A stretch of DNA of 64,000 bases from NCBI GenBank assembly GCA_964454335.1, contig CAYVVT010000002.1, positions 211,436 to 275,435 of the forward strand. Reading direction: 5' to 3'. How positions within the stretch are numbered: position 1 is the stretch's first letter; each line of letters begins with the position of its first letter. Shown one piece after another: positions 1 through 64,000 of this stretch. Under the pieces are notes generated by a model that saw only the letters and a list, made by a program, of their open reading frames with translations, had not been told where the DNA came from and searched no databases. Both the position numbers and the translations under genes were made by a program. This DNA is from an uncultured Lentisphaeria bacterium (GTDB lineage: Bacteria; Fidelibacterota; UBA8477; JABMPR01).

Positions 1-422
1 CTGGAGACACCTCACTCTTCACTCTGGATATCATTACCAACCACACCCCGGGAAACGGTTCATGGACCATGTATGTGGTAGATTCAACCACCATGGAGGT
101 GGACTCAGCCCAGATCGCACTGGAAGTCGTGGCCGTAGACATAGACGAGATCAGTTCCCCGGAATCCTTCAGGATCTCCTCGGTATATCCAAATCCGACG
201 AATGCCAGCTTCAAATTTGACCTGTTTGCTGAACAGCCAGGGCAGTATGACGTAGCTCTATTTGATCTCACCGGCAGGATCGTACTGCAACGCAGCTACC
301 AGGTCCAGTCCGGTCGGAATCATCTTGCCATGCAGGTTTACGGTATCGCCTCAGGGAATTATATTCTCCAGACCTCACACGAAGGGAAGAATTCGAGCAA
401 AAAGGTGAGTCTGATCAAATGA
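1..422 (+). CDS. 3' fragment of a secreted protein ending in a T9SS (Por) C-terminal sorting domain; 5' end lies upstream of the window
   Basis: Frame is open from base 3 to the stop at 420-422. The last ~80 aa (SVYPNPTNASFKF...GNYILQTSHEG...) follow the same CTD pattern seen at the C-termini of six other proteins here. Confidence 0.6.
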   Translation, partial: GDTSLFTLDIITNHTPGNGSWTMYVVDSTTMEVDSAQIALEVVAVDIDEISSPESFRISSVYPNPTNASFKFDLFAEQPGQYDVALFDLTGRIVLQRSYQVQSGRNHLAMQVYGIASGNYILQTSHEGKNSSKKVSLIK

Positions 423-919
423 AACGCATCATACTGCTGCTACTGTTTGTCGTTGCTGCCTTTTCACAGGAAAGCAAAACCCTGCCACAATCAAGCCTCA
501 AGGACCTGAAGAACAAGACCGTTACCAGCACGCAGCTCACTGCGGGAAAGCTTACGCTCATCAACTTCTGGGCCACCTACTGTGTACCCTGCCGGAAGGA
601 GATGCCCTTACTGAACGACCTTCATGAGAAGTACAGTGATCAGAACGTCCAGGTGCTGGGGATCGCCATCGATGACTCCCGTACAGTAGGCAGGGTAAAG
701 TCAGTGATCAAATCCATGAAGCTTGATTACCCCATTGCACTGGATACCGAGCAGAAACTGTATAAGAATTTCAATACCTCGGCCATGCCCTTGTCCGTCC
801 TGGTATCAGCTGACGGCAGTATTCTCTGGGAACACACCGGCTACATTCCCGGTGACGAGAAGAAAATGGAAGCCGAGATCGTACGGGCCCTGCAACAGGA
901 AGACGTTAACCAGGAATAG
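419..919 (+). CDS. TlpA-family thiol:disulfide oxidoreductase (thioredoxin fold), secreted
   Basis: WATYCVPCRKEMP CxxC active-site motif; N-terminal hydrophobic signal; ATG overlaps the upstream stop (ATGA). Confidence 0.8.
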   Translation: MKRIILLLLFVVAAFSQESKTLPQSSLKDLKNKTVTSTQLTAGKLTLINFWATYCVPCRKEMPLLNDLHEKYSDQNVQVLGIAIDDSRTVGRVKSVIKSMKLDYPIALDTEQKLYKNFNTSAMPLSVLVSADGSILWEHTGYIPGDEKKMEAEIVRALQQEDVNQE

Positions 920-928
920 TACCTTCAC

Positions 929-2662
929 TTGCGCTTTCGCCTGCAACTCATTCTCCTTATTCAGCTTGGATCATTCTTCCATCAGCTCCCCGCTGCGGAC
1001 CTGAACTGGAACCTCGGACTCAGCTCCTGGACCGGACGCGGCAACCAGCTGGACATACCATACGACTACACTGAGAATTATCTCACCTTCAATGCCGACC
1101 TGGCCACCTGGTCTGCACGGTTTGAGCTGGAATACAGTCAGCCACCTGAATATGGATACGAGTTTACCGGACTTCGCCGGTTCTGGCTGACTTACAGCGG
1201 CGATCGGCACACCCTTGAGATAGGCGATATCGGTGCCGTGTTCGGTCGCGGTTTGGCTTTGAACCTGTATGAGGATCAAAGCATCGATTTTGACAACATT
1301 CCCAGGGGTCTGAGACTCAACTCCCTGCTCACTGAAAACCTGGAACTGGATCTCCTGGCGGGAATGAAGAATGAGTATCGTTTCTATTCACCCAGCTCCA
1401 ACCTGCGTGAACCGGACGGTTTGAATGATTTCCGCATCGCAGGTCTGCAACTCGGATACTCCGGACCCTCCATCAATACTGCGCCTTTCCTCATCATCAG
1501 TCAGATCGAATCGGACTACCTGTGGCATGAGCTGGATCCAGACCAGAATTCACTCAGCACTTCCGTTGTCACCCAGACCATGCGGGTGGTACAGCTGGGA
1601 CTTTCACAGGCCATCTATCAGGATGTCTGGGATGGTTTTCTGGAATTGAGCCTGCAGCAGAAAGGTCTGGATTATCCCATCGTTTCACAGGAGATCATGA
1701 CGACTCCCGACCAGATCAGCATTGAGACCCTGGAATCCACCGAGCGTCTCAGGGGAGATGCTGTATATGCACAGCTAAACTGGTATCCTGAGTGGTTCAC
1801 GGCCATGTTCGAGTACAAGCGCTACAGTTATGGTCGTGAAGCTGCAACAGAAAAAAGAGATCCGCTGAAACAAGCCACCAAGCCCCTGCCCTGGCAGATC
1901 GGTCCCACCGGCATCCGGCAGCATGACATCAATCTGCTGGGCAATGTGACCCATCCCGTTGACTATGGCGATGAGGTGGGCTTCAATCTCGAGATCCGCA
2001 AGTATTTCGGTTTTTCGTGGTCGGCTACACTCAATGCCAGTATAGTGAGTCAGTTGGGTGAACTTGGGGATGATGGGGAGACAGGATTGTTCTTCCCAAC
2101 CACGGATATTGCCTATTCACCCTGGCAGGAGGTATTCACCGAAGTGGAATACATCGGCGAATCACTCAGCAATCGGATGTTCCTGGCCTACACAAGGGCA
2201 GTATTGAGTGGTAGTACCGCGGCTGAGATCACCAGCCATGTAACCTTTGTCCCGGCCTATTTCTCGTGGCATCCCAGCGATATCCTGGTCCTCTCCACTG
2301 TGCTCGAGTTTCAGGCTTCGGACCTCACTGCCGAGGCCTACGAGACTGTTGATCCGCCGGCGGAATCAGCAGGAGACCATGCATACACCTCCACCCATGT
2401 CATTTTCAGCGTGGACTTTCAACATCGATATTCAGCTTCTTTGATATGGGACACCAGCGATGATGCCGCACTGGTCCGGGAGGACTCGGATCCAGGGCGA
2501 CAGCACTGGGTGAGTACCGAGATCTCCGTGAAACCGACGGATAAGATCTGGCTGCGGGCTTCCTACGGGAAAGAGAAGGGGGGCGTGCGCTGTACCGGGG
2601 GTGTGTGCCGCGTCCTGAATCCCTTTGAAGGCTTCAGGGTCAGCCTGGAATGGAGATTCTGA
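929..2662 (+). CDS. hypothetical outer-membrane beta-barrel-like protein
   Basis: 577-aa ORF with TTG start 10 nt after the TlpA stop (start uncertain). C-terminus CTGGVCRV...SLEWRF ends in an aromatic residue as in OM barrels. No catalytic motif recognised. Confidence 0.45.
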   Translation: MRFRLQLILLIQLGSFFHQLPAADLNWNLGLSSWTGRGNQLDIPYDYTENYLTFNADLATWSARFELEYSQPPEYGYEFTGLRRFWLTYSGDRHTLEIGDIGAVFGRGLALNLYEDQSIDFDNIPRGLRLNSLLTENLELDLLAGMKNEYRFYSPSSNLREPDGLNDFRIAGLQLGYSGPSINTAPFLIISQIESDYLWHELDPDQNSLSTSVVTQTMRVVQLGLSQAIYQDVWDGFLELSLQQKGLDYPIVSQEIMTTPDQISIETLESTERLRGDAVYAQLNWYPEWFTAMFEYKRYSYGREAATEKRDPLKQATKPLPWQIGPTGIRQHDINLLGNVTHPVDYGDEVGFNLEIRKYFGFSWSATLNASIVSQLGELGDDGETGLFFPTTDIAYSPWQEVFTEVEYIGESLSNRMFLAYTRAVLSGSTAAEITSHVTFVPAYFSWHPSDILVLSTVLEFQASDLTAEAYETVDPPAESAGDHAYTSTHVIFSVDFQHRYSASLIWDTSDDAALVREDSDPGRQHWVSTEISVKPTDKIWLRASYGKEKGGVRCTGGVCRVLNPFEGFRVSLEWRF

Positions 2663-3906
2663 TGGTCAGAAGATTCGGATTCATGATGGTATTGCTGTCC
2701 CTTTTCTGGAGCTGCGAGTTCTGGCCGGAGCCGGTTGCTACCGTTGAATATCGTGCATCGACCCAGCTCATTCTGGCCACAGGTGATACCACCGTGGTCG
2801 AATTTGGTCGGGACCTGGCCTCAATCTCGCTGACGAGTGGAGACTCAACCATCCTGGAGATCCTGGATATGACGGATTCGGAGATGACTCTCGTGGCCCT
2901 GGCTGAGGGAGAGACCAGGATCGAACTCGAGGGCATGTCACAGGGACAGGTCAGCGAGCTTTCTTACAACATTAAAGTGCAGACGGGTCAGCACCTCACA
3001 GTGTACGTTGATGAGGATCAGGGTTTGAACCTGTCGGATTATTTTTCTGCTGCAGCTCTCGCCGATGTGGACAGCGTGTCCATCACAGGTGCGGACGATG
3101 CCTATCTTGCAGTTTCCCTGTCCAACAACTACATGACCATGTGGCGCGGACTCTGGCCTCATGATCTGATGGTCACGGTGAGCATGTACAGCGCTGCGGA
3201 TGAATTCCTTGAGTCCGTGATATTCAATGTTGAGATCCGGGTACGCAAGGTGGTACTGGCGGAGATCTTCACCAATTCCGGTTGTGTCAATTGTCCCCAG
3301 GCCAATCATGCTATGGACAATCTGGTAGACCAGTATAACGAAGGTCTGGCGACTATCCGCTATCATGTGAGTTGGACGGATCCGAACGATCCGATGAATC
3401 TTGCGAATCCAGGCGACAGTCATGATCGGGTGATGTACTACGGCGTTTACCTGGCTCCCTGGGTCATGTTCGATTCAGAGACCATGGGCAACATCGATGA
3501 AGGTCTCTGGTCGGCGTCCATCTCCCAGCACCTCAACGAAGCAAGTCCCATCCTCATCCGTACCGAGGATGTCAACCTTTTAGGTGACAGCCTGTTGGAG
3601 ATATCCTATCAGGTCATTCCCACCGAACCGGGATTGAGTGACAATTACAGCTCCTATGCTGTTGTCACCGAAGACAGCATTGAATACGCCGGCCCCAATG
3701 GGGAGACGATCCACATGCAGGTCATGCGCGATCTTGAGATGGTCGGTGGCCTGGACCTATCCATGGAACACAGCATTGTAGACACCCTGGTGAAACCCAC
3801 GGCATATGCTGAAAATTCCCTGTTCAACTTTGTGTTTTTCCTGCAGAATGAGAATACTGGCCTGGTTGAGCAGGCTCTGACTCTAAATGCAGCAGATCTC
3901 GAGTGA
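2650..3906 (+). CDS. hypothetical lipoprotein with thioredoxin-like CxxC (CVNC) region
   Basis: Overlaps the upstream gene by 13 nt. Lipobox-like LLSLFWSC; C-terminal half has FTNSGCVNCP, reminiscent of thioredoxin-like/Omp28-type proteins (low certainty). Confidence 0.45.
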   Translation: MEILMVRRFGFMMVLLSLFWSCEFWPEPVATVEYRASTQLILATGDTTVVEFGRDLASISLTSGDSTILEILDMTDSEMTLVALAEGETRIELEGMSQGQVSELSYNIKVQTGQHLTVYVDEDQGLNLSDYFSAAALADVDSVSITGADDAYLAVSLSNNYMTMWRGLWPHDLMVTVSMYSAADEFLESVIFNVEIRVRKVVLAEIFTNSGCVNCPQANHAMDNLVDQYNEGLATIRYHVSWTDPNDPMNLANPGDSHDRVMYYGVYLAPWVMFDSETMGNIDEGLWSASISQHLNEASPILIRTEDVNLLGDSLLEISYQVIPTEPGLSDNYSSYAVVTEDSIEYAGPNGETIHMQVMRDLEMVGGLDLSMEHSIVDTLVKPTAYAENSLFNFVFFLQNENTGLVEQALTLNAADLE

Positions 3907-4352
3907 TGTCGACCCTGCACCATTTTTTTGTCCACTTTCCGGTAGCCCTCTTGCTGGTAAGCGCGGCATCCGATCTCGCCGGGGTGATCTTCAAACGTGA
4001 ATTCTTTACTCAGGTAGCCATTTTCTTGCTGGTCCTGTCAGCGTTGGGCGGCATCGCGGCTGCGGTGAGCGGGAATGCGGCAGAGGCTGGCTTGTTGGAG
4101 CAAGAACTGTTGGCTACCCAGGTACCCGCTGAGATGAAAGCGCACACCAACTGGGGAAACACCATGATCTGGGTGATCCTGTTGGTAGCGGTTGGACGTA
4201 TCTTCGCGAAGCTAGAGAAGAAATCCTGGGCTGAGCAGGGCTGGCTGTTTCCAGTTATCAACGTGCTACTTGCCATTGCCGTGGTGTATACCGGCTGGCT
4301 GGGGGGACGTTTGACCGATGGGATTTTCGACTATCTGCAAAGTTTGATGTAA
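3903..4352 (+). CDS. small integral membrane protein (about 4 TM; possibly DUF2231-like)
   Basis: 149 aa; HHFFVHFP motif followed by four hydrophobic spans; start overlaps the upstream stop. Confidence 0.4.
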   Translation: MMSTLHHFFVHFPVALLLVSAASDLAGVIFKREFFTQVAIFLLVLSALGGIAAAVSGNAAEAGLLEQELLATQVPAEMKAHTNWGNTMIWVILLVAVGRIFAKLEKKSWAEQGWLFPVINVLLAIAVVYTGWLGGRLTDGIFDYLQSLM

Positions 4353-4614
4353 CACCAATAGAAACAATATCAGTCATCACGAAGCCGCACCTCCGGTGGG
4401 GCTGTGGTGATCTCGTCAAAACGTTCCGACGACTAAAAAACCAGATTGCCACGTCCTTCACATCCCCCGCCAATCTCGGAGGATGTTCACTCCTCGCAAT
4501 GACCCAACACTAGATCATCAAAGACACCTCAGACATTGCACCAACAACTTCTGTGGTCTATATTCCAAACCGACCAGTCGGTTTGTTTATGATCGAGGGC
4601 AGGGAAGGTCAATC

Positions 4615-5235
4615 ATGACACAAAAAAGACCACGTGAAGAACGACAGCAGGAGATCCTGGAAGCAGCACTGCGGATCTTTGTCCGAAAGGGCTATGCTGA
4701 CACGCGCATGGACGACATTGTGGAGGCTACCGGCTTGAGTAAAGGCGCCATTTACCACCACTTCGCCAGCAAGCGTGAACTGTTCGTAGCCCTCATCGAG
4801 CACTGGATGGATCAGTTCGCACCCATCATGAATCCGGGGCAGCATTCAGGTAAGTCATCTGCAGATATCATCCGGATCATCGGCCGCTTTACCACCATGC
4901 TGTTCAATCGCAATCAGGACTGGTTCCTGGCTGAGCCTGAGATCTGGTCAATGGCCAAAAGGGATGAAGAGATCCAGGGGCTTGCCAGCCAGCTCTATAC
5001 ACGGATTCTGGGAGAATTCGAGACCGTCATCACCCGTGGGATCAACTATGGTGAGTTCAAAGAGGTAAACGTACGGCTGGTGGCACTTTCCATCATGACA
5101 ACGCTGCATGGCATGATCTGGTTCGTCATGTTCCAGCCCAAGGATTTCTCTATCGAGGACTATGTTGATGCAAACATGGATTTCATAATAAACGGTATTC
5201 TAACTGATAAACAGGCTGAGGAAACCCGGCTTTAA
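4615..5235 (+). CDS. TetR/AcrR-family transcriptional regulator
   Basis: The track ORF starts at 4483, but the TetR HTH (ILEAALRIFVRKGYADTRMDDIVEATGLSKGAIYHHFASKRELF) begins right after the ATG at 4615, so that is taken as the start. Sits upstream of the beta-oxidation genes. Confidence 0.8.
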   Translation: MTQKRPREERQQEILEAALRIFVRKGYADTRMDDIVEATGLSKGAIYHHFASKRELFVALIEHWMDQFAPIMNPGQHSGKSSADIIRIIGRFTTMLFNRNQDWFLAEPEIWSMAKRDEEIQGLASQLYTRILGEFETVITRGINYGEFKEVNVRLVALSIMTTLHGMIWFVMFQPKDFSIEDYVDANMDFIINGILTDKQAEETRL

Positions 5236-5274
5236 GCGGGTTGGCCTGACCGATATCCACTTGAGGAGACGCAT

Positions 5275-7047
5275 ATGAAAATCGGAGGAGCCTTTCTGAT
5301 CACACCTTTTGGGGAGGATGAGATATTCACCCGGGAGAAGTTCAGTGAGGAACAGCGTGAGATCTTTCAGGCGGTGGCAGATTTTGCTACTGAGAGTATT
5401 GCGCCGCAACGGGATGAGATCGACAAACTGAACGAGGACCTCACCCGGGACATCATGAAGCAGATGGGTGAAATGGGAATGCTGGGCATTGATGTACCGG
5501 AAGCCCTTGGTGGCATGGGTATGGACAAATCCAGCGCCTGCCTTGTCCTGGATGCACTGGGTAACAGTGACAGCCCATCCCTGTGTACGACCTATACAGA
5601 CCATACCGGCATCGGCCTGCTGCCCATCCTCTGGTATGGCAATGACGATCAACGCAAGAAGTATATCCCCAAGATGATGACTGGTGAATATCTGAGCTCC
5701 TATGCCCTCACGGAACCAGGCGCAGGTTCAGACGCCCTTGCCGGTACGGCCAGTGCCAGGCTGAACGAAGAGGGCACCCACTTCATCCTGAACGGTACCA
5801 AGCAGTTCATCACCAACGGTGCCTGGGCTGACATAGGTGTGGTGTTCGCCAAGGTGGATGGTGAGAAGCTTACAGCATTCATCCTTGATGCTGACTGCAA
5901 GGGCTGGGAACGGGGACCCGAGGAGAAGAAACTGGGTATCAAGGGCAACAGTACCACCAACTACATCATGGATAATTGTGAAGTACCGATCGAGAATGTG
6001 ATCGGTGAGGTAGGTAAGGGTGCCGCCGTGGCCTTCAACGTGCTGTATATCGGGCGTCTGAAACTGGGAGCCATCACCATGGGTGGTGCCAAGAAAGCCG
6101 TCAAGGTAGCCCTGGACTATGCCAATGAACGCCGGCAATTCGCCCAGCCCATCTCCAATTTCGGTATGATGCAGCGAAAGTTTGCCGACATGGTGGTTCG
6201 TCTCTTCGAGGCGGATTGCATCACCTACCAGACCACCGGGTCTATCGATGCAGGGACCAGTGAGAATGGTGTCGATGACGAGGATTACTATGACCATCTC
6301 TACAGGGTCATCGAGGATCATGCCATCGAGAACAGTGTGAACAAGGTCTATTCCTCCGAAGCCCTGTGGATCACGGTAGATGACGGTCTGCAGATCCTTG
6401 GCGGATATGGTTTCTCTGAAGAATACCCCTTTGCTCGACTCCTGCGGGATGAGCGTATCAACCGTATTTTCGAGGGAACCAACGAGATCAACAGGCTCAT
6501 CATCGCCGGAATCGCCATGAAAAAGGCCATCCTTGATGAGATCCCCATCCGTGAGGAGATCGCAGCGCTGGGGGAAAACTGGATGCCAGAGGTAGAGATC
6601 CCCTCGGATCATCCGCTGGCTGCGGAGATCAAGACAGTGGAGCTGGGTCGCGGCATCGTCTTGCGGACGCTTGATGAACTGATCCTGAAATATGGTCAGG
6701 ACTTCAAGAACCAGCAGTGGGAAATGGAGTTGCTCGCCAATATGATCATCGCCCAGCAGGTGATGTTCAGTGTGCTGCGCCGCGTACTCCAACTGCCTGA
6801 TGATTACCCGAGACAGGCCCAGGCCGTCGACGTTCTGCACATCAGTCTGGCAAAACAGATGGATGTGATGCTGCAGGAATCACGCAGCATCTTCGCTCAC
6901 ATCTTCGAGCCTGAAGCATGTCAGGCCATTCTCGCCAGTTTACAGTCAAGCGTAGACGAACATGCATGCACCCCGGACAGCATCGCAGCAAAGCAGCGGG
7001 TATTCCAGCTGTTGCAGCGCCGGGGCAAATATCCCTTCAACGATTAA
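5275..7047 (+). CDS. acyl-CoA dehydrogenase (long form, 590 aa)
   Basis: ACAD signatures (YALTEPGAGSDA..., ...ILGGYGFSEEYPFARLLRDERINRIFEGTNEI); preceded by a GGAG-type RBS. Confidence 0.85.
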   Translation: MKIGGAFLITPFGEDEIFTREKFSEEQREIFQAVADFATESIAPQRDEIDKLNEDLTRDIMKQMGEMGMLGIDVPEALGGMGMDKSSACLVLDALGNSDSPSLCTTYTDHTGIGLLPILWYGNDDQRKKYIPKMMTGEYLSSYALTEPGAGSDALAGTASARLNEEGTHFILNGTKQFITNGAWADIGVVFAKVDGEKLTAFILDADCKGWERGPEEKKLGIKGNSTTNYIMDNCEVPIENVIGEVGKGAAVAFNVLYIGRLKLGAITMGGAKKAVKVALDYANERRQFAQPISNFGMMQRKFADMVVRLFEADCITYQTTGSIDAGTSENGVDDEDYYDHLYRVIEDHAIENSVNKVYSSEALWITVDDGLQILGGYGFSEEYPFARLLRDERINRIFEGTNEINRLIIAGIAMKKAILDEIPIREEIAALGENWMPEVEIPSDHPLAAEIKTVELGRGIVLRTLDELILKYGQDFKNQQWEMELLANMIIAQQVMFSVLRRVLQLPDDYPRQAQAVDVLHISLAKQMDVMLQESRSIFAHIFEPEACQAILASLQSSVDEHACTPDSIAAKQRVFQLLQRRGKYPFND

Positions 7048-7067
7048 GCAGGACATTGGAGTAAAGA

Positions 7068-8201
7068 ATGAGTGATAGATATAGTGTGATCATCGATGCA
7101 GTACGCAGCCCTATGGGGGTGAAGAACGGTAATATGATCGGAATGCGTCCGGATGATATGTCCGCGCTGATTGTCAAGGCCCTGTTGGACCGTAATCCCG
7201 ATCTGAAGCCTGAGGAGGTGGAAGACGTCGTCCTGGGTTGTGCTTTTCCTGAGGGCAGCCAGGGGATGCTCATGGCCAGGGGTGTGGGTCTGCTGGCGGG
7301 CTTGCCCATCACAACGGCAGGCAAAGTGGTGAATCGTTTCTGTGGTTCATCCATGGATTCCATACATCAGCTCAGTCAGGCCATCCACGCCGGTGACCTG
7401 GAACTGGGGATCGCTGCCGGTGTCGAAGACATGTTCGGGGTTCCCATGGGTGGCTATAATCCCGATTTCAATCCAGAATTATATGAACAGGAGTTTTACA
7501 TCGGCATGGGGGAGACTGCTGAGAATCTGGCCAATGAGCTGGAGATCAGTCGGGATGACCAAGAGGATTTCTCCATCAAATCACATGAGAAAGCCCTGGC
7601 GGCATGGAGTGCCGGAAGATTTGATAACGAGGTGGTGCCTGTTGAACTGGAAGGCATGCGGGTGGAAAAGGATGAAGGTCCCCGGGAACCGGACGTGGAG
7701 AAGATCAGATCCCTGGAGCCTGCCTTCCTGGAAGGCGGGACCATCACGCCCGCCACCTCGAGTCCCGTCAGCGTTGGCGCTTCAGCCGTGCTGGTGGCAA
7801 GTAATACGAAAGCGGAGGAGCTTGGACTGAGACCGCGTGCAAAGATCATCAGTCGTGCCGTGGCTGGTGTTGACCCGACCCTCATGGGTATGGGGCCACT
7901 GCCGGCGACTGAAAAGGCACTGGCACGAGCCGGCCTGACCCTGGATGACATCGACGTGATCGAATTGAACGAAGCCTTTGCAGCCCAGTCACTCTATGTC
8001 ATCCGCAAGGGCGGCTGGCCCCAGGAGAAGATCAATCTCAACGGCGGCGCCATCGCCCTGGGCCATCCGCTGGGTTGTTCGGGTGCCCGGATCATCACCA
8101 CGCTCATCAACGTCATGGAGCAGCAGGACGCCAGGTACGGTCTGGCCACCATGTGCATTGGGACCGGTCAGGGTATCGCCACCATTCTGGAGAGGAGCTG
8201 A
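7068..8201 (+). CDS. acetyl-CoA C-acyltransferase (3-ketoacyl-CoA thiolase)
   Basis: Thiolase motifs (VNRFCGSSMDSI..., NLNGGAIALGHPLGCSGARI..., ATMCIGTGQGIA). Confidence 0.9.
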   Translation: MSDRYSVIIDAVRSPMGVKNGNMIGMRPDDMSALIVKALLDRNPDLKPEEVEDVVLGCAFPEGSQGMLMARGVGLLAGLPITTAGKVVNRFCGSSMDSIHQLSQAIHAGDLELGIAAGVEDMFGVPMGGYNPDFNPELYEQEFYIGMGETAENLANELEISRDDQEDFSIKSHEKALAAWSAGRFDNEVVPVELEGMRVEKDEGPREPDVEKIRSLEPAFLEGGTITPATSSPVSVGASAVLVASNTKAEELGLRPRAKIISRAVAGVDPTLMGMGPLPATEKALARAGLTLDDIDVIELNEAFAAQSLYVIRKGGWPQEKINLNGGAIALGHPLGCSGARIITTLINVMEQQDARYGLATMCIGTGQGIATILERS

Positions 8202-8203
8202 GT

Positions 8204-10552
8204 ATGGGGCTGAAGATTGAAAAGGTCGCCATTCTGGGTGCCGGATTGATGGGTGGACAGATCGGTGCCCATCTTTCAAACGCAGGCATCCCATCCATGG
8301 CCTTCGATCTGAAACAGGATCTGGCTGAAAAGGGTCTGGAAGCGGCAGTGGGCATCAAGCCGGCGGCATTCTACAATCCCAAGACCGTGGACATGATCGA
8401 GCCTCTGAACTATGATGATCATATCGAACGAATCAAAGAGGCAGACTGGGTCATAGAAGCCATTGCAGAGCGTCTGGACTGGAAACAGGAGTTGTTCGAG
8501 AAGATCGCACCGCATCTGAAGGATGATGTGATCATCAGCAGCAACACATCCGGTCTTTCCTGGGCCGCTATGGCGGGTACTCTACCTGAGAAACTGCGCT
8601 CGCGTTTCTTCATCACCCATTTTTTCAATCCACCTCGTTACATGCGATTGGTGGAGTTCGTGGGCGGACCTGAAACAGACAAGCAGATGCTACAGGATAT
8701 GGCTGCTTTCTGTGATGATGTGCTGGGGAAAGGTGCCGTCTGGTGCAAGGATACGCCCAATTTCGTGGCCAACCGCATTGGCATCTACGGCATGATGCTC
8801 ACCATGAAGCTGGCTGATGAGATGCAGCTTTCCATCACGGATGTCGACAAACTCACCGGTACCCTCATAGGCCATCCCAAATCGGCTACGTTCCGTACGG
8901 GAGACGTCGTGGGTCTGGACACCCTGGTGCATGTAGCCAACACAGCATATGAACTGGGGGAGAACGACGAAGCACGAGAGCTCTTCAAGATCCCGGACTA
9001 TCTGCAGAAACTCGTGGATGAAGGCCGTTTGGGTCAGAAGACCGGTGAAGGCTTCTACAAGAAGATCTCCAAGGGTGTCATCCATGAATTGAACACCAAG
9101 ACACTGGAATACGAACCAGGGGTGAAACGGAAATTCGATGCCGTGCGTGTCTCCAAGAACGAAACCTATCTCCCTGGCAAGTTCCGGGCCCTGGTGAACA
9201 TCGATGATGTTGCCGGCACATTCATCTGGGAGCTGCTGGCGGGGATCCTGATCTATTCCGCCAATCGCGTTCCGGAGATCGCTGATGATATCGTCAACAT
9301 CGACAATGCCATGAAGTGGGGATTCGCCTGGGAAATGGGGCCCTTCGAAACTTGGGATGCCCTGGGTGTGGCTGAGACCATCGAGCGCATGAAGAAGGAA
9401 AGCAAGAAGGCTCCCAAGTGGATCACTGAGATGCTGGCCAGCGGTCAGGATAGCTTCTATGGCTTTGACGGCAAGCAGAAGACCTTTTATGATCCCGGAA
9501 GCAAATCCATGAAACCTGTACCGGTGCATGAGAAGGCCATCGATGTCCAGATCATCAAGAAGACCGGTGGTCTCATCAAGAAGGACTGGTCGGCATCCCT
9601 GCTGGATATCGGCGATGGTATTGCCATGGTATCCACGCATTCGGTGTTGCAGCCGAACTTCAATCCCATCGATGGGTCCATTCTACAGATGTATACCTAC
9701 GCGGCTGACTGGGTTGCAGAGAACGATTACAAGGGACTTGTGATCGCCTCGGAATGCACCCATTTCTCTGCAGGCGCTAACCTCAAGTTCGTGCTCAAGG
9801 TCATCGATGACCGAGACTGGGAAAAACTGGAAGGCGTGAACAGAGCAATGCAGGACACCTTCCAGAAGCTCCACTATGCTCCATTCCCGGTGGTAGCTGC
9901 CCCGCACTGGCTGGCGCTGGGCGGTGGATATGAGACCATCGCGGCATGCGACCGTATCGTCACTGACGCCGAGTTGTGGACTGGCCTGGTTGAGGTAGGC
10001 GTTGGCCTGATACCTTCCGCCGGCGGATGCTGGCGGATGGTGACACGGATGACGGACCGGATGGCCAAGGGGCGTGCCGGCGCATTTCCGGTTGTCCAGA
10101 AGGTTTTCGAATCAGTGGGATTCGCCAAGGTATCCACCTCGGCCAAGCACGCGGTTTCAATCGGTTATCTCACCAAGGATGACCAGATCGTCGTGAATGG
10201 CAGTCACAGGGTATACGAAGCCAAGCAGGAAGCTCTGGCCATGGCTGATGGTTATGAACCGCCTGCTCCGCGGGAAGACATCTTCCTGCCCGGTAAAGGC
10301 GGGATGCTGGCAGTCAAGACCATGATCAAGGGATTCACCAAAGCCGGCAAGATCTCGGAGCACGATGCGCTGGTGGCGGAGAAACTGGGTTACGTGCTCA
10401 CCGGGGCTGATAAAGGCGGTATCATGAAACCCATCGCGGAACAGGATTTCCTGGATCTGGAGCGAGAGGCCTTCGTCTCGCTGGCCGGGGAACCCAAGAC
10501 CCGTGCGCGAATAGAACATACGTTGAAGACGGGGAAACCCCTGCGCAACTAA
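8204..10552 (+). CDS. bifunctional 3-hydroxyacyl-CoA dehydrogenase / enoyl-CoA hydratase (dehydrogenase N-terminal, crotonase-like C-terminal)
   Basis: Start moved to ATG 8204 (RBS GGAGAGGAG upstream; the track extension overlaps the thiolase). N-terminal NAD fold KVAILGAGLMGGQIG; C-terminal crotonase-like segment. Confidence 0.85.
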   Translation: MGLKIEKVAILGAGLMGGQIGAHLSNAGIPSMAFDLKQDLAEKGLEAAVGIKPAAFYNPKTVDMIEPLNYDDHIERIKEADWVIEAIAERLDWKQELFEKIAPHLKDDVIISSNTSGLSWAAMAGTLPEKLRSRFFITHFFNPPRYMRLVEFVGGPETDKQMLQDMAAFCDDVLGKGAVWCKDTPNFVANRIGIYGMMLTMKLADEMQLSITDVDKLTGTLIGHPKSATFRTGDVVGLDTLVHVANTAYELGENDEARELFKIPDYLQKLVDEGRLGQKTGEGFYKKISKGVIHELNTKTLEYEPGVKRKFDAVRVSKNETYLPGKFRALVNIDDVAGTFIWELLAGILIYSANRVPEIADDIVNIDNAMKWGFAWEMGPFETWDALGVAETIERMKKESKKAPKWITEMLASGQDSFYGFDGKQKTFYDPGSKSMKPVPVHEKAIDVQIIKKTGGLIKKDWSASLLDIGDGIAMVSTHSVLQPNFNPIDGSILQMYTYAADWVAENDYKGLVIASECTHFSAGANLKFVLKVIDDRDWEKLEGVNRAMQDTFQKLHYAPFPVVAAPHWLALGGGYETIAACDRIVTDAELWTGLVEVGVGLIPSAGGCWRMVTRMTDRMAKGRAGAFPVVQKVFESVGFAKVSTSAKHAVSIGYLTKDDQIVVNGSHRVYEAKQEALAMADGYEPPAPREDIFLPGKGGMLAVKTMIKGFTKAGKISEHDALVAEKLGYVLTGADKGGIMKPIAEQDFLDLEREAFVSLAGEPKTRARIEHTLKTGKPLRN

Positions 10553-10566
10553 GGATCAGCCTACAT

Positions 10567-10592
10567 CCATCTCTGCCTCATCGCAGAGATGG
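10567..10592 (+). terminator. GC-rich hairpin 14 nt after the beta-oxidation operon stop (possible terminator; no clean U-tract)
   Basis: Perfect inverted repeat CCATCTCTGC / GCAGAGATGG with a 6-nt loop. Confidence 0.3.
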
Positions 10593-10918
10593 AGCTGCGG
10601 CACGACAATGATTGTTTTCCTCCCTGCCTGCCGCCCAAGTACTCTGGCAGGCAGGCTACCCGCCTTCGCCTTGCAGGCTATGGCGCGGTAAACCTGCTAT
10701 GGGAAAACGGCAGAACCCTCCGCTGGAGGGTTCTGCCATTGAGAAACTCCTGCGAAGTTTCTCAGCTAGCCCTCCCGAAAGCCTCGCCCAAGGGGGGCTG
10801 CGCTATTAAAGAATGTAGGAGAACCTGTCCGACTGAATTGGATTGAATGATCGTTGTCTCCCCTGTGATTTCAGATATCTTCGTAATCTGAAGGCATCCA
10901 ATTGAAGATGTTCATCGT

Positions 10919-11374
10919 ATGAAAAAGATCCTGTTCACCCTGATATGTTTATTTGCCATGGCCTCTGGTCAATACCAGATGAGCATCATCACAGCCGATG
11001 GAGAACGGCACCTGTTTCCCGTTTCAGAGATCGACGAGCTCACCTTCGAGGGGATCACGGGTGTAGAGGATGGCGGAAGGATGGCAGCCCTGTTGAACAG
11101 CTTCACCCTGCTGCAGAATTATCCGAATCCCTTCAATCCCAGTACCACGATTGAATACAGCCTTATCCAGCCTTCGGCAGTGCGGATTGAGATCTTCAAT
11201 ATCATGGGTCAGCTGGTCATGCAGGTCGAACGTGAGCATCAGGCTGCTGGAGAGTATTCCGTCCGTTGGGATGGTCGCGATCACAGTGGCAGGATGCTGG
11301 CCAGCGGTGTCTATATCTATCAACTCACCTCCCGGGGAGTGACGGAGTCCAAACGACTCCTGCTCTTAAGATGA
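10919..11374 (+). CDS. small secreted protein with T9SS C-terminal sorting domain
   Basis: Signal peptide MKKILFTLICLFAMASG; C-terminus NYPNPFNPSTTIEYSL...GVYIYQLTSRG matches the T9SS CTD pattern. Confidence 0.6.
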   Translation: MKKILFTLICLFAMASGQYQMSIITADGERHLFPVSEIDELTFEGITGVEDGGRMAALLNSFTLLQNYPNPFNPSTTIEYSLIQPSAVRIEIFNIMGQLVMQVEREHQAAGEYSVRWDGRDHSGRMLASGVYIYQLTSRGVTESKRLLLLR

Positions 11375-12258
11375 TGGAGAAGAAGAGAATGCGATCCGCC
11401 CGAGTTCTATGCTGTCTACTGATCACTGCCACCATCTTGATGGCCCAATCCCTCAATGTCCATACCAGCGATGGTCAGGTCACCAGCTTTTCCCTGGAAG
11501 ACATCCAGAGTATCACCTTCACGGATTCACCGGTAGATGTCGTTACCTGGATCACTGTACCCGCCGGACCCTATACCTTCGGCGAGGATGATGAGATCAT
11601 GACTCACATCGATTACGATTTTGAGATCATGGAGCATGAGGTCACGAACGCCCAGTTCAGCACCTTCCTGAATGAGGCCAATGATGCTGGTGATCTTTTA
11701 CTGACGGCCTTCAGTGTGGATGGTATCTATGACGGTGATGACCTGATCCCGGCTGACGTATACACTTACTATAAACTTGGGGAGCTCAACAGTCGGATTA
11801 GCTGGGATGGTGAGGATTTCCTTGTCGACGCCGGTTATGAAGTGCATCCGGTGACTGAGGTGACCTGGTTCGGTGCCTGGGCTTTCACGCAACATTACGA
11901 TCTGGAATTACCCACAGAACAAGAGTGGGAGAAAAGCGCCCGTTCAGATACAGGATCCGACTATCCTTGGGGAGATGCGGCACCTGAATGCAGTGTGGCC
12001 AACTTCCTGGATTGCATCGGCAATACTCAAACCGTTGGTCTTGCCAGTGGTGAAAGTCCCTTTGGATTAGGGGATCTGTGCGGAAACGCACTTGAATGGA
12101 CTGCCAGTACCGAGAACGCAAGCTCCATATACCGCGTCATCAAGGGTGGTGGATTCAGCAGTAGCGGCGATGAATTGAAGAGCTGGTACCGCAGCTCCGA
12201 GATCCCGGCTGCCAACGCAGGCGATATCGGCTTCCGATGTATTCGCCTGGCAGAATAG
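11371..12258 (+). CDS. formylglycine-generating-enzyme (FGE-sulfatase/SUMF1) family protein
   Basis: Start taken at ATG 11371 (signal-like MMEKKRMRSARVLCCLLITATILMA). C-terminal GNALEWTAS...RVIKGGGFSS...WYRSSEI...GFRCIRLA resembles the FGE fold signature. Confidence 0.65.
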   Translation: MMEKKRMRSARVLCCLLITATILMAQSLNVHTSDGQVTSFSLEDIQSITFTDSPVDVVTWITVPAGPYTFGEDDEIMTHIDYDFEIMEHEVTNAQFSTFLNEANDAGDLLLTAFSVDGIYDGDDLIPADVYTYYKLGELNSRISWDGEDFLVDAGYEVHPVTEVTWFGAWAFTQHYDLELPTEQEWEKSARSDTGSDYPWGDAAPECSVANFLDCIGNTQTVGLASGESPFGLGDLCGNALEWTASTENASSIYRVIKGGGFSSSGDELKSWYRSSEIPAANAGDIGFRCIRLAE

Positions 12259-12265
12259 GTGGAGC

Positions 12266-12985
12266 TTACTCTACAGCGCTCAGAAATACCTCTGGATCCA
12301 CAGGCTGATTGAAAACAAGTGAATCGATCACTAGTGTGACTGCTCCGCCTTTACGCCCCTGGACGATGCGATGGGGGACCATGACACCATGAACCTCACG
12401 ATAGTCCTCCAGATACCAGTGATATCCAATACCGGTGAGCAGATGGGTTTCCGTATCGAACCAGAGTGAGTAATGATTTACCTCTCTGTCGGAACTGATA
12501 TGATGACCCTTGCGGCCCTTTAACTCTGTTGTTGCGATGAATTCCAGATCCTTGAAGTAATCCTCCAGCTGGATAGCCCCCCGAGGATTGAATACCCAGG
12601 CCAGCTTGCTGCGCCGGGGATAGTCGGTGATCCTGAACCCGGCGGTGTCCAGGTTCCAGCCCTGTTCACCATCGAAGCCTTCGCTGTAGGAAGATCCCTC
12701 GCCTTCCACTTTCATGATCCATATGTCAGGTGCTTCCGAGAATGCGGAGAACGCGCTTGTGTCCGGTGGTCCCTTGTATGGCCGATCATCGATCATTCGT
12801 CCATAGCAGATCCTGGTACTCAGCAGCTCCACGGCAGCACGTCCGCCAACTGCGGAGATATACCCATTGAGAATGGTATCCACACTGGGATCCTGTTCTG
12901 CAGTTTGAACTGCCGGTTCTTTCTGCTGGCAGCCTACAAGCAAACCAATGGAAAGCGCAATTATAAGCAATGTTGGTCTGTACAT
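12266..12985 (-). CDS. hypothetical lipoprotein
   Basis: Lipoprotein signal MYRPTLLIIALSIGLLVGCQQ; convergent with the FGE gene (7-nt gap). Confidence 0.45.
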   Translation of the reverse strand: MYRPTLLIIALSIGLLVGCQQKEPAVQTAEQDPSVDTILNGYISAVGGRAAVELLSTRICYGRMIDDRPYKGPPDTSAFSAFSEAPDIWIMKVEGEGSSYSEGFDGEQGWNLDTAGFRITDYPRRSKLAWVFNPRGAIQLEDYFKDLEFIATTELKGRKGHHISSDREVNHYSLWFDTETHLLTGIGYHWYLEDYREVHGVMVPHRIVQGRKGGAVTLVIDSLVFNQPVDPEVFLSAVE

Positions 12986-13082
12986 AAGTTCCCCCTTATT
13001 ATGCTCAAAAATAATACTGAATCTCGGCCCTGACTGTTTACGCTTCTTTCAGCGGTTCAGCCACACGATGGACGGTCCTTGA

Positions 13083-13427
13083 TCAGCAGGTGAGATGCAG
13101 GATGAAATTTGTTTCGGGATCGTCAAGAAATGCTACAGCGTCAGGCGTCCTGGTGATCTCCAACTGGACACCACGTTTCATGGCTTCAACACGGATACTC
13201 TGATCGATGGGCAGACTGCCGTACTGGCCGGTACCGATGACCAGCCGATCACAGTCCCAGGGAATGTTCTCCGCATCAGTGAGTGGTGTGTGACCAAAAC
13301 CGCCGCTTCTCAGCTTGGACAGCTTCTTCTGACGTTTTGAGATCTTCCCATGATCAATGACGATGTCCTTTGTGTACTGCTTGCCATCGATGGTGATGGA
13401 TCCGAAGGATAGTTGATCGACATGCAT
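13083..13427 (-). CDS. small conserved hypothetical protein (possibly Mth938-like fold)
   Basis: 114-aa ORF directly downstream of hypE on the same strand; weak family assignment from memory only. Confidence 0.3.
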   Translation of the reverse strand: MHVDQLSFGSITIDGKQYTKDIVIDHGKISKRQKKLSKLRSGGFGHTPLTDAENIPWDCDRLVIGTGQYGSLPIDQSIRVEAMKRGVQLEITRTPDAVAFLDDPETNFILHLTC

Positions 13428-13508
13428 GATGACCTCCGGAATAATTTAAGATCGAACTCCATGAGAGGTGGTGGATAATTGTAAATTATAAATCGGAGGA
13501 AGGTATCA

Positions 13509-13620
13509 GTCATCCTGAGTAGTCAGGCTGAGCGCAGCTAAGCCTGACGTATCGAAGGATAATGGTGTGGGATGCCCCTTCGATACGTCACTCGCTTTGC
13601 TCATGACTACTCAGGGTGAC
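13509..13620. repeat. nested inverted repeats forming a long stem-loop downstream of hypE
   Basis: Outer arms 13509-13525 and 13604-13620 (17 bp, one mismatch); inner perfect 13-bp arms 13546-13558 and 13577-13589 around an 18-nt loop. Confidence 0.6.
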
Positions 13621-13675
13621 CCGTCTGAGGGTTATGCTGAGATACGGAAAAAGTGTTAAGATCGTTGTTATACTG

Positions 13676-14725
13676 TCAACAGATCCTGGGCAGCTGCTCC
13701 CCAACCGGCATATCCACGATCCGGGTGGCGCCCAGACCGGTGGTCATAAACACCATTCCCGCATGGTCTTCGGTTACCTCGCCAACGATCACGGCTTCAC
13801 GGCCATTCTCATGCTGCTGCATTACCGATAACATATCGGTTGCCACATTAGACGGGACCACTGCGACAAGTTTTCCCTCGTTGGCGACATACAGCGGATC
13901 GATGCCCAAAACCTCACAGGCACCCTTGACGTCCGCCCGGACCGGGATTGCGGCCTCATCGAGCTTGACACCCACCTGGGAGCTTTTCGCAAACTCATTC
14001 AATGAGGTTGCCAGACCGCCACGGGTGGGATCGCGCATGGCGTGGATATCTTTCGACACCTTCAACATCTCGGCTACCAGTCCATTCAATGACGCCGTAT
14101 CGCTGCGGACGGTGGTTTGGAAGGATAATCCTTCACGGCTTGTCATCACCGCCATGCCATGGTCAGCCAGGGTACCGGAGACGATGACCTGGTCCCCTGG
14201 TCTCAGATTTCCTGCCGAGATATCGATACCTTCCGCCAGAACCCCAATTCCGGAGGTATTGATGAAGATCTTGTCGCAACCGCCACGGTTCACCACTTTG
14301 GTGTCTCCAGTGACTATCGTAACGCCCGATTTCTTCGCAGCTTCTTCCATGGACAGGGCAATACGATGCAGGGTCTCGATATCAAGGCCTTCCTCCAGAA
14401 TGAAGCCCACGCTCAGATAGCGTGGTTCAGCGCCACTCATGCAGACATCGTTGACGGTCCCGTTGATGGCCAGATCGCCGATATCACCTCCGGGAAAGAA
14501 AATGGGATCCACCACAAAGGTATCCGTGGTGAACGCCAACCGGGCTCCCGGGTTTTCCAGAACGGCCTGATCCTCGAGCTTATCGAGGGTCACATTCGAA
14601 AATCGGGGTAGGAAGATCTTCTCGATGAGTTCGGCTGAAAGCCGGCCGCCGGCACCGTGGGCCAATTGGACAGTGTCATGGCTCATGATGGGAACAGGAC
14701 ATGACAGGGTTTCTGGAAAATCCAT
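13676..14725 (-). CDS. hypE: hydrogenase maturation protein HypE (carbamoyl dehydratase)
   Basis: AIR-synthase-like fold; C-terminal ...GEQLPRIC tail typical of HypE; 3-nt gap after hypD. Confidence 0.9.
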   Translation of the reverse strand: MDFPETLSCPVPIMSHDTVQLAHGAGGRLSAELIEKIFLPRFSNVTLDKLEDQAVLENPGARLAFTTDTFVVDPIFFPGGDIGDLAINGTVNDVCMSGAEPRYLSVGFILEEGLDIETLHRIALSMEEAAKKSGVTIVTGDTKVVNRGGCDKIFINTSGIGVLAEGIDISAGNLRPGDQVIVSGTLADHGMAVMTSREGLSFQTTVRSDTASLNGLVAEMLKVSKDIHAMRDPTRGGLATSLNEFAKSSQVGVKLDEAAIPVRADVKGACEVLGIDPLYVANEGKLVAVVPSNVATDMLSVMQQHENGREAVIVGEVTEDHAGMVFMTTGLGATRIVDMPVGEQLPRIC

Positions 14726-14728
14726 TTT

Positions 14729-15820
14729 TCACACTTTCATGCGCTGATAACGGTAATAGGCAGCGCACGCCCCTTCACTGGAGACCATGGTAGCGCCCAA
14801 TGGTGTCTGCGGGGTACATTCCTTACCGAAGGCAGGGCATTCGTGCGGTTTCTTCAATCCCTGCAGTACGACTCCACTGATGCACAAATCTGATTCCTGG
14901 GTCTGGATATCCTCCACCAGGAATTTCTTTTCGGCATCGAAGGCAGCATACTCATCCCTGACCTTGAAGCCACTCAGGGGGATCTCGCCGATACCGCGCC
15001 ATTTCCTGTTGGAAACCTCAAAGATCCTGTTCACCAGGTCCTGGGCGGGCCGATTGCCTCCACGTTGGACTGACCGGACATATTGGTTCTCCACCATGTT
15101 CTTACCGGCCTCCAGCAGCTTCACGGTCATGAGAATGCCTTCAAGTACGTCCATGGGCTCGAAACCGGTTACGACAATGGGGACTTCATACTTTGCTGCG
15201 ATGGGTTCGTATTCCTCCCAGCCCATGACCGTACAGACATGTCCGGCGGCCAGGTAACCCTGGACCCGATTGCTGGGTGAAGAAAGCAAAGCCTCCATGG
15301 CTGGTGGTACCAGCACATGGCTCACAAGTTCACTGAAATTCGTAAGCCCAAGACTGTGGGCCTGATCGATGGCCATGGCATTTCCCGGTGCGGTGGTCTC
15401 GAAACCCACGGCAAAGAAAACGACTTCATTGTCTGGATTTTCCTGGGCGATCCTGATGGCTTCAAGGGGCGAGTAAACGGTGCGGACATCCCCACCTTCG
15501 GAACGGACCATGAACAGGTCCTTATGACTGCCGGGTACCCGGAGCATATCACCAAAGCTGGTGAAGATGACATTCTCCCGGCCGGCGATCTCGATGGCCT
15601 TGTCGATGATCTCAAGCGGAGTGACACAAACAGGACAACCAGGACCATGTACCAGCTCGATCTCTTTCGGCAGGACCTGGTCGATACCATTCCTGATGAT
15701 GCTGTGGGTCTGACCGCCACAGATCTCCATGATTACCCAGGGCTGAGTGACAGTGGCGTGGATCTCATCCAGGATCTTCTTTGCTATGGCCGGGTCGCGG
15801 AATTCGTCTAAATATTTCAT
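14729..15820 (-). CDS. hypD: hydrogenase maturation protein HypD
   Basis: Signature motifs [14 protein letters not shown] and a C-terminal Cys cluster. Confidence 0.9.
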
Positions 15821-15989
15821 AATAGCATTTACTTAAAGAGTTTATTCATCGGTCATTGCGAGGTGCGAACGTCCCCCGCTATAGTCGGGGGATGTGAGCG
15901 ACGCGGCAATCCAGTGAGGTGAACCCGGATTTGATCTTGCTAGATCGCCACTGGCTGTCCACAGGACACCCCTCGCGATGACCTTCATA

Positions 15990-16262
15990 TTAATCCAGAT
16001 TCTTCTTCTCATCATCAAACAGTCCAGCCTCGCCCGCCGCTTCCAGCACCTCATTCCAGGCATCAAAGGACTTCTGCGCTTCCTCTTCATTCAGGATTGA
16101 AAGGGCAAAACCGGCATGTACTATTGTGTATTGACCCACTTCGATCTCTGGAACGTACTCCAGACAGGCCTTGTTCACGGTACCTGAGAAGTCAATGTTG
16201 CCCATCTTGAGCCCGTTCTCCTCGAACACTTCCACCAGTTTTCCGGGAATCGCCAGACACAT
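15990..16262 (-). CDS. hypC: hydrogenase maturation chaperone HypC
   Basis: N-terminal MCLAIPGKL (conserved Cys2), 90 aa. Confidence 0.85.
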   Translation of the reverse strand: MCLAIPGKLVEVFEENGLKMGNIDFSGTVNKACLEYVPEIEVGQYTIVHAGFALSILNEEEAQKSFDAWNEVLEAAGEAGLFDDEKKNLD

Positions 16263-16339
16263 ACTCTTTATCTCCTCAGCTTCGCATCATTAATCATTGC
16301 TGGAAATCTGAAATTTGGAATTTGAAACCCGATAAGCTA

Positions 16340-18622
16340 CTACTTATTCTCATTCTTCAATTCCTGATCCACTAAAAATCTTCGCCCGATGAGCGCCTGG
16401 CCCAGGGCAATGCCACCGTCATTGGTGGGTACCTGCGAATGGGTATATACCTCAAAATCCGCCCGTTCAAGTGCAGGAATAACATTCTCAAAGAGGAGCT
16501 GGTTCTGGAATACACCACCACTTAGCGCGACGCTATCAATACGATATTGCCGGCGGACCTTTCCGGCCAGATCCACCAGACCCTCCACCAGGGTCGCATG
16601 GAACCGTCGGCTGATCTCGGATAGGGTCAAGCCGTCCAGGATGTCATTGGCGATGGCCCTGATGAGTGGTTTGATTTTCCAGATAATGGCCGAATCTACT
16701 GTATCGAAGCAGCGATCATAGACCTCTGAATTCAGCTCCTGTCCCGCAGCCTGCATGAACTCGATGGCGGCCTGGGCTTCGTAACGAATCTCCTGCCTGC
16801 CGCCGCTCATAGCTGCCACGGCATCAAATAAGCGGCCCATACTGCTGGTGAGGACGGTCTGGAACTCGCGCTCCACCATCGTGCTCACCGCTTCGCAGTC
16901 ATGCTCCTGCAGGAATGGCAGATCAGGAACCTTTCCGTCAAAAGCCTGATGCAGGTAGGCATAGGCTATCCGCCAGGGCGCACGGATGGCGGCGTCGCCC
17001 CCGGGTAGCAGTAATGGTTCAAGATGCGCAGCTCGCTCGAAGCCATCGTAATCACCCACCAAGATCTCTCCACCCCAGATGGTTCCATCAATTCCATAGC
17101 CGGTACCGTCCAGAATGAGACCGATGACTGGCTCTTCCAGCTTGTTCTCCGCCATACAGGCTGCAAGATGAGCATGGTGGTGCTGGACTGCAAGACGGGG
17201 AATTCCTTCCTGCTGCTCCGCCCACTGCGTGGACAGATAGCGTGGGTGCATGTCGTGAACGATAAGCTCTGCAGAGCTCTCGAAGATCCTTTGGAGGTGA
17301 TCGGCGGTCAGCTTGAAAAAATCGTAGGCTTCAAGGTTTTCCAGGTCACCGATATGCTGACTCAGGAATGCGAAACGGTCTTTCAGCAAGCAGACTGTGT
17401 TCTTGAGCTCACCGCCTACCGCCAGGACAGATGGGCCGTCACTCTGTACAAACACGGGACGGGGTGCGAATCCCCGGCTGCGGCGGATTGACCGTATCAC
17501 ACCTGCAAGTTCGATGCTTACCGAATCATCCGTTCTCAGATAGATATCACGATTATGCAGCAGAAAATGGTCAGCCATACCGGAAAGTCTCGTAATCGCT
17601 TCATCGTTGTCGATGCATATGGGCTCTTCACTGTAGTTGGCGCTGGTCATCACCAGGATATCCGGTCCATGTGTCATGAGCAGGTGATGCAGTGGCGTAT
17701 AGGGCAGCATGATCCCCAGGCGGTCATTTCCCGGGGCCACCGATGGTGCCACCGCATTCGAATCCTTATGCCGCAGCAGAATGATCGGAGCCTGTATGGA
17801 TCGGAGCTGGCGTTCCTCCTGTTCACTCACATTGACAAGCCTGCGAAAAACGGCCATATCCTTCACCATAAGCGCAAAGGGTTTCTCCTCACGGCCTTTC
17901 GTCTCCCGCAGGCGGTTGACTGCGGCATCGTCACGGGCATCAACTGCCAGATGAAAGCCTCCCAGGCCCTTGATGGCAAGGATCATTCCCGTTCCCAGCA
18001 AACGCGCGGCTTCTGCGACAGGATCGACATCCTCCATCTTCTCACCCTGGTCATCGGTCAGCCAGACATGCGGTCCGCAGATGTGACAGGCATTGGGCTG
18101 GGCATGGAATCTTCTGTCCTGAGGGTCCTCGTATTCCCTGAGACATTCTGGACAGAGCTCAAAATGACGCATGGAGGTAAAGGGCCGATCGTAGGGGATA
18201 TTCTGAATGATGGTATAACGGGGACCGCAATTGGTGCAATTGATGAAAGGGTAGAGGTGGCGTCGATCGGAAGGATCGAACATCTCCCGTCGACAGTCCT
18301 CGCAGATCGCCACATCCGGTGAGATCAGGGTGCTTACTGTGACATTCGAGGAAGAGGGGATGATCCTGAAATCATCCTCGTCCTTAACAGTCATCGATTC
18401 CGATCCGATCTCGGCAATGACCGCCAGAGGAGGTGCTTCCTGCTCCAGTGTATCCACGAAACGCTGTACATTGCCGGGCTTCCCCTGAATCTCCACCAAC
18501 ACCCCCTGAGCGGTATTGCTGACCTCTCCAGTAAGCTCAAGCTGTTTTGCGAAGTTGAAAACAAAGGGTCGGAAACCGACCCCCTGGACAATGCCATTGA
18601 TATGTACTCTAAGACGTTCCAA
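16340..18622 (-). CDS. hypF: carbamoyltransferase HypF
   Basis: Acylphosphatase domain, two CxxC...CxxC zinc-finger pairs, YrdC-like and Kae1-like C-terminal domains; 760 aa. Confidence 0.9.
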   Translation of the reverse strand: MERLRVHINGIVQGVGFRPFVFNFAKQLELTGEVSNTAQGVLVEIQGKPGNVQRFVDTLEQEAPPLAVIAEIGSESMTVKDEDDFRIIPSSSNVTVSTLISPDVAICEDCRREMFDPSDRRHLYPFINCTNCGPRYTIIQNIPYDRPFTSMRHFELCPECLREYEDPQDRRFHAQPNACHICGPHVWLTDDQGEKMEDVDPVAEAARLLGTGMILAIKGLGGFHLAVDARDDAAVNRLRETKGREEKPFALMVKDMAVFRRLVNVSEQEERQLRSIQAPIILLRHKDSNAVAPSVAPGNDRLGIMLPYTPLHHLLMTHGPDILVMTSANYSEEPICIDNDEAITRLSGMADHFLLHNRDIYLRTDDSVSIELAGVIRSIRRSRGFAPRPVFVQSDGPSVLAVGGELKNTVCLLKDRFAFLSQHIGDLENLEAYDFFKLTADHLQRIFESSAELIVHDMHPRYLSTQWAEQQEGIPRLAVQHHHAHLAACMAENKLEEPVIGLILDGTGYGIDGTIWGGEILVGDYDGFERAAHLEPLLLPGGDAAIRAPWRIAYAYLHQAFDGKVPDLPFLQEHDCEAVSTMVEREFQTVLTSSMGRLFDAVAAMSGGRQEIRYEAQAAIEFMQAAGQELNSEVYDRCFDTVDSAIIWKIKPLIRAIANDILDGLTLSEISRRFHATLVEGLVDLAGKVRRQYRIDSVALSGGVFQNQLLFENVIPALERADFEVYTHSQVPTNDGGIALGQALIGRRFLVDQELKNENK

Positions 18623-18644
18623 GCGGTTCAGGCCCGGGTAATGC

Positions 18645-19412
18645 TCATGTTGATTTGACCTGGTCTTTCAGCCAATCCAGCCAGGTGTCAAGCCCTTCAC
18701 CCGTGGTGGCGCTGACTTCGAAGAATTCCAGGTGATGGTTCACCTGCAAGGCGTACTCTTTGCATTTTTCCAGGTCGAATTCCACATAGGGCAGCAGATC
18801 GATCTTGTTGATGATACAGATCCCGGCGGCATCGAACATGGTTGGATACTTCTGGGGTTTGTCCTCGCCTTCTGTTACCGAGATCACTACCACTTTCATG
18901 GCTTCCCCGAGATCAAATAGTGCCGGACACACCAGGTTACCGACATTCTCAATGAACAGGAGCGAGTTGTCAACCGGTTCGATGACCTTTAGCGCACGGT
19001 TCACCATGTCGGCGTCCAGATGGCAGCCGGTACCGGTATTGACCTGAACCACGGGAGCACCGGTGGCCTCCACCCGTTCCGCATCCCGCAGGGTTTGCTG
19101 GTCACCCTCGACGACGCTGCAGTCGATCTCATCCCTGATGGCTGTAATGGTCTTTTCCAGCAGGGTGGTCTTCCCTGAACCGGGACTGCTCACCAGGTTC
19201 AGCGCCGTGATATTTTTCGCTTCGAAATATCCGCGGTTCCGTTCGGCAAGAAGATTGTTCTTGCCCAGCACATCCCGCTCGACGTTGATCTCATGCCTGT
19301 GATCATGATCGTGGTCATGGTCATGTGGATATTCGTGATCGTGGTGGTGCTCGCCGGGTTTACGAATGGTCACCGCATCATCGGGTTGTCCGCAGCCGCA
19401 TGTATCACACAT
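18645..19412 (-). CDS. hypB: hydrogenase nickel incorporation GTPase HypB
   Basis: N-terminal CxxCGC motif, His-rich tract (HHHDHEYPHDHDHDHDHRH), P-loop GSGKTT. Confidence 0.9.
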   Translation of the reverse strand: MCDTCGCGQPDDAVTIRKPGEHHHDHEYPHDHDHDHDHRHEINVERDVLGKNNLLAERNRGYFEAKNITALNLVSSPGSGKTTLLEKTITAIRDEIDCSVVEGDQQTLRDAERVEATGAPVVQVNTGTGCHLDADMVNRALKVIEPVDNSLLFIENVGNLVCPALFDLGEAMKVVVISVTEGEDKPQKYPTMFDAAGICIINKIDLLPYVEFDLEKCKEYALQVNHHLEFFEVSATTGEGLDTWLDWLKDQVKST

Positions 19413-19460
19413 AAGCGTGTCCTTTGTTGGTCGTCAGAAACTCTCAGAGAGTTTGCTATG

Positions 19461-19805
19461 TCAATCTTCGACGGTGATACTGGCAACGCGCAGTTCCCGT
19501 CCCTGTACGATCTCCACCCGGAAACCGGAGCATTCGGGGCAGATCGTGATAAAGTTATCCACTTCAAAAGCAGTGCCACAATCCTGGCATTCACCCTTGC
19601 CAGGTAATTCATTCACCAGGAGTTCTGCATCTTCCGCCCGGGTGTCCTTGCTGGCGGCACTGAAACAGAATTGCAGTGAATCCACCAGGACGCCTGCCAG
19701 CTTGCCCACATCAAGTTGAATGCTCTCGATCTTTACAGCTCCGCCTGCTTCAGCTTCACGGCTGGCAATATCAATGACACTCATGGCGATGGACATCTCG
19801 TGCAT
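19461..19805 (-). CDS. hypA: hydrogenase nickel insertion protein HypA
   Basis: MHEMSIA N-terminus and two CxxC zinc-site pairs (CQDC...CPEC). Confidence 0.85.
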   Translation of the reverse strand: MHEMSIAMSVIDIASREAEAGGAVKIESIQLDVGKLAGVLVDSLQFCFSAASKDTRAEDAELLVNELPGKGECQDCGTAFEVDNFITICPECSGFRVEIVQGRELRVASITVED

Positions 19806-19812
19806 GGGCGAC

Positions 19813-22239
19813 CTAATTCAGAATGACCGAAACCAGCGTGACAAGATCCTGAACATTGGTCTGTCCATCAAGATTATGATCCGCAGCCAGGGCTGCATCA
19901 CCTGTGAGAACGCTCTCTCCGAGAATATGTGCAACCAGCAGAATGATGTCCTGGATATTCAGAACGGCATCAAAATTCACATCACCCGGCATGATCCCGC
20001 TGCCGCCGGCGACAAAGATACGAACGTCGTCTACAGCAGCCTCCACCAAGGAGCCCAGGTCCTGGTCGTGAGCGATGAACCTCAGCTGGATCTGAGTGGG
20101 ATTCTCAAAATAGCGCTTCAGAACGAATTGTTTTTCCTGCCAGTAGTTTGCAGCCTCTATGGTGAATTCAAGATCCAGCCAATCGCTACTGCCATTTTTG
20201 ATCTGGACGCGCCAGGGATCGGATCCCGGATTGAATCCCAGGTCATTGGTGAACCAGCGCCAGTAGCTCAGCACCGGAAAGGTCCCACCCGGGATATTGA
20301 ACACCGGTGATTCCAGCGTGGTGGGACCATAATCCACATCGTTCTCCCCGGAATTATCGCCATCAAAGGGCGCGTTACCCGTCACAAAGCATAAGGTTCC
20401 CGGATCGCTGTGATCATCCTCCGGCTGCACCGGTACACCATCCTCGTAGGTCCCGATGGGATCCACACGTTCCCACACACCGGATTCGGCCGCATCCCCG
20501 GCGATTCCGAGGCTCCACCCCAGATCCTCTTCAGCATCATCGTAAGCAAGGGTAGTGAAATGTCCCATACCGCCTACGAGGAAGAAGAAGGGCAGATCCG
20601 GTGCGCTGACGGGATGATAGACCTCATTGCCCTCTGAGTCGTGGGCGTGGATATAGTACTCCACCACTGTGCCGCCCGGTTGTGCCGGGATGAAGCCCAG
20701 CCAGTCGTCTCCATCGGTATTCGTCATACCCACGTGCGTGTAGGCGCTGCCACTGAGGGCATAGTACAGATCAACGGTCAAACCGTCTGGTTCACCGCTG
20801 AAGATCGTAGCCTGTATCTCATAATCATTGGCCTGGTCGATGGTATTCTCCATGGGATCATGGCTGATCTGGAAGGCGGTGAGGGCTTTGAATGCGTTCA
20901 CCCGGTTTCCCATCTGCAGATTGCCTACATAATCACCATCCAGCAAACGCTCTTCCGTTGCAGCAGCATCGATACCGGGGAAGTGGGCCCTGATAAGTGC
21001 TCCGACACCTGCCGCCAGGGGAGTGGCCATGGATGTACCGTCCCAGGCCTGATAATTACTGTTATGGGCCGGATTATCAGGATCTGTACAACTCCAGATC
21101 CCGGTACCCGGTGCACACATGTCCACCCAGCTGCCGTAATTCGAGAAACTGGCGCGGCCATCACTGACGTTGGTGGCACCAACGCACACCGTACCTGAGT
21201 TCGCGCCGGGGTAGTGGGCAGTAGAGGAACCGTCATTCCCTGAGGCAAACAACACGACAGCATCCTGCACGTTGCGTGCGTATAGGATGGCATCCTGGAT
21301 GGTACTGGAATTGCCACCGCCGCCCCAGCTGTTGCTGAGGATCTGGGCACCATTATCAGCAGCGTAGATGATGGCATCAGCACAGACATCGTCCCAGGCG
21401 TTGGGGAAGATCTTGACACCCATGATCAGGGAGTGGTGCGACATACCCGCCACACCGGCACCATTGTCCGTCACAGCGGCAGCGATACCGGCACAATGTG
21501 TACCATGATCCTCGGCATTCCAGGGATGCCAGCCCCAGTCATGGTTGATATTCGGATCATCGTTGGTGTTGGATTCGGAACCGGAAAAATCATAACCATA
21601 GTAATCGTCCGCGACACCATTACCATCATCATCCAGACCATTGCCCTCGATCTCATTCGCGTTGATCCACAGGTTGTCCACCAGATCGGGATGGTCCGTG
21701 TCCACACCGGTATCGATGATGGCCACGATAATGCTGTCACTACCCGTCTCGATATCCCAGGCTGCCGCTGATTCGATGGTACTGTGGTGCCAGCTGGAAG
21801 AGTAGTAGGGATCATTCGGAATGAATTCAGTCTCATAGAGTTCCCGGAGATAGATCGGCTCTGCATATTCAATATCCCCGATATCGCTCAGGGCTCTCGA
21901 TAGTGTTGAAACGTTCTGATCCCTGTCGAATTCGACCACATACACACGATTGAGGCCATAAGGATCTTCCCCGGCACGCTTCAGATCAGGGAATGCCTTC
22001 ATTGCGCTACTGGCCGACTGGTTGAGCAGGATCGCATCCAGGTTGACCAATCCCAGCAGACCGGATGTCAGATCGCGATTCAATTCTGCGCTTTCGGTGA
22101 GCTTGACAAACATCTTGCGTGGATGTTCGGCGGCCTGTTCCTGGCCGAGAAGCATAGAATTCAGGAAGATGATCAGGAATAATATGTTCAAGAGAGATCG
22201 GTGCAACATGGTGATCCTCGTATGTACAGGTTGTTTCAT
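19813..22239 (-). CDS. secreted subtilisin-like serine peptidase (S8) with C-terminal dockerin-like module
   Basis: Catalytic triad motifs AIIDTGVDTDH (Asp), HGTHCAGIAA (His), GTSMATPLAAG (Ser). C-terminal ~60 aa carry two 12-residue calcium-loop-like repeats (DVNFDAVLNIQD, DHNLDGQTNVQD), each followed by a hydrophobic helix. Confidence 0.85.
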   Translation of the reverse strand: MKQPVHTRITMLHRSLLNILFLIIFLNSMLLGQEQAAEHPRKMFVKLTESAELNRDLTSGLLGLVNLDAILLNQSASSAMKAFPDLKRAGEDPYGLNRVYVVEFDRDQNVSTLSRALSDIGDIEYAEPIYLRELYETEFIPNDPYYSSSWHHSTIESAAAWDIETGSDSIIVAIIDTGVDTDHPDLVDNLWINANEIEGNGLDDDGNGVADDYYGYDFSGSESNTNDDPNINHDWGWHPWNAEDHGTHCAGIAAAVTDNGAGVAGMSHHSLIMGVKIFPNAWDDVCADAIIYAADNGAQILSNSWGGGGNSSTIQDAILYARNVQDAVVLFASGNDGSSTAHYPGANSGTVCVGATNVSDGRASFSNYGSWVDMCAPGTGIWSCTDPDNPAHNSNYQAWDGTSMATPLAAGVGALIRAHFPGIDAAATEERLLDGDYVGNLQMGNRVNAFKALTAFQISHDPMENTIDQANDYEIQATIFSGEPDGLTVDLYYALSGSAYTHVGMTNTDGDDWLGFIPAQPGGTVVEYYIHAHDSEGNEVYHPVSAPDLPFFFLVGGMGHFTTLAYDDAEEDLGWSLGIAGDAAESGVWERVDPIGTYEDGVPVQPEDDHSDPGTLCFVTGNAPFDGDNSGENDVDYGPTTLESPVFNIPGGTFPVLSYWRWFTNDLGFNPGSDPWRVQIKNGSSDWLDLEFTIEAANYWQEKQFVLKRYFENPTQIQLRFIAHDQDLGSLVEAAVDDVRIFVAGGSGIMPGDVNFDAVLNIQDIILLVAHILGESVLTGDAALAADHNLDGQTNVQDLVTLVSVILN

Positions 22240-22449
22240 GAACTTCAGACCTATACAATAAGCCTGAAGGACCCATTTTCAATTCGAAATCACGTCGTGA
22301 TATGAACGTTAAGCGTTTGGCCGCAACTCAATTCTGGGAAAAAAAGACCCTGCAACCATTGCTGGTGAGCAGGATCGAATGACTAATCCGATTTTTGGGA
22401 ATGATGCATAGGGCAGCTATCCAGAGCTTGATCGCCCCGATCGTTCAAA

Positions 22450-22498
22450 CACCCAACACCTAACGCCTAACACCTAACACCTAACACCTAACTCCTAA
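22450..22498. repeat. seven tandem copies of a heptamer (consensus CACCTAA on plus; TTAGGTG on the minus-strand transcript)
   Basis: Units CACCCAA, CACCTAA, CGCCTAA, CACCTAA x3, CTCCTAA are contiguous; the array overlaps the stop codon (22495-22497) of the rhodanese-like gene. Confidence 0.85.
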
Positions 22499-23118
22499 CA
22501 TCCCCCCGCAGGAGCCTTCTTCTTCGGTCTGCGCTTGATGGGTGGTTTCTTGGCAGTGGATTTCGTGTCAGCCTCTTTGGTAACGGCGTTGCCTCCGCCA
22601 AAAAAGCCGCTGGCACCCTTCTGGAATTCATAACGGGCCAGTTCTTCGTCAGGTGAGCTTGCGGCAGGTGCCTGGGGATTCATTATGGTGTCGAACCAGT
22701 AGTTCAGCCCGCCCTGAAGGACGTAGTTGTTCTCATATCCCAGTTGCCGCAGGATCATCCAGGTCTGATGGGCATAAAGGGAGCCGTTGGAATAGAGGAT
22801 GTTCATCTTGACGTCCTGATCGGTTATGTCAGCATACTCTTCGTTCAGGACCTCGGTAAACGGGATATTGATCGCACCGTCCAGATGGAACTTGTCATAC
22901 TCTTCAGGTGTGCGGACATCAATGAGCTGTATGGAAGGATCACGTGTGATGATCCAGTGCGCCAGATCCTCAGGTTGGATCATCTCTGCACCGTATTGGA
23001 CTTCGGTCAACATCTCTGCAGCACCCAGCCTGTAGGGCGTCGTCGTATTCTCGGGAACCATGGCGATGACCAGGCCCAGGGTCAGGATTGCCAGGAAGAT
23101 CAGATTACGCGGGTTCAT
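22495..23118 (-). CDS. rhodanese-like domain protein with basic C-terminal tail ending in Cys
   Basis: Start taken at ATG 23118 (signal/TM MNPRNLIFLAILTLGLVIAMV). Rhodanese fold motifs (IDVRTPEEY..., ...QGGLNYW); the expected active-site Cys position reads Ser (LYSNGS). Confidence 0.65.
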   Translation of the reverse strand: MNPRNLIFLAILTLGLVIAMVPENTTTPYRLGAAEMLTEVQYGAEMIQPEDLAHWIITRDPSIQLIDVRTPEEYDKFHLDGAINIPFTEVLNEEYADITDQDVKMNILYSNGSLYAHQTWMILRQLGYENNYVLQGGLNYWFDTIMNPQAPAASSPDEELARYEFQKGASGFFGGGNAVTKEADTKSTAKKPPIKRRPKKKAPAGGC

Positions 23119-23119
23119 A

Positions 23120-23740
23120 TCAGTACTCCTCTCTGGGGAATCTGCGTTCCGCCCATTCAGCCATGAAGAACATGGCGATAGCGACCAGAATGACCAGCAG
23201 GCTGAACACACCGCCGGAAATACCCAGAACCGCCGGGACTTTCAGCCCACCCAGTGCTTTGGCCATATGCAGGTCCTGCCACAGAGGGTATCCTTCAGCG
23301 AAAATAAAGATCCCGATGAAGAGCCCGGCAATGAATACCATGGCATCCAGCTTGCCGATGGCTGCGGCACAGAAGCTTGTTCCCGGACAGAAACCGCCGA
23401 TAATGAATCCGGCACCCATGATCACACCGCCGATGATGGTGGACCACAGATAGGTCGGGTTCACATAGACCAGGCTCAGGTCGATCCAGCCAAAGAGGCT
23501 GAAGTAGAGCAGACCCAGCATGGCCGTGATGGCGGCGGTGAAGAATACTTTCAATACGACAGTGTCATATCCATAGAAGATGCCTGCGAGTTTACGGCTG
23601 GAAGAGAAACCTGCCTGCTCCAGTACGAAACCAAATCCAATTCCAATAGCAAATGCGATGAACAGGTCCCAGTTCAATGCTATGATCTCTTGTGGTACGA
23701 GTGGTCCCATCCTAGACTCCGATCCAGTTACGACGAACAA
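23120..23740 (-). CDS. YeeE/YedE-family sulfur-compound transporter, second half-gene
   Basis: Sulfur-transport-domain motif IIGGFCPGTS; multi-TM. Confidence 0.7.
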   Translation of the reverse strand: MFVVTGSESRMGPLVPQEIIALNWDLFIAFAIGIGFGFVLEQAGFSSSRKLAGIFYGYDTVVLKVFFTAAITAMLGLLYFSLFGWIDLSLVYVNPTYLWSTIIGGVIMGAGFIIGGFCPGTSFCAAAIGKLDAMVFIAGLFIGIFIFAEGYPLWQDLHMAKALGGLKVPAVLGISGGVFSLLVILVAIAMFFMAEWAERRFPREEY

Positions 23741-24227
23741 AATAGGCCAGTGCGAAGGCGGTTCCGAAAATGGCCATCATCGAGATAAATCCTGCTACTG
23801 ACAGGACTGCCATGCCCGTGAGGGCCGAGCCACTGGTACAACCTCGACCCAACTGGGAGCCAAAGCCGAAAAGGATCCCCCCGGCTGCTGCAAATATGAG
23901 TCTGCGGTTTGCGCTGATACCGGGAAAATGTTCGATCTTCATCTTGAGGCGGCCAGAGAGAGCACCGGACAAGAATCCACCGATGAGCACTCCCAGCATC
24001 TCGAAAACCAGCCACGTTTTCAGCGGTGATTTACCCTCACCAACATATTTGCTGTAGTAGACGGAGTTCGAAGTGTGTTCCGGAGCAACAGTTTCCACCC
24101 CGGCCACGATGGCGCTCTTAACTGCACCGCTTGCGCCCAATCCTCTGCCAGAGAAGAAAAAGGCCAGCAGCAGGACCGTTCCCAGCAGCACACCTGCCAC
24201 ATAGGGATTCATATACTTGGTTTTCAA
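23712..24227 (-). CDS. YeeE/YedE-family sulfur-compound transporter, first half-gene
   Basis: Motif GSQLGRGCTSGSALTG; multi-TM; overlaps the downstream half-gene by 29 nt. Confidence 0.7.
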   Translation of the reverse strand: MKTKYMNPYVAGVLLGTVLLLAFFFSGRGLGASGAVKSAIVAGVETVAPEHTSNSVYYSKYVGEGKSPLKTWLVFEMLGVLIGGFLSGALSGRLKMKIEHFPGISANRRLIFAAAGGILFGFGSQLGRGCTSGSALTGMAVLSVAGFISMMAIFGTAFALAYFVRRNWIGV

Positions 24228-24328
24228 AATTCCACCCTTTCAAGATCGTGATTCGTGAATGGTGACTCATGATGCGATTGGGTCACAGATCCACCTGTAA
24301 TTATTAATTCTTTCTGCCTCATTATTCC

Positions 24329-25270
24329 CTAATACAGCCATCTACTCGCCTGTCCGGCTTCCACAACGATGAACCTGAGGGCCAGGTTACCCATGATGAT
24401 GAGGAAGAAGGGCACGATGGCCGGAATGAATTTCTTGCGCAGTTCCAGGATCTCAAGCAAGGCCGGGAACAGCAGTCCCAGACCCACGACAAAGACCCAG
24501 AAGGATACGGTATATTCACCACCCAGGAACATCTCCGCAGCCTGGATATGGACCTCCGTACCGGAAAGAAATCCCATGAACATATGTACAATGAGGAAGA
24601 TCTCGATCCCGATGAGGATCACATCGATCCGTGCAAACCGCCGTTTCTCCTTATGGTCTTTGGAGAAGAATGCGTTGATGGCCGCTGCTGCGGACAGACC
24701 GCTGGTGAGAAACAACGGACCGAGTATGGCTGTATTCCAGAAGGGCCGGGCGTTAAATGCGGATAAAAGGATGCCAGTATACATACCCAGGATGACAGCG
24801 AGTAGGATAAGTGCATAGGCCAACAGGTCACGCTTCGATCTCGCCCAGTTCACGACTGCTTTGACTTCCTTGATCTTCCAATCCCATTTGGGGAAGAGCT
24901 CCTCGATCCAGATCGCGCACCACAGAATGGAGAGAGGTGTGATGAGCGTCAGAGTCCAGGCACCCCAAGACATGGGGCTTTCCCAGCGGATGTTGGTGAA
25001 CAGCTGCCAGAAATACCAGAAGTGGCTGAGGTCCAGCAACAGGGCCAGCAATCCTACTCCGATCAGTACCGGAACTGCCAGTGGTGTTATCTTCACAGCC
25101 GTTGGGTATCTGTCAGCCTTCCCCCGAACTGTGAACCACGCTGAAAAGATGAGTAATCCTGCTGAAATACCTCCCAGGAATAAATAGAAGGGGATCTCCC
25201 AGCCCCAGACGTGCAGGATGGGATCGATCTCGGGATTCATGCGGCCACTGGTGATGATTTCTTCGATCAT
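24329..25270 (-). CDS. NrfD/PsrC-type integral membrane subunit of the molybdopterin oxidoreductase
   Basis: About 8 TM helices; start taken at ATG 25270 (the track extension would overlap the ferredoxin subunit). Confidence 0.7.
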   Translation of the reverse strand: MIEEIITSGRMNPEIDPILHVWGWEIPFYLFLGGISAGLLIFSAWFTVRGKADRYPTAVKITPLAVPVLIGVGLLALLLDLSHFWYFWQLFTNIRWESPMSWGAWTLTLITPLSILWCAIWIEELFPKWDWKIKEVKAVVNWARSKRDLLAYALILLAVILGMYTGILLSAFNARPFWNTAILGPLFLTSGLSAAAAINAFFSKDHKEKRRFARIDVILIGIEIFLIVHMFMGFLSGTEVHIQAAEMFLGGEYTVSFWVFVVGLGLLFPALLEILELRKKFIPAIVPFFLIIMGNLALRFIVVEAGQASRWLY

Positions 25271-25281
25271 GTATTCGATCC

Positions 25282-25815
25282 TTACAGGAGATAATAGACT
25301 TTTGGTTTGGTGCCGGCTTCGGGTATCAGGGTCTTCCACTTCCGGGTAGCCAGCAGCTTGGAGATCGTACTGTTGGGATCGTCAATATCCCCGAAGGTCA
25401 TACATTTTGTCGGACACACTGCCACGCAGGCGGGATCCATCCCATCCTGCACCCGGTGGAGACAGAACGTGCACTTATCGATATAGCCTTCCGGATGTAC
25501 GAAGCGGGCGTCATATGGACAGCTGGCGATACAGGCTTTGCAGCCGATGCATTCATGGGGATCCACCATGACTGTCCCACCATCAGAATAGTGGCTGGCC
25601 TTCGTGGGGCAGGTGCGTACGCAGGGAGCGGACGCGCAGTGGTTACAGCGTTCGGACCGGATCTCCATGCTCAATTCAGGATAAGTGCCCACCGTTTTTT
25701 CGACGATCCAGTCCCGGCAATAGCCCAGGGGCACATCGTTCTCGGTCTGGCAGGCGACGACACAGTCACTGCAGCCGACGCATTTACGGGTGTCGATGGT
25801 CATTGCATACCTCAT
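25282..25815 (-). CDS. 4Fe-4S ferredoxin-type electron-transfer subunit (PsrB/PhsB-like)
   Basis: Four Cys clusters of the CxxCxxCxxxCP type. Confidence 0.8.
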   Translation of the reverse strand: MRYAMTIDTRKCVGCSDCVVACQTENDVPLGYCRDWIVEKTVGTYPELSMEIRSERCNHCASAPCVRTCPTKASHYSDGGTVMVDPHECIGCKACIASCPYDARFVHPEGYIDKCTFCLHRVQDGMDPACVAVCPTKCMTFGDIDDPNSTISKLLATRKWKTLIPEAGTKPKVYYLL

Positions 25816-28052
25816 GAGCCCACCTCCTCTCCGGCTTCGAAGCGGAAGGTGACGAAATTGGAACGCATACCTGTTCCGCCCATGATGGGATCGATCTTGA
25901 CCCTGGTGATCAGATCGGCATCGCTGGCACCACGGCCATAGGCCCGCGTCAGGCGTTTGTCCGTATGGCCGAAACCATGGACCATGTAAATACTATCCCA
26001 GCGAATACGCTCGGTGATACGCACCTTGATGGGCGTTTTACTTACAACGCCATCCTGATTCTCAAGCCAGACATACTCGCCCGTGCTCAAATCCCATTCC
26101 TTGGCCACCTTGGGATTCACCCAGACACTGTTCTCGTCCATGAGATCGGTAAGGTTCGGATTGTTGGCGGTACGGCTGAAGGTGTGCATGGGTGCCCGAC
26201 CGTAGTTCAGACGGTAGTAGCCTTCCGGCGGTTCCTCGTGAGCGGTGTACTTGGGCAGGGGATCGAAGCCTTCGTCCGCCATGGCCGTGGAATAGAGCTC
26301 GATCTTACCCGTGTTGGTATTGAATTCGAAATCTTCAAGCCTCTCCATGGGGTAGAGGTCCGGATATTCCCGGGGGAATTTCTTTACACCGATGCGCTGC
26401 ATCTCCTCCAGTGAACTGCCGACCTGTTTCAATTGCCAGTCCAGCATCTCCTCGACACTGTTCCAGGCGAAGTACTCCTCCAGCCCCAGTCGTTTGGAGA
26501 GTTCCCTGGCCATCCAGGCGGCAGGTTTGGTATTATATTTCGGTTCGACGGCAGGCATGCGCAGCGCGATAGTGGGCTCGCGATGGCCGCTTACCCGAAT
26601 ATTGTCATAGCGCTCTAGGTAGGTGCATTCCGGTAAGATGACATCAGCCCAGCCCGTGATCTCCATGGGCATGGTATCCACCACCACCAGCAGATCCAGG
26701 TTCTGCATCGCTTCAATGGTCTTCTTCTGGTCCGGTAGAGTGTGGATGAGATTGGTGCCATTAACGATCCAGCCCTTGAAGGAACAATCCCGTTCTGCCG
26801 ATGGGATGGTGGCATCGCAGATACCGGATGCCAGGGCAAGATCAGCGAGTCTGTACTGACCCGGAAAAGCATCCCGCCAGTTGCGTTTCGGTTTGGGGAA
26901 TGGTGGATGGGGATAAGCCGGTACGGATCGTTTCTCCGGATTGTAATAACCGCCGCGACGGCCCCAGGAACCCAAAAGGGCATTCAGCATGGCAACAGCA
27001 CGGAGTCGCTGAGTGTCATCTCCATACCAGGTCACATGACGTCCGGGATGAATGATCACCCGGGGACTGGCGTTGGCCATCTCCCGGGCTGTATCACGGA
27101 TCACGCGGGGTTTGATCGTGGTAATACCATAGGCCCATTCAGGTGTAAAAGGTGCTACATGGGCTTTGAGCTCTTCAAAACCGTAGGTGTATTTCTCGAC
27201 ATATTCCCGGTCAAAAAGCTGTTCTTCGACTATGACGTTCATCCAGGCCAGCAGTAATGCTAGATCGGTGGCCGGTTTGATGGGCAACCAGAATTTTGAT
27301 TTACCTGCTGCTATAGAAAAACGTGGATCCACAGTGATGACGGATGCTCCGTTGTCGATGGCATCGGCCATTTCCTGTACGGGTCCATTGTGCATGTTCT
27401 CGCCGAAATGGGAACCGATGAGCACCAGACAGCGCGTATCCCGGATATCAACGCGTTCCGGTGAGCCGACGCCTTCTCCAAAGGTGGAGATGAATCCCAC
27501 TTCCCGGGGACCCCGGCATTGTGCATAGGAAGGCGCTGCGATGTTGTTCGAGCCAAAGGCTTTCAACAGATGACCGAAGTATTTACCACCGGATCCATGA
27601 CTGAACAGAGCCACACATTCCGGACCATGCTCAGCTGCGATCTTCTGCATTCCTGCGGCGATGGTGTCGAAAGCCTCATCCCAGGTTGCTTCGCGGAAAA
27701 CCTGTTCTCCGCGCTCTTCAGTCCTGATCAGAGGTGTCTTCAATCTGTCAGAGTCATTGTACATGCCGACACCACCGGTACCCCTGGGACATAGACGTCC
27801 ATTGCAATGTGGATCATCTTCGTTACCGGTGATCTTCCAGACCTCACCATCCTCATTGGTGTGGACCCAGCCGGCACATTTCCAGAAACAGACCTCACAG
27901 TATGTGGGGGTGCGTTTCGAATACATGCCCGGCAGCACATCCGGGGAGAGGATATCACCCTTGATGCTGTCAAAGACCGGATTGGCGAAGGCCAGACCAC
28001 CGAGTCCCATACCGGCCAGCTTGATGAATTCTCTGCGGGAAACGGATCTCAT
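25812..28052 (-). CDS. molybdopterin (Mo-bisPGD) oxidoreductase catalytic subunit with Tat signal; polysulfide/thiosulfate/tetrathionate-reductase-like
   Basis: Twin-arginine signal MRSVSRREFIKLAGMGLGGLAFA; N-terminal FeS motif CEVCFWKCAG...CNGRLCPRG; 746 aa. Substrate inferred only from the sulfur-gene context. Confidence 0.75.
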   Translation of the reverse strand: MRSVSRREFIKLAGMGLGGLAFANPVFDSIKGDILSPDVLPGMYSKRTPTYCEVCFWKCAGWVHTNEDGEVWKITGNEDDPHCNGRLCPRGTGGVGMYNDSDRLKTPLIRTEERGEQVFREATWDEAFDTIAAGMQKIAAEHGPECVALFSHGSGGKYFGHLLKAFGSNNIAAPSYAQCRGPREVGFISTFGEGVGSPERVDIRDTRCLVLIGSHFGENMHNGPVQEMADAIDNGASVITVDPRFSIAAGKSKFWLPIKPATDLALLLAWMNVIVEEQLFDREYVEKYTYGFEELKAHVAPFTPEWAYGITTIKPRVIRDTAREMANASPRVIIHPGRHVTWYGDDTQRLRAVAMLNALLGSWGRRGGYYNPEKRSVPAYPHPPFPKPKRNWRDAFPGQYRLADLALASGICDATIPSAERDCSFKGWIVNGTNLIHTLPDQKKTIEAMQNLDLLVVVDTMPMEITGWADVILPECTYLERYDNIRVSGHREPTIALRMPAVEPKYNTKPAAWMARELSKRLGLEEYFAWNSVEEMLDWQLKQVGSSLEEMQRIGVKKFPREYPDLYPMERLEDFEFNTNTGKIELYSTAMADEGFDPLPKYTAHEEPPEGYYRLNYGRAPMHTFSRTANNPNLTDLMDENSVWVNPKVAKEWDLSTGEYVWLENQDGVVSKTPIKVRITERIRWDSIYMVHGFGHTDKRLTRAYGRGASDADLITRVKIDPIMGGTGMRSNFVTFRFEAGEEVGS

Positions 28053-28519
28053 GCGGTTGTCCAGTTCTCTTTAAGGAATTCTTTCATGTTATGACAGGTA
28101 CTGGCGCGCCGATAGACCTCGCAGTTGCGACAGTCCAGTTCACGACAGAACGGTCCCATGCGTTTCACCGCCCAGCAAGGTTCCTTGATCTCGGTGAATG
28201 CATCACAGGCTTGCTGGTCTTCAGGACTGCAGCCTTTCAGCTCCCAGCAGGGGATCATGGATAGAATAGCCTTGATACCCGCCAGATTGAGACCACGCTC
28301 TTCGATAGCCAGGCGGATGCAGCGCAGACGTTCGATATCCATCTGGGAATAAAGCCGCTGTTTTGAAGCTGTACGCTCGGGAAGCAGGAGACCCTCTGTC
28401 TCATACATGCGCAAGGTATGTACGGAAACACCCACCAGATCAGCAGCTACACTGATGGTGTAAACCGGTCTCTCCTGGTCAGCTAGTTTCGTGGGAATGT
28501 CTTGTGCTGTCATAATCAT
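28049..28519 (-). CDS. MerR-family transcriptional regulator with Cys-rich C-terminal domain
   Basis: N-terminal MerR HTH (YTISVAADLVGVSVHTLRMYETEGLL); C-terminal 60 aa contain 8 Cys (CWELKGC...C...C...CRELDCRNC...C); stop overlaps the oxidoreductase start. Confidence 0.7.
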   Translation of the reverse strand: MIMTAQDIPTKLADQERPVYTISVAADLVGVSVHTLRMYETEGLLLPERTASKQRLYSQMDIERLRCIRLAIEERGLNLAGIKAILSMIPCWELKGCSPEDQQACDAFTEIKEPCWAVKRMGPFCRELDCRNCEVYRRASTCHNMKEFLKENWTTA

Positions 28520-28884
28520 CCTATATTCTGGAATCTAACTTTTCAATATTTGTGCCACTATATGTAGCAATGCAAAAGGTTGGTGATACTCATAGTTCAT
28601 GACATGTATTCTTGGTACTGGCACATACCATAAGTGTAAATATATCAGCATGTTATACTGAGGTGAACCTTGCTGGTACGCGACAAGATCCAGAGGTTCC
28701 TGCCCGATCCTGGATTCCAGAGACCTCGCTCCTGCTTCCTCAGGCATCATTTCGGTACAGTCCTGAGAAGTGTTTATCAAGCTTGAGAATTGATCATGGA
28801 TGACCTGCGGCTAAACACTCCCATAAAGAAACTGTGCAATTATCTTAAACGGTTGGTAAATGATCGTCGTATAGAGAGGTTCAG

Positions 28885-29928
28885 ATGACCTTCAAGAAAA
28901 CCTTGCTGCTTATAAGCCTGAGCTTGCTGTTCCTGGGAGTGATCGATGCCGAGATCAAGTTCTGGGGGGATGCGGATATCAGACCACGCTACGATGCGGT
29001 GACCTACGAGGACACATCCCGACTTGACGTCACCAATCTCTACTATCTCCATCGCACACGCATAAGTCTTCGGGCCGATATCGGCAACGGCTGGTACTAC
29101 CACACCAAGGTCGGTCACAATGGTCTTTCCTACTGGTTCGACAGATTTGGTACAGGCGAACTGCCGGATTCCCTGGCCGTTCCCTCTGCAGGCAGGAGCG
29201 GTGTTGACTTTCTGGAGATGTATATCGGTCTTAAGCGTAACAATATGGGTGGTGCTGCGGGACTCATTCCTGTTGACGGCCGCAGCAATCCCATCTTCGA
29301 TCTGCATTACTATCCCGACATTGCCGTTGAATTCCCCTGGTACCGATACAACCGGAATGCAGCGGCCGGCTTTCAGGGTTGGGGAGAGATCGGTCCCGGG
29401 ACTGTGGGAGTGACGGTACTCATCGATGATGACGCCGGTTCCAAAGTTGACGAGGAAAAAGTGGGTAAGGATCGAACTTCCATCATGCTGGATTTCACCA
29501 GCGATCTCTACGGGATCAAATTCCAACCACAGCTCATCAATACCTCGGCGGGTGAAGGACTGGAGGCTCCCATCTCCTATGGTTTCAATGTCGATCTACC
29601 CAGGTTTGCCGGGTTGAGAACCTCGGCCAACGCATTCTGGACGAGCCAGACGGTTGAGGATTCACTCACTGGCGCAACTCCCTACGAAGGTTTCCTGGTC
29701 AGGGCCAAGGTCAGTGGCAAGATGGGACCTGGTAATATGGTCTTCTGGCATGACTGGGCTGAAGTAGACACCACCAAGTACCGTTTTCTCTGGGCTTCCT
29801 ATCGCATCCCGCTGCATCGCTCTGAAGATGGTGATGTAGCCCTCATGCCTATCTATCGATTGTACACCAAGGTCGAGGATTACAGCCGGGCCAAGATCGA
29901 GCTGGCGCTGAATATTCGATTTAAATGA
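28885..29928 (+). CDS. hypothetical outer-membrane (porin-like) protein
   Basis: Signal peptide MTFKKTLLLISLSLLFLGVIDA; beta-rich with aromatic C-terminus (...LNIRFK); divergent from the MerR operon across an AT-rich 365-nt spacer. Confidence 0.4.
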   Translation: MTFKKTLLLISLSLLFLGVIDAEIKFWGDADIRPRYDAVTYEDTSRLDVTNLYYLHRTRISLRADIGNGWYYHTKVGHNGLSYWFDRFGTGELPDSLAVPSAGRSGVDFLEMYIGLKRNNMGGAAGLIPVDGRSNPIFDLHYYPDIAVEFPWYRYNRNAAAGFQGWGEIGPGTVGVTVLIDDDAGSKVDEEKVGKDRTSIMLDFTSDLYGIKFQPQLINTSAGEGLEAPISYGFNVDLPRFAGLRTSANAFWTSQTVEDSLTGATPYEGFLVRAKVSGKMGPGNMVFWHDWAEVDTTKYRFLWASYRIPLHRSEDGDVALMPIYRLYTKVEDYSRAKIELALNIRFK

Positions 29929-30277
29929 TGGGACGCGGATAAACGCAGATTTACGCTGATAGCCTCCCGCGAAGAACAGCTTCAGCGTGGTACCCCGTTG
30001 CCCAGCGTCCCATTCGGATCCTTCCCGGGTGAACTTGCTTTCAAACCTCCAGGCGAATCAATCAGACGTTCGCCGAAGATGACCTGTTAATCCTACTCGA
30101 GCTCACATATTCCTGACCGATGTATGGAACATCGCGGTGTGCAGTGACGTCTTAATCTTTTGAATTGTAATGAAATTCAACATAAGCTTAACAACTGTTT
30201 TAGCATTTGTTTGCACCTGAACATGCTCCTATGTTTCAAACCTTGCGGACGTCAGAATCAATAGAAAGGATACAGGT

Positions 30278-31810
30278 ATGTTGCCCATGAGTCGCAGAGA
30301 CTTTGTTAAGATCACCGGCACGGGCCTGGCCCTGGCAACGATACCCGGCTTCATCCGGCGTGGGATCGCCGCCGGCAGTGAAGGTACGGGAAACCCATAT
30401 AGTTTTTACTTCCAACGCTTTGGTATCGATGAGGATGTCATCTACAAAGTGATGTCTGAAGCTTTGCATTATGGCGGGGACTATTGTGATCTGTTCTTTC
30501 AGAACACCATGTCGAATTCCATCCGCCTGCAGGACAACATCGTCAGCGCTGCCAGCACCAACGTTCAGCTTGGCGTCGGGATCCGCGTCCTGAAAGGCAT
30601 CCAGACCGGGTACTCATTCACAGAGGATATCTCCCTGGACAGCATGAAGAAGGCTGCGCGCACGGCAGCCGGGATCGCTTCCGGCTCGGCCAAGGCGCCA
30701 CCGCAGGCCCTGAACACATCCAAGCTGGAGAATTATTACGATACAGAGATGAGTTGGGAGGAAGTCGGCATCAAGCAGCGCGTGGATATGATGACTGTCA
30801 TGAATGAGCAGGTCTTCAAACTGGATCCACGTGTGGTGAAAGCCAATGTCTATTTCAGTGACAGCGACAGCTACATGCTGGTGGCCAACTCGGATGGTGT
30901 TATCGCCGCAGATTACCAGCCCATGCTGCGCGTTACTGTAGGATGTACGGCTGAACAGGATGGCCAGCGGGAGAATAACTATTTCAATTTCTCCGCCCGG
31001 AACGACATCAGCTATCTGAACCAGGAACGCCTGGACCGCCTGCCCACAGAAGCGGTTGCACGAACGGTTGAGCTGTTCGAAGCGCAGTCACCGCCTGCTG
31101 GTGAACTGCCCGTTGTTCTGGCTGCCGGCAGTGCGGGCATCCTGCTGCACGAAGCGATCGGACACGGTCTCGAAGCCGATTTCAATCGTCAGGGTACTTC
31201 TATTTATTCCGAGAAAATGAACAAGAAGATCGCCGAGGATTTTATCACCATCGTCGACAATGGTACGAATCCTTACATCCGCGGCTCCATAAATGTGGAC
31301 GATGAAGGCTGTCCCAGCGAGAATACGGTTCTGGTAGAAGACGGGATTCTCCGCTCCTACATCCATGACCGCATCTCAGCGGAACATTACGGTGTTGAGC
31401 CTACGGGTAACGGCCGCCGTGAATCCTTCAAGCATTATCCCATGCCCCGGATGCGCAACACCTACATGCTGGATGGTCCCCACACTTATGATGAGATCAT
31501 CGGCAATGTGAAATACGGCATCCTCGCCGACCAGTTCACCAACGGACAGGTCAATATCGGTCCTGGAGATTTCACATTCTACGTGAAGTCAGGTGCCCTT
31601 ATCGAGGATGGCAAGATCACTGCTCCGATAAAGGATGTGAACATCATCGGGAACGGTCCTGAGGTCCTGGAAAAGGTCACCATGGTCGCCAACGATATGA
31701 AGTTGGCCGAAGGCGGCTGGACCTGCGGGAAGAATGGTCAGGGTGTGCCTGTATCCCAGGGTATGCCCAGCGTACTGGTATCATCCATCACAGTTGGCGG
31801 CAGGGGGTAG
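30278..31810 (+). CDS. tldD: TldD-family metallopeptidase with twin-arginine (Tat) signal
   Basis: N-terminal SRRDFVKITGTGLALATIPG Tat motif; TldD/PmbA fold motifs incl. HEAIGHGLEADF. Confidence 0.8.
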   Translation: MLPMSRRDFVKITGTGLALATIPGFIRRGIAAGSEGTGNPYSFYFQRFGIDEDVIYKVMSEALHYGGDYCDLFFQNTMSNSIRLQDNIVSAASTNVQLGVGIRVLKGIQTGYSFTEDISLDSMKKAARTAAGIASGSAKAPPQALNTSKLENYYDTEMSWEEVGIKQRVDMMTVMNEQVFKLDPRVVKANVYFSDSDSYMLVANSDGVIAADYQPMLRVTVGCTAEQDGQRENNYFNFSARNDISYLNQERLDRLPTEAVARTVELFEAQSPPAGELPVVLAAGSAGILLHEAIGHGLEADFNRQGTSIYSEKMNKKIAEDFITIVDNGTNPYIRGSINVDDEGCPSENTVLVEDGILRSYIHDRISAEHYGVEPTGNGRRESFKHYPMPRMRNTYMLDGPHTYDEIIGNVKYGILADQFTNGQVNIGPGDFTFYVKSGALIEDGKITAPIKDVNIIGNGPEVLEKVTMVANDMKLAEGGWTCGKNGQGVPVSQGMPSVLVSSITVGGRG

Positions 31811-31813
31811 ATC

Positions 31814-33136
31814 ATGGAAAAGAATGTATGGCTGGATCTCGGGTACTGGGCACAGAAGAGGGCCGGTTCTCTGGGAGCAAATGACAGCTCCATCAACATC
31901 AGCCACAGCCGCAGCGTCGAAGTCGACTATCGCGATGGCGAAGTTGAGAAGATGAAGGAATCAACGCAGCAGTCCATGGGGATCGAAGTCTACGCCAATG
32001 GTCGTTATTCTTCGCATTCTACCAATGATCTGCGTAAGGAATCATTGGAGAAATTCATCCAGAATGCGGTGGACCTGACGGCCTACCTGGAGGAAGATAA
32101 ATTTCGTGGTCTGGCTGATCCGGAACTCTACAAGGGTCAGCCCGAGGTGGATCTGGACCTGCGCGATCCTGAATACGAGAAGATCACCACCGAATCCCGT
32201 AAGGCCCGGGCGGCTGAGCTGGGCGAACATGTGCAGGGCCAGGACGAACGACTGATCTCAGTGGCCTCGGGTTTCTCCGATTACCACGGTGAGAGCTACA
32301 AGCTGAAATCCAACGGCTTTGAAGGCCATCGGGAAACAACCTATTACAGTCAGTATGCAGAAGTCTCTCTCCAGGGTGAGGGCGATCGCAAGCCTCAGAG
32401 CTGGCGTTATTACAGCTCCAGGCACCTGGCGGATATGCCCGGCACCAAGCAGACGGCCCTGGAAGCCCTGAAGCGCACCCAGGACCAGGTTGGCCAGGAG
32501 AAGGTCGACACGGCCACCATGCCCATGTTGGTTGAAAACTCGAATGCCCCGGGTTTGTTCTGGCGGCTCATGAATCCGCTGAGCGCTTCAGCCATTCAGC
32601 AGAAGAGCTCCTTCCTGGATGGGAGGAAGGATACACAGATCGCAGCTGAATTGTTGACGATCGTCGATGAACCGGCTATTGTCAGGGGTCTGGGCAGCCG
32701 ATATTATGATGGTGACGGTATTGCTGCCAGGACCATGCCCGTCATTGAGAACGGGATCCTGAAGAACTACTATGTGGATGTCTATTACGGCCGCAAGCTG
32801 GGTTGGGCACCTACAACCGGTGGTGCATCCAATCTGGTGCTAAAACCGGGAACGCGGAATCCTGCAGATATGGAAGCAGATATTGAACGTGGGATCCTCG
32901 TCACCAACTGGCTCGGTGGGAACGCCAACGGGACCACAGGTGATTTCTCACTGGGTGTGGCCGGCTGGCTCATCGAGAACGGGAAGCGAACCATCCCCAT
33001 CAATGAGATGAACATCTCGGGGAATTACGCCGATCTGCTGAAGAACCTGAAAGAGGTGGGGAACGATCCCTATCAGTATTCCTCTTTCAGAATTCCTACA
33101 CTGCTGTTTGATGGGGTGACCTTCTCAGGGACCTGA
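31814..33136 (+). CDS. pmbA: TldE/PmbA-family partner of TldD (no signal peptide)
   Basis: PmbA/TldD-family motifs; 3-nt gap after tldD. Confidence 0.75.
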   Translation: MEKNVWLDLGYWAQKRAGSLGANDSSINISHSRSVEVDYRDGEVEKMKESTQQSMGIEVYANGRYSSHSTNDLRKESLEKFIQNAVDLTAYLEEDKFRGLADPELYKGQPEVDLDLRDPEYEKITTESRKARAAELGEHVQGQDERLISVASGFSDYHGESYKLKSNGFEGHRETTYYSQYAEVSLQGEGDRKPQSWRYYSSRHLADMPGTKQTALEALKRTQDQVGQEKVDTATMPMLVENSNAPGLFWRLMNPLSASAIQQKSSFLDGRKDTQIAAELLTIVDEPAIVRGLGSRYYDGDGIAARTMPVIENGILKNYYVDVYYGRKLGWAPTTGGASNLVLKPGTRNPADMEADIERGILVTNWLGGNANGTTGDFSLGVAGWLIENGKRTIPINEMNISGNYADLLKNLKEVGNDPYQYSSFRIPTLLFDGVTFSGT

Positions 33137-33169
33137 TCGACATAATCCCATACAAGAGATCAAAGACCT

Positions 33170-33240
33170 GTCACCCTGATGTGCCTGCCCCGCTGCAGCC
33201 AGCTGGCGGAGGCCGGGTCGAAGGGTGACGGGCTTTTGTG
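33170..33240. terminator. GC-rich hairpin plus T-run between convergent genes (putative bidirectional terminator)
   Basis: Arms GTCACCC (33170-33176) and GGGTGAC (33223-33229) enclose GC-rich palindromic sequence (GCTGCAGC, CAGCTG), followed by GGCTTTTGTG. Confidence 0.4.
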
Positions 33241-33284
33241 TTGAAACAGTTAGATATGATCCCAGATGTGGTTGAAAAGAACGA

Positions 33285-36200
33285 TCAGGGCAGATAGGTG
33301 ATTTTCCGTACTGTAGAGTTGTGCCCAGTACTCACCCTTAGAAAATACAGCCCCCCACTCAAAATGAGATTGTTATGGTCTAAAACCTGTAACTGATGCG
33401 ATCCGGCCGTCAGGTCAAAATGGATATTGTAAACTTGGATCCCCCGCAGGTCGAAGAGTTGGAATTCTACTCTGGCAGGTCTGACCAAGTCAATGTCCAT
33501 ACTAATGCTTGCATTGAACGGGTTGGGATAGGCTGCACTGATGTGAAATACCTCTGGAGATATACCATCTGTTGAGAGAGTTGGCTCTGCTAGCCAGGGA
33601 TCGAATTCGATATTACCCTGGATAATCACTCCTTGCCCACCTGGATTTGAATCATGGGAGGGTCCGGTAGCGTGCCCCCACCAGTTCTCTGTCGCAACTA
33701 TCATTGGACCCTGTCTATATAACGTTATCGTCTCATCATCTAGTTCAGGATGAAAATGATTCCCCCAGAATATGGGCGTTGACAGGCCTGTTACCCGAAT
33801 GGTGTACCAGTTATACGGCCAGCATACATTGTTATCCCGGAATATCGTCCTGCTGATAATTGGTGAACCACCGTCAATGTAGAGGGCGCCACCTCCTCCA
33901 CATTCATCCATACCATGGGAGTTATCCTCCCAACCTGCTGTACTCTGAATGGAACAATAATCCACTACGCCGTCACTGTTGATCAAGTTCAAGGCATATC
34001 CGGCGGTATTGTGGTGAAGATCGCAGTTCTTTACCAGGAATTCAGAGTTCTGGATGCGCATACCACTACCCCAATTGATCTTGACACCCTCGATGAGACA
34101 GGCCAGAGCATTTGTAACCATAACAGATCCCCCAGTAAGGATGACTGAGTTCATCGAAGATGCAAGGAGTGAAACACTATCCCGACTGATCACAAACGGA
34201 TAGATTTGACCTTGTGATGCAGAATAGGTTCCCGGGAGCATCAGCACTTCCTGTGGTGTCATATCAGAACTCCGACTGAGAGCATAGGAGAAATCCCGCA
34301 GCGGTGTATCCGTTGTATTACCATCATTAAGGTTGCTACCGTCTGATCTCAAATAAACCGGACTATCCAGAGGGTCGTAAATTCCCAGACAGTCGCTCGT
34401 ATCAAAACTCGTAATGGGGTGTATGGAGTACTCCGAAACCGGATTCAATGGGAAAGTATTGTAGCCGACATTCAGGATCGGATCAACGTCGGAGAGAGTG
34501 AAGATGTCGCAACCGTAGGCTGCGACGTTCAGATCAAAATAATTCCCCGTTGCCTCAGATCCTCCAATGATGGGATTGGTATGAATCCCTAACCAGATGG
34601 CCCCTCCGTGGCGTGCGTAGTTGGCTAGAAATTCACAATTTCTGAAGATGGGGGAGGATATGCTCTCTTCATCACCACTTACGTGACAAGCGCCCCCGGA
34701 ATTCGCCCTGCAATTCATGAAACTCACGTGATCAAATATGGGCGAACACCCTGCGATATGTACACCCGGCCCCCCGCGGATGATGCTAAGATTACGTATC
34801 TCATGATCCCTACCACCATCCATGCGTATGACCATGTGTTGATTTTCACCATCCAGGATTGAAAGCTCCTGACCCGCACCGCTGATATGGACGAAATCGG
34901 GGAGTACTATTGGGAATGTCTCGCCTGTCTCGGTAGAAGAGTAAGTTCCTGCGAGTAGATTGATCGTGACCTGATTCTCGAGGCTCGAGAGTATGGATTG
35001 AGAAGCCCGTTGGAAGGTTTGAATGGCAGTTTCCGGTGTCAGGCCATCATTCTCATCACTTCCGGAAGGAGATAAATAACAGTCGTCAGTGATTGCCGGT
35101 GCCACTGTATAGTACCCGTTCTCCAAGTTGAAGTATTCAAGTGGGCTAACGGCCAGCTCATTCACCGGATAGTATGTGAAACCGTTATAGCTGGCATCGA
35201 TGATATCCTGATCCTCTGGCCATGACTGGAGAATCAGTGCATTCCCGTCATGTTCTGCGAAATTGTGTGTGAAGGAATTTGCATTTTCAGAAGAGCCGCC
35301 GATTAATGTTGGACCTGGCCTGCTAATATTCATTGCCCCACCACTGTATCCTGCCGTGTTGGACTCAAAGGTGCATGAATACACCTCAATGGTCGATTGG
35401 GAGACTGCCAGACCACCACCATGACTCGCAGAATTACCAATGATCGACGTCGAATCCAGTAGAATAGAACCTCGATACTGCCAGATTCCACCGCCAGCCT
35501 GACCGGCTGCATTGTGTGCGATGGTACAGTTATTTATTATTACATCTGAATCTCTACAGCGTAAACCACCTCCGGTCACTTCATATTGGGAAGGATATCC
35601 TTCCATAGGGATAGATCGATTTGAATCAATCGTAGTGTTATTCAAACTCAAGTGACTGATGTATGCATTAATAGCTCCCCCAGATGGATCATCATTCAAA
35701 TCATGACTTAGAATGTGAATGTGTAGGTAGTGACTCTCGTTGTTGGTGAACCTGGAATTATTGATATCAACCGAAAGGCCGCTGGTGTTAAGACCGCCAG
35801 CGAGTCCATCAGAATAGGAGACATTGTCCCTGATAGTGCAAGCATCGATGGTTATCACACCGGAACCAGCAGCATAGATCCCTGGTCCACCACCCCCTGG
35901 TCCTCCACAATTCCTGATGAGAGAATTCTGCAGGGTGACAATCACACTGTCACCATTAACCCATATACCTCCTCCATACGCACTTAAAATATGACAATGC
36001 TCGAGATGAATAGTGGAAGTATCACCGATGATGATACCACGATTAGATTCCTGGATCTTAAATCCTGCAATCATCAATGTTGAGTCCAGGATATTAGAGA
36101 TATTGAATCCATGGCTGTTTGCAGTGATGATCGTTGAATCGATGTAGGCTGAGTCTCCAGTTGTGAGGAGGAAGGAAGCCAAGGTGAAAGAAGGCTTAAA

Positions 36201-36422
36201 CAGAATATCAGTGCCACCTGGATAGGTTCCGGGTGCAACCAGGATGGTGTCCCCGGACGCTACCACATCTACGGCTTCCTGGATGCTTGGATATTGGCCG
36301 GGTACGCTCAATATGGTTGCTTCGATCTGACTTATGCCGATGGTGAGAGTGGATAGTGTTAAAATGATGTAGGATTGCAATCCCACAAGATACCCCCATT
36401 GTTGTAGAATGAAGTTATTCAT
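33285..36422 (-). CDS. large secreted right-handed beta-helix (pectate-lyase-like fold) protein with T9SS C-terminal sorting domain
   Basis: Start taken at ATG 36422 (signal MNNFILQQWGYLVGLQSYIILTL). Many glycine-rich parallel-beta-helix turns (NAAGQAGGGIW, NSASHGGGLAV, NTAGYSGGAMNI); C-terminus AYPNPFNASISMDIDL...GGLYFLRV is a T9SS CTD. Confidence 0.7.
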   Translation of the reverse strand: MNNFILQQWGYLVGLQSYIILTLSTLTIGISQIEATILSVPGQYPSIQEAVDVVASGDTILVAPGTYPGGTDILFKPSFTLASFLLTTGDSAYIDSTIITANSHGFNISNILDSTLMIAGFKIQESNRGIIIGDTSTIHLEHCHILSAYGGGIWVNGDSVIVTLQNSLIRNCGGPGGGGPGIYAAGSGVITIDACTIRDNVSYSDGLAGGLNTSGLSVDINNSRFTNNESHYLHIHILSHDLNDDPSGGAINAYISHLSLNNTTIDSNRSIPMEGYPSQYEVTGGGLRCRDSDVIINNCTIAHNAAGQAGGGIWQYRGSILLDSTSIIGNSASHGGGLAVSQSTIEVYSCTFESNTAGYSGGAMNISRPGPTLIGGSSENANSFTHNFAEHDGNALILQSWPEDQDIIDASYNGFTYYPVNELAVSPLEYFNLENGYYTVAPAITDDCYLSPSGSDENDGLTPETAIQTFQRASQSILSSLENQVTINLLAGTYSSTETGETFPIVLPDFVHISGAGQELSILDGENQHMVIRMDGGRDHEIRNLSIIRGGPGVHIAGCSPIFDHVSFMNCRANSGGACHVSGDEESISSPIFRNCEFLANYARHGGAIWLGIHTNPIIGGSEATGNYFDLNVAAYGCDIFTLSDVDPILNVGYNTFPLNPVSEYSIHPITSFDTSDCLGIYDPLDSPVYLRSDGSNLNDGNTTDTPLRDFSYALSRSSDMTPQEVLMLPGTYSASQGQIYPFVISRDSVSLLASSMNSVILTGGSVMVTNALACLIEGVKINWGSGMRIQNSEFLVKNCDLHHNTAGYALNLINSDGVVDYCSIQSTAGWEDNSHGMDECGGGGALYIDGGSPIISRTIFRDNNVCWPYNWYTIRVTGLSTPIFWGNHFHPELDDETITLYRQGPMIVATENWWGHATGPSHDSNPGGQGVIIQGNIEFDPWLAEPTLSTDGISPEVFHISAAYPNPFNASISMDIDLVRPARVEFQLFDLRGIQVYNIHFDLTAGSHQLQVLDHNNLILSGGLYFLRVSTGHNSTVRKITYLP

Positions 36423-36622
36423 GCACTCCGGATTGCGCAACACATGATCCCATCTCCTTTCCGCCAGACACATTTATGACAAAAACCATTTGAATTAACA
36501 GTTATAATATTTAGTATTACGTAGATTCACTTCACCTTCGACCAACTGCTCCATCAACCACATATCCAGTCCCTTTAGATCAAATACCCAGGGATTCACC
36601 AATCCAAGAAAGAGAGAACTCT

Positions 36623-37786
36623 ATGAGGTCACCAATAGGAATGGCTTTAATGCTCTTGCCTCTGGTTTCAGGCTTATCAGGCGAGATATTCATCAGTGAA
36701 TATTCTGACGCCGACGGTACCGGGAACTATATCTATGAATTCGTCGAGATCTACAACAACACCACGCAACAGGTGGATATCAGCGGGTATGTATTTCGAC
36801 AATTGAATTCCACGAAAACCTACACCGTTCCCGCCTCTACCAATATCCCTGCAAAGGGTTATTATGTTCTAGGCAGAAATGCAGACCAGGCTGCTTTTGA
36901 GACCTTCTGGAATGTCGATCTTGGCGAATCTGTCTTCTATCAGAATTCAACCAATAGCGGTCTCGCCATCAACGGAGCAGAAGTCTATCTGCTCGAGAAC
37001 AGTTCAGGGAGCAATGTCGATCCCACTGTAGATGACCAATATACGGCCCTGGCCGTCACCAGTGGCAATCGAGTTCATCGACTCAACGTGGGTAACTCAG
37101 CAACTGACTGGGCTCTTGATGACAATGTCAATGCCAGTCCGGGAAGACTTGATACTGATCAGACCCTGGCCGTGGAGCTGGGTAGCTGGGAGGTGGAGGA
37201 GATCAATGCTGCAGCTGTACTGAGTTGGACGACCCACTCGGAATATGAGAATCTGGGATTCATCCTGGAACGTTGGAATTCGGACGCGCTCGATACCATC
37301 GAGATCGCTTCATTCACGCAGTATAATGCCCTGCAGGGCCACAACTCCCGGTCGATAGAAACAGCTTATACCTTTACCGACCGGGATGTCCACCCAGGCG
37401 CCACCTACTGGTACCGGCTTAGCGATGTTGATTATTCAGGAAAACGCACGTATTACGCTCCACTGGAGATCACGATGTCAACCCGTTTGAAAGCTGCTGC
37501 GCAGCGGCAGATCGTCGCAGGGATCTATCCCAATCCTTTCAATCCAGGTGCCAGCATCCACATCGACATGCAGAGTGGGGATCAGGACGCTGGACGAATC
37601 GAGATCCGGGACCTGTGTGGAAGGCAGGTCAGTCTTCTCTGGGAAGGCCATGGGGCCGGCTTCCCGCAGCAGTTGATCTGGGATGGCACGGATCGAAATG
37701 GACTGGCTCTCCCATCTGGACCATATGTCCTCCTCGTTCATCAATTGAACACAAGTGAATCAATACCGATCATGCTCCTGCGCTGA
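36623..37786 (+). CDS. lamin-tail-domain (LTD) protein with T9SS C-terminal sorting domain
   Basis: N-terminal LTD-like region (FISEYSDADGTGNYIYEFVEIYN); C-terminus GIYPNPFNPGASIHIDM...GPYVLLV is a T9SS CTD. Confidence 0.65.
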   Translation: MRSPIGMALMLLPLVSGLSGEIFISEYSDADGTGNYIYEFVEIYNNTTQQVDISGYVFRQLNSTKTYTVPASTNIPAKGYYVLGRNADQAAFETFWNVDLGESVFYQNSTNSGLAINGAEVYLLENSSGSNVDPTVDDQYTALAVTSGNRVHRLNVGNSATDWALDDNVNASPGRLDTDQTLAVELGSWEVEEINAAAVLSWTTHSEYENLGFILERWNSDALDTIEIASFTQYNALQGHNSRSIETAYTFTDRDVHPGATYWYRLSDVDYSGKRTYYAPLEITMSTRLKAAAQRQIVAGIYPNPFNPGASIHIDMQSGDQDAGRIEIRDLCGRQVSLLWEGHGAGFPQQLIWDGTDRNGLALPSGPYVLLVHQLNTSESIPIMLLR

Positions 37787-37943
37787 GCCAGGATCATCCG
37801 CGGTCCAGCCGTTCGTATTAATGACTTTTTTATCTCTGGACTGCAATTAAGGAATTCAATCTTACATCACTGTGAGTGCCTACTATATTTCATGCTCGGA
37901 ACATGAATTATTGGCAGAATTGAACTAAATCCCAGAAGGTCCT

Positions 37944-39122
37944 GTGGACGCAGTCATACCAGCTCTCATCCTGATGATCATCGTCGTACTCGGCGCTCTC
38001 TCGACTGAACTTATCGTACACAAACGCGCGCTGAGTAAAATACCCATTCGCATCCACGTGAATGGGACCCGGGGCAAATCCAGCGTAACACGTCTCATCG
38101 CCGCCGGTCTGCGTACCGGGGGAATGTCCGTTCTGGGTAAGACCACCGGATCCTCACCGCGTATCCTTGATCTCTACGGCAAGGACAGACACATCCACCG
38201 TCTGGCCAATGCCAGTATCGGTGAACAGACCAGATTCCTGCGCTACTTCTCCCATTACAGGCCTCAAGCGGTGGTCCTGGAATGCATGGCGGTGCAACCC
38301 CAGTACCAGTGGGTGAGTGAACAGCGAATGCTGCACTCCACACACTCTGTCATAACCAATTCCAGACTGGATCACATTGAGGAAATGGGCCCCACCTTGG
38401 AAGACATCAGCCAGAGTCTGGGCAATACAATCCCGTTCAAGGGAAAGATCTTCACCGCCGAACAGGAGAACCTGGACATTCTGGAGGACATCGCCGAGAA
38501 GCGCGGTACCAGCATCAAAGCTGTCACCTCCGGGGATGTGGATGCCGATGATATGCACGGTTTCAATCATATCGAGCATCCCGAGAACGTGGCCCTGGCA
38601 CTATCTGTATGCGAAGCACTTGGCATTGAACGCGACTCCGCCCTGGAGGGCATGAAACATGCCCAGCCCGATCCCGGAGCCCTGCGGGTATGGGAACTTG
38701 GATCAGAAGGCAAGGTTTTCACATTCATCAATGCGTTCGCCGCCAACGATCCCCAGTCCACGCGTCAGATATGGAAGATGATCAAGGAGAATCCGGGACT
38801 ACCCCATGAGCACATTTGCGCCTTCCTGAACACCCGTTTCGACCGCGTCTCCAGGACCCGTCACCTTCTGGACCTGATCCTCAAGGAGATCGATCCGGAC
38901 CGTTTGGTGGTCCGTGGTGAACGATTGGACCGGTTTGAAAGGGATTACTTCAGGAAGCTGGGCAGCCGTGTCACCACACATTCCGAGCAGGAAGCACCCC
39001 AGCGGGTGATCGCCGATCTCCTGGACCAGGCTGACAACACTCTGATCTTCGGCATGGGGAATATCGTGGGCAGTGGTTTTGTACTGTTGGATGAATTGAA
39101 GAAGTACAGGATCAACGCATGA
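37944..39122 (+). CDS. pgsB: poly-gamma-glutamate synthase PgsB/CapB (Mur-ligase-like amide ligase)
   Basis: GTG start; motifs VNGTRGKSSVTRL, ECMAV, PDPGA, NAFAANDPQST match B. subtilis PgsB closely. Confidence 0.8.
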   Translation: MDAVIPALILMIIVVLGALSTELIVHKRALSKIPIRIHVNGTRGKSSVTRLIAAGLRTGGMSVLGKTTGSSPRILDLYGKDRHIHRLANASIGEQTRFLRYFSHYRPQAVVLECMAVQPQYQWVSEQRMLHSTHSVITNSRLDHIEEMGPTLEDISQSLGNTIPFKGKIFTAEQENLDILEDIAEKRGTSIKAVTSGDVDADDMHGFNHIEHPENVALALSVCEALGIERDSALEGMKHAQPDPGALRVWELGSEGKVFTFINAFAANDPQSTRQIWKMIKENPGLPHEHICAFLNTRFDRVSRTRHLLDLILKEIDPDRLVVRGERLDRFERDYFRKLGSRVTTHSEQEAPQRVIADLLDQADNTLIFGMGNIVGSGFVLLDELKKYRINA

Positions 39123-39568
39123 TAGAAATTGCCATTGGTTTAGGCATCATTCTCAGTCTCTGGCTCACCGAATGGCTGGGGGTCACTGCCGGGGGGATCA
39201 TCGTTCCCGGTTACATCGCCATGCATCTGCACGAGCCCCTGCGGGTGGTTGCCACCTTCACCATCAGCATCTGCGTTTTCCTTATCGTCCGCGGTCTGTC
39301 CGAATTCATGCTGATCTACGGCAAGCGTCGACTGGTACTTTCCCTGCTGCTGGGATTCCTGTTCGGCTATATCTCCAGGAATTACCTGGCCATCGATTTT
39401 GATGTCCTGGGATGGGAGTTCTATACCATCGGATACATCATTCCCGGCCTCATCGCCAGCTGGATGGACCGTCAGGGAGTCCTGAGGACCATCAGCGTTG
39501 TACTGATCACCGCCACCATCGTACAGCTCGCAGTCATGCTGATCAGTGGGGGATCCATCCATGTTTAG
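39119..39568 (+). CDS. pgsC: poly-gamma-glutamate synthase membrane subunit PgsC/CapC
   Basis: 149-aa multi-TM protein with GGIIVPGYIA and YIIPGLIAS motifs as in PgsC; start overlaps the pgsB stop. Confidence 0.75.
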   Translation: MIEIAIGLGIILSLWLTEWLGVTAGGIIVPGYIAMHLHEPLRVVATFTISICVFLIVRGLSEFMLIYGKRRLVLSLLLGFLFGYISRNYLAIDFDVLGWEFYTIGYIIPGLIASWMDRQGVLRTISVVLITATIVQLAVMLISGGSIHV

Positions 39569-40679
39569 ACCGGCTATCCAGCGTACAGAGGTCCTGGTGG
39601 GGATGGCCATACTCTCCCTGGTGGTTTTCTATATCACCAGCTCCATACATGTCGAAAAACGTGAACCAGCCTACGAAATGAAGATCCAGGCCGCCCAGCG
39701 GATGGCCAGATCCATGCAGATCCTGAAGGATGTACGCATGGAGGCAGCAGTATTCATCGACGATGTGAACGATCCCAACGAAACTGCGCTAGTGGGAAGT
39801 CAATTCACGCACATCACCACGGATGAGGGTGATCTGGATGCCAAGATCTCCATCCTGGATCCAAATGTGGCGGCCATGGTGGTGGACTATCTCGATCGGG
39901 CTGGACTGCAGTCCGGCGATACCGTGGCCATCACCGTGACGGGGTCCATGCCTGGCGGCAACCTGGCGGTCTATTGCGCTGTAGAGGAGTTGGGACTATA
40001 CCCGGTGATCGTTTCTTCAGTGGGAGCCTCACAATGGGGTGCCAATGTGGATGATTTCACCTGGTTGGATATGGAGCGGATCCTGGTGGATTCAGGTTTG
40101 ATCTCCTTTCACAGTCAGGCAGCCAGCCTGGGCGGGGGTAGTGACATCGGTCGGCGTCTGAGTCCCAGGGGCCGTGATCTCATCCGGGAGGCCATCCAGC
40201 GGAATGAGGTTCCATTTCTCTCCAGTAGCGATCTGGAGAATGCCATCGAGAATCGCATCGAGCTCTTTACAGCTGACATGGAACTGAATCGTTATAAAGC
40301 CTTCATCAATGTTGGCGGAGGAGCAGCCGTTCTAGGGGATGCGCTGACCGCCCGACTGATCCAGCCGGGCCTCTCAACGCGTGTTGACCTACCCACGTTA
40401 CGTAGCGATGGTGTATTATCCCATTTCGGCCGGGAGGGCGTACCGGTGATCCATATTCTCAATATCCGCGAGATGTTCGATGATTTCGAATATCCTTACG
40501 CATCCACGCCAACCCCTGAACTGGGTACTGGATCCTTCTACGCAAGTGAAAGGTACAGTCCAGCGGCAACGGCGATAGCGCTAGCGTTATTGCTGGGTAT
40601 GCTTATTACGGTAGGACTTAACAGCAAACGGAAGATCAGGGATTACCTGGAAGAACATGAGCCGGAAAGTTATGCTTAA
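39561..40679 (+). CDS. uncharacterised membrane-anchored protein in the PgsA position; not CapA-like
   Basis: Overlaps the pgsC stop; N-terminal TM anchor and a C-terminal TM. The metallophosphatase motifs of canonical PgsA/CapA (GNFE, NNH, GHHPH) were not found. Confidence 0.5.
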   Translation: MFRPAIQRTEVLVGMAILSLVVFYITSSIHVEKREPAYEMKIQAAQRMARSMQILKDVRMEAAVFIDDVNDPNETALVGSQFTHITTDEGDLDAKISILDPNVAAMVVDYLDRAGLQSGDTVAITVTGSMPGGNLAVYCAVEELGLYPVIVSSVGASQWGANVDDFTWLDMERILVDSGLISFHSQAASLGGGSDIGRRLSPRGRDLIREAIQRNEVPFLSSSDLENAIENRIELFTADMELNRYKAFINVGGGAAVLGDALTARLIQPGLSTRVDLPTLRSDGVLSHFGREGVPVIHILNIREMFDDFEYPYASTPTPELGTGSFYASERYSPAATAIALALLLGMLITVGLNSKRKIRDYLEEHEPESYA

Positions 40680-41526
40680 AAGAACAGTCATTCTCGCAGC
40701 CCTTGTTTCACTTGTGTCAGCGGACCTGCTGAAGCCAGCCAACGGAAGCAAGCAGAAAGAGATCCTCACCATATCCGAGAACCGGAGGGTCTACTATGAC
40801 CTGGAGTCGGACCCGCTGACCTACCTGATCAACGGACCTGTCAGGTTGAAGATCTATTCACGTTCGGTGTACGCTCGCAAGACCAGCGAGTCCCAGCGCT
40901 ATAACTTCACAGTGCGTATTGATGAGGGCAATCCCATCAACATCCAGCACACACAGAGAATTACCACCAGCGTGAAATCCAGCATGCATCCCAATCACTA
41001 TTATTCACGTTCGGCCATCGACTATCTCAACATCCCGGCCGGGCCACATGAAGTGCATTTCTACCGGGACAAGAAGAGTAAACCAACCCTTATCAGAGTG
41101 CTGGAGATAGACCTGAAACCAGAAGGATCCAAAAAACGGCTGGAACCACTCGAGAAGGCAACCCCGGTGTCGGTTCAGGCAAACGGCAAGTCTCTAAGGT
41201 ACTTTGAATTGAGCAATGACAATCCGCTGTACGTCCAAGTAGATGGACCTACCAATTTTGAAGTAATCACGCGCCTCGCCTTCCAGACCTGGATGGGGCG
41301 TGAGCAGGATTACCGGCTGCAGGTCTGGGATAATGGCAAGTTGGCCGGAACCTTCTATTTCAGTGGTGAACGATCTGAGGTTTCGACGGTGGCCGGTCGC
41401 GATGATCTGGTGCCAGGCAAATGGCGCAGCTGCTATATCCCCATCACCAAGGGACAACATAAATTGAAAATCAAACTACTGGACAACGACCGTAGCGTAT
41501 ACGTTCGCATGAATCGTATTGACTGA
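40657..41526 (+). CDS. hypothetical secreted protein with internal tandem duplication
   Basis: Signal peptide; two ~110-aa halves share the pattern RVYYDLESDPLTYLINGP... / LRYFELSNDNPLYVQVDGP...; overlaps the upstream gene. Confidence 0.45.
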   Translation: MSRKVMLKRTVILAALVSLVSADLLKPANGSKQKEILTISENRRVYYDLESDPLTYLINGPVRLKIYSRSVYARKTSESQRYNFTVRIDEGNPINIQHTQRITTSVKSSMHPNHYYSRSAIDYLNIPAGPHEVHFYRDKKSKPTLIRVLEIDLKPEGSKKRLEPLEKATPVSVQANGKSLRYFELSNDNPLYVQVDGPTNFEVITRLAFQTWMGREQDYRLQVWDNGKLAGTFYFSGERSEVSTVAGRDDLVPGKWRSCYIPITKGQHKLKIKLLDNDRSVYVRMNRID

Positions 41527-41528
41527 CC

Positions 41529-42566
41529 TTGAGATCACTCACCCTTTTACTCGTCCTTTCGCTGAGCGTCACCGCTCAGTCCCTCCTGCACAGGCTTGCT
41601 GCACCCGTACATTTGGAGACGGGTCTGCAACCAGCCTGGCAGAGCAATCCCCTGAATCTTTCAGAACCTGAGATCGAAAAAGCCGCAGCGGGAACGGGAT
41701 ATCTCGGTGATGTTGATGCTGTCCAGAGCCGGGTGCTAAGCCTCTACACAGTGGTCTCCTATGATCCTCGTATCTTCAATGGCCGCAGGACCGCCTTCGA
41801 GCTCAGGGGCTTCTACCATTCTCATTTTGACATTCCCCAGCGTAACTATGCCAGTCTGAATGTCTCCATACGTCAATCCCTGGGCGGCTGGCGCTTCCTG
41901 GAAGCGGGATATGGTCTGTTGCCTTCGCTGTATCTGAGGCATTATCGTTTCGACAATCATCCCAGCATCCTGCCCGGGCGCTACGCCTGCAGATTTGGCA
42001 CGGAACGCGGTTGGCTCGAATTTCAGCACCGGATCACTCCGGCAACCTCGCTGCAGTACCGCCTGACGCGACGGATCGAGCGCTATCAGGCCCCCTTCTC
42101 ACATTATGACATGCAAATGCTGGAAGCGGCTGTGGGTCTCAGATCGAAACCGCTTCGAGCTGTCACCGCCAGATTCGAGGTCCAGTACGGGCAGGCCAGC
42201 AATGACAACCATCTTGACGACCTGGATCGCAGCTACAGTTATCTGAATATCAGACCCGCTTTGAATTTCCCCATTCCAGGGGACCTGCTCCGATCCATAT
42301 CCCTCGATGGTCGTTTTGATCAACGCGCCTATCAGAGTGATGAGATCACAGACCCACTGCATGCGGGCCGTTACCAGTATGAGTACCGTCTGGATCTGCG
42401 TTTGTTTCCCCAGAGCAAGGACCGTATGAATTGGTATCCCTTCCTCGGTTATCGGCAGCGTATCGTGGAATCAGATTCAGATTTCGTGCAGGACCTGAAA
42501 TCATTCAAACGCTGGTGGTTCGGGATACGGATCGGTCTGAACTCAACAATTGATATCTATTTGTAA
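41529..42566 (+). CDS. hypothetical outer-membrane beta-barrel-like protein
   Basis: TTG start 2 nt after the upstream stop; signal peptide MRSLTLLLVLSLSVTAQS; Tyr/Arg-rich alternating strands. Confidence 0.4.
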   Translation: MRSLTLLLVLSLSVTAQSLLHRLAAPVHLETGLQPAWQSNPLNLSEPEIEKAAAGTGYLGDVDAVQSRVLSLYTVVSYDPRIFNGRRTAFELRGFYHSHFDIPQRNYASLNVSIRQSLGGWRFLEAGYGLLPSLYLRHYRFDNHPSILPGRYACRFGTERGWLEFQHRITPATSLQYRLTRRIERYQAPFSHYDMQMLEAAVGLRSKPLRAVTARFEVQYGQASNDNHLDDLDRSYSYLNIRPALNFPIPGDLLRSISLDGRFDQRAYQSDEITDPLHAGRYQYEYRLDLRLFPQSKDRMNWYPFLGYRQRIVESDSDFVQDLKSFKRWWFGIRIGLNSTIDIYL

Positions 42567-43645
42567 TGCTACAGGAACTACGGAATACCATGAAATTAAA
42601 AGCTATGAAGAAATGTGTCGCTTATGGTCTGGGCTTCTTCACCATCATACTGCTGGCGGGCTGTTTACGACCTGATCCCATCGAAGCGGATAATCTTGTG
42701 GAGTTGGACCTCCTCTACGAGATCAACACAGTGGGATGGGCCAGGGATATAGCCATACATGAGGACCTGATGTTCGTGGCCGCCTCCCAAGCCGGCGCAC
42801 AGATCTGGGATCTGGGTGGTGAAACTCCCGAACTGGTATATCAGGAGGATTTCGGCAGCGACGATCTGGAGTTGATCCGCTACGATGCACGCAATCGTCT
42901 TCTCCTGGCCTCAGACCGGACCATCGTCCACTATCGGGCAATGGACAGCACGAACATCGGTCTGGATTCGGCGTACTATGACAATCCCAGTGCCTTCCTG
43001 GATCCCCGGCAGCTCTCTGATGGCAACACCCAGGATTTCACTTTCACCTCCCAGGACAGCCAACTTGTCATTTATCTGACAGATAGGGACTTTTCGGACG
43101 GCCTGAAACGCATATTCCTTACCTTCTCCGAGGAAAGCACCTTTGGTGGTCAGTACTGGTCGCCTGAAGGTCATAAACTGGTGAACGGTCACATGCGTGG
43201 ACTGGACATGCAGGATGATCTGGTCGCTGTTACTATCGAAGAGTTGGGTATCGCCCTGTTCCAGGTCAGCCCGTCCACCATCGACACCCTGGCCTTCGCC
43301 GATACGCCCGGGGAAGCCCTGGAAACGATTTTCTCAGGTGATCGTCTGCTGGTAGCCAACAACTGGGGCGGATTGCAGATCTTTGACTGGGATGGCAGCA
43401 GCCTGGAGTCTTTGAGCATACTGGATTTTGATGAGAATGTGGAACATATATCCATCTGGGGTGACGCTGTCATCCTGAGCTGTGGCCTGGATGAATGCTA
43501 CATCGTCGATCTCACCGATCCTGCAGATCCGCAGGTGGACCAGTTTATCGAGAGCGGTTATTGTTATCGCAGTACCGTGGACGGCGACAGGGTTTATATG
43601 GCAACCCGGGATGGTGTGAAAGTATACAGTATAAGCCTCAATTAG
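42566..43645 (+). CDS. lipoprotein with LVIVD-like beta-propeller repeats
   Basis: Lipobox FTIILLAGC; repeated DxxLVxx...GLxIxD units (e.g. DRLLVANNWGGLQIFD); start overlaps the upstream stop (TAATG). Confidence 0.5.
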   Translation: MLQELRNTMKLKAMKKCVAYGLGFFTIILLAGCLRPDPIEADNLVELDLLYEINTVGWARDIAIHEDLMFVAASQAGAQIWDLGGETPELVYQEDFGSDDLELIRYDARNRLLLASDRTIVHYRAMDSTNIGLDSAYYDNPSAFLDPRQLSDGNTQDFTFTSQDSQLVIYLTDRDFSDGLKRIFLTFSEESTFGGQYWSPEGHKLVNGHMRGLDMQDDLVAVTIEELGIALFQVSPSTIDTLAFADTPGEALETIFSGDRLLVANNWGGLQIFDWDGSSLESLSILDFDENVEHISIWGDAVILSCGLDECYIVDLTDPADPQVDQFIESGYCYRSTVDGDRVYMATRDGVKVYSISLN

Positions 43646-43653
43646 CAGGACCT

Positions 43654-52783: not shown

Positions 52784-55700
52784 ATGAAATATGTCCTCGT
52801 ACTTATAATGATGATCTCAGCGCTGGTGGCTGAAGAGCACTTCGCCTGGGCTTTGAACGGGATACCGATTCGCCAGGGTGTGCATATTGAGTGGCAGCGC
52901 ACCGCAGATTCCGGCAACGAGGGCGAATTGATCTTCGCCTGGTCCGATACCCGCAATGGTGATCGTGATGTCTATATGCAGAAGATCGATTTGGCAGGGA
53001 ACAAGCTCTGGGGTGAAACGGGTGTTCAGGCCAGCGTAACCTGGGGTCGTCAGGAAGATCCGGTCATCGTGTCCGACGGCATGGGTGGAGCCTTTCTTGC
53101 CTGGATCGATTACCGTGCCGATGAATATGGTGATGTCTACGGTCAGTATATCAACAGTGATGGATTGCTGCAATGGGATCCAGCCGGAGTTCCGCTGGCA
53201 GTCAATGACGGTGCCCAGCAGACTGCCAATATGGCCAGGGGCGGGGAAGGTTATGCCTTCGTCATCTGGGACGATTGGTCGCAGTCTGAACAGGGTGACA
53301 TCTTTGGTCAGGTCCTGAGTGTGAGTGGTCCCATTGAAGATCCCGAGCACAACGGATTCCCGGTTGCGGATGCTGCGGGCAGCCAGTCTTCCCACACCAT
53401 TGAGAACAGTGGATCGGATGCCGTGGTGGCCTGGGTGGATACGCGAGATCCGTCAAATCCAGATATCTATGCCCAGCGTCTGGATAACGCTTTCAACAAA
53501 CATTGGACTGACCAGGGTACCCTGGTCTGCGGTGAGGCCAGCGAACAAAGTGCGCCCAAGGTAGCCCCGGCTGACGGGGACCGGGTTGTCTTGAGTTGGC
53601 TGGATCCACGGAATAATGACAAGGGTGATGTTTATTCACAGATCCTGAACGTTGACGGTGAAGCTGCCTGGACGGCGAACGGGATTGCGGTAACAAATTT
53701 GAGTGCAGAACAGAATCGACCCAGGGTCAAGTCCAATGGAGTCGATCTGCTTTATTACATCTGGGAGGATTTTCGGAACAACAACCAGGATCCGGATATC
53801 TATACCCAGGCTCTGAATTTTGATGGTACCCCACACTGGACCGCTGACGGTATCCCGGTGAGCACAGCAGATCTGAAACAATTGCAGCCGAGGATCACAG
53901 TGGAGAGCAGCGGTGGATTCTTCGTCGTCTGGTTGGATGAACGCCAGGGTGGTTTCCCACAGTCTGATGTCTACATCCAGAAGGTGAACGATGACGCCAG
54001 CATGGATTTCATCGCCGATGGATTAGCCCTCACTGATGCTAAACGTTATCAGACAGGTGGTCTTGTACGACCTGACGGTTCGGGTGGTGCGATGGTGGTG
54101 TGGGGGAACGCCTCCACCGGAAGCATCGGCATCATGGCCCAACATGTAAGCAGTGACGGCAGTCAGAGCTGGGACGCAGACGGAACGGAATACTTCTTTG
54201 GCATCGATGGAGATGCTTCCCGCGGCCGTGCCTTACCCTGGGGCGACCATGAGGTAATGGTCTTCTGGGAGGATAACAGGCTTGCTGCAACTGGTGCCGT
54301 TGCCACTGCCCAGGTGATCAGCCGCAATGCAGGGATCAGCCACATTCTTGACGGTAAATCCCTTTCCACGAACGATGAGCAGGCGGTACCGGTGATCACT
54401 CCGGACCACGCCAACGGTGCCTACCTGGGATTCATGAACAAAACTACCGGGATCGAGATCCTGTATGCCCACCGTATCGATGAGAACCTGGACGCGGTCT
54501 GGCCGAGTGACGGCATCCGCATCTATGAAGAGAGTTTTGGGGCACAGGAAGCACCTTTCGTGGTGGCGGACGGTGACGGCAATCTGTTCTATTTCTGGTC
54601 TGAGTTGAGATTCGGGCCATACACGATCTACATACAGAAGTTCGATCCAGAGGGGAACGCCCACTGGCAGGCTGACGGCGTGGAGATCGGTGGTGACATG
54701 ATCTATCGTGATAAATACGTCACTGATGCAGTACTGCTGGCAGATGGTGGTATTTTCTTCGTTTGGGAAGCCATTTCGTGGGATGATGTCGATGTACATG
54801 TATCCAAGATCGACAACGATGGCGTTCTGCAATGGTCTCAGCCAATCACCGAGGCCACCGGGATCCAGGAAAATCCGGAGCTGGCCTTCGATGTTACCCT
54901 GGATCTCGCCTATATCGGCTGGCATGATGCCCGACAGGCAGCTACGAATGGTGTCGATCTCTATTATCGCTCGGTAACCAGCGACGGCACATTGGGGGAA
55001 GAACTCACCGTGGTTGAAAGCAGCGGCGACCAGACCGAACTGGCCCTGAGCCTGGCCGATGATGACAGTGGCGTCCTCTACGCCGCGTGGGAAGATTATC
55101 GCGACGGCCTTCAACATGATATCTTTGTCCGTGAACTGAACAGCTCCAGCAGCGAGATCCAGATCACGACTGAATCATCGGAGGACCTGGCACCGGCTCT
55201 GCGAGTTGTAAGCGCTTCCCACTTCTTTGTTGTCTGGGAAGATTTCCGCAACGGGATCCATTCAGATCTGTATTTCTATGATTCCGAGATCGGGCACGAA
55301 TACAACGTTCCCGGTGGTGTGCCCCTGTGTGTGGATGTTCTGAACCAGAGTGATCCACAGATTGCTGCCTATGCGGACAATTCACCTGATTCATCAGCAT
55401 ACATAATCGTCTGGGAGGACATGCGTTCATCAGGGAAGACAGAATTGACTAATATCTATGCCCAGGGCTATATCGAAGGTGCTGTGGCCATCGACGATGA
55501 CGAGGTCACAGTCCAGGATTTCCAGGTCATGCCCGCTTTCCCCAATCCCTTTAACGGTACTACAAGCATTCCGGTGGAACTCAACCGTCCCGGCATGGTG
55601 AAGTTGACGATCCATGACCTCCAGGGCCGGGAGATCTTCAGCCAGTCGGAATATCTCAGCGGTAACCAGACGCTGCAATGGATCGGGCACACTGATGACC

Positions 55701-55786
55701 TGCAGGAATTGGGCAGCGGTGTCTACATCGCCAGGATAGAATTTGCCGATCAGTCACTCAGTCAGAAACTGATCTATCTGCGCTAA
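52784..55786 (+). CDS. secreted protein with about 16 tandem ~50-aa beta-propeller-like repeats and T9SS C-terminal sorting domain
   Basis: Repeats of the type DVYxQxIxxDGxxxW (DVYMQKIDLAGNKLW, DIYAQRLDNAFNKHW, DVYSQILNVDGEAAW ...); C-terminus FPNPFNGTTSIPVELN...GVYIARIEF is a T9SS CTD. Confidence 0.6.
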   Translation: MKYVLVLIMMISALVAEEHFAWALNGIPIRQGVHIEWQRTADSGNEGELIFAWSDTRNGDRDVYMQKIDLAGNKLWGETGVQASVTWGRQEDPVIVSDGMGGAFLAWIDYRADEYGDVYGQYINSDGLLQWDPAGVPLAVNDGAQQTANMARGGEGYAFVIWDDWSQSEQGDIFGQVLSVSGPIEDPEHNGFPVADAAGSQSSHTIENSGSDAVVAWVDTRDPSNPDIYAQRLDNAFNKHWTDQGTLVCGEASEQSAPKVAPADGDRVVLSWLDPRNNDKGDVYSQILNVDGEAAWTANGIAVTNLSAEQNRPRVKSNGVDLLYYIWEDFRNNNQDPDIYTQALNFDGTPHWTADGIPVSTADLKQLQPRITVESSGGFFVVWLDERQGGFPQSDVYIQKVNDDASMDFIADGLALTDAKRYQTGGLVRPDGSGGAMVVWGNASTGSIGIMAQHVSSDGSQSWDADGTEYFFGIDGDASRGRALPWGDHEVMVFWEDNRLAATGAVATAQVISRNAGISHILDGKSLSTNDEQAVPVITPDHANGAYLGFMNKTTGIEILYAHRIDENLDAVWPSDGIRIYEESFGAQEAPFVVADGDGNLFYFWSELRFGPYTIYIQKFDPEGNAHWQADGVEIGGDMIYRDKYVTDAVLLADGGIFFVWEAISWDDVDVHVSKIDNDGVLQWSQPITEATGIQENPELAFDVTLDLAYIGWHDARQAATNGVDLYYRSVTSDGTLGEELTVVESSGDQTELALSLADDDSGVLYAAWEDYRDGLQHDIFVRELNSSSSEIQITTESSEDLAPALRVVSASHFFVVWEDFRNGIHSDLYFYDSEIGHEYNVPGGVPLCVDVLNQSDPQIAAYADNSPDSSAYIIVWEDMRSSGKTELTNIYAQGYIEGAVAIDDDEVTVQDFQVMPAFPNPFNGTTSIPVELNRPGMVKLTIHDLQGREIFSQSEYLSGNQTLQWIGHTDDLQELGSGVYIARIEFADQSLSQKLIYLR

Positions 55787-55807
55787 ACGAAGAGGGGAAA
55801 GCCCAAA

Positions 55808-58198
55808 TTGCGGAATCGCGTCTTTAGCAACGCTGTCCTGGCGGCAGTCATCTTTCTGACAGGTATTTCCCTGGAAGCGGAGCAGTTCGCAGCCTGCGGA
55901 CATCGGGATCACAACAGCATTTCCAATGCCTTCCGGGAATCGGTTCTGGATTCAAACTTCCACACCTACGACGAGATCGTCAGCTACCTCGATTCTGTAG
56001 ATCAGGTCCCTGAGCTTGAGTCGATCCTGGAAGTCTACGAGATCGGTTATTCCACGAACGAGGATCTGCCCATCAAGGCCATCAAGATATCGGATAATCC
56101 CACCTTGGAGGAAGATGAAGCCGCCCTGCTGTTCCTGGGACAATGCCATGCCGAGGAGATCCTGGGCGTTGAGATCAGCATGGGGCTCATCGACTCCTTG
56201 ATCAGCGGATTCAGCACCGGGAATCCACATATCATGGCCCTGATCCAGAACCTGGAGATCTGGGTGGTCCCCACACATAATCCAGAAGGGCTCCAGGTCG
56301 TGCATGATGGTTGGGACGTGACCTATAGGAAAAACAAGACGGACTGCAATGAGAACGGTGCGTTTGATTTTGTGGAAGGTATCGGCTGGGATATTGACGG
56401 GATCGATCTCAATCGGCAGTACGACTTCAACTGGATCTATGGGGACGCATACCTGGAAGGTGACTACGATTATTTCCGCGGCTTCGAACCCTTCAGCGAA
56501 TCCGAGGTACAGGCTGTAGCTGCCCTGGCGCGGGAGCAGCATTTCGTATTCTCCATTGCCTATCATTCCGCCCGCTCCGGTACGCCTGAGATCGTTTACT
56601 ACTCCTGGGAATGGGAAGATGTGAAGACACCGCCCGATTATCCCATCATCGATGAGCTGGCCCAGGAGCTGGCCGCCCGGATCATCAACGAATCCGGTGA
56701 CGGCAATTATGCTTCCCATCCGGGTACAACCCGGCGGGGGAACGCCCATGACTGGTTCTACACACAGACAGGCTGCATCCAGTTCCTGGTGGAATGCGGA
56801 ACCAACAATCTGCAGCCTGAAGGGCCCATCATCCTTGATACCGTTCAGCGCAACCTCGTAGGCTGCTTCTTTCTCCTGGATCGTGCGCTGGGATATCCTC
56901 CAGAGAGTCGCTCTCAGATCCGGGGCATCGTTCAGGACGCGTCGGATAACTTTCCGCTTGAGGGAGCTCAGGTGAGTGTATACCACCACACTCTGGATGA
57001 AGGTATCGTCCCCTTTGAGGGGCCTATGCTGGTTCCCCGTCGAACGGACGAATTTGGAAGATATCGCCGGATTCTGCAACCGGGTACCTATACGCTCGTC
57101 GCCTCAGCGCCGGGATTTGAATCCGACACGGTTGCTGGGGTATCTACAAGTGACAGCTATCCCAGCGATGTCGATTTCACCCTGTTACCCATGCCTGAAA
57201 AAGATTTCACCCTGGTGCTGCCACCAAGGGACGGATTGAGCCAATACACTGTGATCATGGCCGACAACACCCAGCGAGATACTCTAAATCTCGCGCCAGG
57301 GAATTTCCATATTAGCTGGCAGGGTCATTACGTTGACCTCACCGTATCCGCTGAAGGCTTTTTCCCCGAATTGCATCAAGTGGTCCTGGACAGTATCCCG
57401 GATGGGTACGTCTATGAACTTGGAATTCATCTGCCGGAGCATTATGTCGTTCTTCAGCATGGTTTTGAGGATCTGGTGGGCTGGGATGTCAATGGTCCCA
57501 ACTGGTTCCTCTGGGATGGAAAGATATTCACTCAGGCTGCCATGACCTATCTGCCTGGAGATGATGTTTCCCTGACCTCGCCTATTTTCTCGCTGAGCAC
57601 CTACAAACGTGTTGCCGTTGAGATCCACCACCAGTATGAACTGGAGTGGGATATCGACAGCGTCTCAGTGGATATCCTGGATCATAATACCGGACAGGTT
57701 GTGTTACACAAGGCCTGGATGGGGCAGGATTACGAACCGCACAGCGACCTTGTCTTCGAGGTTGGTGACCTGCCTGGATTTGGTCGGCTGAGACTGAGTA
57801 TGGCAGCGGATTCGACAGTTGAGTTCCGTGGCTGGGTCATTGACAGTATAGCGGTCATGATCACCAATGAAGAAGTGGTTGCGGTAGACGACAGGTTGAA
57901 GGAACACCAGCGTTCACAGCCAATGGAGGCCAGACTCAGTCTGCAACCCAATCCCGTGCGCAACCAGACATCGGTATACTTCGAACTGCCAGGCGCGCTG
58001 GAAATTGAGATCGAGATATTCGATGTTCTGGGGCGACGGATCAAGCACTCCGGCCTGCAGGGGGTAGCAGGGAATAATCAATGGTCCTGGCAAGGCGTGG
58101 ACCAGTATGGCAGCCGGGTACCCGCAGGGATCTACTTTCTCAGGATGACGGGACCGGAACTTCAGGTCACACAGAAATTCATGTTGTTGGCACCTTGA
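55808..58198 (+). CDS. M14-family zinc carboxypeptidase with regulatory-like beta-sandwich domain and T9SS C-terminal sorting domain
   Basis: TTG start; zinc/active-site-like motifs GQCHAEEILG, THNPEG, DLNRQY, IAYHSAR, FLVECG; C-terminus LSLQPNPVRNQTSVYFEL...GIYFLRM is a T9SS CTD. Confidence 0.7.
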   Translation: MRNRVFSNAVLAAVIFLTGISLEAEQFAACGHRDHNSISNAFRESVLDSNFHTYDEIVSYLDSVDQVPELESILEVYEIGYSTNEDLPIKAIKISDNPTLEEDEAALLFLGQCHAEEILGVEISMGLIDSLISGFSTGNPHIMALIQNLEIWVVPTHNPEGLQVVHDGWDVTYRKNKTDCNENGAFDFVEGIGWDIDGIDLNRQYDFNWIYGDAYLEGDYDYFRGFEPFSESEVQAVAALAREQHFVFSIAYHSARSGTPEIVYYSWEWEDVKTPPDYPIIDELAQELAARIINESGDGNYASHPGTTRRGNAHDWFYTQTGCIQFLVECGTNNLQPEGPIILDTVQRNLVGCFFLLDRALGYPPESRSQIRGIVQDASDNFPLEGAQVSVYHHTLDEGIVPFEGPMLVPRRTDEFGRYRRILQPGTYTLVASAPGFESDTVAGVSTSDSYPSDVDFTLLPMPEKDFTLVLPPRDGLSQYTVIMADNTQRDTLNLAPGNFHISWQGHYVDLTVSAEGFFPELHQVVLDSIPDGYVYELGIHLPEHYVVLQHGFEDLVGWDVNGPNWFLWDGKIFTQAAMTYLPGDDVSLTSPIFSLSTYKRVAVEIHHQYELEWDIDSVSVDILDHNTGQVVLHKAWMGQDYEPHSDLVFEVGDLPGFGRLRLSMAADSTVEFRGWVIDSIAVMITNEEVVAVDDRLKEHQRSQPMEARLSLQPNPVRNQTSVYFELPGALEIEIEIFDVLGRRIKHSGLQGVAGNNQWSWQGVDQYGSRVPAGIYFLRMTGPELQVTQKFMLLAP

Positions 58199-58235
58199 GC
58201 AGAGCTGCGCGTATAATCCTCCGTAAACAGATCTA

Positions 58236-61200
58236 ATGAGGCTCCTTTTGAATAGAATTTACAGAACCCTCGTTCCAGTGATCCTCGCAAGTCAGGTCTT
58301 TGCCGCACAGGGCCCCCTTGGTTTTGAGAAGCTTATGAATGCCTATCCGGATGTCAGGGAGAATTATGCCTGGCAGACCTATCAGCGTGGTGACTTCCTG
58401 GTGATTGGCGCTGATGCACTGATGGACAATCCCTTCATGGGTCTCTACAGGGAATTCAAGGAGCGTCAGGGTTTCCGAGTGACGATGACGGGTCTCAGTG
58501 AGGCAGGGAACACCTCTGCCGCTATCAAGGATTACATTGCCGATTTCTACAGCAGTCATGCACTGGAATATGTACTGCTGGTAGGGGATGTCACCGGGGC
58601 CTTTGCATTGCCCAGCTATAGCTTCGGACCGGAAAACGATGTCACCGATCTGCCGTATGTGCTGCTGGAAGGGTCCGGCGACGATTATTTTCCGGAAGCC
58701 TTCATCGGTCGCTGGCCGGTAGATACGCAATCAGACCTGGCGGTGATCGTCAACAAGACCATTCAATATGCCTCAAATCCCTACATGGGTTCTGATTGGA
58801 TGGACAAGGCCCTGGTCGTTGCCGGGAATTACGCCGATACGGGGACGATCCTCACACCGGTATGGACATCATACTGGTTAAGGGATGAACTTGATGATTA
58901 CGGATACACACAGGTCGATACCGTATTCTTCCCGCCGGTGACCCAGCCAACTGACGTTCTCAACTCCTGGAACTCGGGGGTGGGGATCGTGAATTACCGA
59001 GGATGGGGTGATGCCCATGGCTGGCATTATCCCCATTTCCATGTATCAGATTTTGATGAAGGCAGCCTGTCCAATGGTTTCCAGCTACCTATCGTGTTCA
59101 GCTTCGTCTGTGGAACAGGCAAGTTTGACAGTTCCATCGATCCATCCTTCTGTGAAGCCATGCTAACCCTGGGGACCTTTACCGCTCCTGCAGGCGCTGT
59201 GGCGGTGGTAGCGCCTTCTGATCTGCATACCCGCACTAAATTCAACAATGCCCTGAACACAACCCTGTGGGATGCCCTGCTGGAGGGACGCGCCAACGAA
59301 CTGGGGCCAGCACTACTGGCCTGTAAGTTCGGATTCCTCAACGAGTTCACCGATCAGACCGGGCCCGGGGAGATGGCAGAATTCTACTATCATACCTACA
59401 ATATCATAGGCGATCCCAGCCTGCCCATCTGGTTGGGAACACCGGATATTATCGATATCAGCGCCGAGGACCTGGGACCGGTGTTCTGGGACTCAGGCTT
59501 GATAACCATGACCAGCTCTGAACTACCCGAAGGCGTTTTCGCACTGCGTCATGGTGAGGAACTGGTTGGCGCAGGACGCTGGACCGATGGGAACATCCGA
59601 ATCTATCGATTTGACGGCCATGCCTTCTACGATCCCGAGAAGGAATCCGAAGCCCTGGAGATCACCCTCAACGTTCCGGGTCATGTCCCCCTCACGCTGG
59701 AGGTCATGCCGGAGACTGGCGCTGAACAATGTTTTGCAGGATTTGCTGAGTCACTGTACCCGGGGATCGACTCCTGGTCTCTCCAGGTGGATAACCATGC
59801 TGCAGCGAGCGTGGATGCAAGCGTGGGTATCAGCATTCCGGGAACGGATTACAATCATGATTTTGGAACAGTCACCATTCCGGCCCAGACCACACTGACC
59901 CTGTCACCCCTCTCGGCGCCCGTTATCCCCCTGGGAACTCGCGAGCAGGTGATTGAGATCAGCATCGATGGTGTTACCCGCAGCGCTGCCATTCCTCTAG
60001 CTATGGTCCATGCTGATATCGAGCTTGATTTTGGAGAGATGCTGCGTCCCATCCCCGGTGAATCCTTTGAAGTAGACCTGAGCGGCGTTCTGGTGGGCAT
60101 GCCGGTTTCAGCACTGGATCTGGATGTTAGTCTTTCCAGTCCTGCAGAATTCGCAAGTCTTGATGACATCAGCGGAAGCGCCACCCTTTCCACCGCCGGT
60201 GAACTGGTCTTTGAGGATGCCCGTTTTTCCGGGAGCATCTCTGATATTGCCCCGGGCAGCCGTTTACCGCTGCATTTTGATTTTACCCTGGCCGGGCAGT
60301 CGGAATCCTTTCATCAAGCGGTATTCTCAGTGTTGGTGGGCAGCGTGAGCAGTACCGATCCCACACCACCCTGCGAGGCAGGATATTGGGCCTACGACAA
60401 CACCGATGTGGACTTTGCCCAAGCACCTGAGTATAACTGGCTTGATCTATCCGAGGAAGGTGGAGCAACCCATGTCCTGCTGGGTGATGATGACCACACG
60501 CTGGTGGACCTGCCCTTCACATTCAGATATTTTGGTGTTGACTACAACAATCTGACGATCAATTCCAACGGCTGGGCAGCCTTCGGTCCGGATTACATCA
60601 ACTATTTCCGGAACTGGTCGATCCCCATGCCTCTGGGTGCTGATGCCATGATGGCACCATTCTGGGACGACCTTGACAATGACAGTCTGGTAGCCGGGCA
60701 GGAACAACCGGTACCCATCGATATCTACTACTACCAACAAATCGGCGATCCAGGGGCTTTTATCGTACAATGGGATGAGATCTACAATGGCTTTGGTGAC
60801 CGCAGCTATACCGAAACATTTCAGCTGCTGCTGTACGATCCCGCCTCGATGGTGGCGGAGGATGGAAACGGCATCATCGAATTCCAGTACAGCGAAGTAC
60901 ACGATGTGGATCAGATCAACAATTACACCACAGTTGGCATCGAGAGCCCCGATCAGAATGATGGGCTCCAGTATGTCTACAATCGGGTCTATGCACCCGG
61001 GGCTACAGAACTCGGTGCAGGCCTGGCTATACGATTTACCACGGATCCACCGGATAACTACTGGGCTTCGATCAGTGAAGCCCTGCCATTACCGCAGGTA
61101 TTCAAGCTTGGAATGCCCTACCCGAACCCATTCAATCCTGAAGTGTCGATTCCGTTAGAGATCAAGGGTACCGGCCATGTATCCGTTGCCATCTACAATC

Positions 61201-61358
61201 TCCGGGGACAGTTGGTCCGGGAGATCGATACTGCAGGCCTGGCAGCGGGTACGCACAGGCTACAATTCAATGCCGGTGATCTGGCTGCAGGGCTGTATCT
61301 GGTCCGCGCGGGTCGTAGTGATGAATTTCAGGTACAGAAGATCACTCTGCTGAAGTAG
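58236..61358 (+). CDS. gingipain-like C25-family cysteine peptidase homolog, 1040 aa, T9SS C-terminal sorting domain
   Basis: C25 hallmarks YVLLVGDVTGAF, FPEAFIGRWP, VNYRGWGDAHGW, FVCGTGKFD, GDPSLPIW; C-terminus PYPNPFNPEVSIPLEI...GLYLVRA is a T9SS CTD. Confidence 0.75.
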   Translation: MRLLLNRIYRTLVPVILASQVFAAQGPLGFEKLMNAYPDVRENYAWQTYQRGDFLVIGADALMDNPFMGLYREFKERQGFRVTMTGLSEAGNTSAAIKDYIADFYSSHALEYVLLVGDVTGAFALPSYSFGPENDVTDLPYVLLEGSGDDYFPEAFIGRWPVDTQSDLAVIVNKTIQYASNPYMGSDWMDKALVVAGNYADTGTILTPVWTSYWLRDELDDYGYTQVDTVFFPPVTQPTDVLNSWNSGVGIVNYRGWGDAHGWHYPHFHVSDFDEGSLSNGFQLPIVFSFVCGTGKFDSSIDPSFCEAMLTLGTFTAPAGAVAVVAPSDLHTRTKFNNALNTTLWDALLEGRANELGPALLACKFGFLNEFTDQTGPGEMAEFYYHTYNIIGDPSLPIWLGTPDIIDISAEDLGPVFWDSGLITMTSSELPEGVFALRHGEELVGAGRWTDGNIRIYRFDGHAFYDPEKESEALEITLNVPGHVPLTLEVMPETGAEQCFAGFAESLYPGIDSWSLQVDNHAAASVDASVGISIPGTDYNHDFGTVTIPAQTTLTLSPLSAPVIPLGTREQVIEISIDGVTRSAAIPLAMVHADIELDFGEMLRPIPGESFEVDLSGVLVGMPVSALDLDVSLSSPAEFASLDDISGSATLSTAGELVFEDARFSGSISDIAPGSRLPLHFDFTLAGQSESFHQAVFSVLVGSVSSTDPTPPCEAGYWAYDNTDVDFAQAPEYNWLDLSEEGGATHVLLGDDDHTLVDLPFTFRYFGVDYNNLTINSNGWAAFGPDYINYFRNWSIPMPLGADAMMAPFWDDLDNDSLVAGQEQPVPIDIYYYQQIGDPGAFIVQWDEIYNGFGDRSYTETFQLLLYDPASMVAEDGNGIIEFQYSEVHDVDQINNYTTVGIESPDQNDGLQYVYNRVYAPGATELGAGLAIRFTTDPPDNYWASISEALPLPQVFKLGMPYPNPFNPEVSIPLEIKGTGHVSVAIYNLRGQLVREIDTAGLAAGTHRLQFNAGDLAAGLYLVRAGRSDEFQVQKITLLK

Positions 61359-61604
61359 TTCGGAGCACATTCCCTCATCCCCGGACAGACAATCATCGAT
61401 CCAGCGTTCAGGTATCAAAAACTGGCTCCAGACGGGTTCAACACAAGCCGTTGAAAAGGTATTCAGACAGCTGCTCAAGAGTGGTGTAAGTCAGTCAGAA
61501 CATGGGTTTACCCATGGGGCTCCATTAAAATGTTAGATTGCCATCGTACCAGTGGAGTTCTTCGTCTTCTATATTCTCCGAACGTGAAAAGGATAGAAAG
61601 GTTC

Positions 61605-64000
61605 ATGATGTATATGAGAGTGGTTAGTGTGCTCACCTTTTTCTCTCTGGCCGGCGGCTTGATCGCTGCCGAAGCTCCCCTGGCTGCCGAGGGTCGACTT
61701 GTCATTCAGGATTTTGATGAATACCAGTCCACCTTCATGGTCAATATGCCTGATTGGGAACTTGGTTCAGTCACACTGCAAAGTGGGGAATATCAACGCA
61801 TTCTAAGCGATCTCAGTGGTGAGATCAGACTCACCGGGGCCCCGCACTTACCAACCACCAGTACTCTCGTAGCGGTACCTGAAGAAGGTGCACTTCACGT
61901 TGAATACAGCTATGCTGGTGAGACGATCCTGAGTGACGTGGACCTGGTCCCATTCCAGGCCGTACAGCTTGAGGCGGAGGGAGTCGCCCGTCAGCAGCTT
62001 CCCGACCGGGAGATCTATCAGACCGACGCCTGGTATCCGGCGGAACCGGTCTTCCTGCACGATCGCGCAAAACTCAGAGACATAGCACTGGTGACCGTTG
62101 AGGTTACACCCTTCCAGTACAATCCCGTGCGACGGGAACTCAGGGTTCTGGAAGGTATGCAGGTAGCCGTCAGCCATGACGAGGCACTGCATGCACCCAA
62201 TAAGCCCGTTTCACGATTCTTTGAACCCATTTATCAGTCACTGTTCCCCAACTATCCCATGGTCATGCCAGATCATTATCAGACACCTTCTATCCTTTAC
62301 ATCACACCCAATAATGCGACGGTTGATCTGATCATGGAGACACTAGTGGATTGGAGGCATGAAAAAGGCTTCGAGGTCCATGTAGCCAATACCGCATTGA
62401 CGGGCAGTTCAAACTCTTCCATCAAATCCTATATCCAGACCGCCTATGACACCTGGCCGAATCCACCTGAATTCGTATGTCTGGTTGGGGATGTTGGCGG
62501 CGGCCTGGGTATTCCAACCTTCTACGAGGGTTGGTCCTGGTACAACGGTGAAGGTGACCATCCCTTTGTCCACCTCGACGGTGGAGATTATATCAGTGAC
62601 GCCTTCGTGGGACGATTGACATTCTCATCCACCTCCCAGCTGACGAATATCATCGCCAAGATCGTCAACTATGAGAAACAGCCATATGTAGATGACACAA
62701 ACTGGTTTACTCGTGCCTTGCTGGTGGGTGATCCCTCGGCTTCCGGCCTCTCCACCATCATGACCAATCGCTTCATCGATGAGTTGTCCCAGTACCATGG
62801 TTACAGCAACAACTTCCTGGTATTCAGCGGATCATTCGAAGGTCAGATGGCATCCGGCCTTAACGCCGGCGTCTCCTTCTTCAATTATCGCGGCTATCTG
62901 GGTATGAGCGGCTGGGACAACAGTAATACGAACTCCCTCTCCAATGGTCCTAAACTGCCATTCGTGACCATTCTGACCTGCGGTACAGGCGGTTTTGCCG
63001 GCAGTTCGCGTGCGGAGCAGTTCCTGAAGGTCGGAACAGCAGCAGTACCCAAGGGTGGTATAGGTGCCGTAGGAACGGCCACCTCTGGAACGCATACGCT
63101 ATACAACAATTGCGTCGCAGGTGGGATCTATCAGGGCATTTTCAACGAGAAGATCTATTACGCAGGTGCAGCGCTTGAGCGTGGCCGCCTGAATCTCAAC
63201 ATGAGCTATCCCAGCAATAACAACAATTTCGTCGAGATCTTCTCACACTGGAACAACCTCATGGGTGATCCGGTGACAGAATTCTGGACCGGCATACCCG
63301 GTAACCTGACCGTCACAGTTCCGGCTGAACTACCCGTAGCCAGCCGTTGGCTCAGCGTGTTGGTTGAAAATGATCTGGGACTACCAGTCAAAGACTCCTG
63401 GGTCACAGCCCTACAGGAAGGCGACTCGGTCTTCGTTTCCGCCTATACGGATGAGAACGGTGTTGCCCAGCTCAGTCTAGAAGGTTTGGTAGAGGGCGAC
63501 CTCACCGTTACGGTGACCAAGCATAATTTCATACCGAGCCAGAGCACCGTCGGCGTTGCGGCTGGCAATGTCGCAGTTCTCATCGACGATGTAACACTTG
63601 TCGAGTCATCGGGTAATGGTGACGGGATCGTCAACGCTGCTGAAAGTGCCGACCTGACCTATTCAGTATTGAACAGCGCAGATACCACTGTGAATGATGT
63701 TACCATCCTGGTGACCCACGAGGATGGCACCGTGCTCTCGGATTTCTACCTCTCATCACTGGATGCGTCCGAGCTCCACACATCTTCACCAATCAATATC
63801 GACATACCTGCTGACTACCCCGGGGTAGCTGACCTGGATGTAAAGTTCGAGATCGGGGTTGACGGTTCAGGCTGGAACGATCACCGCCGATTTGAGATCA
63901 CCGCCCCATACCTCAGCGTCATAGCCTTGAATGAAGGTGGAACTGCCATTCCCTCCTTTGATCCAGGTGAGATCACAGACCTGGTCGTCAGCCTCAAGAA
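61605..64000 (+). CDS. gingipain-like C25-family cysteine peptidase homolog, 5' part only (runs off window end)
   Basis: ATG 61605 with signal MMYMRVVSVLTFFSLAGGLIAAEA; in-frame C25 motifs FVCLVGDVGGGLGIP (from 62460) and FNYRGYLGMSGW (from 62880). No + strand ORF with a stop is listed in the track after 61358, consistent with an open frame to base 64000. Confidence 0.65.
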   Translation, partial: MMYMRVVSVLTFFSLAGGLIAAEAPLAAEGRLVIQDFDEYQSTFMVNMPDWELGSVTLQSGEYQRILSDLSGEIRLTGAPHLPTTSTLVAVPEEGALHVEYSYAGETILSDVDLVPFQAVQLEAEGVARQQLPDREIYQTDAWYPAEPVFLHDRAKLRDIALVTVEVTPFQYNPVRRELRVLEGMQVAVSHDEALHAPNKPVSRFFEPIYQSLFPNYPMVMPDHYQTPSILYITPNNATVDLIMETLVDWRHEKGFEVHVANTALTGSSNSSIKSYIQTAYDTWPNPPEFVCLVGDVGGGLGIPTFYEGWSWYNGEGDHPFVHLDGGDYISDAFVGRLTFSSTSQLTNIIAKIVNYEKQPYVDDTNWFTRALLVGDPSASGLSTIMTNRFIDELSQYHGYSNNFLVFSGSFEGQMASGLNAGVSFFNYRGYLGMSGWDNSNTNSLSNGPKLPFVTILTCGTGGFAGSSRAEQFLKVGTAAVPKGGIGAVGTATSGTHTLYNNCVAGGIYQGIFNEKIYYAGAALERGRLNLNMSYPSNNNNFVEIFSHWNNLMGDPVTEFWTGIPGNLTVTVPAELPVASRWLSVLVENDLGLPVKDSWVTALQEGDSVFVSAYTDENGVAQLSLEGLVEGDLTVTVTKHNFIPSQSTVGVAAGNVAVLIDDVTLVESSGNGDGIVNAAESADLTYSVLNSADTTVNDVTILVTHEDGTVLSDFYLSSLDASELHTSSPINIDIPADYPGVADLDVKFEIGVDGSGWNDHRRFEITAPYLSVIALNEGGTAIPSFDPGEITDLVVSLK

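Follow-up and report, generated by a model that had tools for sequence, protein, structure and literature searches.

The locus lies on the minus strand of the window, by which we mean the whole 64,000-nt stretch of DNA that was analyzed, and carries genes of a hyp operon: hypF (16340 to 18622), hypC (15990 to 16262; 90 aa, PF01455), hypD (14729 to 15820; 363 aa, PF01924), and hypE (13676 to 14725). Reading the sequence directly, we found the 169-nt spacer that had been reported between hypC, which ends in a TAA stop codon at 15992 to 15990, and hypD (15821 to 15989). This is the longest junction in the operon. The remaining hyp junctions had been described as tight but are not uniformly so: hypD-hypE measures 3 nt, hypA-hypB 48 nt, hypB-hypF 22 nt, and hypF-hypC 77 nt. 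A 48-codon open reading frame (ORF) on the minus strand (15842 to 15988, coordinates read from the sequence) crosses the whole of the element described below and was called as a gene in loci L001 and L004. Its ATG falls 1 nt after the hypC stop codon (TAA-T-ATG), and its TAA lies 21 nt before the hypD ATG. Given that 48 open codons in any one frame have a chance of approximately 10%, this ORF is not significant, and a Pfam search with it returned no family match. Most probably the repeat generates it as an artefact; at most, it is translated as a "relay" frame.

Two 13-nt arms, GGTCATTGCGAGG (15851 to 15863) and CCTCGCGATGACC (15971 to 15983), are complementary across the spacer with one non-Watson-Crick position. 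The outer end of one arm is 6 nt from the hypC stop codon, and the hypD ATG follows 30 nt past the other. Within the arms lies a hairpin formed by TCCCCCG (15872 to 15878), a 7-nt loop, and CGGGGGA (15886 to 15892), and both features are exactly as the original prediction had given them. Its "G-U-compatible mismatch" requires qualification: the position is a U.G wobble on the plus strand, which is antisense to hyp, but C.A in the hyp mRNA, where it is unpaired in the predicted mRNA-sense fold. Secondary-structure prediction, which had been proposed as a check, gave a stable fold on both strands, with -64.7 kcal/mol (z = -3.8) for the mRNA-sense (minus) strand and -70.3 kcal/mol (z = -5.5) for the antisense (plus) strand. 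In both cases, 0 of 200 dinucleotide shuffles folded as well, which bears out the view that this is a strongly structured region and not random spacer. The proposed comparison with Rfam yielded no relevant family: Rfam 15 gave 0 matches at gathering level over the whole window, and an E-value search around the spacer gave only chance snoRNA matches (E ≥ 0.09). Scanning the spacer for promoters and terminators, we found no terminator-like site and one promoter-like site of chance level, on the antisense strand.

Most of the spacer is taken up by a 131-nt inverted head-to-head dimer whose GTC tags point outward (copy A, 15852 to 15982). One edge of the dimer, where a GTC tag begins at 15982, is 7 nt from the hypC stop codon, and the hypD ATG is 31 nt past the other edge at 15852. 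The left module (60 nt, 15852 to 15911, plus strand) matches GTCATTGCGAGG..ACGNGGCAATC and folds, in prediction as single-stranded DNA (ssDNA), into a hairpin within a hairpin. The tag GTC (15852 to 15854) is followed by a basal stem of ATTGC (15855 to 15859) and GCAAT (15906 to 15910), which encloses a nested hairpin at approximately 15870 to 15893 with TCCCCCG/CGGGGGA as its core stem; an invariant C at 15911, followed by CA, makes a CCA tail. After a central spacer of 31 nt (15912 to 15942) comes the right module (40 nt, 15943 to 15982, minus strand), which reads GTC-ATCGC-GAGGGG-[TGTCC TGT GGACA]-GCCAGTG-GCGAT-C on its own strand and has an ssDNA fold with z = -3.3. Its basal stem, ATCGC/GCGAT, differs from ATTGC/GCAAT by a compensatory change.

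A repeat search of the window paired 15851 to 15911 with 4444 to 4504 at 82% complementarity. The second site is part of another complete element in inverted orientation relative to the first (copy B, 4373 to 4503), with a 60-nt module on the minus strand (4444 to 4503), a spacer (4413 to 4443), and a 40-nt module on the plus strand with the basal stem ATCAC/GTGAT (4373 to 4412). On one side of copy B is a DUF2231 membrane-protein gene (3903 to 4352, plus strand) and on the other a TetR gene (plus strand, starting at approximately 4614) that heads a beta-oxidation cluster, surroundings that are unrelated to hydrogenase maturation. The two copies align without gaps and share the same 60/31/40-nt layout. 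Their 60-nt modules are 82% identical and their spacers are identical only at a random level (approximately 32%), while the 40-nt modules have kept their shape but not their sequence. All four modules in the window give the same predicted ssDNA hairpin, consisting of a basal stem and a nested hairpin, and all four have GTC 5′ and C 3′ of the palindrome. The base before GTC is G in three of them (GGTC) and A in the fourth (AGTC).

When we scanned one genome per species with the pattern GTCATTGCGAGG-N25-55-ACGNGGCAATC, at least 120 genome stretches, drawn from many phyla, contained it. The matches listed include Bacteroidota, Chloroflexota, Alpha-, Beta-, and Gammaproteobacteria, Patescibacteria, Bacillota, Spirochaetota, Synergistota, Ignavibacteriae, Zixibacteria, Nitrospirota, Armatimonadota, and others. 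Among the matches listed, 75 of 128 distinct heads are followed within 260 nt by a tail resembling CTCGCAATGAC, giving elements of mostly 90 to 220 nt that are built like those in the window. A looser module definition (GTC-AT-xyz-GA ... z'y'x'-AT-C) applied to the fetched loci recovered 311 modules, compared to 2 in shuffled sequence. These modules range in length from 22 nt (e.g., GTCATTGCGAGCGAAGCGAAGCAATC) to approximately 100 nt, and they occur singly and in tandem as well as in dimers. Behind the GTC tag, each has a basal stem of 5 bp (ATTGC/GCAAT), then a short internal loop that is conserved (GAG... / ...GYG) and a nested hairpin that varies freely; the invariant C follows the palindrome. 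The base before GTC is T in 148, C in 132, G in 16, and A in 15 of the 311 modules. A preceding G is found in 16/311 modules family-wide versus 3/4 in the window, a difference that counts against the explanation we favor below. Because this base is rare in the family and copies A and B have diverged from each other, the window copies may be old and inactive. Searches by other routes returned little: a literature search for the literal GTCATTGCGAG or CTCGCAATGAC gave unrelated primers only, a metagenome scan with the subfamily pattern GGGGGATGTGANNGACGNGGCAATC gave two unrelated, chance-like matches and did not recover the source contig, and blastn of the element against plasmids gave no match.

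Because the scan pattern fixed the left half of the dimers, the right half provides a free test of which helix is conserved. The right-half stems of 57 dimers were ATTGC/GCAAT in 40, ATCGC/GCGAT in 8, ATTAC/GTAAT in 2, and ATCAC/GTGAT in 2, with a wobble pair in 2 and a mismatch in 3. Where a terminal arm departs from the consensus, its partner in the same half changes too, and the other half remains ATTGC/GCAAT. On a block alignment, the local-stem structure was 98.3% paired, with 10 double-change cells and a covariation score of 0.158 versus 0.086, a result that 0 of 500 shuffles reached. The long-range structure imposed on the alignment showed no compensatory change and had mismatches in its inner helix, with the limit that its 5′ partners were fixed by the search and could not covary. 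Compensatory changes across the family thus support the local hairpin of each half and not the 13-bp long-range helix. What is conserved is the hairpin inside each half, and the long helix arises because two related modules face each other in an inverted arrangement.

We examined the hypC-hypD junction in other genomes. Judged by the source names of HypD homologues, the window belongs to a Candidatus Marinimicrobia genome. Six contigs from six samples encode a 100% identical HypD; all of them carry the element, and hypD and hypE are intact and identical, which indicates that the insertion is tolerated. In Marinimicrobia relatives with 83% HypD identity (L127, L128, L129), the two genes hypC and hypD share a 4-nt overlap (TTGA), so the spacer is a lineage-specific insertion. 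Its absence from the relatives' junction also means that the structured spacer is not ancestral to the hyp operon. In another relative (L130/L131), the junction instead contains a YefM-YoeB toxin-antitoxin pair. With the element in one lineage and YefM-YoeB in another, the hypC-hypD junction appears to accept selfish DNA. The pentamer ATGAA, which flanks copy A on either side and recurs at the start of hypD, was considered as a target-site duplication and rejected, given that direct repeats are not enriched across the family.

The wider genomic context of the family was assessed with heuristic ORF calls. By these calls, members lie between co-directional genes in 45 cases, convergent genes in 13, and divergent genes in 4, and within the co-directional cases the element is oriented one way in 29 and the other way in 16. 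Flanking direct repeats (k = 4-6) showed no enrichment over chance in 61 elements; at the flanks, the palindrome just extends by the tag base (T/A in 25, C/G in 18). All-against-all clustering of 3,598 ORFs from repeat-bearing loci returned generic families, such as response regulators and ABC ATPases, and no recurrent neighbor. Genes located between two repeats in L046, L037, and L026 encode a NifU-like protein, a hypothetical protein, and a Rieske oxygenase, and are ordinary genes rather than transposase genes. Viral contigs with two motif copies 6 to 7 kb apart raised the possibility of filamentous prophages that had integrated at the repeat, as in Neisseria; we dismissed this because the genes between the copies in L151 are those for capsid, portal, and terminase.

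Two of the repeat-bearing loci (L074 and L079) contain small GIY-YIG genes of one family 30 to 120 nt from modules, and in L079 inverted GTCATTGCGAGG...GGACGTGGCAATC modules flank the gene on either side. As an independent test, we took three homologues of the L079 protein (P0173, P0193, and P0240; loci L138 to L144) that were chosen blind to their flanks. All three genes are flanked on both sides by inverted modules with tags outward. Five of the six flanks are GTCATTGCGAGG[hairpin]CGTGGCAATC, that is, tGTCATTGCGAGG[short hairpin]CGTGGCAATCTCC, and the sixth is a compensated stem variant, ATTCC/GGAAT. The conserved dnaN-S4-recF-gyrB-gyrA cluster hosts these module-GIY-YIG-module units at three different junctions, as would be expected if the unit were mobile. 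Over their full length, the proteins from L141 and L079 are 44% and 51% identical, respectively, to a 94-aa GIY-YIG ORF of N. gonorrhoeae that lies among a dozen NTS repeats and is, by that setting, the SsnA orthologue; both proteins match PF01541 only. Homologues on plasmids of Planktothrix and Spirosoma have module variants of their own, with the stems ATTCT, ATCCT, and ATCCC, which fits nuclease and hairpin evolving together. The GTCATTGCGAGG subtype with nested hairpins is, then, physically linked to Ssn homologues. A further GIY-YIG protein (L025) was set aside as the family nuclease because it belongs to another subfamily, whose genes adjoin or overlap tRNA-Leu(CAA) genes, and its homologues have no modules nearby. 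Comparison of an Ssn homologue with solved structures gave only a weak match, to UPF0213 protein BH0048 (1ZG2). Searching the 64-kb window by tblastn and with an HMM of six Ssn homologues, we found no ssn homologue, and we saw two copies of the element there; both weigh against assigning the spacer to an Ssn-linked family.

The closest characterized counterpart is the NTS of Neisseria, CGTCATTCCCGCG..GCGGGAATCYRG, which is bound and cut as ssDNA by SsnA, a 94-aa single-domain GIY-YIG nuclease that is inactive on duplex DNA and on RNA (PMC11893778). Cleavage requires the three nucleotides before the palindrome, and binding requires the C after it (PMC11893778). The gene itself sits in an NTS-ssnA-NTS arrangement, and bacterial ssnA homologues are flanked by Ssn-related motifs (SRM) (PMC11893778, Chenal et al. 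2025); mobilization driven by Ssn is a hypothesis in the source paper too (PMC11893778). The window modules resemble NTS and SRM in having GTC just 5′ of a palindrome with AT at both of its ends and the invariant C right after it. Like NTS and SRM, the family consists of hairpins in many copies that are rarely within genes, and it forms motif-ssn-motif units. As in SRM, the predicted ssDNA hairpin has a stem kept by compensatory change, and the module subtype flanks genes of small single-domain GIY-YIG proteins (putative cd10448 members), often on both sides. There are also differences. The NTS stem has 8 to 9 bp and a short loop, whereas the present modules have a 5-bp stem, a conserved internal loop, and a nested hairpin of 5 to 50 nt. 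The published degenerate SRM sequence, HGTCWYN(0-2)YYVSBRHN(0-5)WNVSBRGN(0-2)RNCYNB, fits the NTS control but not the window modules, the L141 module, or GTCATTGCGAGCGAAGCGAAGCAATC; that it matches 0 of the modules here speaks against a simple equation with SRM and with it against the assignment we make below. The host also differs, being a member of the Marinimicrobia, and the window contains no ssn gene.

CGTC-tagged REPs (Di Nocera et al. 2013, PMC3733652) are a second close relative. Their unpaired terminal tag is CGTC, TGTC, or CCTC, the stem opens with AT, and a 3-nt tail is close to CCA; they comprise four families with stems of 8 to 9 bp and loops of 4 to 5 nt; members include Neisseria dRS3 and Rickettsia RPE-4 and RPE-6 (PMC3733652). 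Most form tags-out dimers 20 to 100 bp apart between co-directional or convergent genes, and no associated transposase is known, the authors having found no tyrosine transposase flanked by CGTC repeats (PMC3733652). In the base before GTC, the present family at large agrees with the tag (T or C in 280/311 modules, or 90%), and the window copies, with GGTC or AGTC, do not. The family matches the description in AT at stem positions 1 and 2 and in a 3-nt tail, which is CCA in the window's left module. It likewise has tags-out (HH) dimers, with 31-nt spacers in both window copies, in co-directional or convergent contexts, heterodimers with different stems, and no known transposase. In contrast, the present stem has 5 bp and encloses a large structured "loop," with 30 to 50 nt between the stem halves. 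The family with the ATTGCGAG stem may be one of the four published families or a separate one.

REPINs and BIMEs are similar in that two inverted hairpins form a larger palindrome that is spread over the genome without target duplications (PMC6006769, PMC3733652), and in REPINs a single-copy protein gene is itself flanked by repeats. They differ in the tag, which is GTAG or GTGG in REPINs and GTC-AT here, and in the protein, an HUH Y1 transposase versus a GIY-YIG nuclease here. Like a transcribed MITE or REP, a palindromic repeat between operon genes would be co-transcribed and would fold; NEMIS/Correia, ERIC, and those E. coli REPs that lie close to stop codons are cited as altering mRNA fate, in that such repeats can make the flanking mRNA more or less stable or influence the termination of translation (PMC3733652, PMC12306157). 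The present element differs from the NEMIS/Correia/ERIC type in lacking DDE-type termini and any target duplication, TA or otherwise, and from classical MITEs in that inverted termini are present but the target-site duplication is absent (61 elements).

We consider it likely, at a probability of about 0.8, that the hypC-hypD spacer is an inserted 131-nt copy of a CGTC/Ssn-type selfish palindromic repeat and not a hyp riboregulator. According to this explanation, a non-coding palindromic repeat was inserted into a junction that is a 4-nt overlap in relatives. Each of its modules consists of an outward (Y)GTC tag, an AT...AT 5-bp basal stem, a conserved internal loop, a nested hairpin, and the invariant C, a signature that appears to be shared with CGTC-tagged REPs and with the NTS/SRM hairpins, which Ssn proteins bind and cut as ssDNA. 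The full unit of this subtype is a module, an ssn gene, and an inverted module; because Ssn homologues are flanked by this module subtype, the window element would be that unit without its gene, an inverted dimer akin to a MITE or REPIN. The hairpins would serve as putative Ssn recognition or cleavage sites in the ssDNA of replication, repair, or incoming DNA, and we infer that the copy in hyp is selfish or neutral. If transcribed, the element would put a highly stable fold between the two genes, 6 nt past the hypC stop codon and 30 nt ahead of the hypD start, and by replacing the 4-nt overlap it would abolish hypC/hypD translational coupling, presumably as a tolerated side effect. An RNA effect on hyp expression, if any, is probably likewise a side effect.

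The alternative closest to the original prediction is a cis-acting RNA dedicated to the hyp operon, with the long-range helix and the inner hairpin selected for regulation as an attenuator, processing site, or small RNA. The stability of the mRNA-strand fold, which beats shuffles, and the location within an operon, at a junction whose genes are usually coupled in translation, would both suit such an RNA, but the comparative data make it highly improbable. The closest relatives found lack the spacer at the corresponding junction, where its conservation would have been expected. The window contains a second copy between unrelated genes, the family is dispersed in unrelated contexts across phyla, and its orientation is not fixed. 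In addition, folding is stronger on the antisense strand, the one mismatch between the arms reads C.A in the mRNA, there is neither an Rfam match nor a terminator-like site, and covariation backs the local stems, not the long-range stem. SsnA, the characterized partner of the nearest known family, binds ssDNA and not RNA (PMC11893778). The interpretation offered originally is partly supported: the structure is borne out, and the dedicated RNA is not supported. A related idea, which is compatible with the repeat explanation, is that the element arrived as a selfish repeat and now has a role at the RNA level in hyp expression. The routes by which it might act are shielding of the hypABFC transcript from 3′ exonucleases, slowed release of ribosomes at the hypC stop codon, and a relay through the 48-codon ORF. 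The outer stem starts 6 nt past the hypC stop codon, the ORF was called as a gene in two loci, and REPs are discussed as translational modulators when located ≤15 nt from a stop codon and as mRNA stabilizers (PMC12306157, PMC3733652); the contigs of six samples carry the element with intact hypD and hypE, identical in all, so that the insertion is tolerated. Against this, an ORF of 48 codons has a ~10% chance per frame and this one matches no family, and the position of copy B is not equivalent. We regard an acquired RNA role as possible but rather unlikely.

Two other explanations concern the manner of movement. A strict REPIN, meaning a REP doublet mobilized by a RAYT (an IS200-type Y1 HUH transposase), would account for an inverted, intergenic doublet without target-site duplication whose hairpins have a short 5′ tag (PMC6006769). 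We find this highly improbable too: the tag is (Y)GTC and not GTAG or GTGG, Di Nocera et al. found no tyrosine transposase flanked by CGTC repeats (PMC3733652), and the only recurrent family beside modules in the fetched loci is the small GIY-YIG family, with which the blind test agrees. A classical MITE, one that arose by deletion from an insertion sequence, has terminal inverted repeats of 13 bp here, and is moved by a DDE transposase, would likewise have terminal inverted repeats, a length of ~130 nt, and presence/absence polymorphism. It is the least probable of the explanations weighed here, given that flanking direct repeats (k = 4-6) are not enriched in 61 elements, that the "terminal inverted repeats" are parts of hairpin modules also found singly and in tandem, and that the loci show no recurrent transposase family.

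For the hyp operon, the inserted-repeat explanation removes a candidate riboregulator and makes the structure a passenger repeat; the structure exists and is of an ordinary kind. For genome scans, it means that a strongly folding intergenic palindrome should be tested for dispersal first. The repeat also accounts for spurious small ORFs and contig breaks that recur in metagenome assemblies. More broadly, a widespread module, present in at least 120 genome stretches that include candidate phyla, is tied to the recently described Ssn nuclease family, and the published SRM search motif misses this nested-hairpin subtype. The clean presence/absence cases, namely the hypC-hypD junction and, for the gene-carrying unit, three dnaN-recF-gyrB-gyrA junctions, can be used in tests of Ssn mobilization. 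Module-ssn-module units and gene-less dimers may even be the autonomous and non-autonomous forms of an unrecognized class of mobile element, although we advance this only tentatively and think it more doubtful than the assignment of the spacer itself. If it is true, the "transposase" of this class would be a GIY-YIG single-strand nuclease of ~95 aa that moves via ssDNA without target duplications, and the class would be spread over most bacterial phyla, including a large GTCATTGCGAGG...GGCAATC subtype that SRM searches have missed.

The hypC-hypD junction holds the inverted hairpin dimer (copy A, 15852-15982) in the window, a YefM-YoeB toxin-antitoxin pair (PhdYeFM_antitox and YoeB_toxin) in a Marinimicrobia relative (L130, 1966-2480; also L131), and a 4-nt gene overlap in other relatives. 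On the minus strand, the pentamer ATGAA occurs directly before copy A (15984-15988), 2 nt past its end (15845-15849), and a third time as the start of hypD, within ATGAAA (15816-15820). These copies look like a duplicated target that would have taken in the original hypD start codon; however, family-wide flanks of the repeat showed no excess of direct repeats. The contig encoding the HypD protein P0002 (87% identity) begins 110 nt upstream of hypD, and no hypC is called on it. We liken this contig start to the short contigs of proteins resembling Ssn, the small GIY-YIG single-strand DNA nuclease. Most of these proteins, found as matches to the GIY-YIG protein of the module-flanked locus L079, are known only from contigs of 500 to 2,000 nt, as expected if flanking high-copy hairpins break metagenome assemblies.

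Elsewhere in the window, the longest open reading frame (ORF) of a TetR gene (4483-5235, plus strand) starts within copy B of the repeat. The TetR_N domain begins only at residue 58 of this ORF; the gene more probably starts from an ATG located at about 4614. The longest ORF thus serves as an example of the repeat lengthening ORF calls. The window also contains long direct repeats with a 4,581-nt period (44451-52054), in several segments that share about 70% identity across 300 nt or more, and a third, partial copy lies near 60.6 kb (about 60620-60681). The ORFs of this region cluster into one family of 13 members, one of them 822 aa long (61530-63998), and the repeats look like tandem paralogous large genes.

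The sequence pattern of the dimer's left module was present on 16 viral contigs from IMG/VR (L148-L163). Two direct copies 5.8 kb apart enclose a capsid-portal-terminase block on L151, and copies on L148 enclose cytosine methylase and helix-turn-helix (HTH) genes. On Planktothrix agardhii plasmid NZ_LR882964.1 (L146, 18456-19510), an Ssn homologue that is 68% identical to the module-flanked protein of L141 has an MmeI-type restriction-modification gene on one side and DISARM drmA on the other, a context that may represent a defence island. The homologue has its own module variants (TGTCATTCTGAG..AGAATC and TGTCATCCTGAA..AGGATC), which form arrays around it. The 2.17-Mb Neisseria gonorrhoeae record NZ_CP119140.1 (L145), entered in PLSDB as a plasmid, is evidently a mislabelled chromosome; it contains an SsnA orthologue amid repeats of NTS, the Neisseria hairpin target.

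GIY-YIG genes of about 80 to 95 aa at L134 (1501-1740), L135 (1501-1785), L025 (7237-7524), L136, and L137 form a separate subfamily. In the first three (Parcubacteria and Bipolaricaulota), the gene adjoins or overlaps a tRNA-Leu(CAA) gene, with tRNA-like half sequences upstream; the L136 gene (Omnitrophica) has tRNA-Met/Val genes around it, and L137 showed no tRNA. None of the homologues L134 to L137 is flanked by GTC-AT modules.

Units in which two modules flank an ssn gene were located between genes of the conserved dnaN-S4-recF-gyrB-gyrA cluster, each at a different junction: gyrB-gyrA in L138 (701-991; annotated Oscillospiraceae), S4-recF in L139 (701-991), and dnaN-S4 in L141 (701-994). 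For the question of whether the module-ssn-module unit moves as a whole, these junctions offer clean presence/absence cases.

Follow-up and report, generated by a model that had tools for sequence, protein, structure and literature searches.

At the end of a sulfur operon in an uncultured marine bacterium of the Marinimicrobia, seven short repeat units stand directly on the stop codon of a rhodanese gene, and the question raised by this locus is whether such an array regulates the operon that it closes or is only a tolerated product of mutation. The window referred to below is the whole stretch of DNA analysed, 64,000 nucleotides (64 kb) in length. The array is, in our judgement, probably a lineage-specific heptanucleotide simple sequence repeat (SSR, microsatellite), seeded by slippage on the cysteine codon and stop codon of the gene, now decaying and tolerated where it stands. 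The two features on which the argument turns are the following.

22450 to 22498, minus strand: heptanucleotide tandem array of seven TTAGGTG units, four perfect and three with a single-base variant (sequence, TRF).
22495 to 22497, minus strand: TAG stop codon of the rhodanese gene, formed by bases 2 to 4 of the first repeat unit (sequence).

First of all, the anatomy of the array is simple. On the plus strand it reads CACCCAA, CACCTAA, CGCCTAA, three times CACCTAA and CTCCTAA; on the minus strand, which is that of the transcript, the order is TTAGGAG, three times TTAGGTG, TTAGGCG, TTAGGTG and TTGGGTG. The first unit contains the stop codon, and it is the coding strand that is G-rich. The description given by the first-pass annotation, namely seven head-to-tail heptamers, three of them with a single change, overlapping the rhodanese stop codon, is thus borne out by the sequence and by TRF, which reports a repeat at 22448-22500 with period 7, 7.6 copies, 89% matches and a score of 85, the top-scoring tandem repeat of the window. 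The perfect units are central, with a longest perfect run of three consecutive units, and the variant units lie toward the array edges.

The cysteine codon TGT (22498-22500) just before the TAG keeps the phase of the repeat. With NGTTAGG taken as the unit, the locus becomes TGTTAGG, AGTTAGG, three times TGTTAGG, CGTTAGG, TGTTGGG and TGTTTGA, the last being a degenerate eighth unit that comes after the seventh unit of the array. Stop codons are present in all six frames, two per frame within the array. Readthrough of the TAG as a recoding signal was considered and rejected: it would add ELGVRC before the next stop and thereby repeat the Cys-stop motif, and since a double stop TAG TAG also ends hypF, we regard this product as a by-product of the origin of the unit. 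A second, weaker 7-nt repeat shortly past a stop codon was observed in the window at 16303-16327 (minus strand), where a short degenerate array of TTTCAAA, TTCCAAA, TTTCAGA and TTTCCAG stands 12 nt past the hypF double stop and ahead of the next hyp gene.

When two units were used as a probe with up to two mismatches, six matches were obtained in the window, every one of them within the array, compared with a mean of 0.26 in shuffled sequence, where none of 100 shuffles reached six. With 7-nt copies arranged head to tail and a length beyond chance (TRF, shuffles), the array belongs to the heptanucleotide long SSRs, and it is also non-coding: it keeps clear of ORF bodies, in the interval that separates the rhodanese stop codon from the terminator. 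Outside the array, the rest of the 64-kb window shows no enrichment of the unit TTAGGTG (0-4 copies per strand, with about 3.9 expected). A genome search for further copies had been proposed by the first-pass annotation; within the 64-kb window it yielded neither a second TTAGGTG array nor an excess of single units, and with one clear array in 64 kb the genome is therefore not evidently SSR-rich.

The array closes the operon and is followed by a spacer, a terminator and a peptidase gene, which are listed here from the head of the operon downwards.

28049 to 28519, minus strand: MerR-type regulator, head of the operon.
25812 to 28052, minus strand: PsrA-like molybdopterin oxidoreductase, operon member.
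25282 to 25815, minus strand: 4Fe-4S subunit, operon member.
24329 to 25270, minus strand: NrfD-type membrane subunit, operon member.
23712 to 24212, minus strand: YeeE/Sulf_transp protein, operon member.
23120 to 23710, minus strand: YeeE/Sulf_transp protein, operon member.
22495 to 23118, minus strand: rhodanese-domain protein of 207 aa, last gene of the operon, with a membrane-anchored N-terminus and a Lys-rich tail ending in GGC (Pfam Rhodanese, E=1e-14).
22377 to 22449, minus strand: non-repetitive 3'-UTR spacer from the array to the terminator (comparison with the window and related loci).
22339 to 22376, minus strand: intrinsic terminator, consisting of the hairpin GAUCCUGC..GCAGGGUC (22346-22376) and then U7 (22339-22345) (folding, dG -19 kcal/mol, z -2.9).
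19813 to 22239, minus strand: S8 subtilase gene with a dockerin-like C-terminus, downstream of the array (gene annotation).

With the rhodanese stop codon at one end and the terminator beyond the other, the array makes up the opening segment of the operon 3' UTR, and the placement in the immediate 3' UTR of the sulfur operon made by the first-pass annotation is correct. The terminator, which follows about 70 nt downstream of the array, came from folding; none was detected by a consensus terminator scan, which presumably overlooked the hairpin and U7 owing to an internal loop and a bulge in the stem. The spacer at 22377-22449 is present only once in the window and is without counterpart among the related loci read, and its reading as a dispersed element was dismissed on account of this single copy. 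A weak sigma-70-like site at 22255-22282 suggests that the S8 subtilase gene has its own promoter. No tRNA or tmRNA genes were detected.

Two observations concern the proteins of the operon. The MerR-family regulator has a Cys-rich C-terminal half of the pattern CWELKGC...C...CW...C...C..C, which points to a domain sensing metals or redox state, through which the Psr-type operon could be controlled. The rhodanese protein, whose homologues carry the label Candidatus Marinimicrobia/Neomarinimicrobiota, has a Lys/Arg-rich tail (22495-22560, minus strand) followed by a C-terminal Gly-Gly-Cys, which is kept in all 34 orthologous loci read; the terminal cysteine is therefore suggested to be functionally important.

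As for the RNA itself, the array on the transcript strand has a minimum free energy of -4.7 kcal/mol (z +0.47) and its complement one of 0 kcal/mol, so that it is predicted to be unstructured on both strands. Together with its flanks it folds no better than shuffled sequences (z -0.88 and +0.29), and Rfam gave nothing relevant, either for the region with E up to 10 or for the whole window at the gathering threshold. The idea that the array substitutes for a terminator finds no footing here, with a predicted unstructured array that is followed by a canonical terminator. A G-quadruplex was also considered and dismissed. The array has no GGG runs, and the ViennaRNA G-quadruplex model gives none for it or for (UUAGGUG)7, compared with -13.2 kcal/mol for (UUAGGG)7 and -8.4 kcal/mol for (GGGAAUC)5; as modelled, the array would lie outside the G-quadruplex heptamer repeats, which have at least four G-tracts able to form such a structure. 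Its likeness to telomere-type TTAGGG repeats, which the first-pass annotation had pointed out, comes to little: telomere repeats stand at the end of a linear replicon and have G-tracts of three or more, but the array is flanked by genes within contigs of up to 322 kb and has neither GGG nor a predicted quadruplex. A HutP/TRAP-type antiterminator site, which would consist of spaced NAG triplets in a 5' leader overlapping a terminator and have a cognate protein, is not supported either: a UAG-N4 spacing is present, but the array is in the 3' UTR and about 70 nt off the hairpin.

The age and distribution of the array can be judged from other assemblies and from relatives. Six assemblies from different samples encode an identical rhodanese and have exactly the same array; over as much as 6.6 kb they show 0-2 differences from the window and are essentially one clone, so the invariance of the array is only weak evidence. 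An exact scan of JGI metagenomes with the 25-nt flank gave 0 matches, which means that no contig in that collection has the exact flank. Among other Marinimicrobia, the array is absent from all 34 of the orthologous loci fetched. The nearest relatives found have rhodaneses 78% and 72% identical and aligned flanks with about 73% and about 72% DNA identity, and in them the rhodanese spacer is about 120 nt long and without the array; thirty further orthologous loci, with proteins 47-68% identical, lack it too. The comparison of copy numbers suggested by the first-pass annotation has therefore been answered in part only, with no length variants in six assemblies that are essentially one clone and no array in other species. 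As far as public data allow, copy number is invariant and the array is absent from relatives. These are two of the three findings, the third concerning transcript ends, on which that annotation had proposed to give up its functional readings, and to that extent these readings fail.

Across the orthologues the GGC-stop end of the protein is conserved in position, and differences are found only in the stop codon and in what comes after it. In the locus L319 about 17 octamer units (about 140 nt; L319:1816-1965), of the TGAGTTAT type grading into TGGGTTGG, start in TGC|TGA|GTT, and the octamer resembles the stop codon and next bases of L318 (TGAGTTTA), a locus picked by eye as similar. In L322 an ATTCGTC heptamer array of about six copies (L322:1819-1880) begins at the TGT|TAA of the orthologous rhodanese gene. 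In these two lineages, arrays distinct from that of the window have arisen independently at the same stop codon. Moreover, about 400 nt past the rhodanese stop in L303-L306 there are decamer arrays, AATCTGTGAA and AATCCGTGTG, which differ by 40 nt (four units) between L303/L305 and L304/L306, although the same rhodanese protein is encoded; a (TTTAAGA)x4 follows the terminator there. The decamer difference is a real copy-number polymorphism in the spacer of a relative. In Marinimicrobia the spacer between rhodanese and peptidase genes ranges from about 120 to 600 nt with differing repeats. Judging by these loci, it is repeat-prone and hypervariable, and arrays seem to have been repeatedly seeded on the stop codon.

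A further observation from the same comparison concerns a strongly conserved element of about 45 nt, ACGGGGUGGUAAAC-loop-GUUUACCAAUUACGACC, which lies directly past the rhodanese stop in most other Marinimicrobia (L306-L312, L314-L316, L318-L321, L327, L329, L330 and L298-L305). It is located within the first ~140 nt past the stop, and about 240 nt downstream in L319, and a GC hairpin with a U-run comes after it; the length of its loop is variable, and the flanking single-stranded bases are nearly invariant. There was no Rfam match for three representative loci (L298, L300, L303). The element is absent from the window, where the repeat array and a different spacer are in its place. It is a candidate for an undescribed 3'-UTR or cis-regulatory RNA motif.

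On this basis, the following course may be proposed for the array. A slipped-strand event would have duplicated the proto-unit TGTTAGG, that is, TGT TAG G, the last codon and stop of the rhodanese gene; the proto-unit would then have been copied downstream to about seven units, and the array would since have begun to accumulate point changes. It could have persisted by sitting in one of the few harmless places, past the stop codon, where translation would be unaffected, and ahead of the intrinsic terminator; its mRNA strand, being G/U-rich and C-poor, should load Rho poorly. At present it would act as a passive 49-nt extension of the 3' UTR, predicted to be single-stranded and with stops in all six frames. 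A dedicated regulatory role need not, we infer, be assumed for it, and this neutral reading draws mainly on the absence of contrary evidence.

Whether the unit itself is special was judged from an exact scan for (TTAGGTG)3 with one genome per species, which gave at least 120 genome stretches as against about 0.3 expected by chance. By a tally of record titles, about 46 of the matches listed are cyanobacterial (Symploca, Caldora, Trichodesmium and others), about 37 are from Bacteroidota (including Maribacter, Croceitalea, Kordia and Hymenobacter) and about 37 from other genomes, these last covering at least a dozen further phyla. The 122 arrays among the matches listed have 3-58 units each, and none of the 122 is inside a long ORF. 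In viral contigs, TTAGGTGx3 has 18 matches, compared with 42 for the permuted control TTAGTGGx3 and 107 for TAACTGAx3. The notion of TTAGGTG as a uniquely favoured, horizontally spread unit was rejected, with the permuted TTAGTGG commoner in viral contigs; since this control is at least as common, the TTAGGTG unit is not special. That is to say, heptamer arrays are generally widespread, and TTAGGTG is one of many.

Several further features of these loci were recorded. Many (TTAGGTG)n arrays have, a short gap beyond them, degenerate CACCTAA-like copies in inverted orientation that would form long hairpins (for example L015, L018, L047, L068, L110, L118, L119 and L130). Some arrays fill the whole intergenic spacer (L016, L020, L051, L058, L123 and L126), and cyanobacterial paralogous copies with similar flanks have unequal numbers of units (L033/L069 and L054/L106). 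Other heptamer arrays often adjoin TTAGGTG arrays among the matches listed, as in the Symploca locus L036, where an STRR2-type array (TTGGTCA) stands beside the TTAGGTG array.

A protein or mobile element that generates the arrays was also sought and rejected: all-against-all BLAST of the ORFs from the 120 loci listed gave no family in more than six loci, and no protein family is consistently adjacent to TTAGGTG arrays among the matches listed. The largest ORF cluster by array loci (120 listed) is that of ABC ATPases, and a family in four array loci is taken by us to be Uma2-type endonucleases. A small protein with an NIAEG motif, which we take to be a four-helix bundle (23S rRNA-IVS / Avd-like), is found in five of the 120 loci listed (L031:3674-4057, L057:2494-2859, L111:4203-4595, L117:5957-6376 and L129:5107-5532) and directly abuts the array in two. 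Its nearness to arrays may be due to nothing more than the abundance of these genes in those phyla.

Among the 96 arrays listed that have two neighbours, divergent gene pairs are under-represented (12/96). In 31 of 96 arrays listed, the 5' edge on the G-rich strand coincides (-6 to +21 nt) with the end of a long ORF, compared with 2% for random positions; the equivalent on the other edge and strand, an ORF end, was seen in 8/96. Fourteen of the 31 use the first TAG as the stop codon, like the array in the window. The permuted TTAGTGG control arrays show a similar anchoring on stop codons (15/35). An orientation bias could arise without positive function: a C-rich, unstructured (CACCUAA)n right past a stop would be a good Rho-loading site and polar, and (UUAGGUG)n ahead of a start codon would offer SD-like AGG and GUG pseudo-starts. 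The strong polarity (31/96 as against 8/96 among those listed) is nevertheless not fully explained by pure neutrality, and function could contribute to it. Tandem arrays of 7-8 nt starting exactly at stop codons may also be considered as a selected 3'-end module shared across phyla, acting as an orientation-dependent, unstructured, G/U-rich and C-poor tract; we hold this to be improbable. If it were true, its possible roles would be the blocking of Rho loading, cold-shock/S1-type binding, or the capture of ribosomes after termination, and the Marinimicrobia rhodanese gene would have gained the module three separate times, in the window, in L319 and in L322.

Abundant families of short tandemly repeated repetitive (STRR) heptamers occur genome-wide in heterocystous cyanobacteria. 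The array in the window is, like them, a tandem heptamer in intergenic DNA, and STRR are defined by abundance throughout the genome. In most prokaryotic genomes, heptanucleotides are the unit met most often among long SSRs, for which an origin by polymerase slippage has been suggested (Mrazek, Guo & Shah 2007, as cited in PMC4679880 and PMC4692102). The array agrees with these prokaryotic long SSRs, which have units of 5-11 nt with heptamers predominant, in its tandem 7-nt units, its length beyond chance and its non-coding position. A whole-word literature search found no paper that treats TTAGGTG as a bacterial repeat.

It has been reported that the heptamer repeats GGGAATC and GGGGA(C/T)T of Xanthomonas and Nostoc are G-rich and intergenic, are under-represented between divergent genes, and are mostly transcribed, without an identified function (Rehm 2015, PMC4692102); they contain GGG runs, occur by preference as four units and fold into G-quadruplexes in vitro. 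The TTAGGTG arrays share the gene-end polarity of these repeats (PMC4692102) and, unlike them, have no GGG run and no predicted G-quadruplex.

The TAACTGA direct repeats of MacGregor 2015 (PMC4679880) are found patchily in marine Beggiatoaceae, Cyanobacteria and Bacteroidetes; they are intergenic and predicted to be unstructured as RNA, with stop codons that limit the overlap with ORFs, and close relatives often have no array and shorter spacers. The same paper names Csp, S1 or CsrA as speculative binders, and its section that names taxa outside Beggiatoaceae contains neither the TTAGGTG unit nor Marinimicrobia. The array in the window resembles these repeats in being intergenic, predicted unstructured, stop-bearing and missing in relatives with shorter spacers. 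In 'Maribeggiatoa', according to that paper, there are 169 TAACTGA sets, mostly of 2-4 copies, in the forward direction and just upstream of start codons, with a putative translational role; in contrast to this description, the array in the window is single, has seven units and lies just downstream of a stop codon.

The explanations that give the array itself a function may now be weighed against the tolerated microsatellite. All four are weakened by its absence from every relative fetched and by the non-specificity of the unit. The one that survives best, though we consider it improbable, is that the 3' UTR offers, in the array, a single-stranded landing site on which an RNA-binding protein would modulate mRNA stability or the efficiency of the terminator; candidates are a cold-shock-domain protein, ribosomal protein S1 and a HutP-like protein reading UAG triplets spaced 4 nt apart. 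HutP sites have the spacing UAG-N4-UAG, and that of the array is equal to it. The predicted lack of structure and the strand preference of TTAGGTG arrays relative to genes also fit such a platform, as does the 7-nt period, which matches the CspB footprint of about 7 nt per monomer discussed for TAACTGA repeats in PMC4679880. However, none of the 34 orthologous loci fetched has the array, and regulation of this kind would thus be confined to one species; this is the sole such array in 64 kb, a permuted heptamer is equally widespread, which argues against sequence-specific recognition, the binding protein is only putative, and the array does not overlap the terminator hairpin, being about 70 nt from it.

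A second explanation starts from the complementarity between AGGUG and the CACCU of the 16S rRNA 3' tail: the units would mimic a Shine-Dalgarno (SD) sequence, which seems very unlikely to us, and the extension of it, that seven copies past the stop hold terminating or free 30S subunits and affect ribosome recycling, mRNA protection or coupling, is just as doubtful. Genes of the operon do use SD sequences, including GGAGGUG, and for two units the pairing energy with the anti-SD tail is -7.0 kcal/mol, but this is weak compared with the -20.4 kcal/mol of a full SD. No ORF comes after the array, only stops in every frame and then the terminator, and relatives do without it. Elsewhere the array is also found reversed beside start codons, where it resembles the anti-SD tail instead of complementing it: in 13 of the arrays listed an opposite-strand gene has a putative start, mostly a visible ATG, at 0-5 nt from the G-rich 5' edge.

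Phase-variable contingency loci are known, for example, from Haemophilus and Neisseria, with tetranucleotide or heptanucleotide tracts; such tracts are long, perfect and polymorphic in length, and stand within an ORF or between the elements of a promoter. The array in the window is likewise a tandem SSR, a mutable kind of sequence that could in principle slip, and in a relative the corresponding spacer holds a decamer array that varies by four units between assemblies; a gain or loss of units would then switch the sulfur operon or the downstream peptidase. We give little credence to this proposal, which the first-pass annotation had put forward as a slippage-prone contingency tract. The array lies past the stop codon and before the terminator, and a change in length would therefore alter neither a reading frame nor the spacing of a promoter. 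Its units are imperfect, with three consecutive perfect ones at most, no length variation was observed in the six (clonal) assemblies, the organism is free-living and marine, and the flanking genes are metabolic and encode no surface antigens.

Finally, an element acting at the DNA level, whether as repeated protein-binding sites, as non-B DNA or a G-quadruplex, or as a recombination hotspot that remodels the spacer, could appeal to the hypervariable rhodanese-peptidase spacer of Marinimicrobia and to the quadruplexes formed in vitro by related G-rich heptamer repeats (PMC4692102), but is most improbable for an array without GGG runs or a predicted quadruplex, with no inverted partner copy in the 64-kb window, no recombinase or mobile-element gene near it among the window genes, and flanks that are unique within the window.

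For the window locus, the tolerated microsatellite means that the array is probably no regulator of the sulfur operon, and in annotation it can be handled as a 3'-UTR microsatellite specific to the species. Selection, for example against Rho loading or spurious initiation, may lie behind the anchoring at gene ends, or mutation alone may account for it. The wider pattern is the more interesting part: heptamer arrays with many different units are found again and again across phyla, close to gene ends and with a strand polarity. This gene-end polarity had already been noted for G-rich repeats in three genomes (Rehm 2015, PMC4692102), and the present analysis adds a further unit and many phyla.

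Follow-up and report, generated by a model that had tools for sequence, protein, structure and literature searches.

A small regulatory gene at the head of an operon for a molybdopterin oxidoreductase raises the question of what its product controls and which signal it answers to. The window (the whole 64,000-nt stretch of DNA analyzed here) carries such a gene, which the original prediction described as a MerR-family regulator with an eight-cysteine C-terminal domain and linked to sulfur compounds. A literature search on this MerR-type regulator and its psr and sulfur setting found no description of it. Judged from sequence comparison, it is a conserved small, predicted DNA-binding protein that heads operons for sulfur-compound respiration in Marinimicrobia and related bacteria; its module of seven to eight cysteines makes it a good candidate switch, so far undescribed, for sulfur or redox signals.

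The regulator gene heads a psr operon

The features of the locus are collected in Table 1. The regulator is the first gene of its operon, as had been proposed, and its stop overlaps the start of the gene for the 746-aa oxidoreductase: the two share 4 nt (ATGA, 28049–28052), an overlap that recurs among Marinimicrobia homologues, and the oxidoreductase is predicted to be translationally coupled to the regulator. Translation of the regulator probably begins at the second ATG (28513), which would give 154 aa; a homology search returned a 154-aa database protein that is 100% identical, and the ATG shared by the homologues falls at 28513 in an alignment of upstream regions. Full-length homologues were found in 113 clusters.

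Further analysis of the downstream genes revealed that the top NCBIfam match of the oxidoreductase is PhsA (471 bits, under the cut-off of 694). The PsrC/NrfD-like subunit probably starts downstream of the listed GTG, its homologues being 312–314 aa long, and the rhodanese has a probable start near 23118 (MNPRN...); the rhodanese occupies the identical position in homologous cassettes. The cluster in the published Marine Group A psr paper is another one, of psrBCA type and lacking a TAT signal, and the paper makes no mention of MerR.

Table 1. Coordinates of the regulator, its upstream elements and the operon it heads
Feature	Position	Strand	Basis or remark
Regulator ORF	28049..28519	(-)	156 aa as listed; ORF list
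Winged HTH, MerR family, GlnR/TnrA/HspR subtype, residues 20-87	28259..28462	(-)	Not followed by a long coiled coil
C-terminal Cys-rich domain, residues 90-146, assigned as divergent and shortened two-CW	28082..28252	(-)	Cys conservation, hhalign
Candidate operator, imperfect 20-bp palindrome GTTAGAT-TCCAGA-ATATAGG	28520..28539	(-)	Directly upstream of start codon
Sigma-54-like -24/-12 element TGGCAC-AAATA-TTGAA	28542..28557	(-)	Conserved upstream motif
PsrA/PhsA-like molybdopterin oxidoreductase, twin-arginine signal MRSVSRREFIK...	25812..28052	(-)	Pfam Molybdopterin, Molydop_binding, Molybdop_Fe4S4
PsrB-like 4Fe-4S ferredoxin subunit	25282..25815	(-)	Pfam Fer4_11, E 1.4e-23
PsrC/NrfD-like membrane quinol-oxidising subunit	24329..25339	(-)	Pfam NrfD, E 8.7e-48
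YeeE/YedE-family 'sulphur transport' half-protein 1	23712..24227	(-)	Pfam Sulf_transp, E 8e-20
YeeE/YedE-family 'sulphur transport' half-protein 2	23120..23740	(-)	Pfam Sulf_transp, E 8e-14
Rhodanese-domain protein, N-terminal hydrophobic anchor or signal	22495..23211	(-)	Pfam Rhodanese, E 1e-14

The orientation of the gene had been called atypical for MerR regulators. It is indeed co-directional with its operon, but the oddness was overstated, because regulators of the GlnR/TnrA/HspR subtype are normally co-directional and placed within the operon; glnRA begins with glnR, and hspR is located within the dnaK operon. The spacer upstream of the gene (28520–28884) exists as proposed, its far edge being a divergent 347-aa ORF (28885..29928). 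We rejected this ORF as a co-regulated partner because it is missing at every homologous locus.

The DNA-binding half is of the GlnR/TnrA/HspR subtype

Membership in the MerR family (PF13411/PF00376) is clear from Pfam, with MerR_1 covering residues 20–87 (E 4e-20, 72 bits vs. a cut-off of 21.6) and MerR scoring 45 bits (cut-off 28.2); C67, the ninth cysteine of the protein, lies within this domain. In the AF2 model (pLDDT 90), a helix stands N-terminal to the HTH, a long dimerization helix is absent, and just an 8-residue helix (79–86) precedes the Cys domain. A structure search with the model placed GlnR and TnrA at the top, both without a coiled coil, with alignments ending at ~80 residues and no match beyond the HTH. 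The 'standard MerR HTH' of the original prediction is thus right as to family but not as to 'standard', since the domain is of the GlnR/TnrA/HspR subtype, which has no dimerization coiled coil.

Two canonical features of MerR, CueR, ZntR and SoxR are absent here, namely the long antiparallel coiled-coil helix after the HTH (AF2 model) and a promoter with the operator dyad in a 19–20 bp −35/−10 spacer, usually serving a divergent gene. Activation by classical MerR DNA untwisting is unlikely for this regulator. SoxR itself shares a MerR-family HTH followed by a C-terminal Cys cluster, which serves redox input in SoxR, but it differs in its [2Fe-2S] center, canonical coiled coil, compact C-x2-C-x-C-x5-C motif and sigma-70 activation across a 19-bp spacer; the coiled coil, the motif and such a promoter are absent here, and the SoxR model TIGR01950 scored 33 bits (cut-off 116.9). 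A classical metal sensor, which would respond to molybdate/tungstate or a thiophilic metal and switch on the molybdoenzyme operon through DNA untwisting at an over-long promoter spacer, would fit the MerR HTH, the Mo enzyme in the operon and a weak similarity to the NCBIfam ZntR and MerR models that reaches into the C-terminal part (41 bits each, residues 20–145 and 21–142). These scores, however, lie far (three to four times) under the equivalog cut-offs, there is neither a coiled coil nor a CueR/ZntR/MerR-type metal-binding loop, no promoter with a 19–20-bp spacer is present, and close paralogues head haem and flavoprotein cassettes without Mo, all of which makes a metal sensor very improbable.

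The best NCBIfam matches are HspR models (79–84 bits), and JGI pipelines label homologues 'MerR family/heat shock protein HspR', which would suit an HspR orthologue that merely adjoins psr genes by chance. The HspR model NF047375, however, reached 79.2 bits against an equivalog cut-off of 105, and the HAIR operator (CTTGAGT-N7-ACTCAAG) does not occur in 28520–28884 even with 3 mismatches allowed. No dnaK, clpB or cbpA adjoins the regulator in the loci with listed gene content, and for 76 of 86 copies a respiratory or sulfur cassette comes directly next; the C-terminal half bears no relation to that of HspR, with the HspR proteins recovered by homology search ending before the Cys domain in the alignment. 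As far as sequence and context show, this identity is refuted, and we consider it extremely improbable.

The regulator resembles GlnR, TnrA and HspR in having a helix before the HTH and no long dimerization helix ('mini-MerR'), in a gene that lies within or heads the operon controlled, in a C-terminal extension that would act as regulatory input and in operators, here a candidate one, that are palindromes of ~17–21 bp. GlnR and HspR are autoregulated in-operon repressors. The extensions differ, however: GlnR and TnrA carry a glutamine-synthetase-binding tail and HspR a DnaK-dependent region, whereas the regulator has what appears to be a folded two-CW domain with 7–8 cysteines. The targets also differ, being nitrogen or chaperone genes in the known systems and sulfur-respiration genes here. 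Specifically for GlnR and TnrA, no glnA lies near the regulator, the TnrA box TGTNA-N7-TNACA is absent from the spacer and the NCBIfam TnrA model scored 38 bits (cut-off 140), so the common ground is the fold of the DNA-binding domain only.

The cysteine-rich half is a divergent two-CW domain by profile comparison

The eight-cysteine domain and the motifs quoted for it (CWELKGC, CDA, CWAV, CRELDCRNC and CH) proved exact. The cysteines are C91, C97, C105, C115, C125, C130, C133 and C142, i.e., eight in 52 residues, in the pattern PCW-x4-C-x7-C-x-A-[YF]-x6-P-CW-x8-C-x4-C-x2-C-x-VY-x5-C. Among 93 homologues, C105, C115, C130 and C133 are present in all 93, C91 in 92 and C97 in 91, whereas C125 occurs in 81 (and in 10 more with a two-position shift) and C142 in 77; P90, W92 and W116 are invariant or nearly so. 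Because it is conserved across the 93 homologues, the Cys array is not a product of chance. Seven of the cysteines are family-wide, and the eighth, C142, is specific to the MerR-fused subfamily.

A Pfam scan of the isolated C-terminal 72 residues returned nothing at E ≤ 10, and the corresponding NCBIfam scan gave one match of use, a faint hit to the two-CW model NF045718 (11.3 bits, E 0.35, against a cut-off of 35). With hhalign, however, the family profile matched the two-CW domains of methyl-accepting chemotaxis proteins (MCPs) that score 39–93 bits on NF045718 (98.9% probability, E 2.6e-17), aligning all 7 family cysteines, both CW motifs and the C-x-A-[YF] motif in register, with a 10-residue deletion in the regulator between the fifth and sixth Cys. 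Conversely, a search of 1.8 billion proteins with the domain profile retrieved bona fide two-CW chemoreceptors (E 1e-13 to 1e-14), which score 91–93 bits on NF045718. On these comparisons, we file the domain as a divergent member of the two-CW family; known members are fused to signaling domains, whereas the regulator joins the module to a DNA-binding domain. A word-indexed homology search with canonical two-CW domains found 4 proteins only and was uninformative.

The same module occurs in tandem at MCP C-termini, in a histidine-kinase fragment, in an HD-GYP-type (HD_5) protein and in small membrane-anchored proteins, and its presence on chemoreceptors, a kinase and an HD-GYP-type protein makes the Cys domain look like a sensor. 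Searches of Pfam, the PDB and the literature found no Pfam family, solved structure or paper for the two-CW domain, and its NCBIfam name carries no function. The PDB sequence search with the domain profile gave zero hits at E ≤ 10, and the AF2 model of the domain alone, at pLDDT 62, was too poor for a fold search. A known zinc ribbon with a structural role, which would have spoken against a switch, was not what the Pfam, PDB and structure searches turned up; they point to a conserved module.

The cysteines might still form a structural Zn fold that serves dimerization or stability, with the signal arriving through a partner protein, as for GlnR with feedback-inhibited glutamine synthetase or HspR with DnaK. 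GlnR, TnrA and HspR, which supply the nearest structures for the DNA-binding domain, are controlled by protein partners through C-terminal tails; moreover, a regulator without a coiled coil needs some other dimerization or stabilizing element, and the short helices and loops that AF2 gives the Cys domain are what a small metal-stabilized fold may be expected to show. We nonetheless judge this arrangement to be quite improbable, given that the domain recurs on MCPs, a kinase fragment and an HD-GYP-type protein, as input domains typically do, that no known zinc ribbon or finger was matched in Pfam or the PDB and that no conserved candidate partner was seen besides the cassette proteins.

Homologues head respiratory and sulfur cassettes

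Downstream sequence was sufficient for 86 non-redundant homologues, and for 76 of them the genes immediately next on the same strand form a respiratory or sulfur cassette. Specifically, 49 of these cassettes consist of PsrABC with two Sulf_transp proteins and a rhodanese, 11 of an SQR-like flavoprotein with DUF1641, DsrC and DsrE2, and 10 of an Otr-like octahaem cytochrome with cytochrome b, Sulf_transp and a rhodanese, while the remaining 6 carry other multihaem cytochromes. Two YeeE/YedE-type proteins and a rhodanese are usual in the PsrABC and Otr-like cassettes. The proposed link to sulfur compounds gains strong comparative support here, as homologues across phyla head PsrABC, Otr-like and SQR/DsrC/DsrE cassettes.

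Four loci (L063, L067, L069 and L081) hold two copies of the regulator per genome stretch, one heading a Psr and the other an SQR-like cassette, and L063 and L067 have an Otr cassette just upstream as well. In a neighbor-joining tree, the paralogues group by cassette type, and this tracking argues for cassette-specific control. Some family members head multihaem-cytochrome operons without an obvious sulfur link, or unrelated genes (L012 and L066), so that a general anaerobic or redox signal fits as well as a sulfur signal.

Such a signal would be read by an FNR-like oxygen or redox sensor, in which the cysteines hold one or two O2-labile Fe-S clusters, report anoxia or redox state and confine the anaerobic respiration modules to anoxia. 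All linked cassettes are anaerobic respiratory modules, including multihaem ones without clear sulfur specificity (L073, L035 and L014); energy or redox sensing is common on chemoreceptors and HD-GYP-type (HD_5) proteins, where two-CW domains occur; one two-CW MCP comes from the Thermodesulfobacteriota, which are anaerobes; and 7–8 conserved cysteines would be sufficient to form both a [4Fe-4S] cluster and a second site. With one common signal, however, side-by-side cassette-specific paralogues would be redundant, close association with YeeE/YedE-type proteins, rhodanese and DsrC/DsrE, as seen here, is the hallmark of operons responsive to sulfur species, and the Cys domain matched no known Fe-S motif or family in Pfam, NCBIfam or the PDB. 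We regard a redox sensor as rather unlikely.

A candidate operator and a −24/−12-like element precede the gene

Nearly all copies of the regulator gene have a palindrome immediately upstream. The window palindrome matches the Marinimicrobia consensus CCTAKAT-N6-ATMTAGG at 12 of 14 positions, and the columns TA.ATT...TATAG are invariant across 12 Marinimicrobia upstream regions; an inverted-repeat finder with default settings returned nothing in the window spacer, and the palindrome became visible just through the homologous promoters. In Ignavibacteria the counterpart is TTGATA-N8-TATCAA, with 58 occurrences in 0.99 Mb vs. 9.2 in shuffles (6-fold enrichment); 39 of the 58 sites are no more than 130 nt upstream of a regulator gene. 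Since the Marinimicrobia palindrome ends 3–10 nt ahead of the ATG, it must overlap the transcription start or the early transcribed region, which is the geometry of a repressor site.

Next to the palindrome lies the sigma-54-like element. The motif [TC]GGCA-N6-TNG[CAG] was found in 69 of 93 distinct upstream regions (0.1 expected from shuffles), mostly 50–59 nt before the ATG; GGCA and the G of the −12 element are invariant in the upstream alignment, and the −12 element of most Marinimicrobia homologues has GC where the window has GA. Sigma-54 promoters normally stay silent unless an AAA+ activator is at work, and no GAFTGA or Walker-A signature of an enhancer-binding protein was found in the window or the 97 loci. 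A repressor acting on a −24/−12-like promoter would be unusual. Alternatively, a weak sigma-70 promoter can be read (TTGAAA-17-TAGGAT), with the palindrome inside its spacer; it is the sole sigma-70-like match around the palindrome, with a 17-bp spacer and a poor −10 overlapping the first ATG. An Rfam search of the spacer for a riboswitch or other RNA gave nothing at E ≤ 1.

Proposed function

Taken together, the comparisons establish the domain identities, the cysteine conservation, the position in the operon, the linkage to conserved cassettes and the conserved promoter-proximal palindrome; the direction of regulation, the signal and the cofactor are inferred, and the parts of a regulatory model can be held with different firmness. 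The regulator is very probably a dedicated local regulator of its cassette, and it would control the operon it heads (psrA-psrB-psrC, two yeeE/yedE-type genes and the rhodanese gene). We lean slightly towards a repressor, rather than an activator, that acts through the palindrome: a dimer would bind the ~20-bp site, just downstream of and partly overlapping the core promoter, and repress its own operon. The Cys domain would be the input, in which reactive cysteines, or a Cys-ligated metal or Fe-S center, may meet a cytoplasmic sulfur-derived signal. A sulfur species as the signal is a tentative proposal, which we place a little short of an even chance; the likeliest would be sulfane sulfur or a polysulfide- or thiosulfate-derived species, possibly imported by the co-transcribed YeeE/YedE-type proteins. 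Reaction with the signal would lower DNA affinity, and the reductase would be made when its substrate is present. The composite, in which a local repressor regulates its own gene and detects a cytoplasmic sulfur or redox signal through its Cys domain, appears to us evenly balanced between right and wrong on the present sequence evidence.

The persulfide sensor BigR controls a yeeE-yedE-pdo2 operon (PMC7315123). With BigR/SqrR (ArsR), CstR (CsoR) and the archaeal S0-responsive SurR, the regulator shares a small size, a place at the head of an operon with YeeE/YedE-type proteins and a sulfurtransferase and, in the logic proposed here, Cys dependence and derepression by reactive sulfur species. 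The folds are unrelated, however, and no ArsR or CsoR domain was found in the regulator by Pfam or NCBIfam scans; those proteins rely on a single dithiol pair and control detoxification or oxidation genes, whereas the regulator has 7–8 cysteines and heads respiratory reductases. The likeness to BigR, SqrR and CstR is a functional analogy only. A literature search found no MerR-family persulfide sensor.

A bolder reading, which we consider doubtful, makes two-CW domains widespread Cys-ligated sensors, probably of Fe-S type, for reactive sulfur species. On that view, the subfamily fused to MerR would be the first family of transcription factors devoted to inducing the dissimilatory respiration of sulfur compounds (polysulfide/thiosulfate, tetrathionate and sulfide-related cassettes) in Marinimicrobia, Ignavibacteria and Calditrichota, with paralogues tuned to different sulfur species, and the same domain would provide sulfur-taxis or signaling inputs for chemoreceptors and HD-GYP-type (HD_5) proteins.

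Oxygen-minimum zones harbor abundant Marinimicrobia, whose psr-type genes are used to infer cryptic sulfur cycling. The predicted operator and the conserved, portable Cys-rich input domain make the switching of psr genes in Marinimicrobia directly testable. The two-CW domain gains its first functional context, sulfur respiration. Should the domain respond to sulfur species, the ArsR-type and CsoR-type persulfide sensors would be joined by a third protein fold, with many-cysteine chemistry, and the presence of the same domain on chemoreceptors would have an explanation.

Organization of the regulator gene and its operon

The regulator ORF (156 aa in the ORF list) encodes a MerR_1 HTH at residues 20–87 (Pfam, E = 4e-20) followed by a C-terminal part with eight Cys in 52 residues (Cys 91, 97, 105, 115, 125, 130, 133, and 142), which bears out the original prediction of an eight-Cys domain behind a MerR HTH; a ninth, C67, lies inside the HTH domain. 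The predicted overlap with the molybdopterin oxidoreductase gene was also found, with the regulator TGA lying over the oxidoreductase ATG (ATGA, 28049–28052). Since the identical database protein has 154 aa and an alignment of upstream regions from 12 Marinimicrobia has its common ATG at 28513, this second ATG is probably the start codon. The top NCBIfam match of the oxidoreductase was thiosulfate reductase PhsA (471 bits), under the cut-off, and we therefore call it only Psr/Phs-like.

Features of the regulator locus in the window
Feature	Position	Strand	Remarks
hypA, hypB, hypF, hypD, hypE	13676–19805	−	after psr cassette
S8 peptidase (subtilase)	19813–22239	−	808 aa; between rhodanese and hypA
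Rhodanese	22495–23211 (listed)	−	after Sulf_transp pair
Two YeeE/YedE-type Sulf_transp proteins	after PsrC	−	
PsrC (NrfD)	24329–25339 (listed)	−	after PsrB
PsrB (4Fe-4S)	after oxidoreductase	−	
Molybdopterin oxidoreductase	directly after regulator	−	746 aa; twin-arginine signal
Regulator	28049–28519	−	
Palindrome, candidate operator	28520–28539	−	GTTAGATTCCAGAATATAGG; 12/14 consensus positions (Marinimicrobia)
−24/−12-like element	28542–28557	−	TGGCACAAATATTGAA
Divergent neighbor	28885–29928	+	347 aa; signal-like N-terminus
TldD/PmbA-type metallopeptidase pair	30278–33136	+	

The listed psrC and rhodanese starts probably lie too far upstream: the psrC GTG at 25339 overlaps psrB by 58 nt (PsrC homologues have 312–314 aa), and the rhodanese GTG at 23211 overlaps the second Sulf_transp gene by 92 nt (homologues have 207–215 aa). 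The gene order suggests that H2 metabolism is genomically linked to sulfur-compound reduction. At L001, a homologous Marinimicrobia locus, hypA, hypB, and hypF are placed as in the window; an EamA transporter occupies the position of the S8 subtilase, indicating that the island junction is variable at this point. On the other side, the product of the divergent neighbor had no Pfam or NCBIfam match, and because its gene is absent from 97/97 homologous loci, it is probably outside the regulator system. Beyond it, the N-terminus of the first member of the metallopeptidase pair resembles a twin-arginine signal (MLPMSRRDFVKITG...); for the normally cytoplasmic TldD/PmbA family, this would be unusual.

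A mini-MerR DNA-binding half

The best NCBIfam matches of the regulator were HspR models (79–84 bits, under their cut-offs), and in a sequence profile search of the PDB, GlnR (2.5e-17) and TnrA outranked MerR, CadR, CueR, and SoxR. The AF2 model (pLDDT 90, pTM 0.82) consists of an N-terminal helix, a winged HTH, a short helix (79–86), and then the Cys domain. These matches, together with the merely short helix preceding the Cys domain, place the regulator in the coiled-coil-less "mini-MerR" subgroup, for which, unlike classical MerR, the spacer-untwisting mechanism is not expected. Membership tests effectively excluded a classical metal-sensing MerR as well as a true HspR. Members of this subgroup are commonly encoded in the operons they regulate, glnR at the head of glnRA and hspR within the dnaK operon; the first-gene position noted in the original prediction thus stands, but it is ordinary here rather than odd for a MerR gene.

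The two halves occur together in 113 full-length clusters (142–168 aa) among the 5.8 billion proteins searched. Their members belong to Candidatus Marinimicrobia (Neomarinimicrobiota), Ignavibacteria, Melioribacteraceae, Calditrichota, and "Bacteroidetes" MAGs; lower-ranking matches were plain HspR-like proteins lacking the Cys domain. Homologues are also present in isolates of Melioribacter or Ignavibacterium (L048 and L061). The Cys spacing is C-x5-C-x7-C-x9-C-x9-C-x4-C-x2-C-x8-C. Specifically, C105, C115, C130, and C133 occur in 93/93 aligned homologues, C91 in 92/93, C97 in 91/93, C125 in 81/93 (displaced by two residues in 10 more), and C142 in 77/93; P90, W92, A107, W116, V135, Y136, and K146 are also conserved. 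Databases name the gene just "MerR family transcriptional regulator" or "HspR," and our literature search returned no description of a MerR HTH/two-CW fusion or its operator. We read the protein as a one-component Cys-based regulator that joins a mini-MerR HTH to an uncharacterized, putative sensor domain.

The Cys-rich half is a divergent two-CW domain

When scanned directly, the Cys-rich half matched no Pfam family at E ≤ 10 and only faintly resembled the NCBIfam "two-CW domain" NF045718 (11 bits; cut-off, 35). The homology search that had been proposed for this domain identified it as a relative of NF045718: in hhalign, the profile of the window family matched canonical two-CW domains from chemotaxis proteins with 98.9% probability (E = 2.6e-17), the two CW motifs and each of the seven Cys being in register. 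Compared with the canonical domains, the window family lacks 10 residues between Cys 5 and Cys 6 and has C142, an eighth Cys that belongs to the MerR-fused subfamily. No solved structure matched by sequence or by fold, and a literature search on "two-CW domain" returned no paper that uses the name or describes a function; the domain is thus catalogued but uncharacterized.

A profile of the Cys domain had 560 matches at E ≤ 1e-3 among 1.84 billion representatives. Besides MerR fusions, these included methyl-accepting chemotaxis proteins (P0150 and P0165) with two tandem C-terminal copies that reach 91–93 bits on NF045718, an HD-GYP-type protein with an HD_5 domain (P0235), a histidine-kinase fragment (P0257), an OmpR-type + MerR fusion (P0201), and membrane-anchored proteins of ~115–130 aa. 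The last type (P0217, P0225, P0244, and P0239) has one N-terminal transmembrane helix and a single two-CW domain. A structural Zn domain that involves a protein partner is possible, but this modular reuse on signaling proteins weakens it and argues, from domain architecture, that the two-CW domain is an input module rather than a purely structural zinc ribbon.

The family mostly precedes respiratory or sulfur-metabolism cassettes

We collected 97 loci by exact-match look-up and by scanning 185,579 species genomes. Removal of duplicates left 91 regulator copies, and in 86 of them at least 1.2 kb of sequence follows downstream. The next same-strand gene encodes PsrA in 49/86, usually with PsrB, PsrC, two Sulf_transp proteins, and rhodanese; an SQR/FCSD-like flavoprotein in 11/86 (with DUF1641, DsrC-like, and DsrE2); an octahaem Otr-like cytochrome (PF11783) in 10/86 (with cytochrome b, Sulf_transp, and Sulf_transp-rhodanese); another multihaem cytochrome in 6/86; and something else in the remaining 10. 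Split YeeE/YedE pairs are typical cargo of persulfide-responsive operons, as in the BigR operon with yeeE-yedE-pdo2 (PMC7315123). One "Bacteroidetes" lineage (L016/L017, 3846–7444) departs from the first-gene rule, its regulator lying behind Pyr_redox_2-DUF1641-DsrC-DsrE2; a 33-aa ORF precedes this regulator, and neither palindrome type described below was found upstream.

Several stretches (L063, L067, L069, and L081) carry two regulator copies, one before a Psr and one before an SQR-like cassette, with an Otr cassette just upstream in L063 and L067. Some Ignavibacteria/Melioribacteraceae genomes have the chain Otr-type, regulator + Psr, second regulator + SQR-like/DsrC/DsrE (L063, 2834–13649; L067, 2292–13132). 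In a neighbor-joining tree, Ignavibacteria/Melioribacter regulators cluster by cassette type, which, together with the downstream cassettes, is the pattern expected of dedicated local regulators. Judged by gene context, the family is tied to dissimilatory sulfur metabolism. The main rival reading is an O2/redox-sensing Fe-S switch, with which cassettes containing cytochromes only and the chemotaxis-protein fusions of the two-CW domain would agree; the cassette-specific paralogues lying side by side and the sulfur-trafficking cargo of the cassettes speak against it.

Conserved putative promoter and operator elements

Comparison of 93 distinct upstream regions yielded two adjacent conserved elements. 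The first, a −24/−12-type motif ([TC]GGCA-N6-TNG[CAG]), is present in 69/93 regions versus 0.1 in shuffles, mostly 50–59 nt before the ATG, and is conserved across phyla; in Marinimicrobia, its GG and −12 G are invariant and are spaced exactly as in sigma-54 promoters. The −12 element of the window is GA, not GC, and an alternative, weak sigma-70 reading is TTGAAA-17-TAGGAT. Neither the window nor any of the 97 loci, within 7 kb, encodes an AAA+ enhancer-binding protein.

The second element, a palindrome, directly follows or overlaps the first. In Ignavibacteria it reads GTTGATA-N8-TATCAAC, with 58 sites in 0.99 Mb versus 9.2 in shuffles, 39 of them within the 130 nt that precede a regulator gene. 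The Marinimicrobia form, CCTAKAT-N6-ATMTAGG, ends 3–10 nt before the start codon and so must span the transcription start or early transcribed region, a predicted position that favors repression with autoregulation over activation. In L063/L067, and also in L069 and L081, the two candidate operators share nearly the same arm sequences but differ in the central 8 bp, the center being TTTATAAA-like before Psr/Otr cassettes and non-AT-rich before SQR-like cassettes. The spacer (28520–28884) contained no Rfam RNA, HAIR box, or TnrA box.

In the most likely model, the protein is an autoregulated repressor: it would repress its own operon until the two-CW domain responds to a sulfur-derived signal in the cytoplasm, through the thiols directly or through a Cys-ligated Fe-S/metal center, and the repressor is released. 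The regulator is worth testing, its ecological setting being sulfur respiration in oxygen-minimum-zone bacteria.

Follow-up and report, generated by a model that had tools for sequence, protein, structure and literature searches.

A conserved gene cluster downstream of pgsB-pgsC-pgsW is a candidate for poly-gamma-glutamate handling across the envelope of FCB-group bacteria

We analyzed a 64,000-nucleotide stretch of DNA (the window) from a marine Marinimicrobia bacterium, in which a poly-gamma-glutamate (PGA) synthase core, pgsB-pgsC-pgsW, is followed by three envelope-protein genes, here called g4, g5, and g6, that are co-inherited with the PgsBCW core in fixed order across phyla. On balance, we lean towards the view that this is an FCB-group PGA locus in which g4-g6 move the polymer through the periplasm and the outer membrane. 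Since this arrangement of genes is shared by several related phyla, the cluster is the best available candidate for how diderm bacteria handle PGA beyond the inner membrane. The pgsBCW core was already known, and the searchable literature describes this three-gene core only; g4-g6 and the C25-like gene attached to them lie outside those descriptions.

Results

All six ORFs from pgsB to g6 were present on the forward strand, at the positions and in the same-strand array described in the first-pass annotation (Table 1). The packing was as tight as that annotation held, but its exact wording, 4-nt overlaps or gaps of 2 nt or less, did not survive measurement: pgsB and pgsC overlap by 4 nt, pgsC and pgsW by 8 nt (with ATG 39561), and pgsW and g4 by 23 nt with ATG 40657 or by 8 nt with the alternative ATG 40672, which is the g4 start in public gene calls (284 aa), while a 2-nt gap separates g4 from g5 (start TTG 41529) and g5 and g6 overlap by 1 nt. 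An alternative start of g6 is possible at 42605 (MKKC...). The proposed unit of six packed genes was likewise found, but not its strict limit at six, since a C25-family protein without the catalytic His directly adjoins in most loci; in the window this gene, g7, begins after a gap of 8 nt, and in Marinimicrobia the conserved gene order runs on to ~61358.

Table 1 Features of the cluster and its downstream neighbors, in window coordinates
Feature	Coordinates	Strand	Description
pgsB	37944..39122	+	poly-gamma-glutamate synthase ligase subunit, N-terminal membrane helix; TIGR04012, Mur_ligase_M
pgsC	39119..39568	+	small integral-membrane PgsB partner; TIGR04011, PF14102
pgsW	39561..40679	+	TIGR04332 "poly-gamma-glutamate system protein"; two membrane helices around alpha/beta domain
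g4	40657..41526	+	secreted basic protein, two homologous domains of ~125 aa each, Sec signal, without lipobox
g5	41529..42566	+	14-strand outer-membrane-type beta-barrel, signal peptide, conserved DPLHAGR loop
g6	42566..43645	+	very acidic LVIVD-repeat beta-propeller lipoprotein
g7	43654..48132	+	C25 (gingipain-family) domain + NIDO-like + dockerin-like; catalytic His to Leu, Cys retained
second His-less C25-like paralogue	48220..52713	+	C25 + NIDO + dockerin-like; PF01364 E=1.4e-61
1000-aa secreted protein	52784..55786	+	type IX secretion C-terminal domain; Por_Secre_tail E=3.2e-6
M14 zinc carboxypeptidase	55808..58198	+	Peptidase_M14 E=2.8e-35, CarboxypepD_reg, Por_Secre_tail (type IX secretion C-terminal domain)
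third C25-like protein	58236..61358	+	PF01364 E=5.4e-58; type IX C-terminal domain, Por_Secre_tail E=3.2e-8

A motif scan for PgsW relatives yielded 519 species-level genomes; we retrieved the 80 best loci and identified homologues of each gene by iterative HMM searches in a set of 84 loci. Wherever the contig reaches pgsB and pgsC, pgsW lies immediately 3' of them on the same strand. Across the set, pgsB was present in 79 loci, pgsC in 81, pgsW in 84, g4 in 80 (in each of them directly 3' of pgsW), g5 in 78, and g6 in 65, with the order and strand of g4, g5, and g6 constant. Among the 69 non-redundant species-level loci with at least 3.4 kb past pgsW, which we treated as informative, 61 carried the complete pgsB-pgsC-pgsW-g4-g5-g6 order (Marinimicrobia, Bacteroidota, and KSB1) and a further six had g4+g5. 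The downstream genes are thus conserved beside pgsBC in other FCB genomes, so that the lack of such conservation, which the first-pass annotation had named as a refuting condition, was not observed, and the functional linkage of g4-g6 with the pgsBCW core is well supported. Taxonomic labels included Marinimicrobia, Bacteroidales, Lentimicrobiaceae, Sphingobacteriia, KSB1, and Cloacimonadota, with shorter forms of the locus in Cloacimonadota and in unclassified MAGs, six of which keep g4+g5 and jointly lack g6 and the C25 gene. The Fusobacteriota locus consists of pgsBCW alone; on the Cetobacterium somerae plasmid NZ_CP143320.1, pgsB-pgsC-pgsW are annotated in RefSeq, and no g4-g6 homologues were found within 8 kb of that locus.

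PgsB and PgsC, identified as such beforehand, both exceeded equivalog cut-offs: PgsB for TIGR04012 (E=7.7e-121, 403 bits vs a cut-off of 223; also a Mur_ligase_M match and a hydrophobic segment at residues 7-25) and PgsC for TIGR04011 (E=1.2e-35, 122.7 bits vs a cut-off of 96; PF14102 at E=5.8e-33). Together they are the inner-membrane polymerase core of the locus. In Bacillus subtilis, polymerization needs just PgsBC (PMC6029982), which makes a lineage-specific third partner plausible.

The third gene had been described as novel and without CapA/PgsA character, and only the latter description stands. It belongs to a curated family, NCBIfam TIGR04332 (307.4 bits vs a cut-off of 100, 303/307 model positions covered), with the RefSeq gene symbol pgsW and at least 1,232 clusters at 50% identity. 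Neither gene 3 nor 46 diverse relatives matched PGA_cap/CapA (PF09587), even at E<=10, and CapA was not found in the other window ORFs searched (every one of 150 aa or longer between 30278 and 61358, and ten others of CapA size in the rest of the window). We rejected a divergent PgsA/CapA as the identity of gene 3, sequence and fold similarity to a PF09587 protein both being absent. PgsW replaces PgsA/CapA, sitting where Bacillus has that protein. A confident structural model placed an alpha/beta domain, ~300 aa and probably periplasmic, between two membrane helices; the domain has no close solved relative, and PgsW carries a positively charged C-terminal tail. The conserved polar residues D71, K95, S129, S153, S157, D170, E172, R232, and N250 could form a catalytic or binding site. 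A CapB/CapC/third-gene operon is called the typical Gram-negative organization in a 2025 preprint on Cloacimonadota, in which an enrichment carrying it showed DAPI-stained clumps that the authors read as PGA; the preprint is silent on g4 and g5, whereas one Cloacimonadota locus in our set (L057) has g5 and a diverged g4. The Francisella "capA" carries the name "poly-gamma-glutamate system protein" (PMC5362203), and Francisella virulence requires capBCA, though a link to a PGA capsule is not established there and capB and capC are reported as uninvolved in capsule production (PMC4688374).

Of what had been listed as four uncharacterized envelope proteins, g4-g6 remain so after HMM searches, with no Pfam or NCBIfam model matched above threshold, while gene 3 does not (TIGR04332). 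The structural descriptions given to g4, g5, and g6 in advance were supported, that of g6 as an LVIVD propeller at the level of its family. For g4, a secreted protein with a Sec signal peptide, the duplication was recovered when its halves were aligned to each other with hhalign (99.2% probability, E=1.3e-19); the mature protein has a net charge of +11 and a pI of 9.5 (family medians +16 and 9.6), and searches with g4 and 25 homologues gave no Pfam, NCBIfam, or PDB match; it is a member of no described family. The AF2 model of g5 (pLDDT 90) is a 14-strand barrel whose nearest structures are the large-pore monomeric channels CymA and OmpG, with FadL-family proteins also among the closest. This likeness is structural only, as the CymA family PF16941 did not match g5 or 11 diverse homologues at E<=1, and g5, too, falls in no described family. 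Neither a Poly_export/Wza domain nor a 16-18-strand barrel with a periplasmic TPR domain was found among these proteins. With a pI of 9.15, g5 is basic like g4, which is consistent with proteins that handle a polyanion. The g6 lipobox (LLAGC) has a Cys that is invariant in 25 homologues, 19 of which match LVIVD (PF08309) at E<=0.1 (best E=2e-36), so the g6 family as a whole was counted as LVIVD propellers, while g6 of the window itself scored 12.5 bits vs a cut-off of 20.2; it has a net charge of -42 and a pI of 4.05, and 4/25 homologues weakly match PorZ_N_b_propeller.

Beyond the cluster, g7, a large gingipain-family C25 secreted protein, had been overlooked in the first-pass annotation. It matched PF01364 (E=8.8e-62), NIDO (E=1.6e-11), and RgpB by phmmer (E=2e-29), and carries a net charge of -150. 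Aligned to RgpB (1cvr/4ief), whose catalytic dyad is His211 and Cys244, YTGHG corresponds to YRGLG and VACVNG to SIVCGGG in g7, and the second C25-like paralogue has YRGLG and SVVCGGG. The PorU and PorU2 equivalog models gave g7 29.1 bits (cut-off 420) and 38.5 bits (cut-off 450), respectively. The automatic count put a C25-domain gene no more than 300 nt from the cluster in 56/82 loci; the gaps are 10-180 nt on the upstream side or -17 to +13 nt on the downstream side. In each of the 78 C25 domains associated with the loci, E, W, Y, F, or L stands in place of the catalytic His, and the Cys is retained. Further along, the 52784..55786 protein is syntenic with the cluster in Marinimicrobia, with ~1000-aa proteins at the equivalent position in a second Marinimicrobia clade, where a C25-like gene of the YRGWG type also occurs at ~+9.4 kb. 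In 15 loci of Marinimicrobia, the M14 carboxypeptidase family keeps a syntenic place at ~+7.1 kb; the enzyme is a candidate for trimming the polymer.

Discussion

Taking fold, predicted location, charge, and gene order together, we infer that PGA passes the outer membrane by way of g4-g6. The growing polyanion would exit PgsBC at the periplasmic face and meet PgsW at its periplasmic domain, g4 with its basic tandem domains may bind and escort it, and the basic 14-strand monomeric channel g5 would be its crossing point in the outer membrane. Once the polymer has reached the outer membrane or the cell surface, its retention, processing, or organization there might fall to g6 and the neighboring secreted His-less C25-like protein, with the M14 carboxypeptidase as a possible further participant in Marinimicrobia. 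PGA production in Fusobacterium nucleatum was reportedly demonstrated by Candela et al. in 2009, and since Fusobacteriota carry pgsBCW without g4-g6, the latter are maybe dispensable for PGA release from a diderm cell.

Instead of exporting the polymer, the C25-like protein, g5, and g6 might act like PorU, PorV, and PorZ as a surface-attachment module that tethers either type IX cargo to PGA or the polymer itself to the surface, with PGA as the anionic anchor. We consider this unlikely, even though most loci have a C25-family gene adjoining the cluster, the six unclassified MAG loci jointly lack g6 and the C25 gene, a few g6 homologues weakly resemble PorZ, and the surrounding genes are type IX cargo. 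Anchoring is also an established PGA step, as in Bacillus anthracis the polymer is anchored by the transpeptidase CapD. However, the missing His in 78/78 C25 domains speaks against gingipain/PorU-type sortase or peptidase chemistry, PorU/PorU2 scores were 29-38 bits vs cut-offs of 420-450, g5 is far nearer to CymA and OmpG than to PorV, and some lineages keep g4+g5 without g6 or C25. A different proposal, to which we give a low probability, reverses the direction of transport: channel g5 and periplasmic binder g4 would import glutamate-rich oligomers or gamma-glutamyl peptides, feeding the synthase or recycling released polymer. The closest structures to g5 are indeed uptake channels (CymA, OmpG, FadL-family), secreted peptidases (M14, C25-like) flank the cluster, and the Cetobacterium pgsBCW locus has a TRAP transporter subunit, ggt, and an AstE-like gene, but no conserved inner-membrane importer was found in FCB loci, glutamate for PGA synthesis is cytoplasmic, and the constant placement of g4-g5 right behind the synthase genes, where stop and start codons overlap, is rather what components of a single machine typically show.

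It is similarly improbable that g4-g6 handle another gamma-glutamyl product, e.g., a short oligo-glutamate chain attached to a lipid, glycan, or protein of the envelope. The PgsW fold without a solved relative and its conserved polar residues would fit such a product, but PgsB and PgsC score as equivalogs of characterized enzymes, and Fusobacterium nucleatum is said to make PGA itself. The literature points both ways: Francisella needs capBCA for virulence while capB/capC reportedly stand outside capsule production and PGA is not shown (PMC4688374), whereas the DAPI clumps of the Cloacimonadota enrichment were interpreted as PGA (preprint). That g4-g6 are unrelated envelope genes and mere neighbors of pgsBCW is hardly credible, given that order and strand are kept in 61/69 loci from at least three named phyla while flanking genes differ.

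Returning to export through g4-g6, a broader and speculative version, which we think quite unlikely, is that PGA, more than a loose capsule, belongs to the surface architecture that FCB cells build together with type IX secretion. In this version, PgsBCW would make the polymer, g4-g5 would pass it through the envelope, and a dedicated surface module of g6 and the His-less C25-like protein, the latter no longer capable of gingipain chemistry, would bind it or couple it to secreted proteins or the outer membrane. If true, PGA in FCB bacteria would be the counterpart of anionic LPS in Porphyromonas, and abundant ocean bacteria (Marinimicrobia/SAR406) would be coated in, and shedding, a polyamide polymer.

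Compared with known systems, the locus shares with Bacillus PgsBCA(E)/CapBCADE equivalog-level PgsB and PgsC and the order of ligase, small membrane subunit, and membrane-anchored extracytoplasmic third protein, but that third protein is PGA_cap (PF09587) there and PgsW here, and the present host has two membranes and three extra envelope genes; a scan of part of the window gave no CapD/GGT. PgaABCD, alginate AlgK/X/E, Pel, and Bcs are unrelated in sequence and handle polysaccharide rather than polyamide, and g5 has 14 strands without a TPR domain, while g4 and g6 have no sequence counterparts there. CymA (the Klebsiella oxytoca cyclodextrin channel) and OmpG are 14-strand monomeric porins with only 7-12% sequence identity to g5; they are sugar importers, while g5 is encoded within a biosynthetic operon and carries a conserved DPLHAGR loop of its own. 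The type IX attachment complex (PorU, PorV, PorZ) is alike in that a C25-family protein, a 14-strand barrel, and a beta-propeller are encoded together, here in a neighborhood rich in type IX cargo, but PorU scores fall far under cut-offs, the catalytic His is missing, g5 is nearer to CymA than to PorV, and the propeller g6 is of the LVIVD type and predicted to be lipidated. Finally, the Gram-negative pgsB-pgsC-pgsW cassette (RefSeq, TIGR04332) has a core identical to that of the window locus, and while its descriptions end at three genes, the window locus and most FCB loci add g4-g6 directly behind them and have the C25-like gene attached.

A poly-gamma-glutamate synthase core with PgsW in the place of CapA

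The poly-gamma-glutamate (PGA) cluster consists of six tightly packed ORFs, pgsB, pgsC, pgsW, g4, g5, and g6. The stop and start regions of pgsB and pgsC overlap by 4 nt, those of pgsC and pgsW by 8 nt, and those of pgsW and g4 by 23 nt, or by 8 nt if g4 uses an alternative start at 40672; g4 and g5 are 2 nt apart, g5 and g6 share 1 nt, and a seventh gene (g7) begins 8 nt past g6. Base composition showed nothing unusual, promoter-like sites were rarer than in shuffled sequence, terminator-like sites were about as many as expected, and no Rfam family or tRNA was found in the window. Near-identical public proteins bear names that put the organism in Marinimicrobia (SAR406, Neomarinimicrobiota).

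Profile searches identified the first gene as PgsB (TIGR04012, E=7.7e-121, 403 bits against a cut-off of 223) and the second as PgsC (TIGR04011, 122.7 bits against a cut-off of 96; also PF14102). By analogy with Bacillus subtilis, in which PgsB and PgsC suffice for polymer and PgsA alters the D/L ratio (PMC6029982), this pair is plausibly a complete polymerase. The third gene matched no Pfam family but scored 307 bits, against a cut-off of 100, with the NCBIfam model TIGR04332 “poly-gamma-glutamate system protein”. The RefSeq symbol for this family is pgsW; a plasmid of Cetobacterium somerae, for example, has the annotation pgsB-pgsC-pgsW. The first-pass annotation had called this gene novel and distinct from CapA, the third subunit of the Bacillus synthase; the distinction from CapA stands, while the novelty does not, since TIGR04332/pgsW is already curated. 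Sequence, profile, and fold searches ruled out that the gene is a CapA that has diverged: even with the threshold relaxed to E<=10, a set of 46 diverse PgsW members gave no hit to PGA_cap or elsewhere in Pfam, the family profile found no relative by sequence in the PDB, and the confident PgsW model gave no metallophosphatase-like fold match. In that model, an alpha/beta domain of ~300 aa lies between two membrane helices, one at each end of the protein, and the C-terminal one leads into KRKIR; by the positive-inside rule both termini would be cytoplasmic and the globular domain periplasmic. A PGA polymerase core is present, with PgsW in CapA's place.

An exhaustive HMMER search placed at least 1,232 clusters (50% identity, E<=0.001) in the PgsW family, about which almost no literature was found: no paper appeared under TIGR04332, and searches for pgsW/pgsF returned nothing relevant beyond a 2025 Cloacimonadota preprint, which names the third gene “PgsF” and terms the three-gene operon typical of Gram-negative producers. 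In one paper's table, the Francisella tularensis “capA” (FTT0807) bears the TIGR04332 product name; the Francisella capBCA locus is required for virulence, but no PGA capsule has been linked with it. Judged solely by its RefSeq product name, Francisella CapA would be a PgsW-family protein.

Three envelope protein families co-inherited with the core

Searches of g4, g5, and g6 against Pfam and NCBIfam gave no matches. The g4 protein has a Sec-type signal peptide in every phylum examined and is built of two homologous domains of ~125 aa each (hhalign 99.2%, E=1.3e-19); neither 25 diverse homologues against Pfam nor their profile against the PDB yielded a meaningful match. It is basic (net charge +11, pI 9.5 in the window; family medians +16 and 9.6), as is g5, a predicted 14-strand outer-membrane barrel. 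Known outer-membrane exporter families were ruled out for g5, which showed neither the Poly_export/Wza nor the TPR-barrel features. From Marinimicrobia to Bacteroidales, a DPLHAGR loop (residues 275-281) is near-invariant, whereas identity elsewhere in g5 drops to about 17-25%; the model is less confident in this part, and the loop could constrict the barrel or serve in binding. Word-indexed protein searches returned only 41 matches for g5 and 12 for g4, close relatives throughout. The g6 protein carries a lipobox with an invariant cysteine, matched the LVIVD propeller repeat in 19 of 25 homologues (best E=2e-36), and is very acidic (net charge -42, pI 4.05).

A motif-based scan (one genome per species) found PgsW relatives in at least 519 genomes, a lower bound because it used sequences sharing FTWLDME. 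We examined the best 80 of these, which for the same reason are the loci most like the window, with 10-kb flanks, together with three loci from metagenome look-ups, and searched their ORFs with iteratively built HMMs. The g4, g5, and g6 families occurred in 80, 78, and 65 of 84 loci, respectively, always directly 3' of pgsW and with order and strand unchanged. With duplicates and cut-short loci removed, all three were present in 61 of 69, so that the cluster survives a refuting test set in the first-pass annotation, namely that the downstream genes would fail to be conserved beside pgsBC in related genomes; the other eight comprised six unclassified MAGs with g4 and g5 only, one Rikenellaceae with none, and one Cloacimonadota with g5 only. 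Flanking genes vary by lineage, which confines the conservation to the cluster itself. Three envelope proteins with distinct predicted locations are co-inherited with the PGA core.

Carriers are labeled Marinimicrobia, Bacteroidales, Lentimicrobiaceae, Sphingobacteriia, KSB1, and Cloacimonadota; some are labeled “Lentisphaeria” or “Clostridia”, which may be binning errors. Three “uncultured Lentisphaeria” loci (L010, L016, L040) are 54-67% identical to Marinimicrobia PgsW, and a “Clostridia bacterium” (L044) has a Bacteroidota-like locus whose C25 protein bears a type IX C-terminal domain, and these four MAG labels look wrong. In the Cloacimonadota MAG counted above as g5 only (L057, JAQVPR010000013.1), a diverged g4-like ORF precedes a clear g5 barrel homologue; this ORF, of 278 aa, stands where g4 would be and has a weak alignment to the g4 profile (E=1.5e-4). 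A Fusobacteriota locus (Cetobacterium) has pgsBCW only: upstream of it lie ggt and an AstE-like gene, and no homologue of g4-g6 occurs within 8 kb.

A histidine-less C25 partner

The six-gene unit drawn in the first-pass annotation overlooked a large partner of the gingipain family (Peptidase_C25), which an automatic count placed within 300 nt of the cluster in 56 of 82 loci; the count misses the window, where the longest-ORF start of g7 (43495) falls inside g6, and locus L060, where the gene is split into 640-aa and 476-aa pieces. Clustering of all locus ORFs gave a large family in 71 loci, a C25-domain member of which adjoins the PGA cluster. In Bacteroidota and a second Marinimicrobia clade it lies directly upstream of pgsB (~1,190-1,260 aa, gaps of 10-180 nt), and in the window's clade and KSB1 directly downstream of g6 (gaps of -17 to +13 nt). 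These proteins combine a C25 propeptide, Peptidase_C25, Ig-like, often NIDO-like, and type IX secretion C-terminal domains; in the window, a dockerin-like domain takes the place of the type IX domain.

Alignment of g7 with gingipain R (1cvr/4ief) showed the catalytic His (YTGHG) replaced by Leu (YRGLG) and the Cys kept. Across 78 locus-associated C25 domains, the His position holds E (Bacteroidota) or W, Y, F, or L (Marinimicrobia and KSB1) and never His, while the Cys and a YRGxG motif are common to all 78. The proteins are possibly pseudo-peptidases or of different chemistry. Six MAG loci that keep g4 and g5 lack g6 and the C25 gene together. The five-gene form pgsBCW-g4-g5 (L042, L043, L047, L063, L070, and L071; unclassified MAGs, some of 4.5-5.4 Mb) has no g6 and no C25-like gene in the fetched flanks, which in L043 end ~200 nt past g5.

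Wider neighborhood

The gene order conserved in Marinimicrobia goes on to include a type IX cargo protein of 1000 aa, additional C25-like genes, and an M14 carboxypeptidase that carries a type IX domain at its C terminus; in the window it reaches 61358. In 15 loci of Marinimicrobia, the carboxypeptidase family sits near +7.1 kb. In Cetobacterium, a succinylglutamate desuccinylase gene stands directly upstream of pgsB, and its enzyme family and M14 are related. PGA clusters may thus have a recurring partner of the M14 type, possibly one that trims the polymer. In the window, two further type IX cargo proteins are encoded just upstream of pgsB: a right-handed beta-helix protein of 1062 aa, and a 387-aa protein with a lamin-tail domain and a FlgD_ig/Por_Secre_tail C-terminus.

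Bacteroidales-type loci carry after g6 a membrane protein of 370 aa that has an HGSNAT_cat-like acyltransferase domain (PF07786, E=1.3e-15) and then 290-420-aa proteins with a weak DUF1425 match; found in 20 and 17 further loci, respectively, mostly of Bacteroidota, both may be extra lineage-specific cluster members. Elsewhere in the window, hydrogenase maturation and NrfD-type genes hint that this Marinimicrobia bacterium metabolizes hydrogen or sulfur compounds.

Features of the PGA cluster and its surroundings (window coordinates, or coordinates local to a fetched locus after its L number)
Feature	Location	Strand
Six-ORF cluster, pgsB to g6	37944-43645	+
pgsW (gene 3)	39561-40679	+
g5, predicted outer-membrane barrel	41529-42566	+
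C25 subfamily, g7	43654-48132	
C25 subfamily, further window members	48220-52713; 58236-61358	
C25 subfamily, other loci (among others)	L002:4747-8337; L054:4456-8241; L046:8116-13125	
M14 zinc carboxypeptidase, type IX C-terminal domain	55808-58198; e.g., L002:17030-19348	
Succinylglutamate desuccinylase, Cetobacterium	L086:5234-6367	
Type IX cargo pair upstream of pgsB	33285-36473; 36623-37786	-; +
TldD/PmbA metallopeptidase gene pair	30278-33136	
HypD, HypE-like AIR-synthase-related protein, HypB/CobW-type GTPase; NrfD-type polysulfide-reductase membrane subunit	13676-19412; 24329-25339	-; -
HGSNAT_cat-like acyltransferase	L054:14301-15413	
Protein with weak DUF1425 match	L054:15459-16349	
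Diverged g4-like ORF and g5 homologue	L057:4801-6679	

Discussion

We lean slightly toward g4-g6 exporting PGA across the outer membrane. In such a model, the polyanion would exit at the periplasmic face beside the PgsW domain, basic g4 would bind and shield it, passage through the outer membrane would be via the basic 14-strand channel of g5, and g6, an acidic lipoprotein, would act at the surface together with the C25-like protein, which looks inactive. The contrast between basic g4 and g5 and the strongly acidic secreted g6 and g7 is the most specific indirect argument for this mechanism.

Two observations speak against export, namely that g5 is structurally nearest to uptake channels and that Fusobacteriota have pgsBCW without g4-g6. 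Uptake or recycling of the polymer, the direction in which those channels point, nevertheless seems improbable to us, and we give about the same low weight to the cluster making a product other than free PGA. A role of the g4-g6 region in surface attachment is unlikely, if a little less so, and that these genes, with their unvarying position, stand beside pgsBCW by chance is very improbable.

The cluster bears on a step that the models we found do not cover, namely how PGA is moved or displayed by cells that have an outer membrane; the biology of the polymer is almost wholly Bacillus-based. PGA reviews attribute transport to PgsA, and the CapsuleFinder PGA model has no outer-membrane component, its authors noting that diderms need at least one more translocation protein. 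The candidates for this step are three undescribed families (g4, g5, and g6) and the curated but unstudied PgsW, and the link to type IX secretion via histidine-less gingipain-family proteins was unexpected. Because the candidate families are conserved jointly in several phyla, and their carriers include Bacteroidales of gut and sludge that may be easier to culture than Marinimicrobia, the question is open to genetics. Further, the very abundant marine Marinimicrobia could be PGA producers, which would matter for dissolved organic nitrogen, for the binding of metals, and for attachment to particles.

Relative to known systems, the locus is not a Bacillus-type PgsBCA, because the CapA third subunit was looked for and is absent; it belongs instead to the annotated pgsB-pgsC-pgsW class. 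What appears new is the g4-g5-g6 extension and the histidine-less C25 link, which are absent from Pfam/NCBIfam and were not found in the searchable literature; the Cloacimonadota preprint describes three genes only, whereas locus L057 also has g5 and the diverged g4-like ORF. Though without sequence relationship to them, the locus is laid out like the diderm synthase-dependent exopolymer systems Pga, Alg, Pel, and Bcs.

Follow-up and report, generated by a model that had tools for sequence, protein, structure and literature searches.

Our analysis points to a train of genes headed by polyglutamate synthase genes as a conserved module with which a diderm bacterium, here an uncultured marine member of the Marinimicrobia, would make poly-gamma-glutamate (PGA), export it and process it on its surface, a reading whose chances we put a little above even. 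The train occupies positions 37944 to 64000 of the window (the whole 64,000-nucleotide stretch of DNA analysed here) and consists of 12 genes, all on the + strand, in the order pgsB, pgsC, pgsS, E, F, G, C25dock-1, C25dock-2, J, M14, C25-CTD and a fourth C25 paralogue. An eight-gene core (pgsB, pgsC, pgsS, E, F, G, C25 and M14) is found in the same order in two deep uncultured lineages.

Organization of the gene train

The ORF map and the computed gaps reproduce what an earlier note on this DNA had described, a co-directional train running from pgsB to the end of the window, tightly spaced through 43654 and with wider gaps thereafter. With the longest open reading frames, the gaps up to that point are -4, -23, -23, 2, -1 and 8 nt, the two of -23 nt becoming about -8 with gene-caller starts, and those after the first C25 gene are 87, 70, 21, 37 and 246 nt. 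Between pgsB and the first C25 gene, the junctions in relatives are likewise overlapping or very short. The 157-nt gap upstream of pgsB contains a promoter-like match at 37861-37889. A sequence scan found no terminator-like sites in the intergenic gaps of the train and fewer promoter-like matches within it than in shuffled sequence, so that the train is neither split nor joined by these scans; the fourth C25 gene, lying after the 246-nt gap, may be a separate transcription unit.

The gene pgsB (37944..39122, GTG start), which opens the cassette in every relative, encodes the ligase subunit of PGA synthase, with the P-loop GTRGKS and a score of 403 bits against the TIGR04012 equivalog model (cutoff 223). 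It overlaps by 4 nt with pgsC (39119..39568), encoding the membrane subunit of the synthase (TIGR04011, 123 bits for a cutoff of 96; PF14102 at 5.8e-33). The third gene, pgsS (39546..40679; gene-caller start 39561), specifies a 'poly-gamma-glutamate system protein' with a hydrophobic segment at each end, which reaches 307 bits against TIGR04332 (cutoff 100). Domain profile searches found no PgsA/CapA-type domain in any window protein; the TIGR04332 protein occupies the PgsA/CapA place. A more distant locus combining PGA genes with E (L030) has a different cysteine peptidase, of the C10 family, nearby.

Candidate export proteins E, F and G

The three genes that follow had passed unremarked in the earlier note, and their products look like an outer-envelope export module. 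E (40657..41526) encodes a secreted protein of 289 aa modelled as two tandem jelly-roll beta-sandwich domains, CBM-like and unlike cohesins, with BcsB among the structural matches of the model; we propose that it may act as a periplasmic polymer-binding escort. F (41529..42566), a protein of 345 aa with a signal peptide, has no family match and no PDB sequence match. Its AF2 model (pLDDT 87.6, pTM 0.81) predicts an outer-membrane beta-barrel of about 14 long strands, and the top Foldseek matches of this model are all outer-membrane barrels (CymA at 6e-9, OmpG, PgaA 4y25, FadL and OprD). On this model, we propose F as a candidate polymer exit channel. The barrel gene of the second clade described below carries an E-like module at its N-terminus (29% identity, E-value 5e-12), and this fusion argues that E and F work together. 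G (42566..43645) encodes a lipoprotein of 359 aa with the lipobox LLAGC, whose Cys33 is invariant across 12 homologues. It is probably an LVIVD beta-propeller: PF08309 (LVIVD) matches occur in G homologues, the window G itself having only one LVIVD match, below threshold. The families of E, F and G comprise 93, 44 and 13 proteins, respectively, and were observed only within this cassette, as is the case for every one of the 13 G homologues.

Conservation of gene order

The earlier note had made its reading depend on gene order in relatives, and this order was found to be conserved in both clades compared. The order pgsB-pgsC-pgsS-E-F-G-C25, with a dockerin C25 immediately after G, is kept in 14/15 informative Marinimicrobia GTDB species representatives, with protein identities of only 35-55%; J comes next, between the dockerin C25 and M14, in 13/13 loci extending that far, and M14 in 10/10. 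In the second clade, whose homologues carry the NCBI label Candidatus Eisenbacteria and whose proteins are 24-42% identical to those of the window, the same seven genes stand in the same order in 11/11 distinct loci, with M14 after them in 6/6. In both clades, every locus long enough has M14 behind C25 (or J). Part of the synteny inside each clade is inherited and not independently maintained. The exception is a Marinimicrobia lineage (L004/L025) with a six-gene pgs-EFG module that no C25 gene adjoins, which suggests export without a strict need for an adjacent C25. The conservation of this order in two clades argues that the link between the PGA genes and C25/M14 is not accidental, and it makes the processing or anchoring of the polymer by proteins encoded behind the PGA synthase, as suggested in the earlier note, the best reading of the locus.

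Both the order and the adjacency persist across the two deep clades at identities of 24-55%, without an exception in the second, while the flanks differ completely among relatives, which renders it unlikely that C25, M14 and J are instead a general extracellular protein-degradation array for nutrients, merely inherited beside a capsule operon. C25 genes in Marinimicrobia MAGs are usually given this reading. One study lists C25 with the extracellular peptidases that are common in such MAGs (PMC8359207). The C25 family overall is very large (10,931 cluster representatives), most of its members being surely unrelated to PGA, but the PGA-linked dockerin C25 is a distinct and narrow orthogroup, with only 4 cluster representatives above 50% identity, and its canonical protease dyad is incomplete (see below). 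Such an array would also be in keeping with the dockerin S8 subtilase encoded elsewhere in the window, with the lineage that has pgs-EFG without C25, and with the gaps of 70-246 nt, which leave room for separate promoters.

Surface proteins and their tails

The downstream proteins all have a signal peptide and either a T9SS CTD or a dockerin, and four of them match Peptidase_C25 (E-values 1e-49 to 1e-62). C25dock-1 (43654..48132) consists of a signal peptide, a C25-like domain (PF01364 at 8.8e-62), two NIDO-like domains (NIDO at 1.6e-11) and a C-terminal type-I dockerin (about 47953-48129; Dockerin_1 17.4 bits). Its tandem paralogue C25dock-2 (48220..52713) has the same architecture (PF01364 at 1.4e-61, NIDO; dockerin at about 52534-52689, Dockerin_1 20.4 bits) and is the paralogue that tblastn matches best to the lone C25 gene behind G in relatives (full-length identity 45-52%); in most relatives, the single-copy orthologue is closer to C25dock-2 than to C25dock-1, and the tandem duplication is present also in L007. 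C25-CTD (58236..61358) combines a C25-like domain (PF01364 at 5.4e-58) with NIDO and a T9SS type-A CTD (PF18962, 34 bits), and an orthologue of 1036 aa lies after M14 in L005, L006 and L008. The fourth paralogue (61605..64000), cut by the window end before its C-terminal tag, has a Propeptide_C25 domain (PF08126 at 1.7e-19) besides PF01364 (7.4e-49). J (52784..55786), a secreted protein of 1000 aa restricted to Marinimicrobia, is made of 55-aa repeats (9 repeat anchors found, W..D.R....DIY.Q) with no PDB or Pfam match to the repeat body, and ends in a T9SS type-A CTD (TIGR04183, 36 bits; cutoff 23). The M14 zinc carboxypeptidase (55808..58198) contains an M14 domain (PF00246 at 2.8e-35), CarboxypepD_reg, a 250-aa segment without an assigned domain and a T9SS CTD (TIGR04183, 35 bits).

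The CTDs that the earlier note had recognized on J, M14 and the third C25 all score above the NCBIfam cutoff, and the dockerin-like ends it saw on the first two C25 proteins are borne out by a tail profile and by calcium-loop motifs. Their Dockerin_1 scores lie below the Pfam cutoff of 22.9 bits; a profile made from 12 orthologous C-terminal tails, with 16 sequences matched at E < 1e-3, matches solved type-I dockerins (2ccl_B, E-value 8.4e-8), and the motif D-x-N-x-D-x-x-x-D-x-x-D is seen twice in the dockerin sequence. Judged by this profile, the dockerin is genuine. The orthologous C25 ends in a dockerin in Marinimicrobia, whereas in the second clade its tail is a T9SS CTD; this comparison shows the two tails to be interchangeable on one orthologous gene. 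A dockerin is also present on an S8 subtilase that the window encodes well away from the PGA genes.

The surface scaffold that the earlier note derived from these signals, in which the dockerin C25s would dock, as in a cellulosome, on a T9SS-anchored protein with a cohesin-like module (J being one candidate), is not supported. Domain profile searches turned up no cohesin in any protein of the window, and the parts of J, M14 and the C25 proteins outside the catalytic domains gave no such match with the threshold relaxed to E <= 1. E is CBM-like, and the repeats of J are short and of propeller type, not sandwiches of 140 aa. No outer-membrane route is known in this group for a protein that has a dockerin but lacks a CTD. 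What speaks for docking is that the dockerin, besides being genuine by profile, is conserved in 17/17 dockerin-bearing C25s examined (15 from relatives and the two of the window), that the S8 subtilase is a second dockerin enzyme in the window, and that J, a T9SS cargo, is invariably the gene behind the dockerin C25 in Marinimicrobia and is absent where C25 has a CTD, the pattern expected if J were the docking partner. A cohesin partner could be encoded elsewhere in the genome; overall, we find this scaffold improbable.

Catalytic residues of the C25-like and M14 proteins

The 'protease array' of the earlier note calls for correction: all four C25 paralogues keep the catalytic Cys, but the canonical gingipain His is replaced in each. 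In a HMMER alignment to RgpB, C25dock-1 has Leu408 at the position of His211 and Cys441 at that of Cys244; C25-CTD has a Trp at the His position and the fourth paralogue a Tyr (G-Y-L versus G-H-G in RgpB), both with the Cys kept. The S1 Asp of gingipains is also absent from all C25 domains here. Given the missing His, proteolytic activity is unproven, and catalysis by the C25-like proteins is uncertain. The reading that they are pseudo-peptidases which, with J, form a coat holding the anionic polymer, M14 alone being catalytic, would account for a hydrophobic residue at the His211 equivalent in 20/20 local sequences and 149/150 best cluster representatives, for the loss of the Glu152 and Asp163 equivalents and for the large, multidomain proteins (about 1500 aa, two NIDO-like domains each), but seems to us improbable, with the catalytic Cys invariant in 170/170 sequences inside a strongly conserved motif, Propeptide_C25 domains typical of zymogens retained, and an alternative catalytic base possible.

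The M14 protein has the conserved set of HxxE, NR, His and Glu270 equivalents, and its zinc and catalytic residues are, by this alignment, intact. In M14 enzymes, the position preceding (D/N)W sets P1' specificity, and an Arg there makes CPO and the cytosolic carboxypeptidases prefer acidic residues. This residue, which a motif alignment and the literature suggest to be position 255, is His in the window and Arg in the second clade. M14 enzymes that act on glutamate chains or gamma-glutamyl bonds include the cytosolic carboxypeptidases, CPO and gamma-D-glutamyl-meso-DAP peptidase. Like them, the protein described here has the M14 fold, zinc and catalytic residues that are intact, and a basic putative specificity residue; it differs in that, by sequence, it matches carboxypeptidase T and enzymes of the N/D type best, and in that Arg145 is not kept in the second-clade M14.

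Model and comparison with known systems

In the model that we favour, a module for making, exporting and processing PGA, PgsB and PgsC, with the TIGR04332 protein in place of PgsA, would polymerise glutamate at the inner membrane. Periplasmic E would bind the anionic chain, similar to the guiding of cellulose by BcsB through its jelly-roll domains, and the chain would cross the outer membrane via F with the lipoprotein G. At the surface, a C25-like protein, held there by its dockerin in Marinimicrobia or by its T9SS CTD in the other clade, and M14 would act on the polymer, the most likely split being that C25 endo-cleaves the chain or anchors it by a transpeptidation-type reaction and that M14, as an exo-enzyme, trims glutamate from the C-terminal end. 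The Marinimicrobia unit would have grown by J and by another C25, which has a CTD; in the genome studied here, the dockerin C25 would also have been duplicated in tandem.

In Bacillus subtilis, pgsBCAE has the depolymerase gene pgdS downstream, and Bacillus anthracis has capBCADE with CapD; PgdS is an NlpC/P60 enzyme and CapD a gamma-glutamyltranspeptidase, encoded with or just after the pgs/cap operons. As in these clusters, PgsB and PgsC orthologues lead the cassette and one or more co-oriented peptidase genes lie directly downstream, whose products could cut or anchor the polymer, and the C25/M14 pair may be the diderm counterpart of PgdS and CapD. The cassette differs from them in its diderm host, in having the TIGR04332 protein instead of PgsA/CapA, in the insertion of E, F and G, and in downstream enzymes that are C25-like and M14 with T9SS or dockerin tails. 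Its layout of inner-membrane synthase, periplasmic jelly-roll module for polymer binding, outer-membrane barrel, lipoprotein and modifying enzymes is that of the synthase-dependent exopolymer secretion systems of diderms, BcsA/B/C, PgaABCD and Alg8/44/K/E, E resembling BcsB domains and PgaA being among the structural matches of F; here, in contrast, the polymer would be a polyamide and not a polysaccharide, F is small, with about 14 strands and no TPR domain, no sequence homology to the cellulose, PNAG or alginate secretion systems was detected and no c-di-GMP receptor was seen.

The C25 proteins share with the gingipains RgpB and Kgp and with the PorU sortase, all of Porphyromonas gingivalis, a homologous catalytic domain (E-value 1e-28 to RgpB) with the Cys244 equivalent, a signal peptide, a propeptide domain and, on some paralogues, a T9SS CTD. 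They differ from gingipains in that they do not conserve His211, Glu152 or the S1 Asp163, in their extra NIDO-like domains and in the dockerin that replaces the CTD on two paralogues. Against the PorU models they score far below the cutoff, with up to 51 bits for a cutoff of 420. Cellulosomal enzymes, too, are secreted with a C-terminal type-I dockerin that has two calcium-binding loops; this system is set apart from cellulosomes in that no cohesin or scaffoldin was found in the window, by peptidase-like cargo rather than glycoside hydrolases and by a diderm host of the FCB group. With its PGA genes joined to those of three envelope proteins that lack annotation and of a fixed surface set of gingipain-like and carboxypeptidase proteins, the cluster suggests an undescribed diderm route for the export and processing of polyglutamate.

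Layout of the pgsB gene train

The 12 genes between position 37944 and the window end are most economically read as a single module for the synthesis, export and surface processing of poly-gamma-glutamate (PGA) in a diderm cell, a reading that we hold with slightly better than even confidence. The ORF map places all of them on the + strand and, together with a computation of the gaps, bore out the claim of an earlier note that the train is co-directional and tightly spaced from pgsB on. If the longest ORFs are taken, the junctions between pgsB and the first C25 gene measure -4, -23, -23, 2, -1 and 8 nt; both values of -23 become about -8 when the starts are those that gene callers assigned on an identical contig from a metagenome (the window proteins are also present on metagenome contigs). 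Beyond the first C25 gene the gaps are 87, 70, 21, 37 and 246 nt, and pgsB itself is preceded by a 157-nt gap holding one promoter-like match. A consensus scan of the train returned no intergenic terminator-like sites and fewer promoter-like sites than in shuffled sequence; such scans are uninformative for a host of the FCB group, and operons were not defined from them.

The train opens with three pgs genes, whose predicted product is a gamma-linked polyglutamate. The PgsB/CapB amide ligase (37944-39122) was assigned by the TIGR04012 equivalog (403 bits, cutoff 222.7) and the PgsC/CapC membrane subunit (39119-39568), whose gene overlaps pgsB by 4 nt, by TIGR04011 (122.7 bits, cutoff 96.45). 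The third gene, pgsS (39546-40679), matches TIGR04332, 'poly-gamma-glutamate system protein', at 307 bits, well over the NCBIfam cutoff, and we take this protein to be the mark of an alternative three-gene form of the Pgs/Cap system; a PgsA/CapA-type subunit had no match among the window proteins scanned. There follow three envelope genes that we call E (40657-41526), F (41529-42566) and G (42566-43645), two dockerin-bearing C25 paralogues (C25dock-1, 43654-48132; C25dock-2, 48220-52713), the 55-aa-repeat protein J (52784-55786), an M14 carboxypeptidase (55808-58198), a C25 protein with a C-terminal sorting domain (C25-CTD, 58236-61358) and a fourth C25 gene (61605-64000).

The spacers before C25dock-2 (48133-48219) and before J (52714-52783) have the common ending GGTTTAGATA(A/C)ATG, which is consistent with a tandem duplication of the dockerin C25 gene that copied the downstream spacer; the second spacer also has a short inverted repeat (GATCGG..CCGATC). 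The dockerin C25 gene is duplicated in this genome and in the related locus L007.

Gene order in two uncultured lineages

Homologues of G in species-representative genomes all come from MAGs, and 15 of the 16 records are labelled Candidatus (Neo)Marinimicrobiota or Marinimicrobia. We mapped 16 Marinimicrobia loci from GTDB species representatives by tblastn. The six genes pgsB-pgsC-pgsS-E-F-G occur together in every one (16/16), a dockerin C25 gene comes directly after G in 14 of the 15 with downstream sequence, and J and then M14 follow in all loci reaching that far (13/13 and 10/10), a synteny that within the clade is partly inherited and not independently maintained. A CTD-bearing C25 gene comes after M14 in relatives where gene calls existed. 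The proteins of these relatives, all from MAGs or metagenome contigs, are 35-55% identical to those of the window, and the flanks of the cluster vary between lineages. The exception, seen in loci L004 and L025, has a TldD/PmbA metallopeptidase pair directly after G in place of the C25 gene (11199-14044 and 11166-14011, respectively); it is 74% and 59% identical to a pair that in the window lies 4.8 kb upstream of pgsB (30278-33136, + strand).

The E family reaches a second deep lineage (clade 2), some members of which are labelled Candidatus Eisenbacteria by NCBI. The order pgsB-pgsC-pgsS-E-F-G-C25 is present in all 11 distinct loci with sequence past G, which include results of a metagenome scan with a clade-2 alignment, and M14 is next in the six of six that reach that far. 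The clade-2 proteins are 24-42% identical to those of the window. Their C25 protein ends in a FlgD_ig/T9SS-type CTD and has no dockerin, and J is absent. Gene order, whose conservation in relatives the earlier note had set as a test of its proposal, is thus kept in both clades (14/15 and 11/11 loci), and the conserved core therefore consists of eight genes, to which Marinimicrobia appear from this comparison to have added J and the second C25 gene while exchanging the C25 tail. That the C25 and M14 genes are mere neighbours of the PGA cassette is in our view unlikely: inheritance within a clade and the TldD/PmbA loci are on the side of this explanation, and the recurrence of the same order in a second, distant clade is against it.

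A distant PGA locus (L030, 7185-17853) comprises pgsB-pgsC-pgsS-E, with E 21% identical, and is without F, G and C25. Its neighbours are a DUF5916 protein on the opposite strand, a FlgD_ig-tailed protein, a Peptidase_C10 protein (streptopain family) fused to a beta-helix, and other CTD proteins; a different cysteine peptidase may have been recruited to a similar PGA locus here.

Directly upstream of pgsB the window encodes a lamin-tail-domain (LTD) protein with a weak T9SS CTD (36623-37786, + strand), and a beta-helix T9SS cargo protein (33285-36473, - strand) lies between the TldD/PmbA pair and pgsB. Elsewhere, pgsB is preceded by an LTD protein in L007 (901-1710), by Endonuclease_1/LTD/CTD proteins in L009 (336-4359) and by CTD-like matches only in L012 and L013; since L004 and L005 have other genes upstream, we do not count the LTD protein in the conserved core. 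Several clade-2 loci have upstream beta-helix proteins on the same strand (L028, 5413-6945; L034, 1-957; L035, 4084-6627), which are matches to the beta-helix portion of the C10 protein in L030. Polymer depolymerases commonly have a beta-helix fold; the recurrence of such genes upstream of pgsB could be coincidence.

The remaining gene content of the window fits its assignment to Marinimicrobia. Hydrogenase maturation genes (hypE, hypD, hypF, hypB-like) adjoin a polysulfide-reductase-like operon (13676-19412 and 22495-28519, - strand) with a molybdopterin subunit, a 4Fe-4S subunit, NrfD, a rhodanese, a sulfur-transport protein and a MerR regulator, in keeping with reports of sulfur-based energy metabolism in Marinimicrobia. 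The window also has beta-oxidation genes and several further genes for T9SS cargo. In the region 10919-12258 (+ strand), a 151-aa ORF holds little beyond a T9SS CTD (FlgD_ig 1.9e-12, Por_Secre_tail 5e-8) and overlaps, in a different frame, the start of an FGE-sulfatase-domain ORF (11266-12258); it is possibly a frameshifted or mis-ordered gene.

Envelope proteins encoded between the synthase and the C25 genes

E, F and G had no family match in Pfam or NCBIfam, and PDB sequence searches gave one marginal match with the E profile and none with the F profile. Their structural assignment comes from predicted models. The AF2 model of F, built on a 27-sequence alignment (pLDDT 87.6, pTM 0.81), has a signal peptide and then about 14 long antiparallel strands, and its top Foldseek matches are all outer-membrane barrels, namely CymA (6e-9), OmpG, the PNAG exporter PgaA, FadL and OprD. 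The model of E, with tandem jelly rolls, led in fold searches to carbohydrate-binding modules (CBMs) and not to cohesins. The lipobox Cys of G is invariant, and LVIVD beta-propeller repeats are scored in homologues of G.

In clade 2 the barrel protein is longer by about 150 aa (about 495 aa; L028, 10890-12377; L029, 10986-12482), with an N-terminal stretch of 115 aa that is similar to the second of the jelly-roll domains of E (29% identity, E 5e-12). The gene has the look of a barrel naturally fused to an E-type module, which argues that the two act together. The predicted parts, an inner-membrane synthase, a periplasmic polymer-binding module, an outer-membrane barrel and a lipoprotein, match the layout of synthase-dependent exopolysaccharide systems (Bcs/Pga/Alg-like), in which a barrel is likewise encoded with the synthase. 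The likeness is one of fold and arrangement and does not extend to sequence homology; unlike these systems, which have a periplasmic TPR scaffold or a c-di-GMP receptor, the train holds no TPR or PilZ domain that we could find.

On one contig (L001, 8114-8895, against 40657-41526 in the window) E is called as 187 aa and followed by a small antisense ORF, and the G of this contig is identical. In the window, as on other contigs (proteins P0208 and P0302), E is intact with 289 aa, and the short form is probably a frameshift or an assembly error of that contig.

Dockerin-like ends and T9SS tails

Both kinds of targeting signal described in the earlier note were recovered. The type-A CTD (TIGR04183) scores over cutoff on J (36 bits), M14 (35 bits) and C25-CTD (27 bits), each of which combines it with a signal peptide, the hydrophobic N-termini being visible. 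The two dockerin C25 proteins, of about 1,495 aa, are without a CTD; each consists of Peptidase_C25, two NIDO-like domains and a C-terminal dockerin-like end. Dockerin matches of single C25 sequences fall below the Pfam threshold; the call is nevertheless sound, since type-I dockerins of solved structure are matched by a profile of 12 orthologous tails (16 sequences at E below 1e-3, 2ccl_B being the best at 8.4e-8). An S8 subtilase of 808 aa (19813-22239, - strand) ends in a type-I dockerin that passes the Pfam cutoff (25.7 bits), and dockerin tails are thus carried by at least three peptidase-like proteins in the 64-kb window. Their occurrence on a separate subtilase makes dockerins a general tag in this genome, whose partner may be encoded elsewhere. 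No T9SS machinery component was identified among the window proteins scanned.

J (1,000 aa) is built of 55-aa repeats, nine repeat anchors having been located; its repeat body had no PDB sequence match, and its matches to repeat families are sub-threshold only.

The proposal that dockerins and T9SS cargo together form a cohesin-dockerin scaffold at the cell surface fared less well, and we regard it as quite improbable. Pfam scans of essentially all window proteins revealed no cohesin, nor did the C25 proteins, M14 or J yield one outside their catalytic parts at E <= 1, and E is CBM-like. On the other side, J is present where the C25 protein has a dockerin (Marinimicrobia) and absent where it has a CTD (clade 2), a co-variation that is the one indirect support for the scaffold. 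For a dockerin C25 protein without a CTD no way over the outer membrane is known in this group, which counts against the scaffold and against the module reading alike.

C25-like proteins with a non-canonical active site and an intact M14 enzyme

The Peptidase_C25 domain (PF01364) is found in four proteins of the train (E 7e-49 to 9e-62; match to the gingipain RgpB, E 2e-28), the fourth of which, after the 246-nt gap, has a gingipain-type propeptide and is cut by the window end. HMMER alignment to RgpB puts Leu at the position of the catalytic His211 and retains Cys244. This Cys is kept in all 20 local paralogues and orthologues, where the His211 position is L, Y, F or W, the equivalents of Glu152 and of the S1 residue Asp163 are also lost, and the Arg before the substitution, in the motif N-Y-R-G-[WFYL]-G, is invariant (20/20). 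The C25 proteins of clade 2 follow the same pattern. A catalytic-domain search of 1.84 billion cluster representatives gave 10,931 relatives at E <= 1e-3 (1,747 at <= 1e-30), and among the best 150 of these the Cys is kept in 150 and the His211 position holds W, F, Y or L in 149 and His in one. Since the same loss is seen in 149 of the best 150 of 10,931 relatives, it is not local decay, and by these alignments all four paralogues belong to a large subfamily with a non-canonical active site. The 'protease array' of the earlier note thus stands as to C25 homology and the catalytic Cys, but not as to the canonical His, Glu152 and Asp163 equivalents.

As an alternative catalytic His we considered the near-invariant H295 (C25dock-1 numbering, TDH.Y motif), which we rejected as a universal replacement, since C25-CTD and 46 of the 150 representatives lack it. 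PorU sortase models scored far under their cutoffs on the window C25 proteins (NF033707, 17-51 bits against 420; NF052324, <=38 against 450), and PorU had no sequence-level match in the PDB.

We think it about as improbable as the scaffold that the C25-like proteins are non-enzymatic coat proteins, a reading to which the lost residues would point. The kept Cys motif and the propeptide domains suggest activity of some kind, but proteolysis should not be assumed.

The M14 motifs CHAEE, AYHS and FLVE are kept in 11 Marinimicrobia and five clade-2 sequences, and in the alignment HxxE, the third zinc-ligand His and the equivalent of the catalytic Glu270 are all intact. Directly before the (D/N)W motif, presumably at M14 position 255, the determinant of P1' specificity, Marinimicrobia have His and clade 2 has Arg. 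In M14 enzymes Arg at position 255 confers a preference for acidic residues, and a basic residue here would fit a substrate with a C-terminal glutamate.

Discussion

The closest known arrangement to the single module for PGA synthesis, export and surface processing that we favour is that of Bacillus, where the gene of a polymer-cutting or anchoring enzyme lies among the synthase genes (capD within capBCADE) or immediately behind them (pgdS after pgsBCAE), and the downstream enzymes here are similarly placed. The train differs from the Bacillus pattern in that the TIGR04332 protein replaces PgsA, in the envelope genes E, F and G, in the nature of its enzymes (C25-like and M14) and in their T9SS or dockerin tails.

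A more far-reaching version, which we advance only tentatively and think doubtful as a whole, is that E, F and G form a new outer-envelope apparatus for PGA export, that the His-less C25 protein is a PorU-like transpeptidase and that M14 trims the free ends. The C25-like enzyme would cut the polymer and ligate it to a surface acceptor or, alternatively, ligate T9SS cargo such as J to the polymer. Such a system for secreting and attaching a polyamide capsule in diderm bacteria, with an obligatorily linked C25 protein, would span the envelope and be as yet undescribed.

What is understood of PGA comes, to our knowledge, almost entirely from the Gram-positive Bacillus and Staphylococcus, and we know of no route by which this polyanion would cross the periplasm and outer membrane of a double-membraned cell. 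For such a route, E, F and G are three concrete candidate parts, without family assignment. In both deep uncultured lineages the PGA genes keep company with one particular gingipain-like protein and an M14 carboxypeptidase, and this linkage makes the function of one branch of the very large His-less C25 subfamily experimentally approachable, with gamma-PGA as a candidate substrate.

A literature search for work pairing Marinimicrobia with polyglutamate or dockerins, or naming the TIGR04332 protein, found nothing relevant, and in the only Marinimicrobia paper found to mention gingipain, C25 is among the common extracellular peptidases of the analysed MAGs (PMC8359207). The linkage of these C25 genes to PGA genes is a caution to metagenome surveys of Marinimicrobia not to take them for generic protein-degrading enzymes. 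The abundant Marinimicrobia of the ocean may coat themselves with polyglutamate or release it and, if so, this polymer would be relevant to particle attachment, metal binding and dissolved organic nitrogen.
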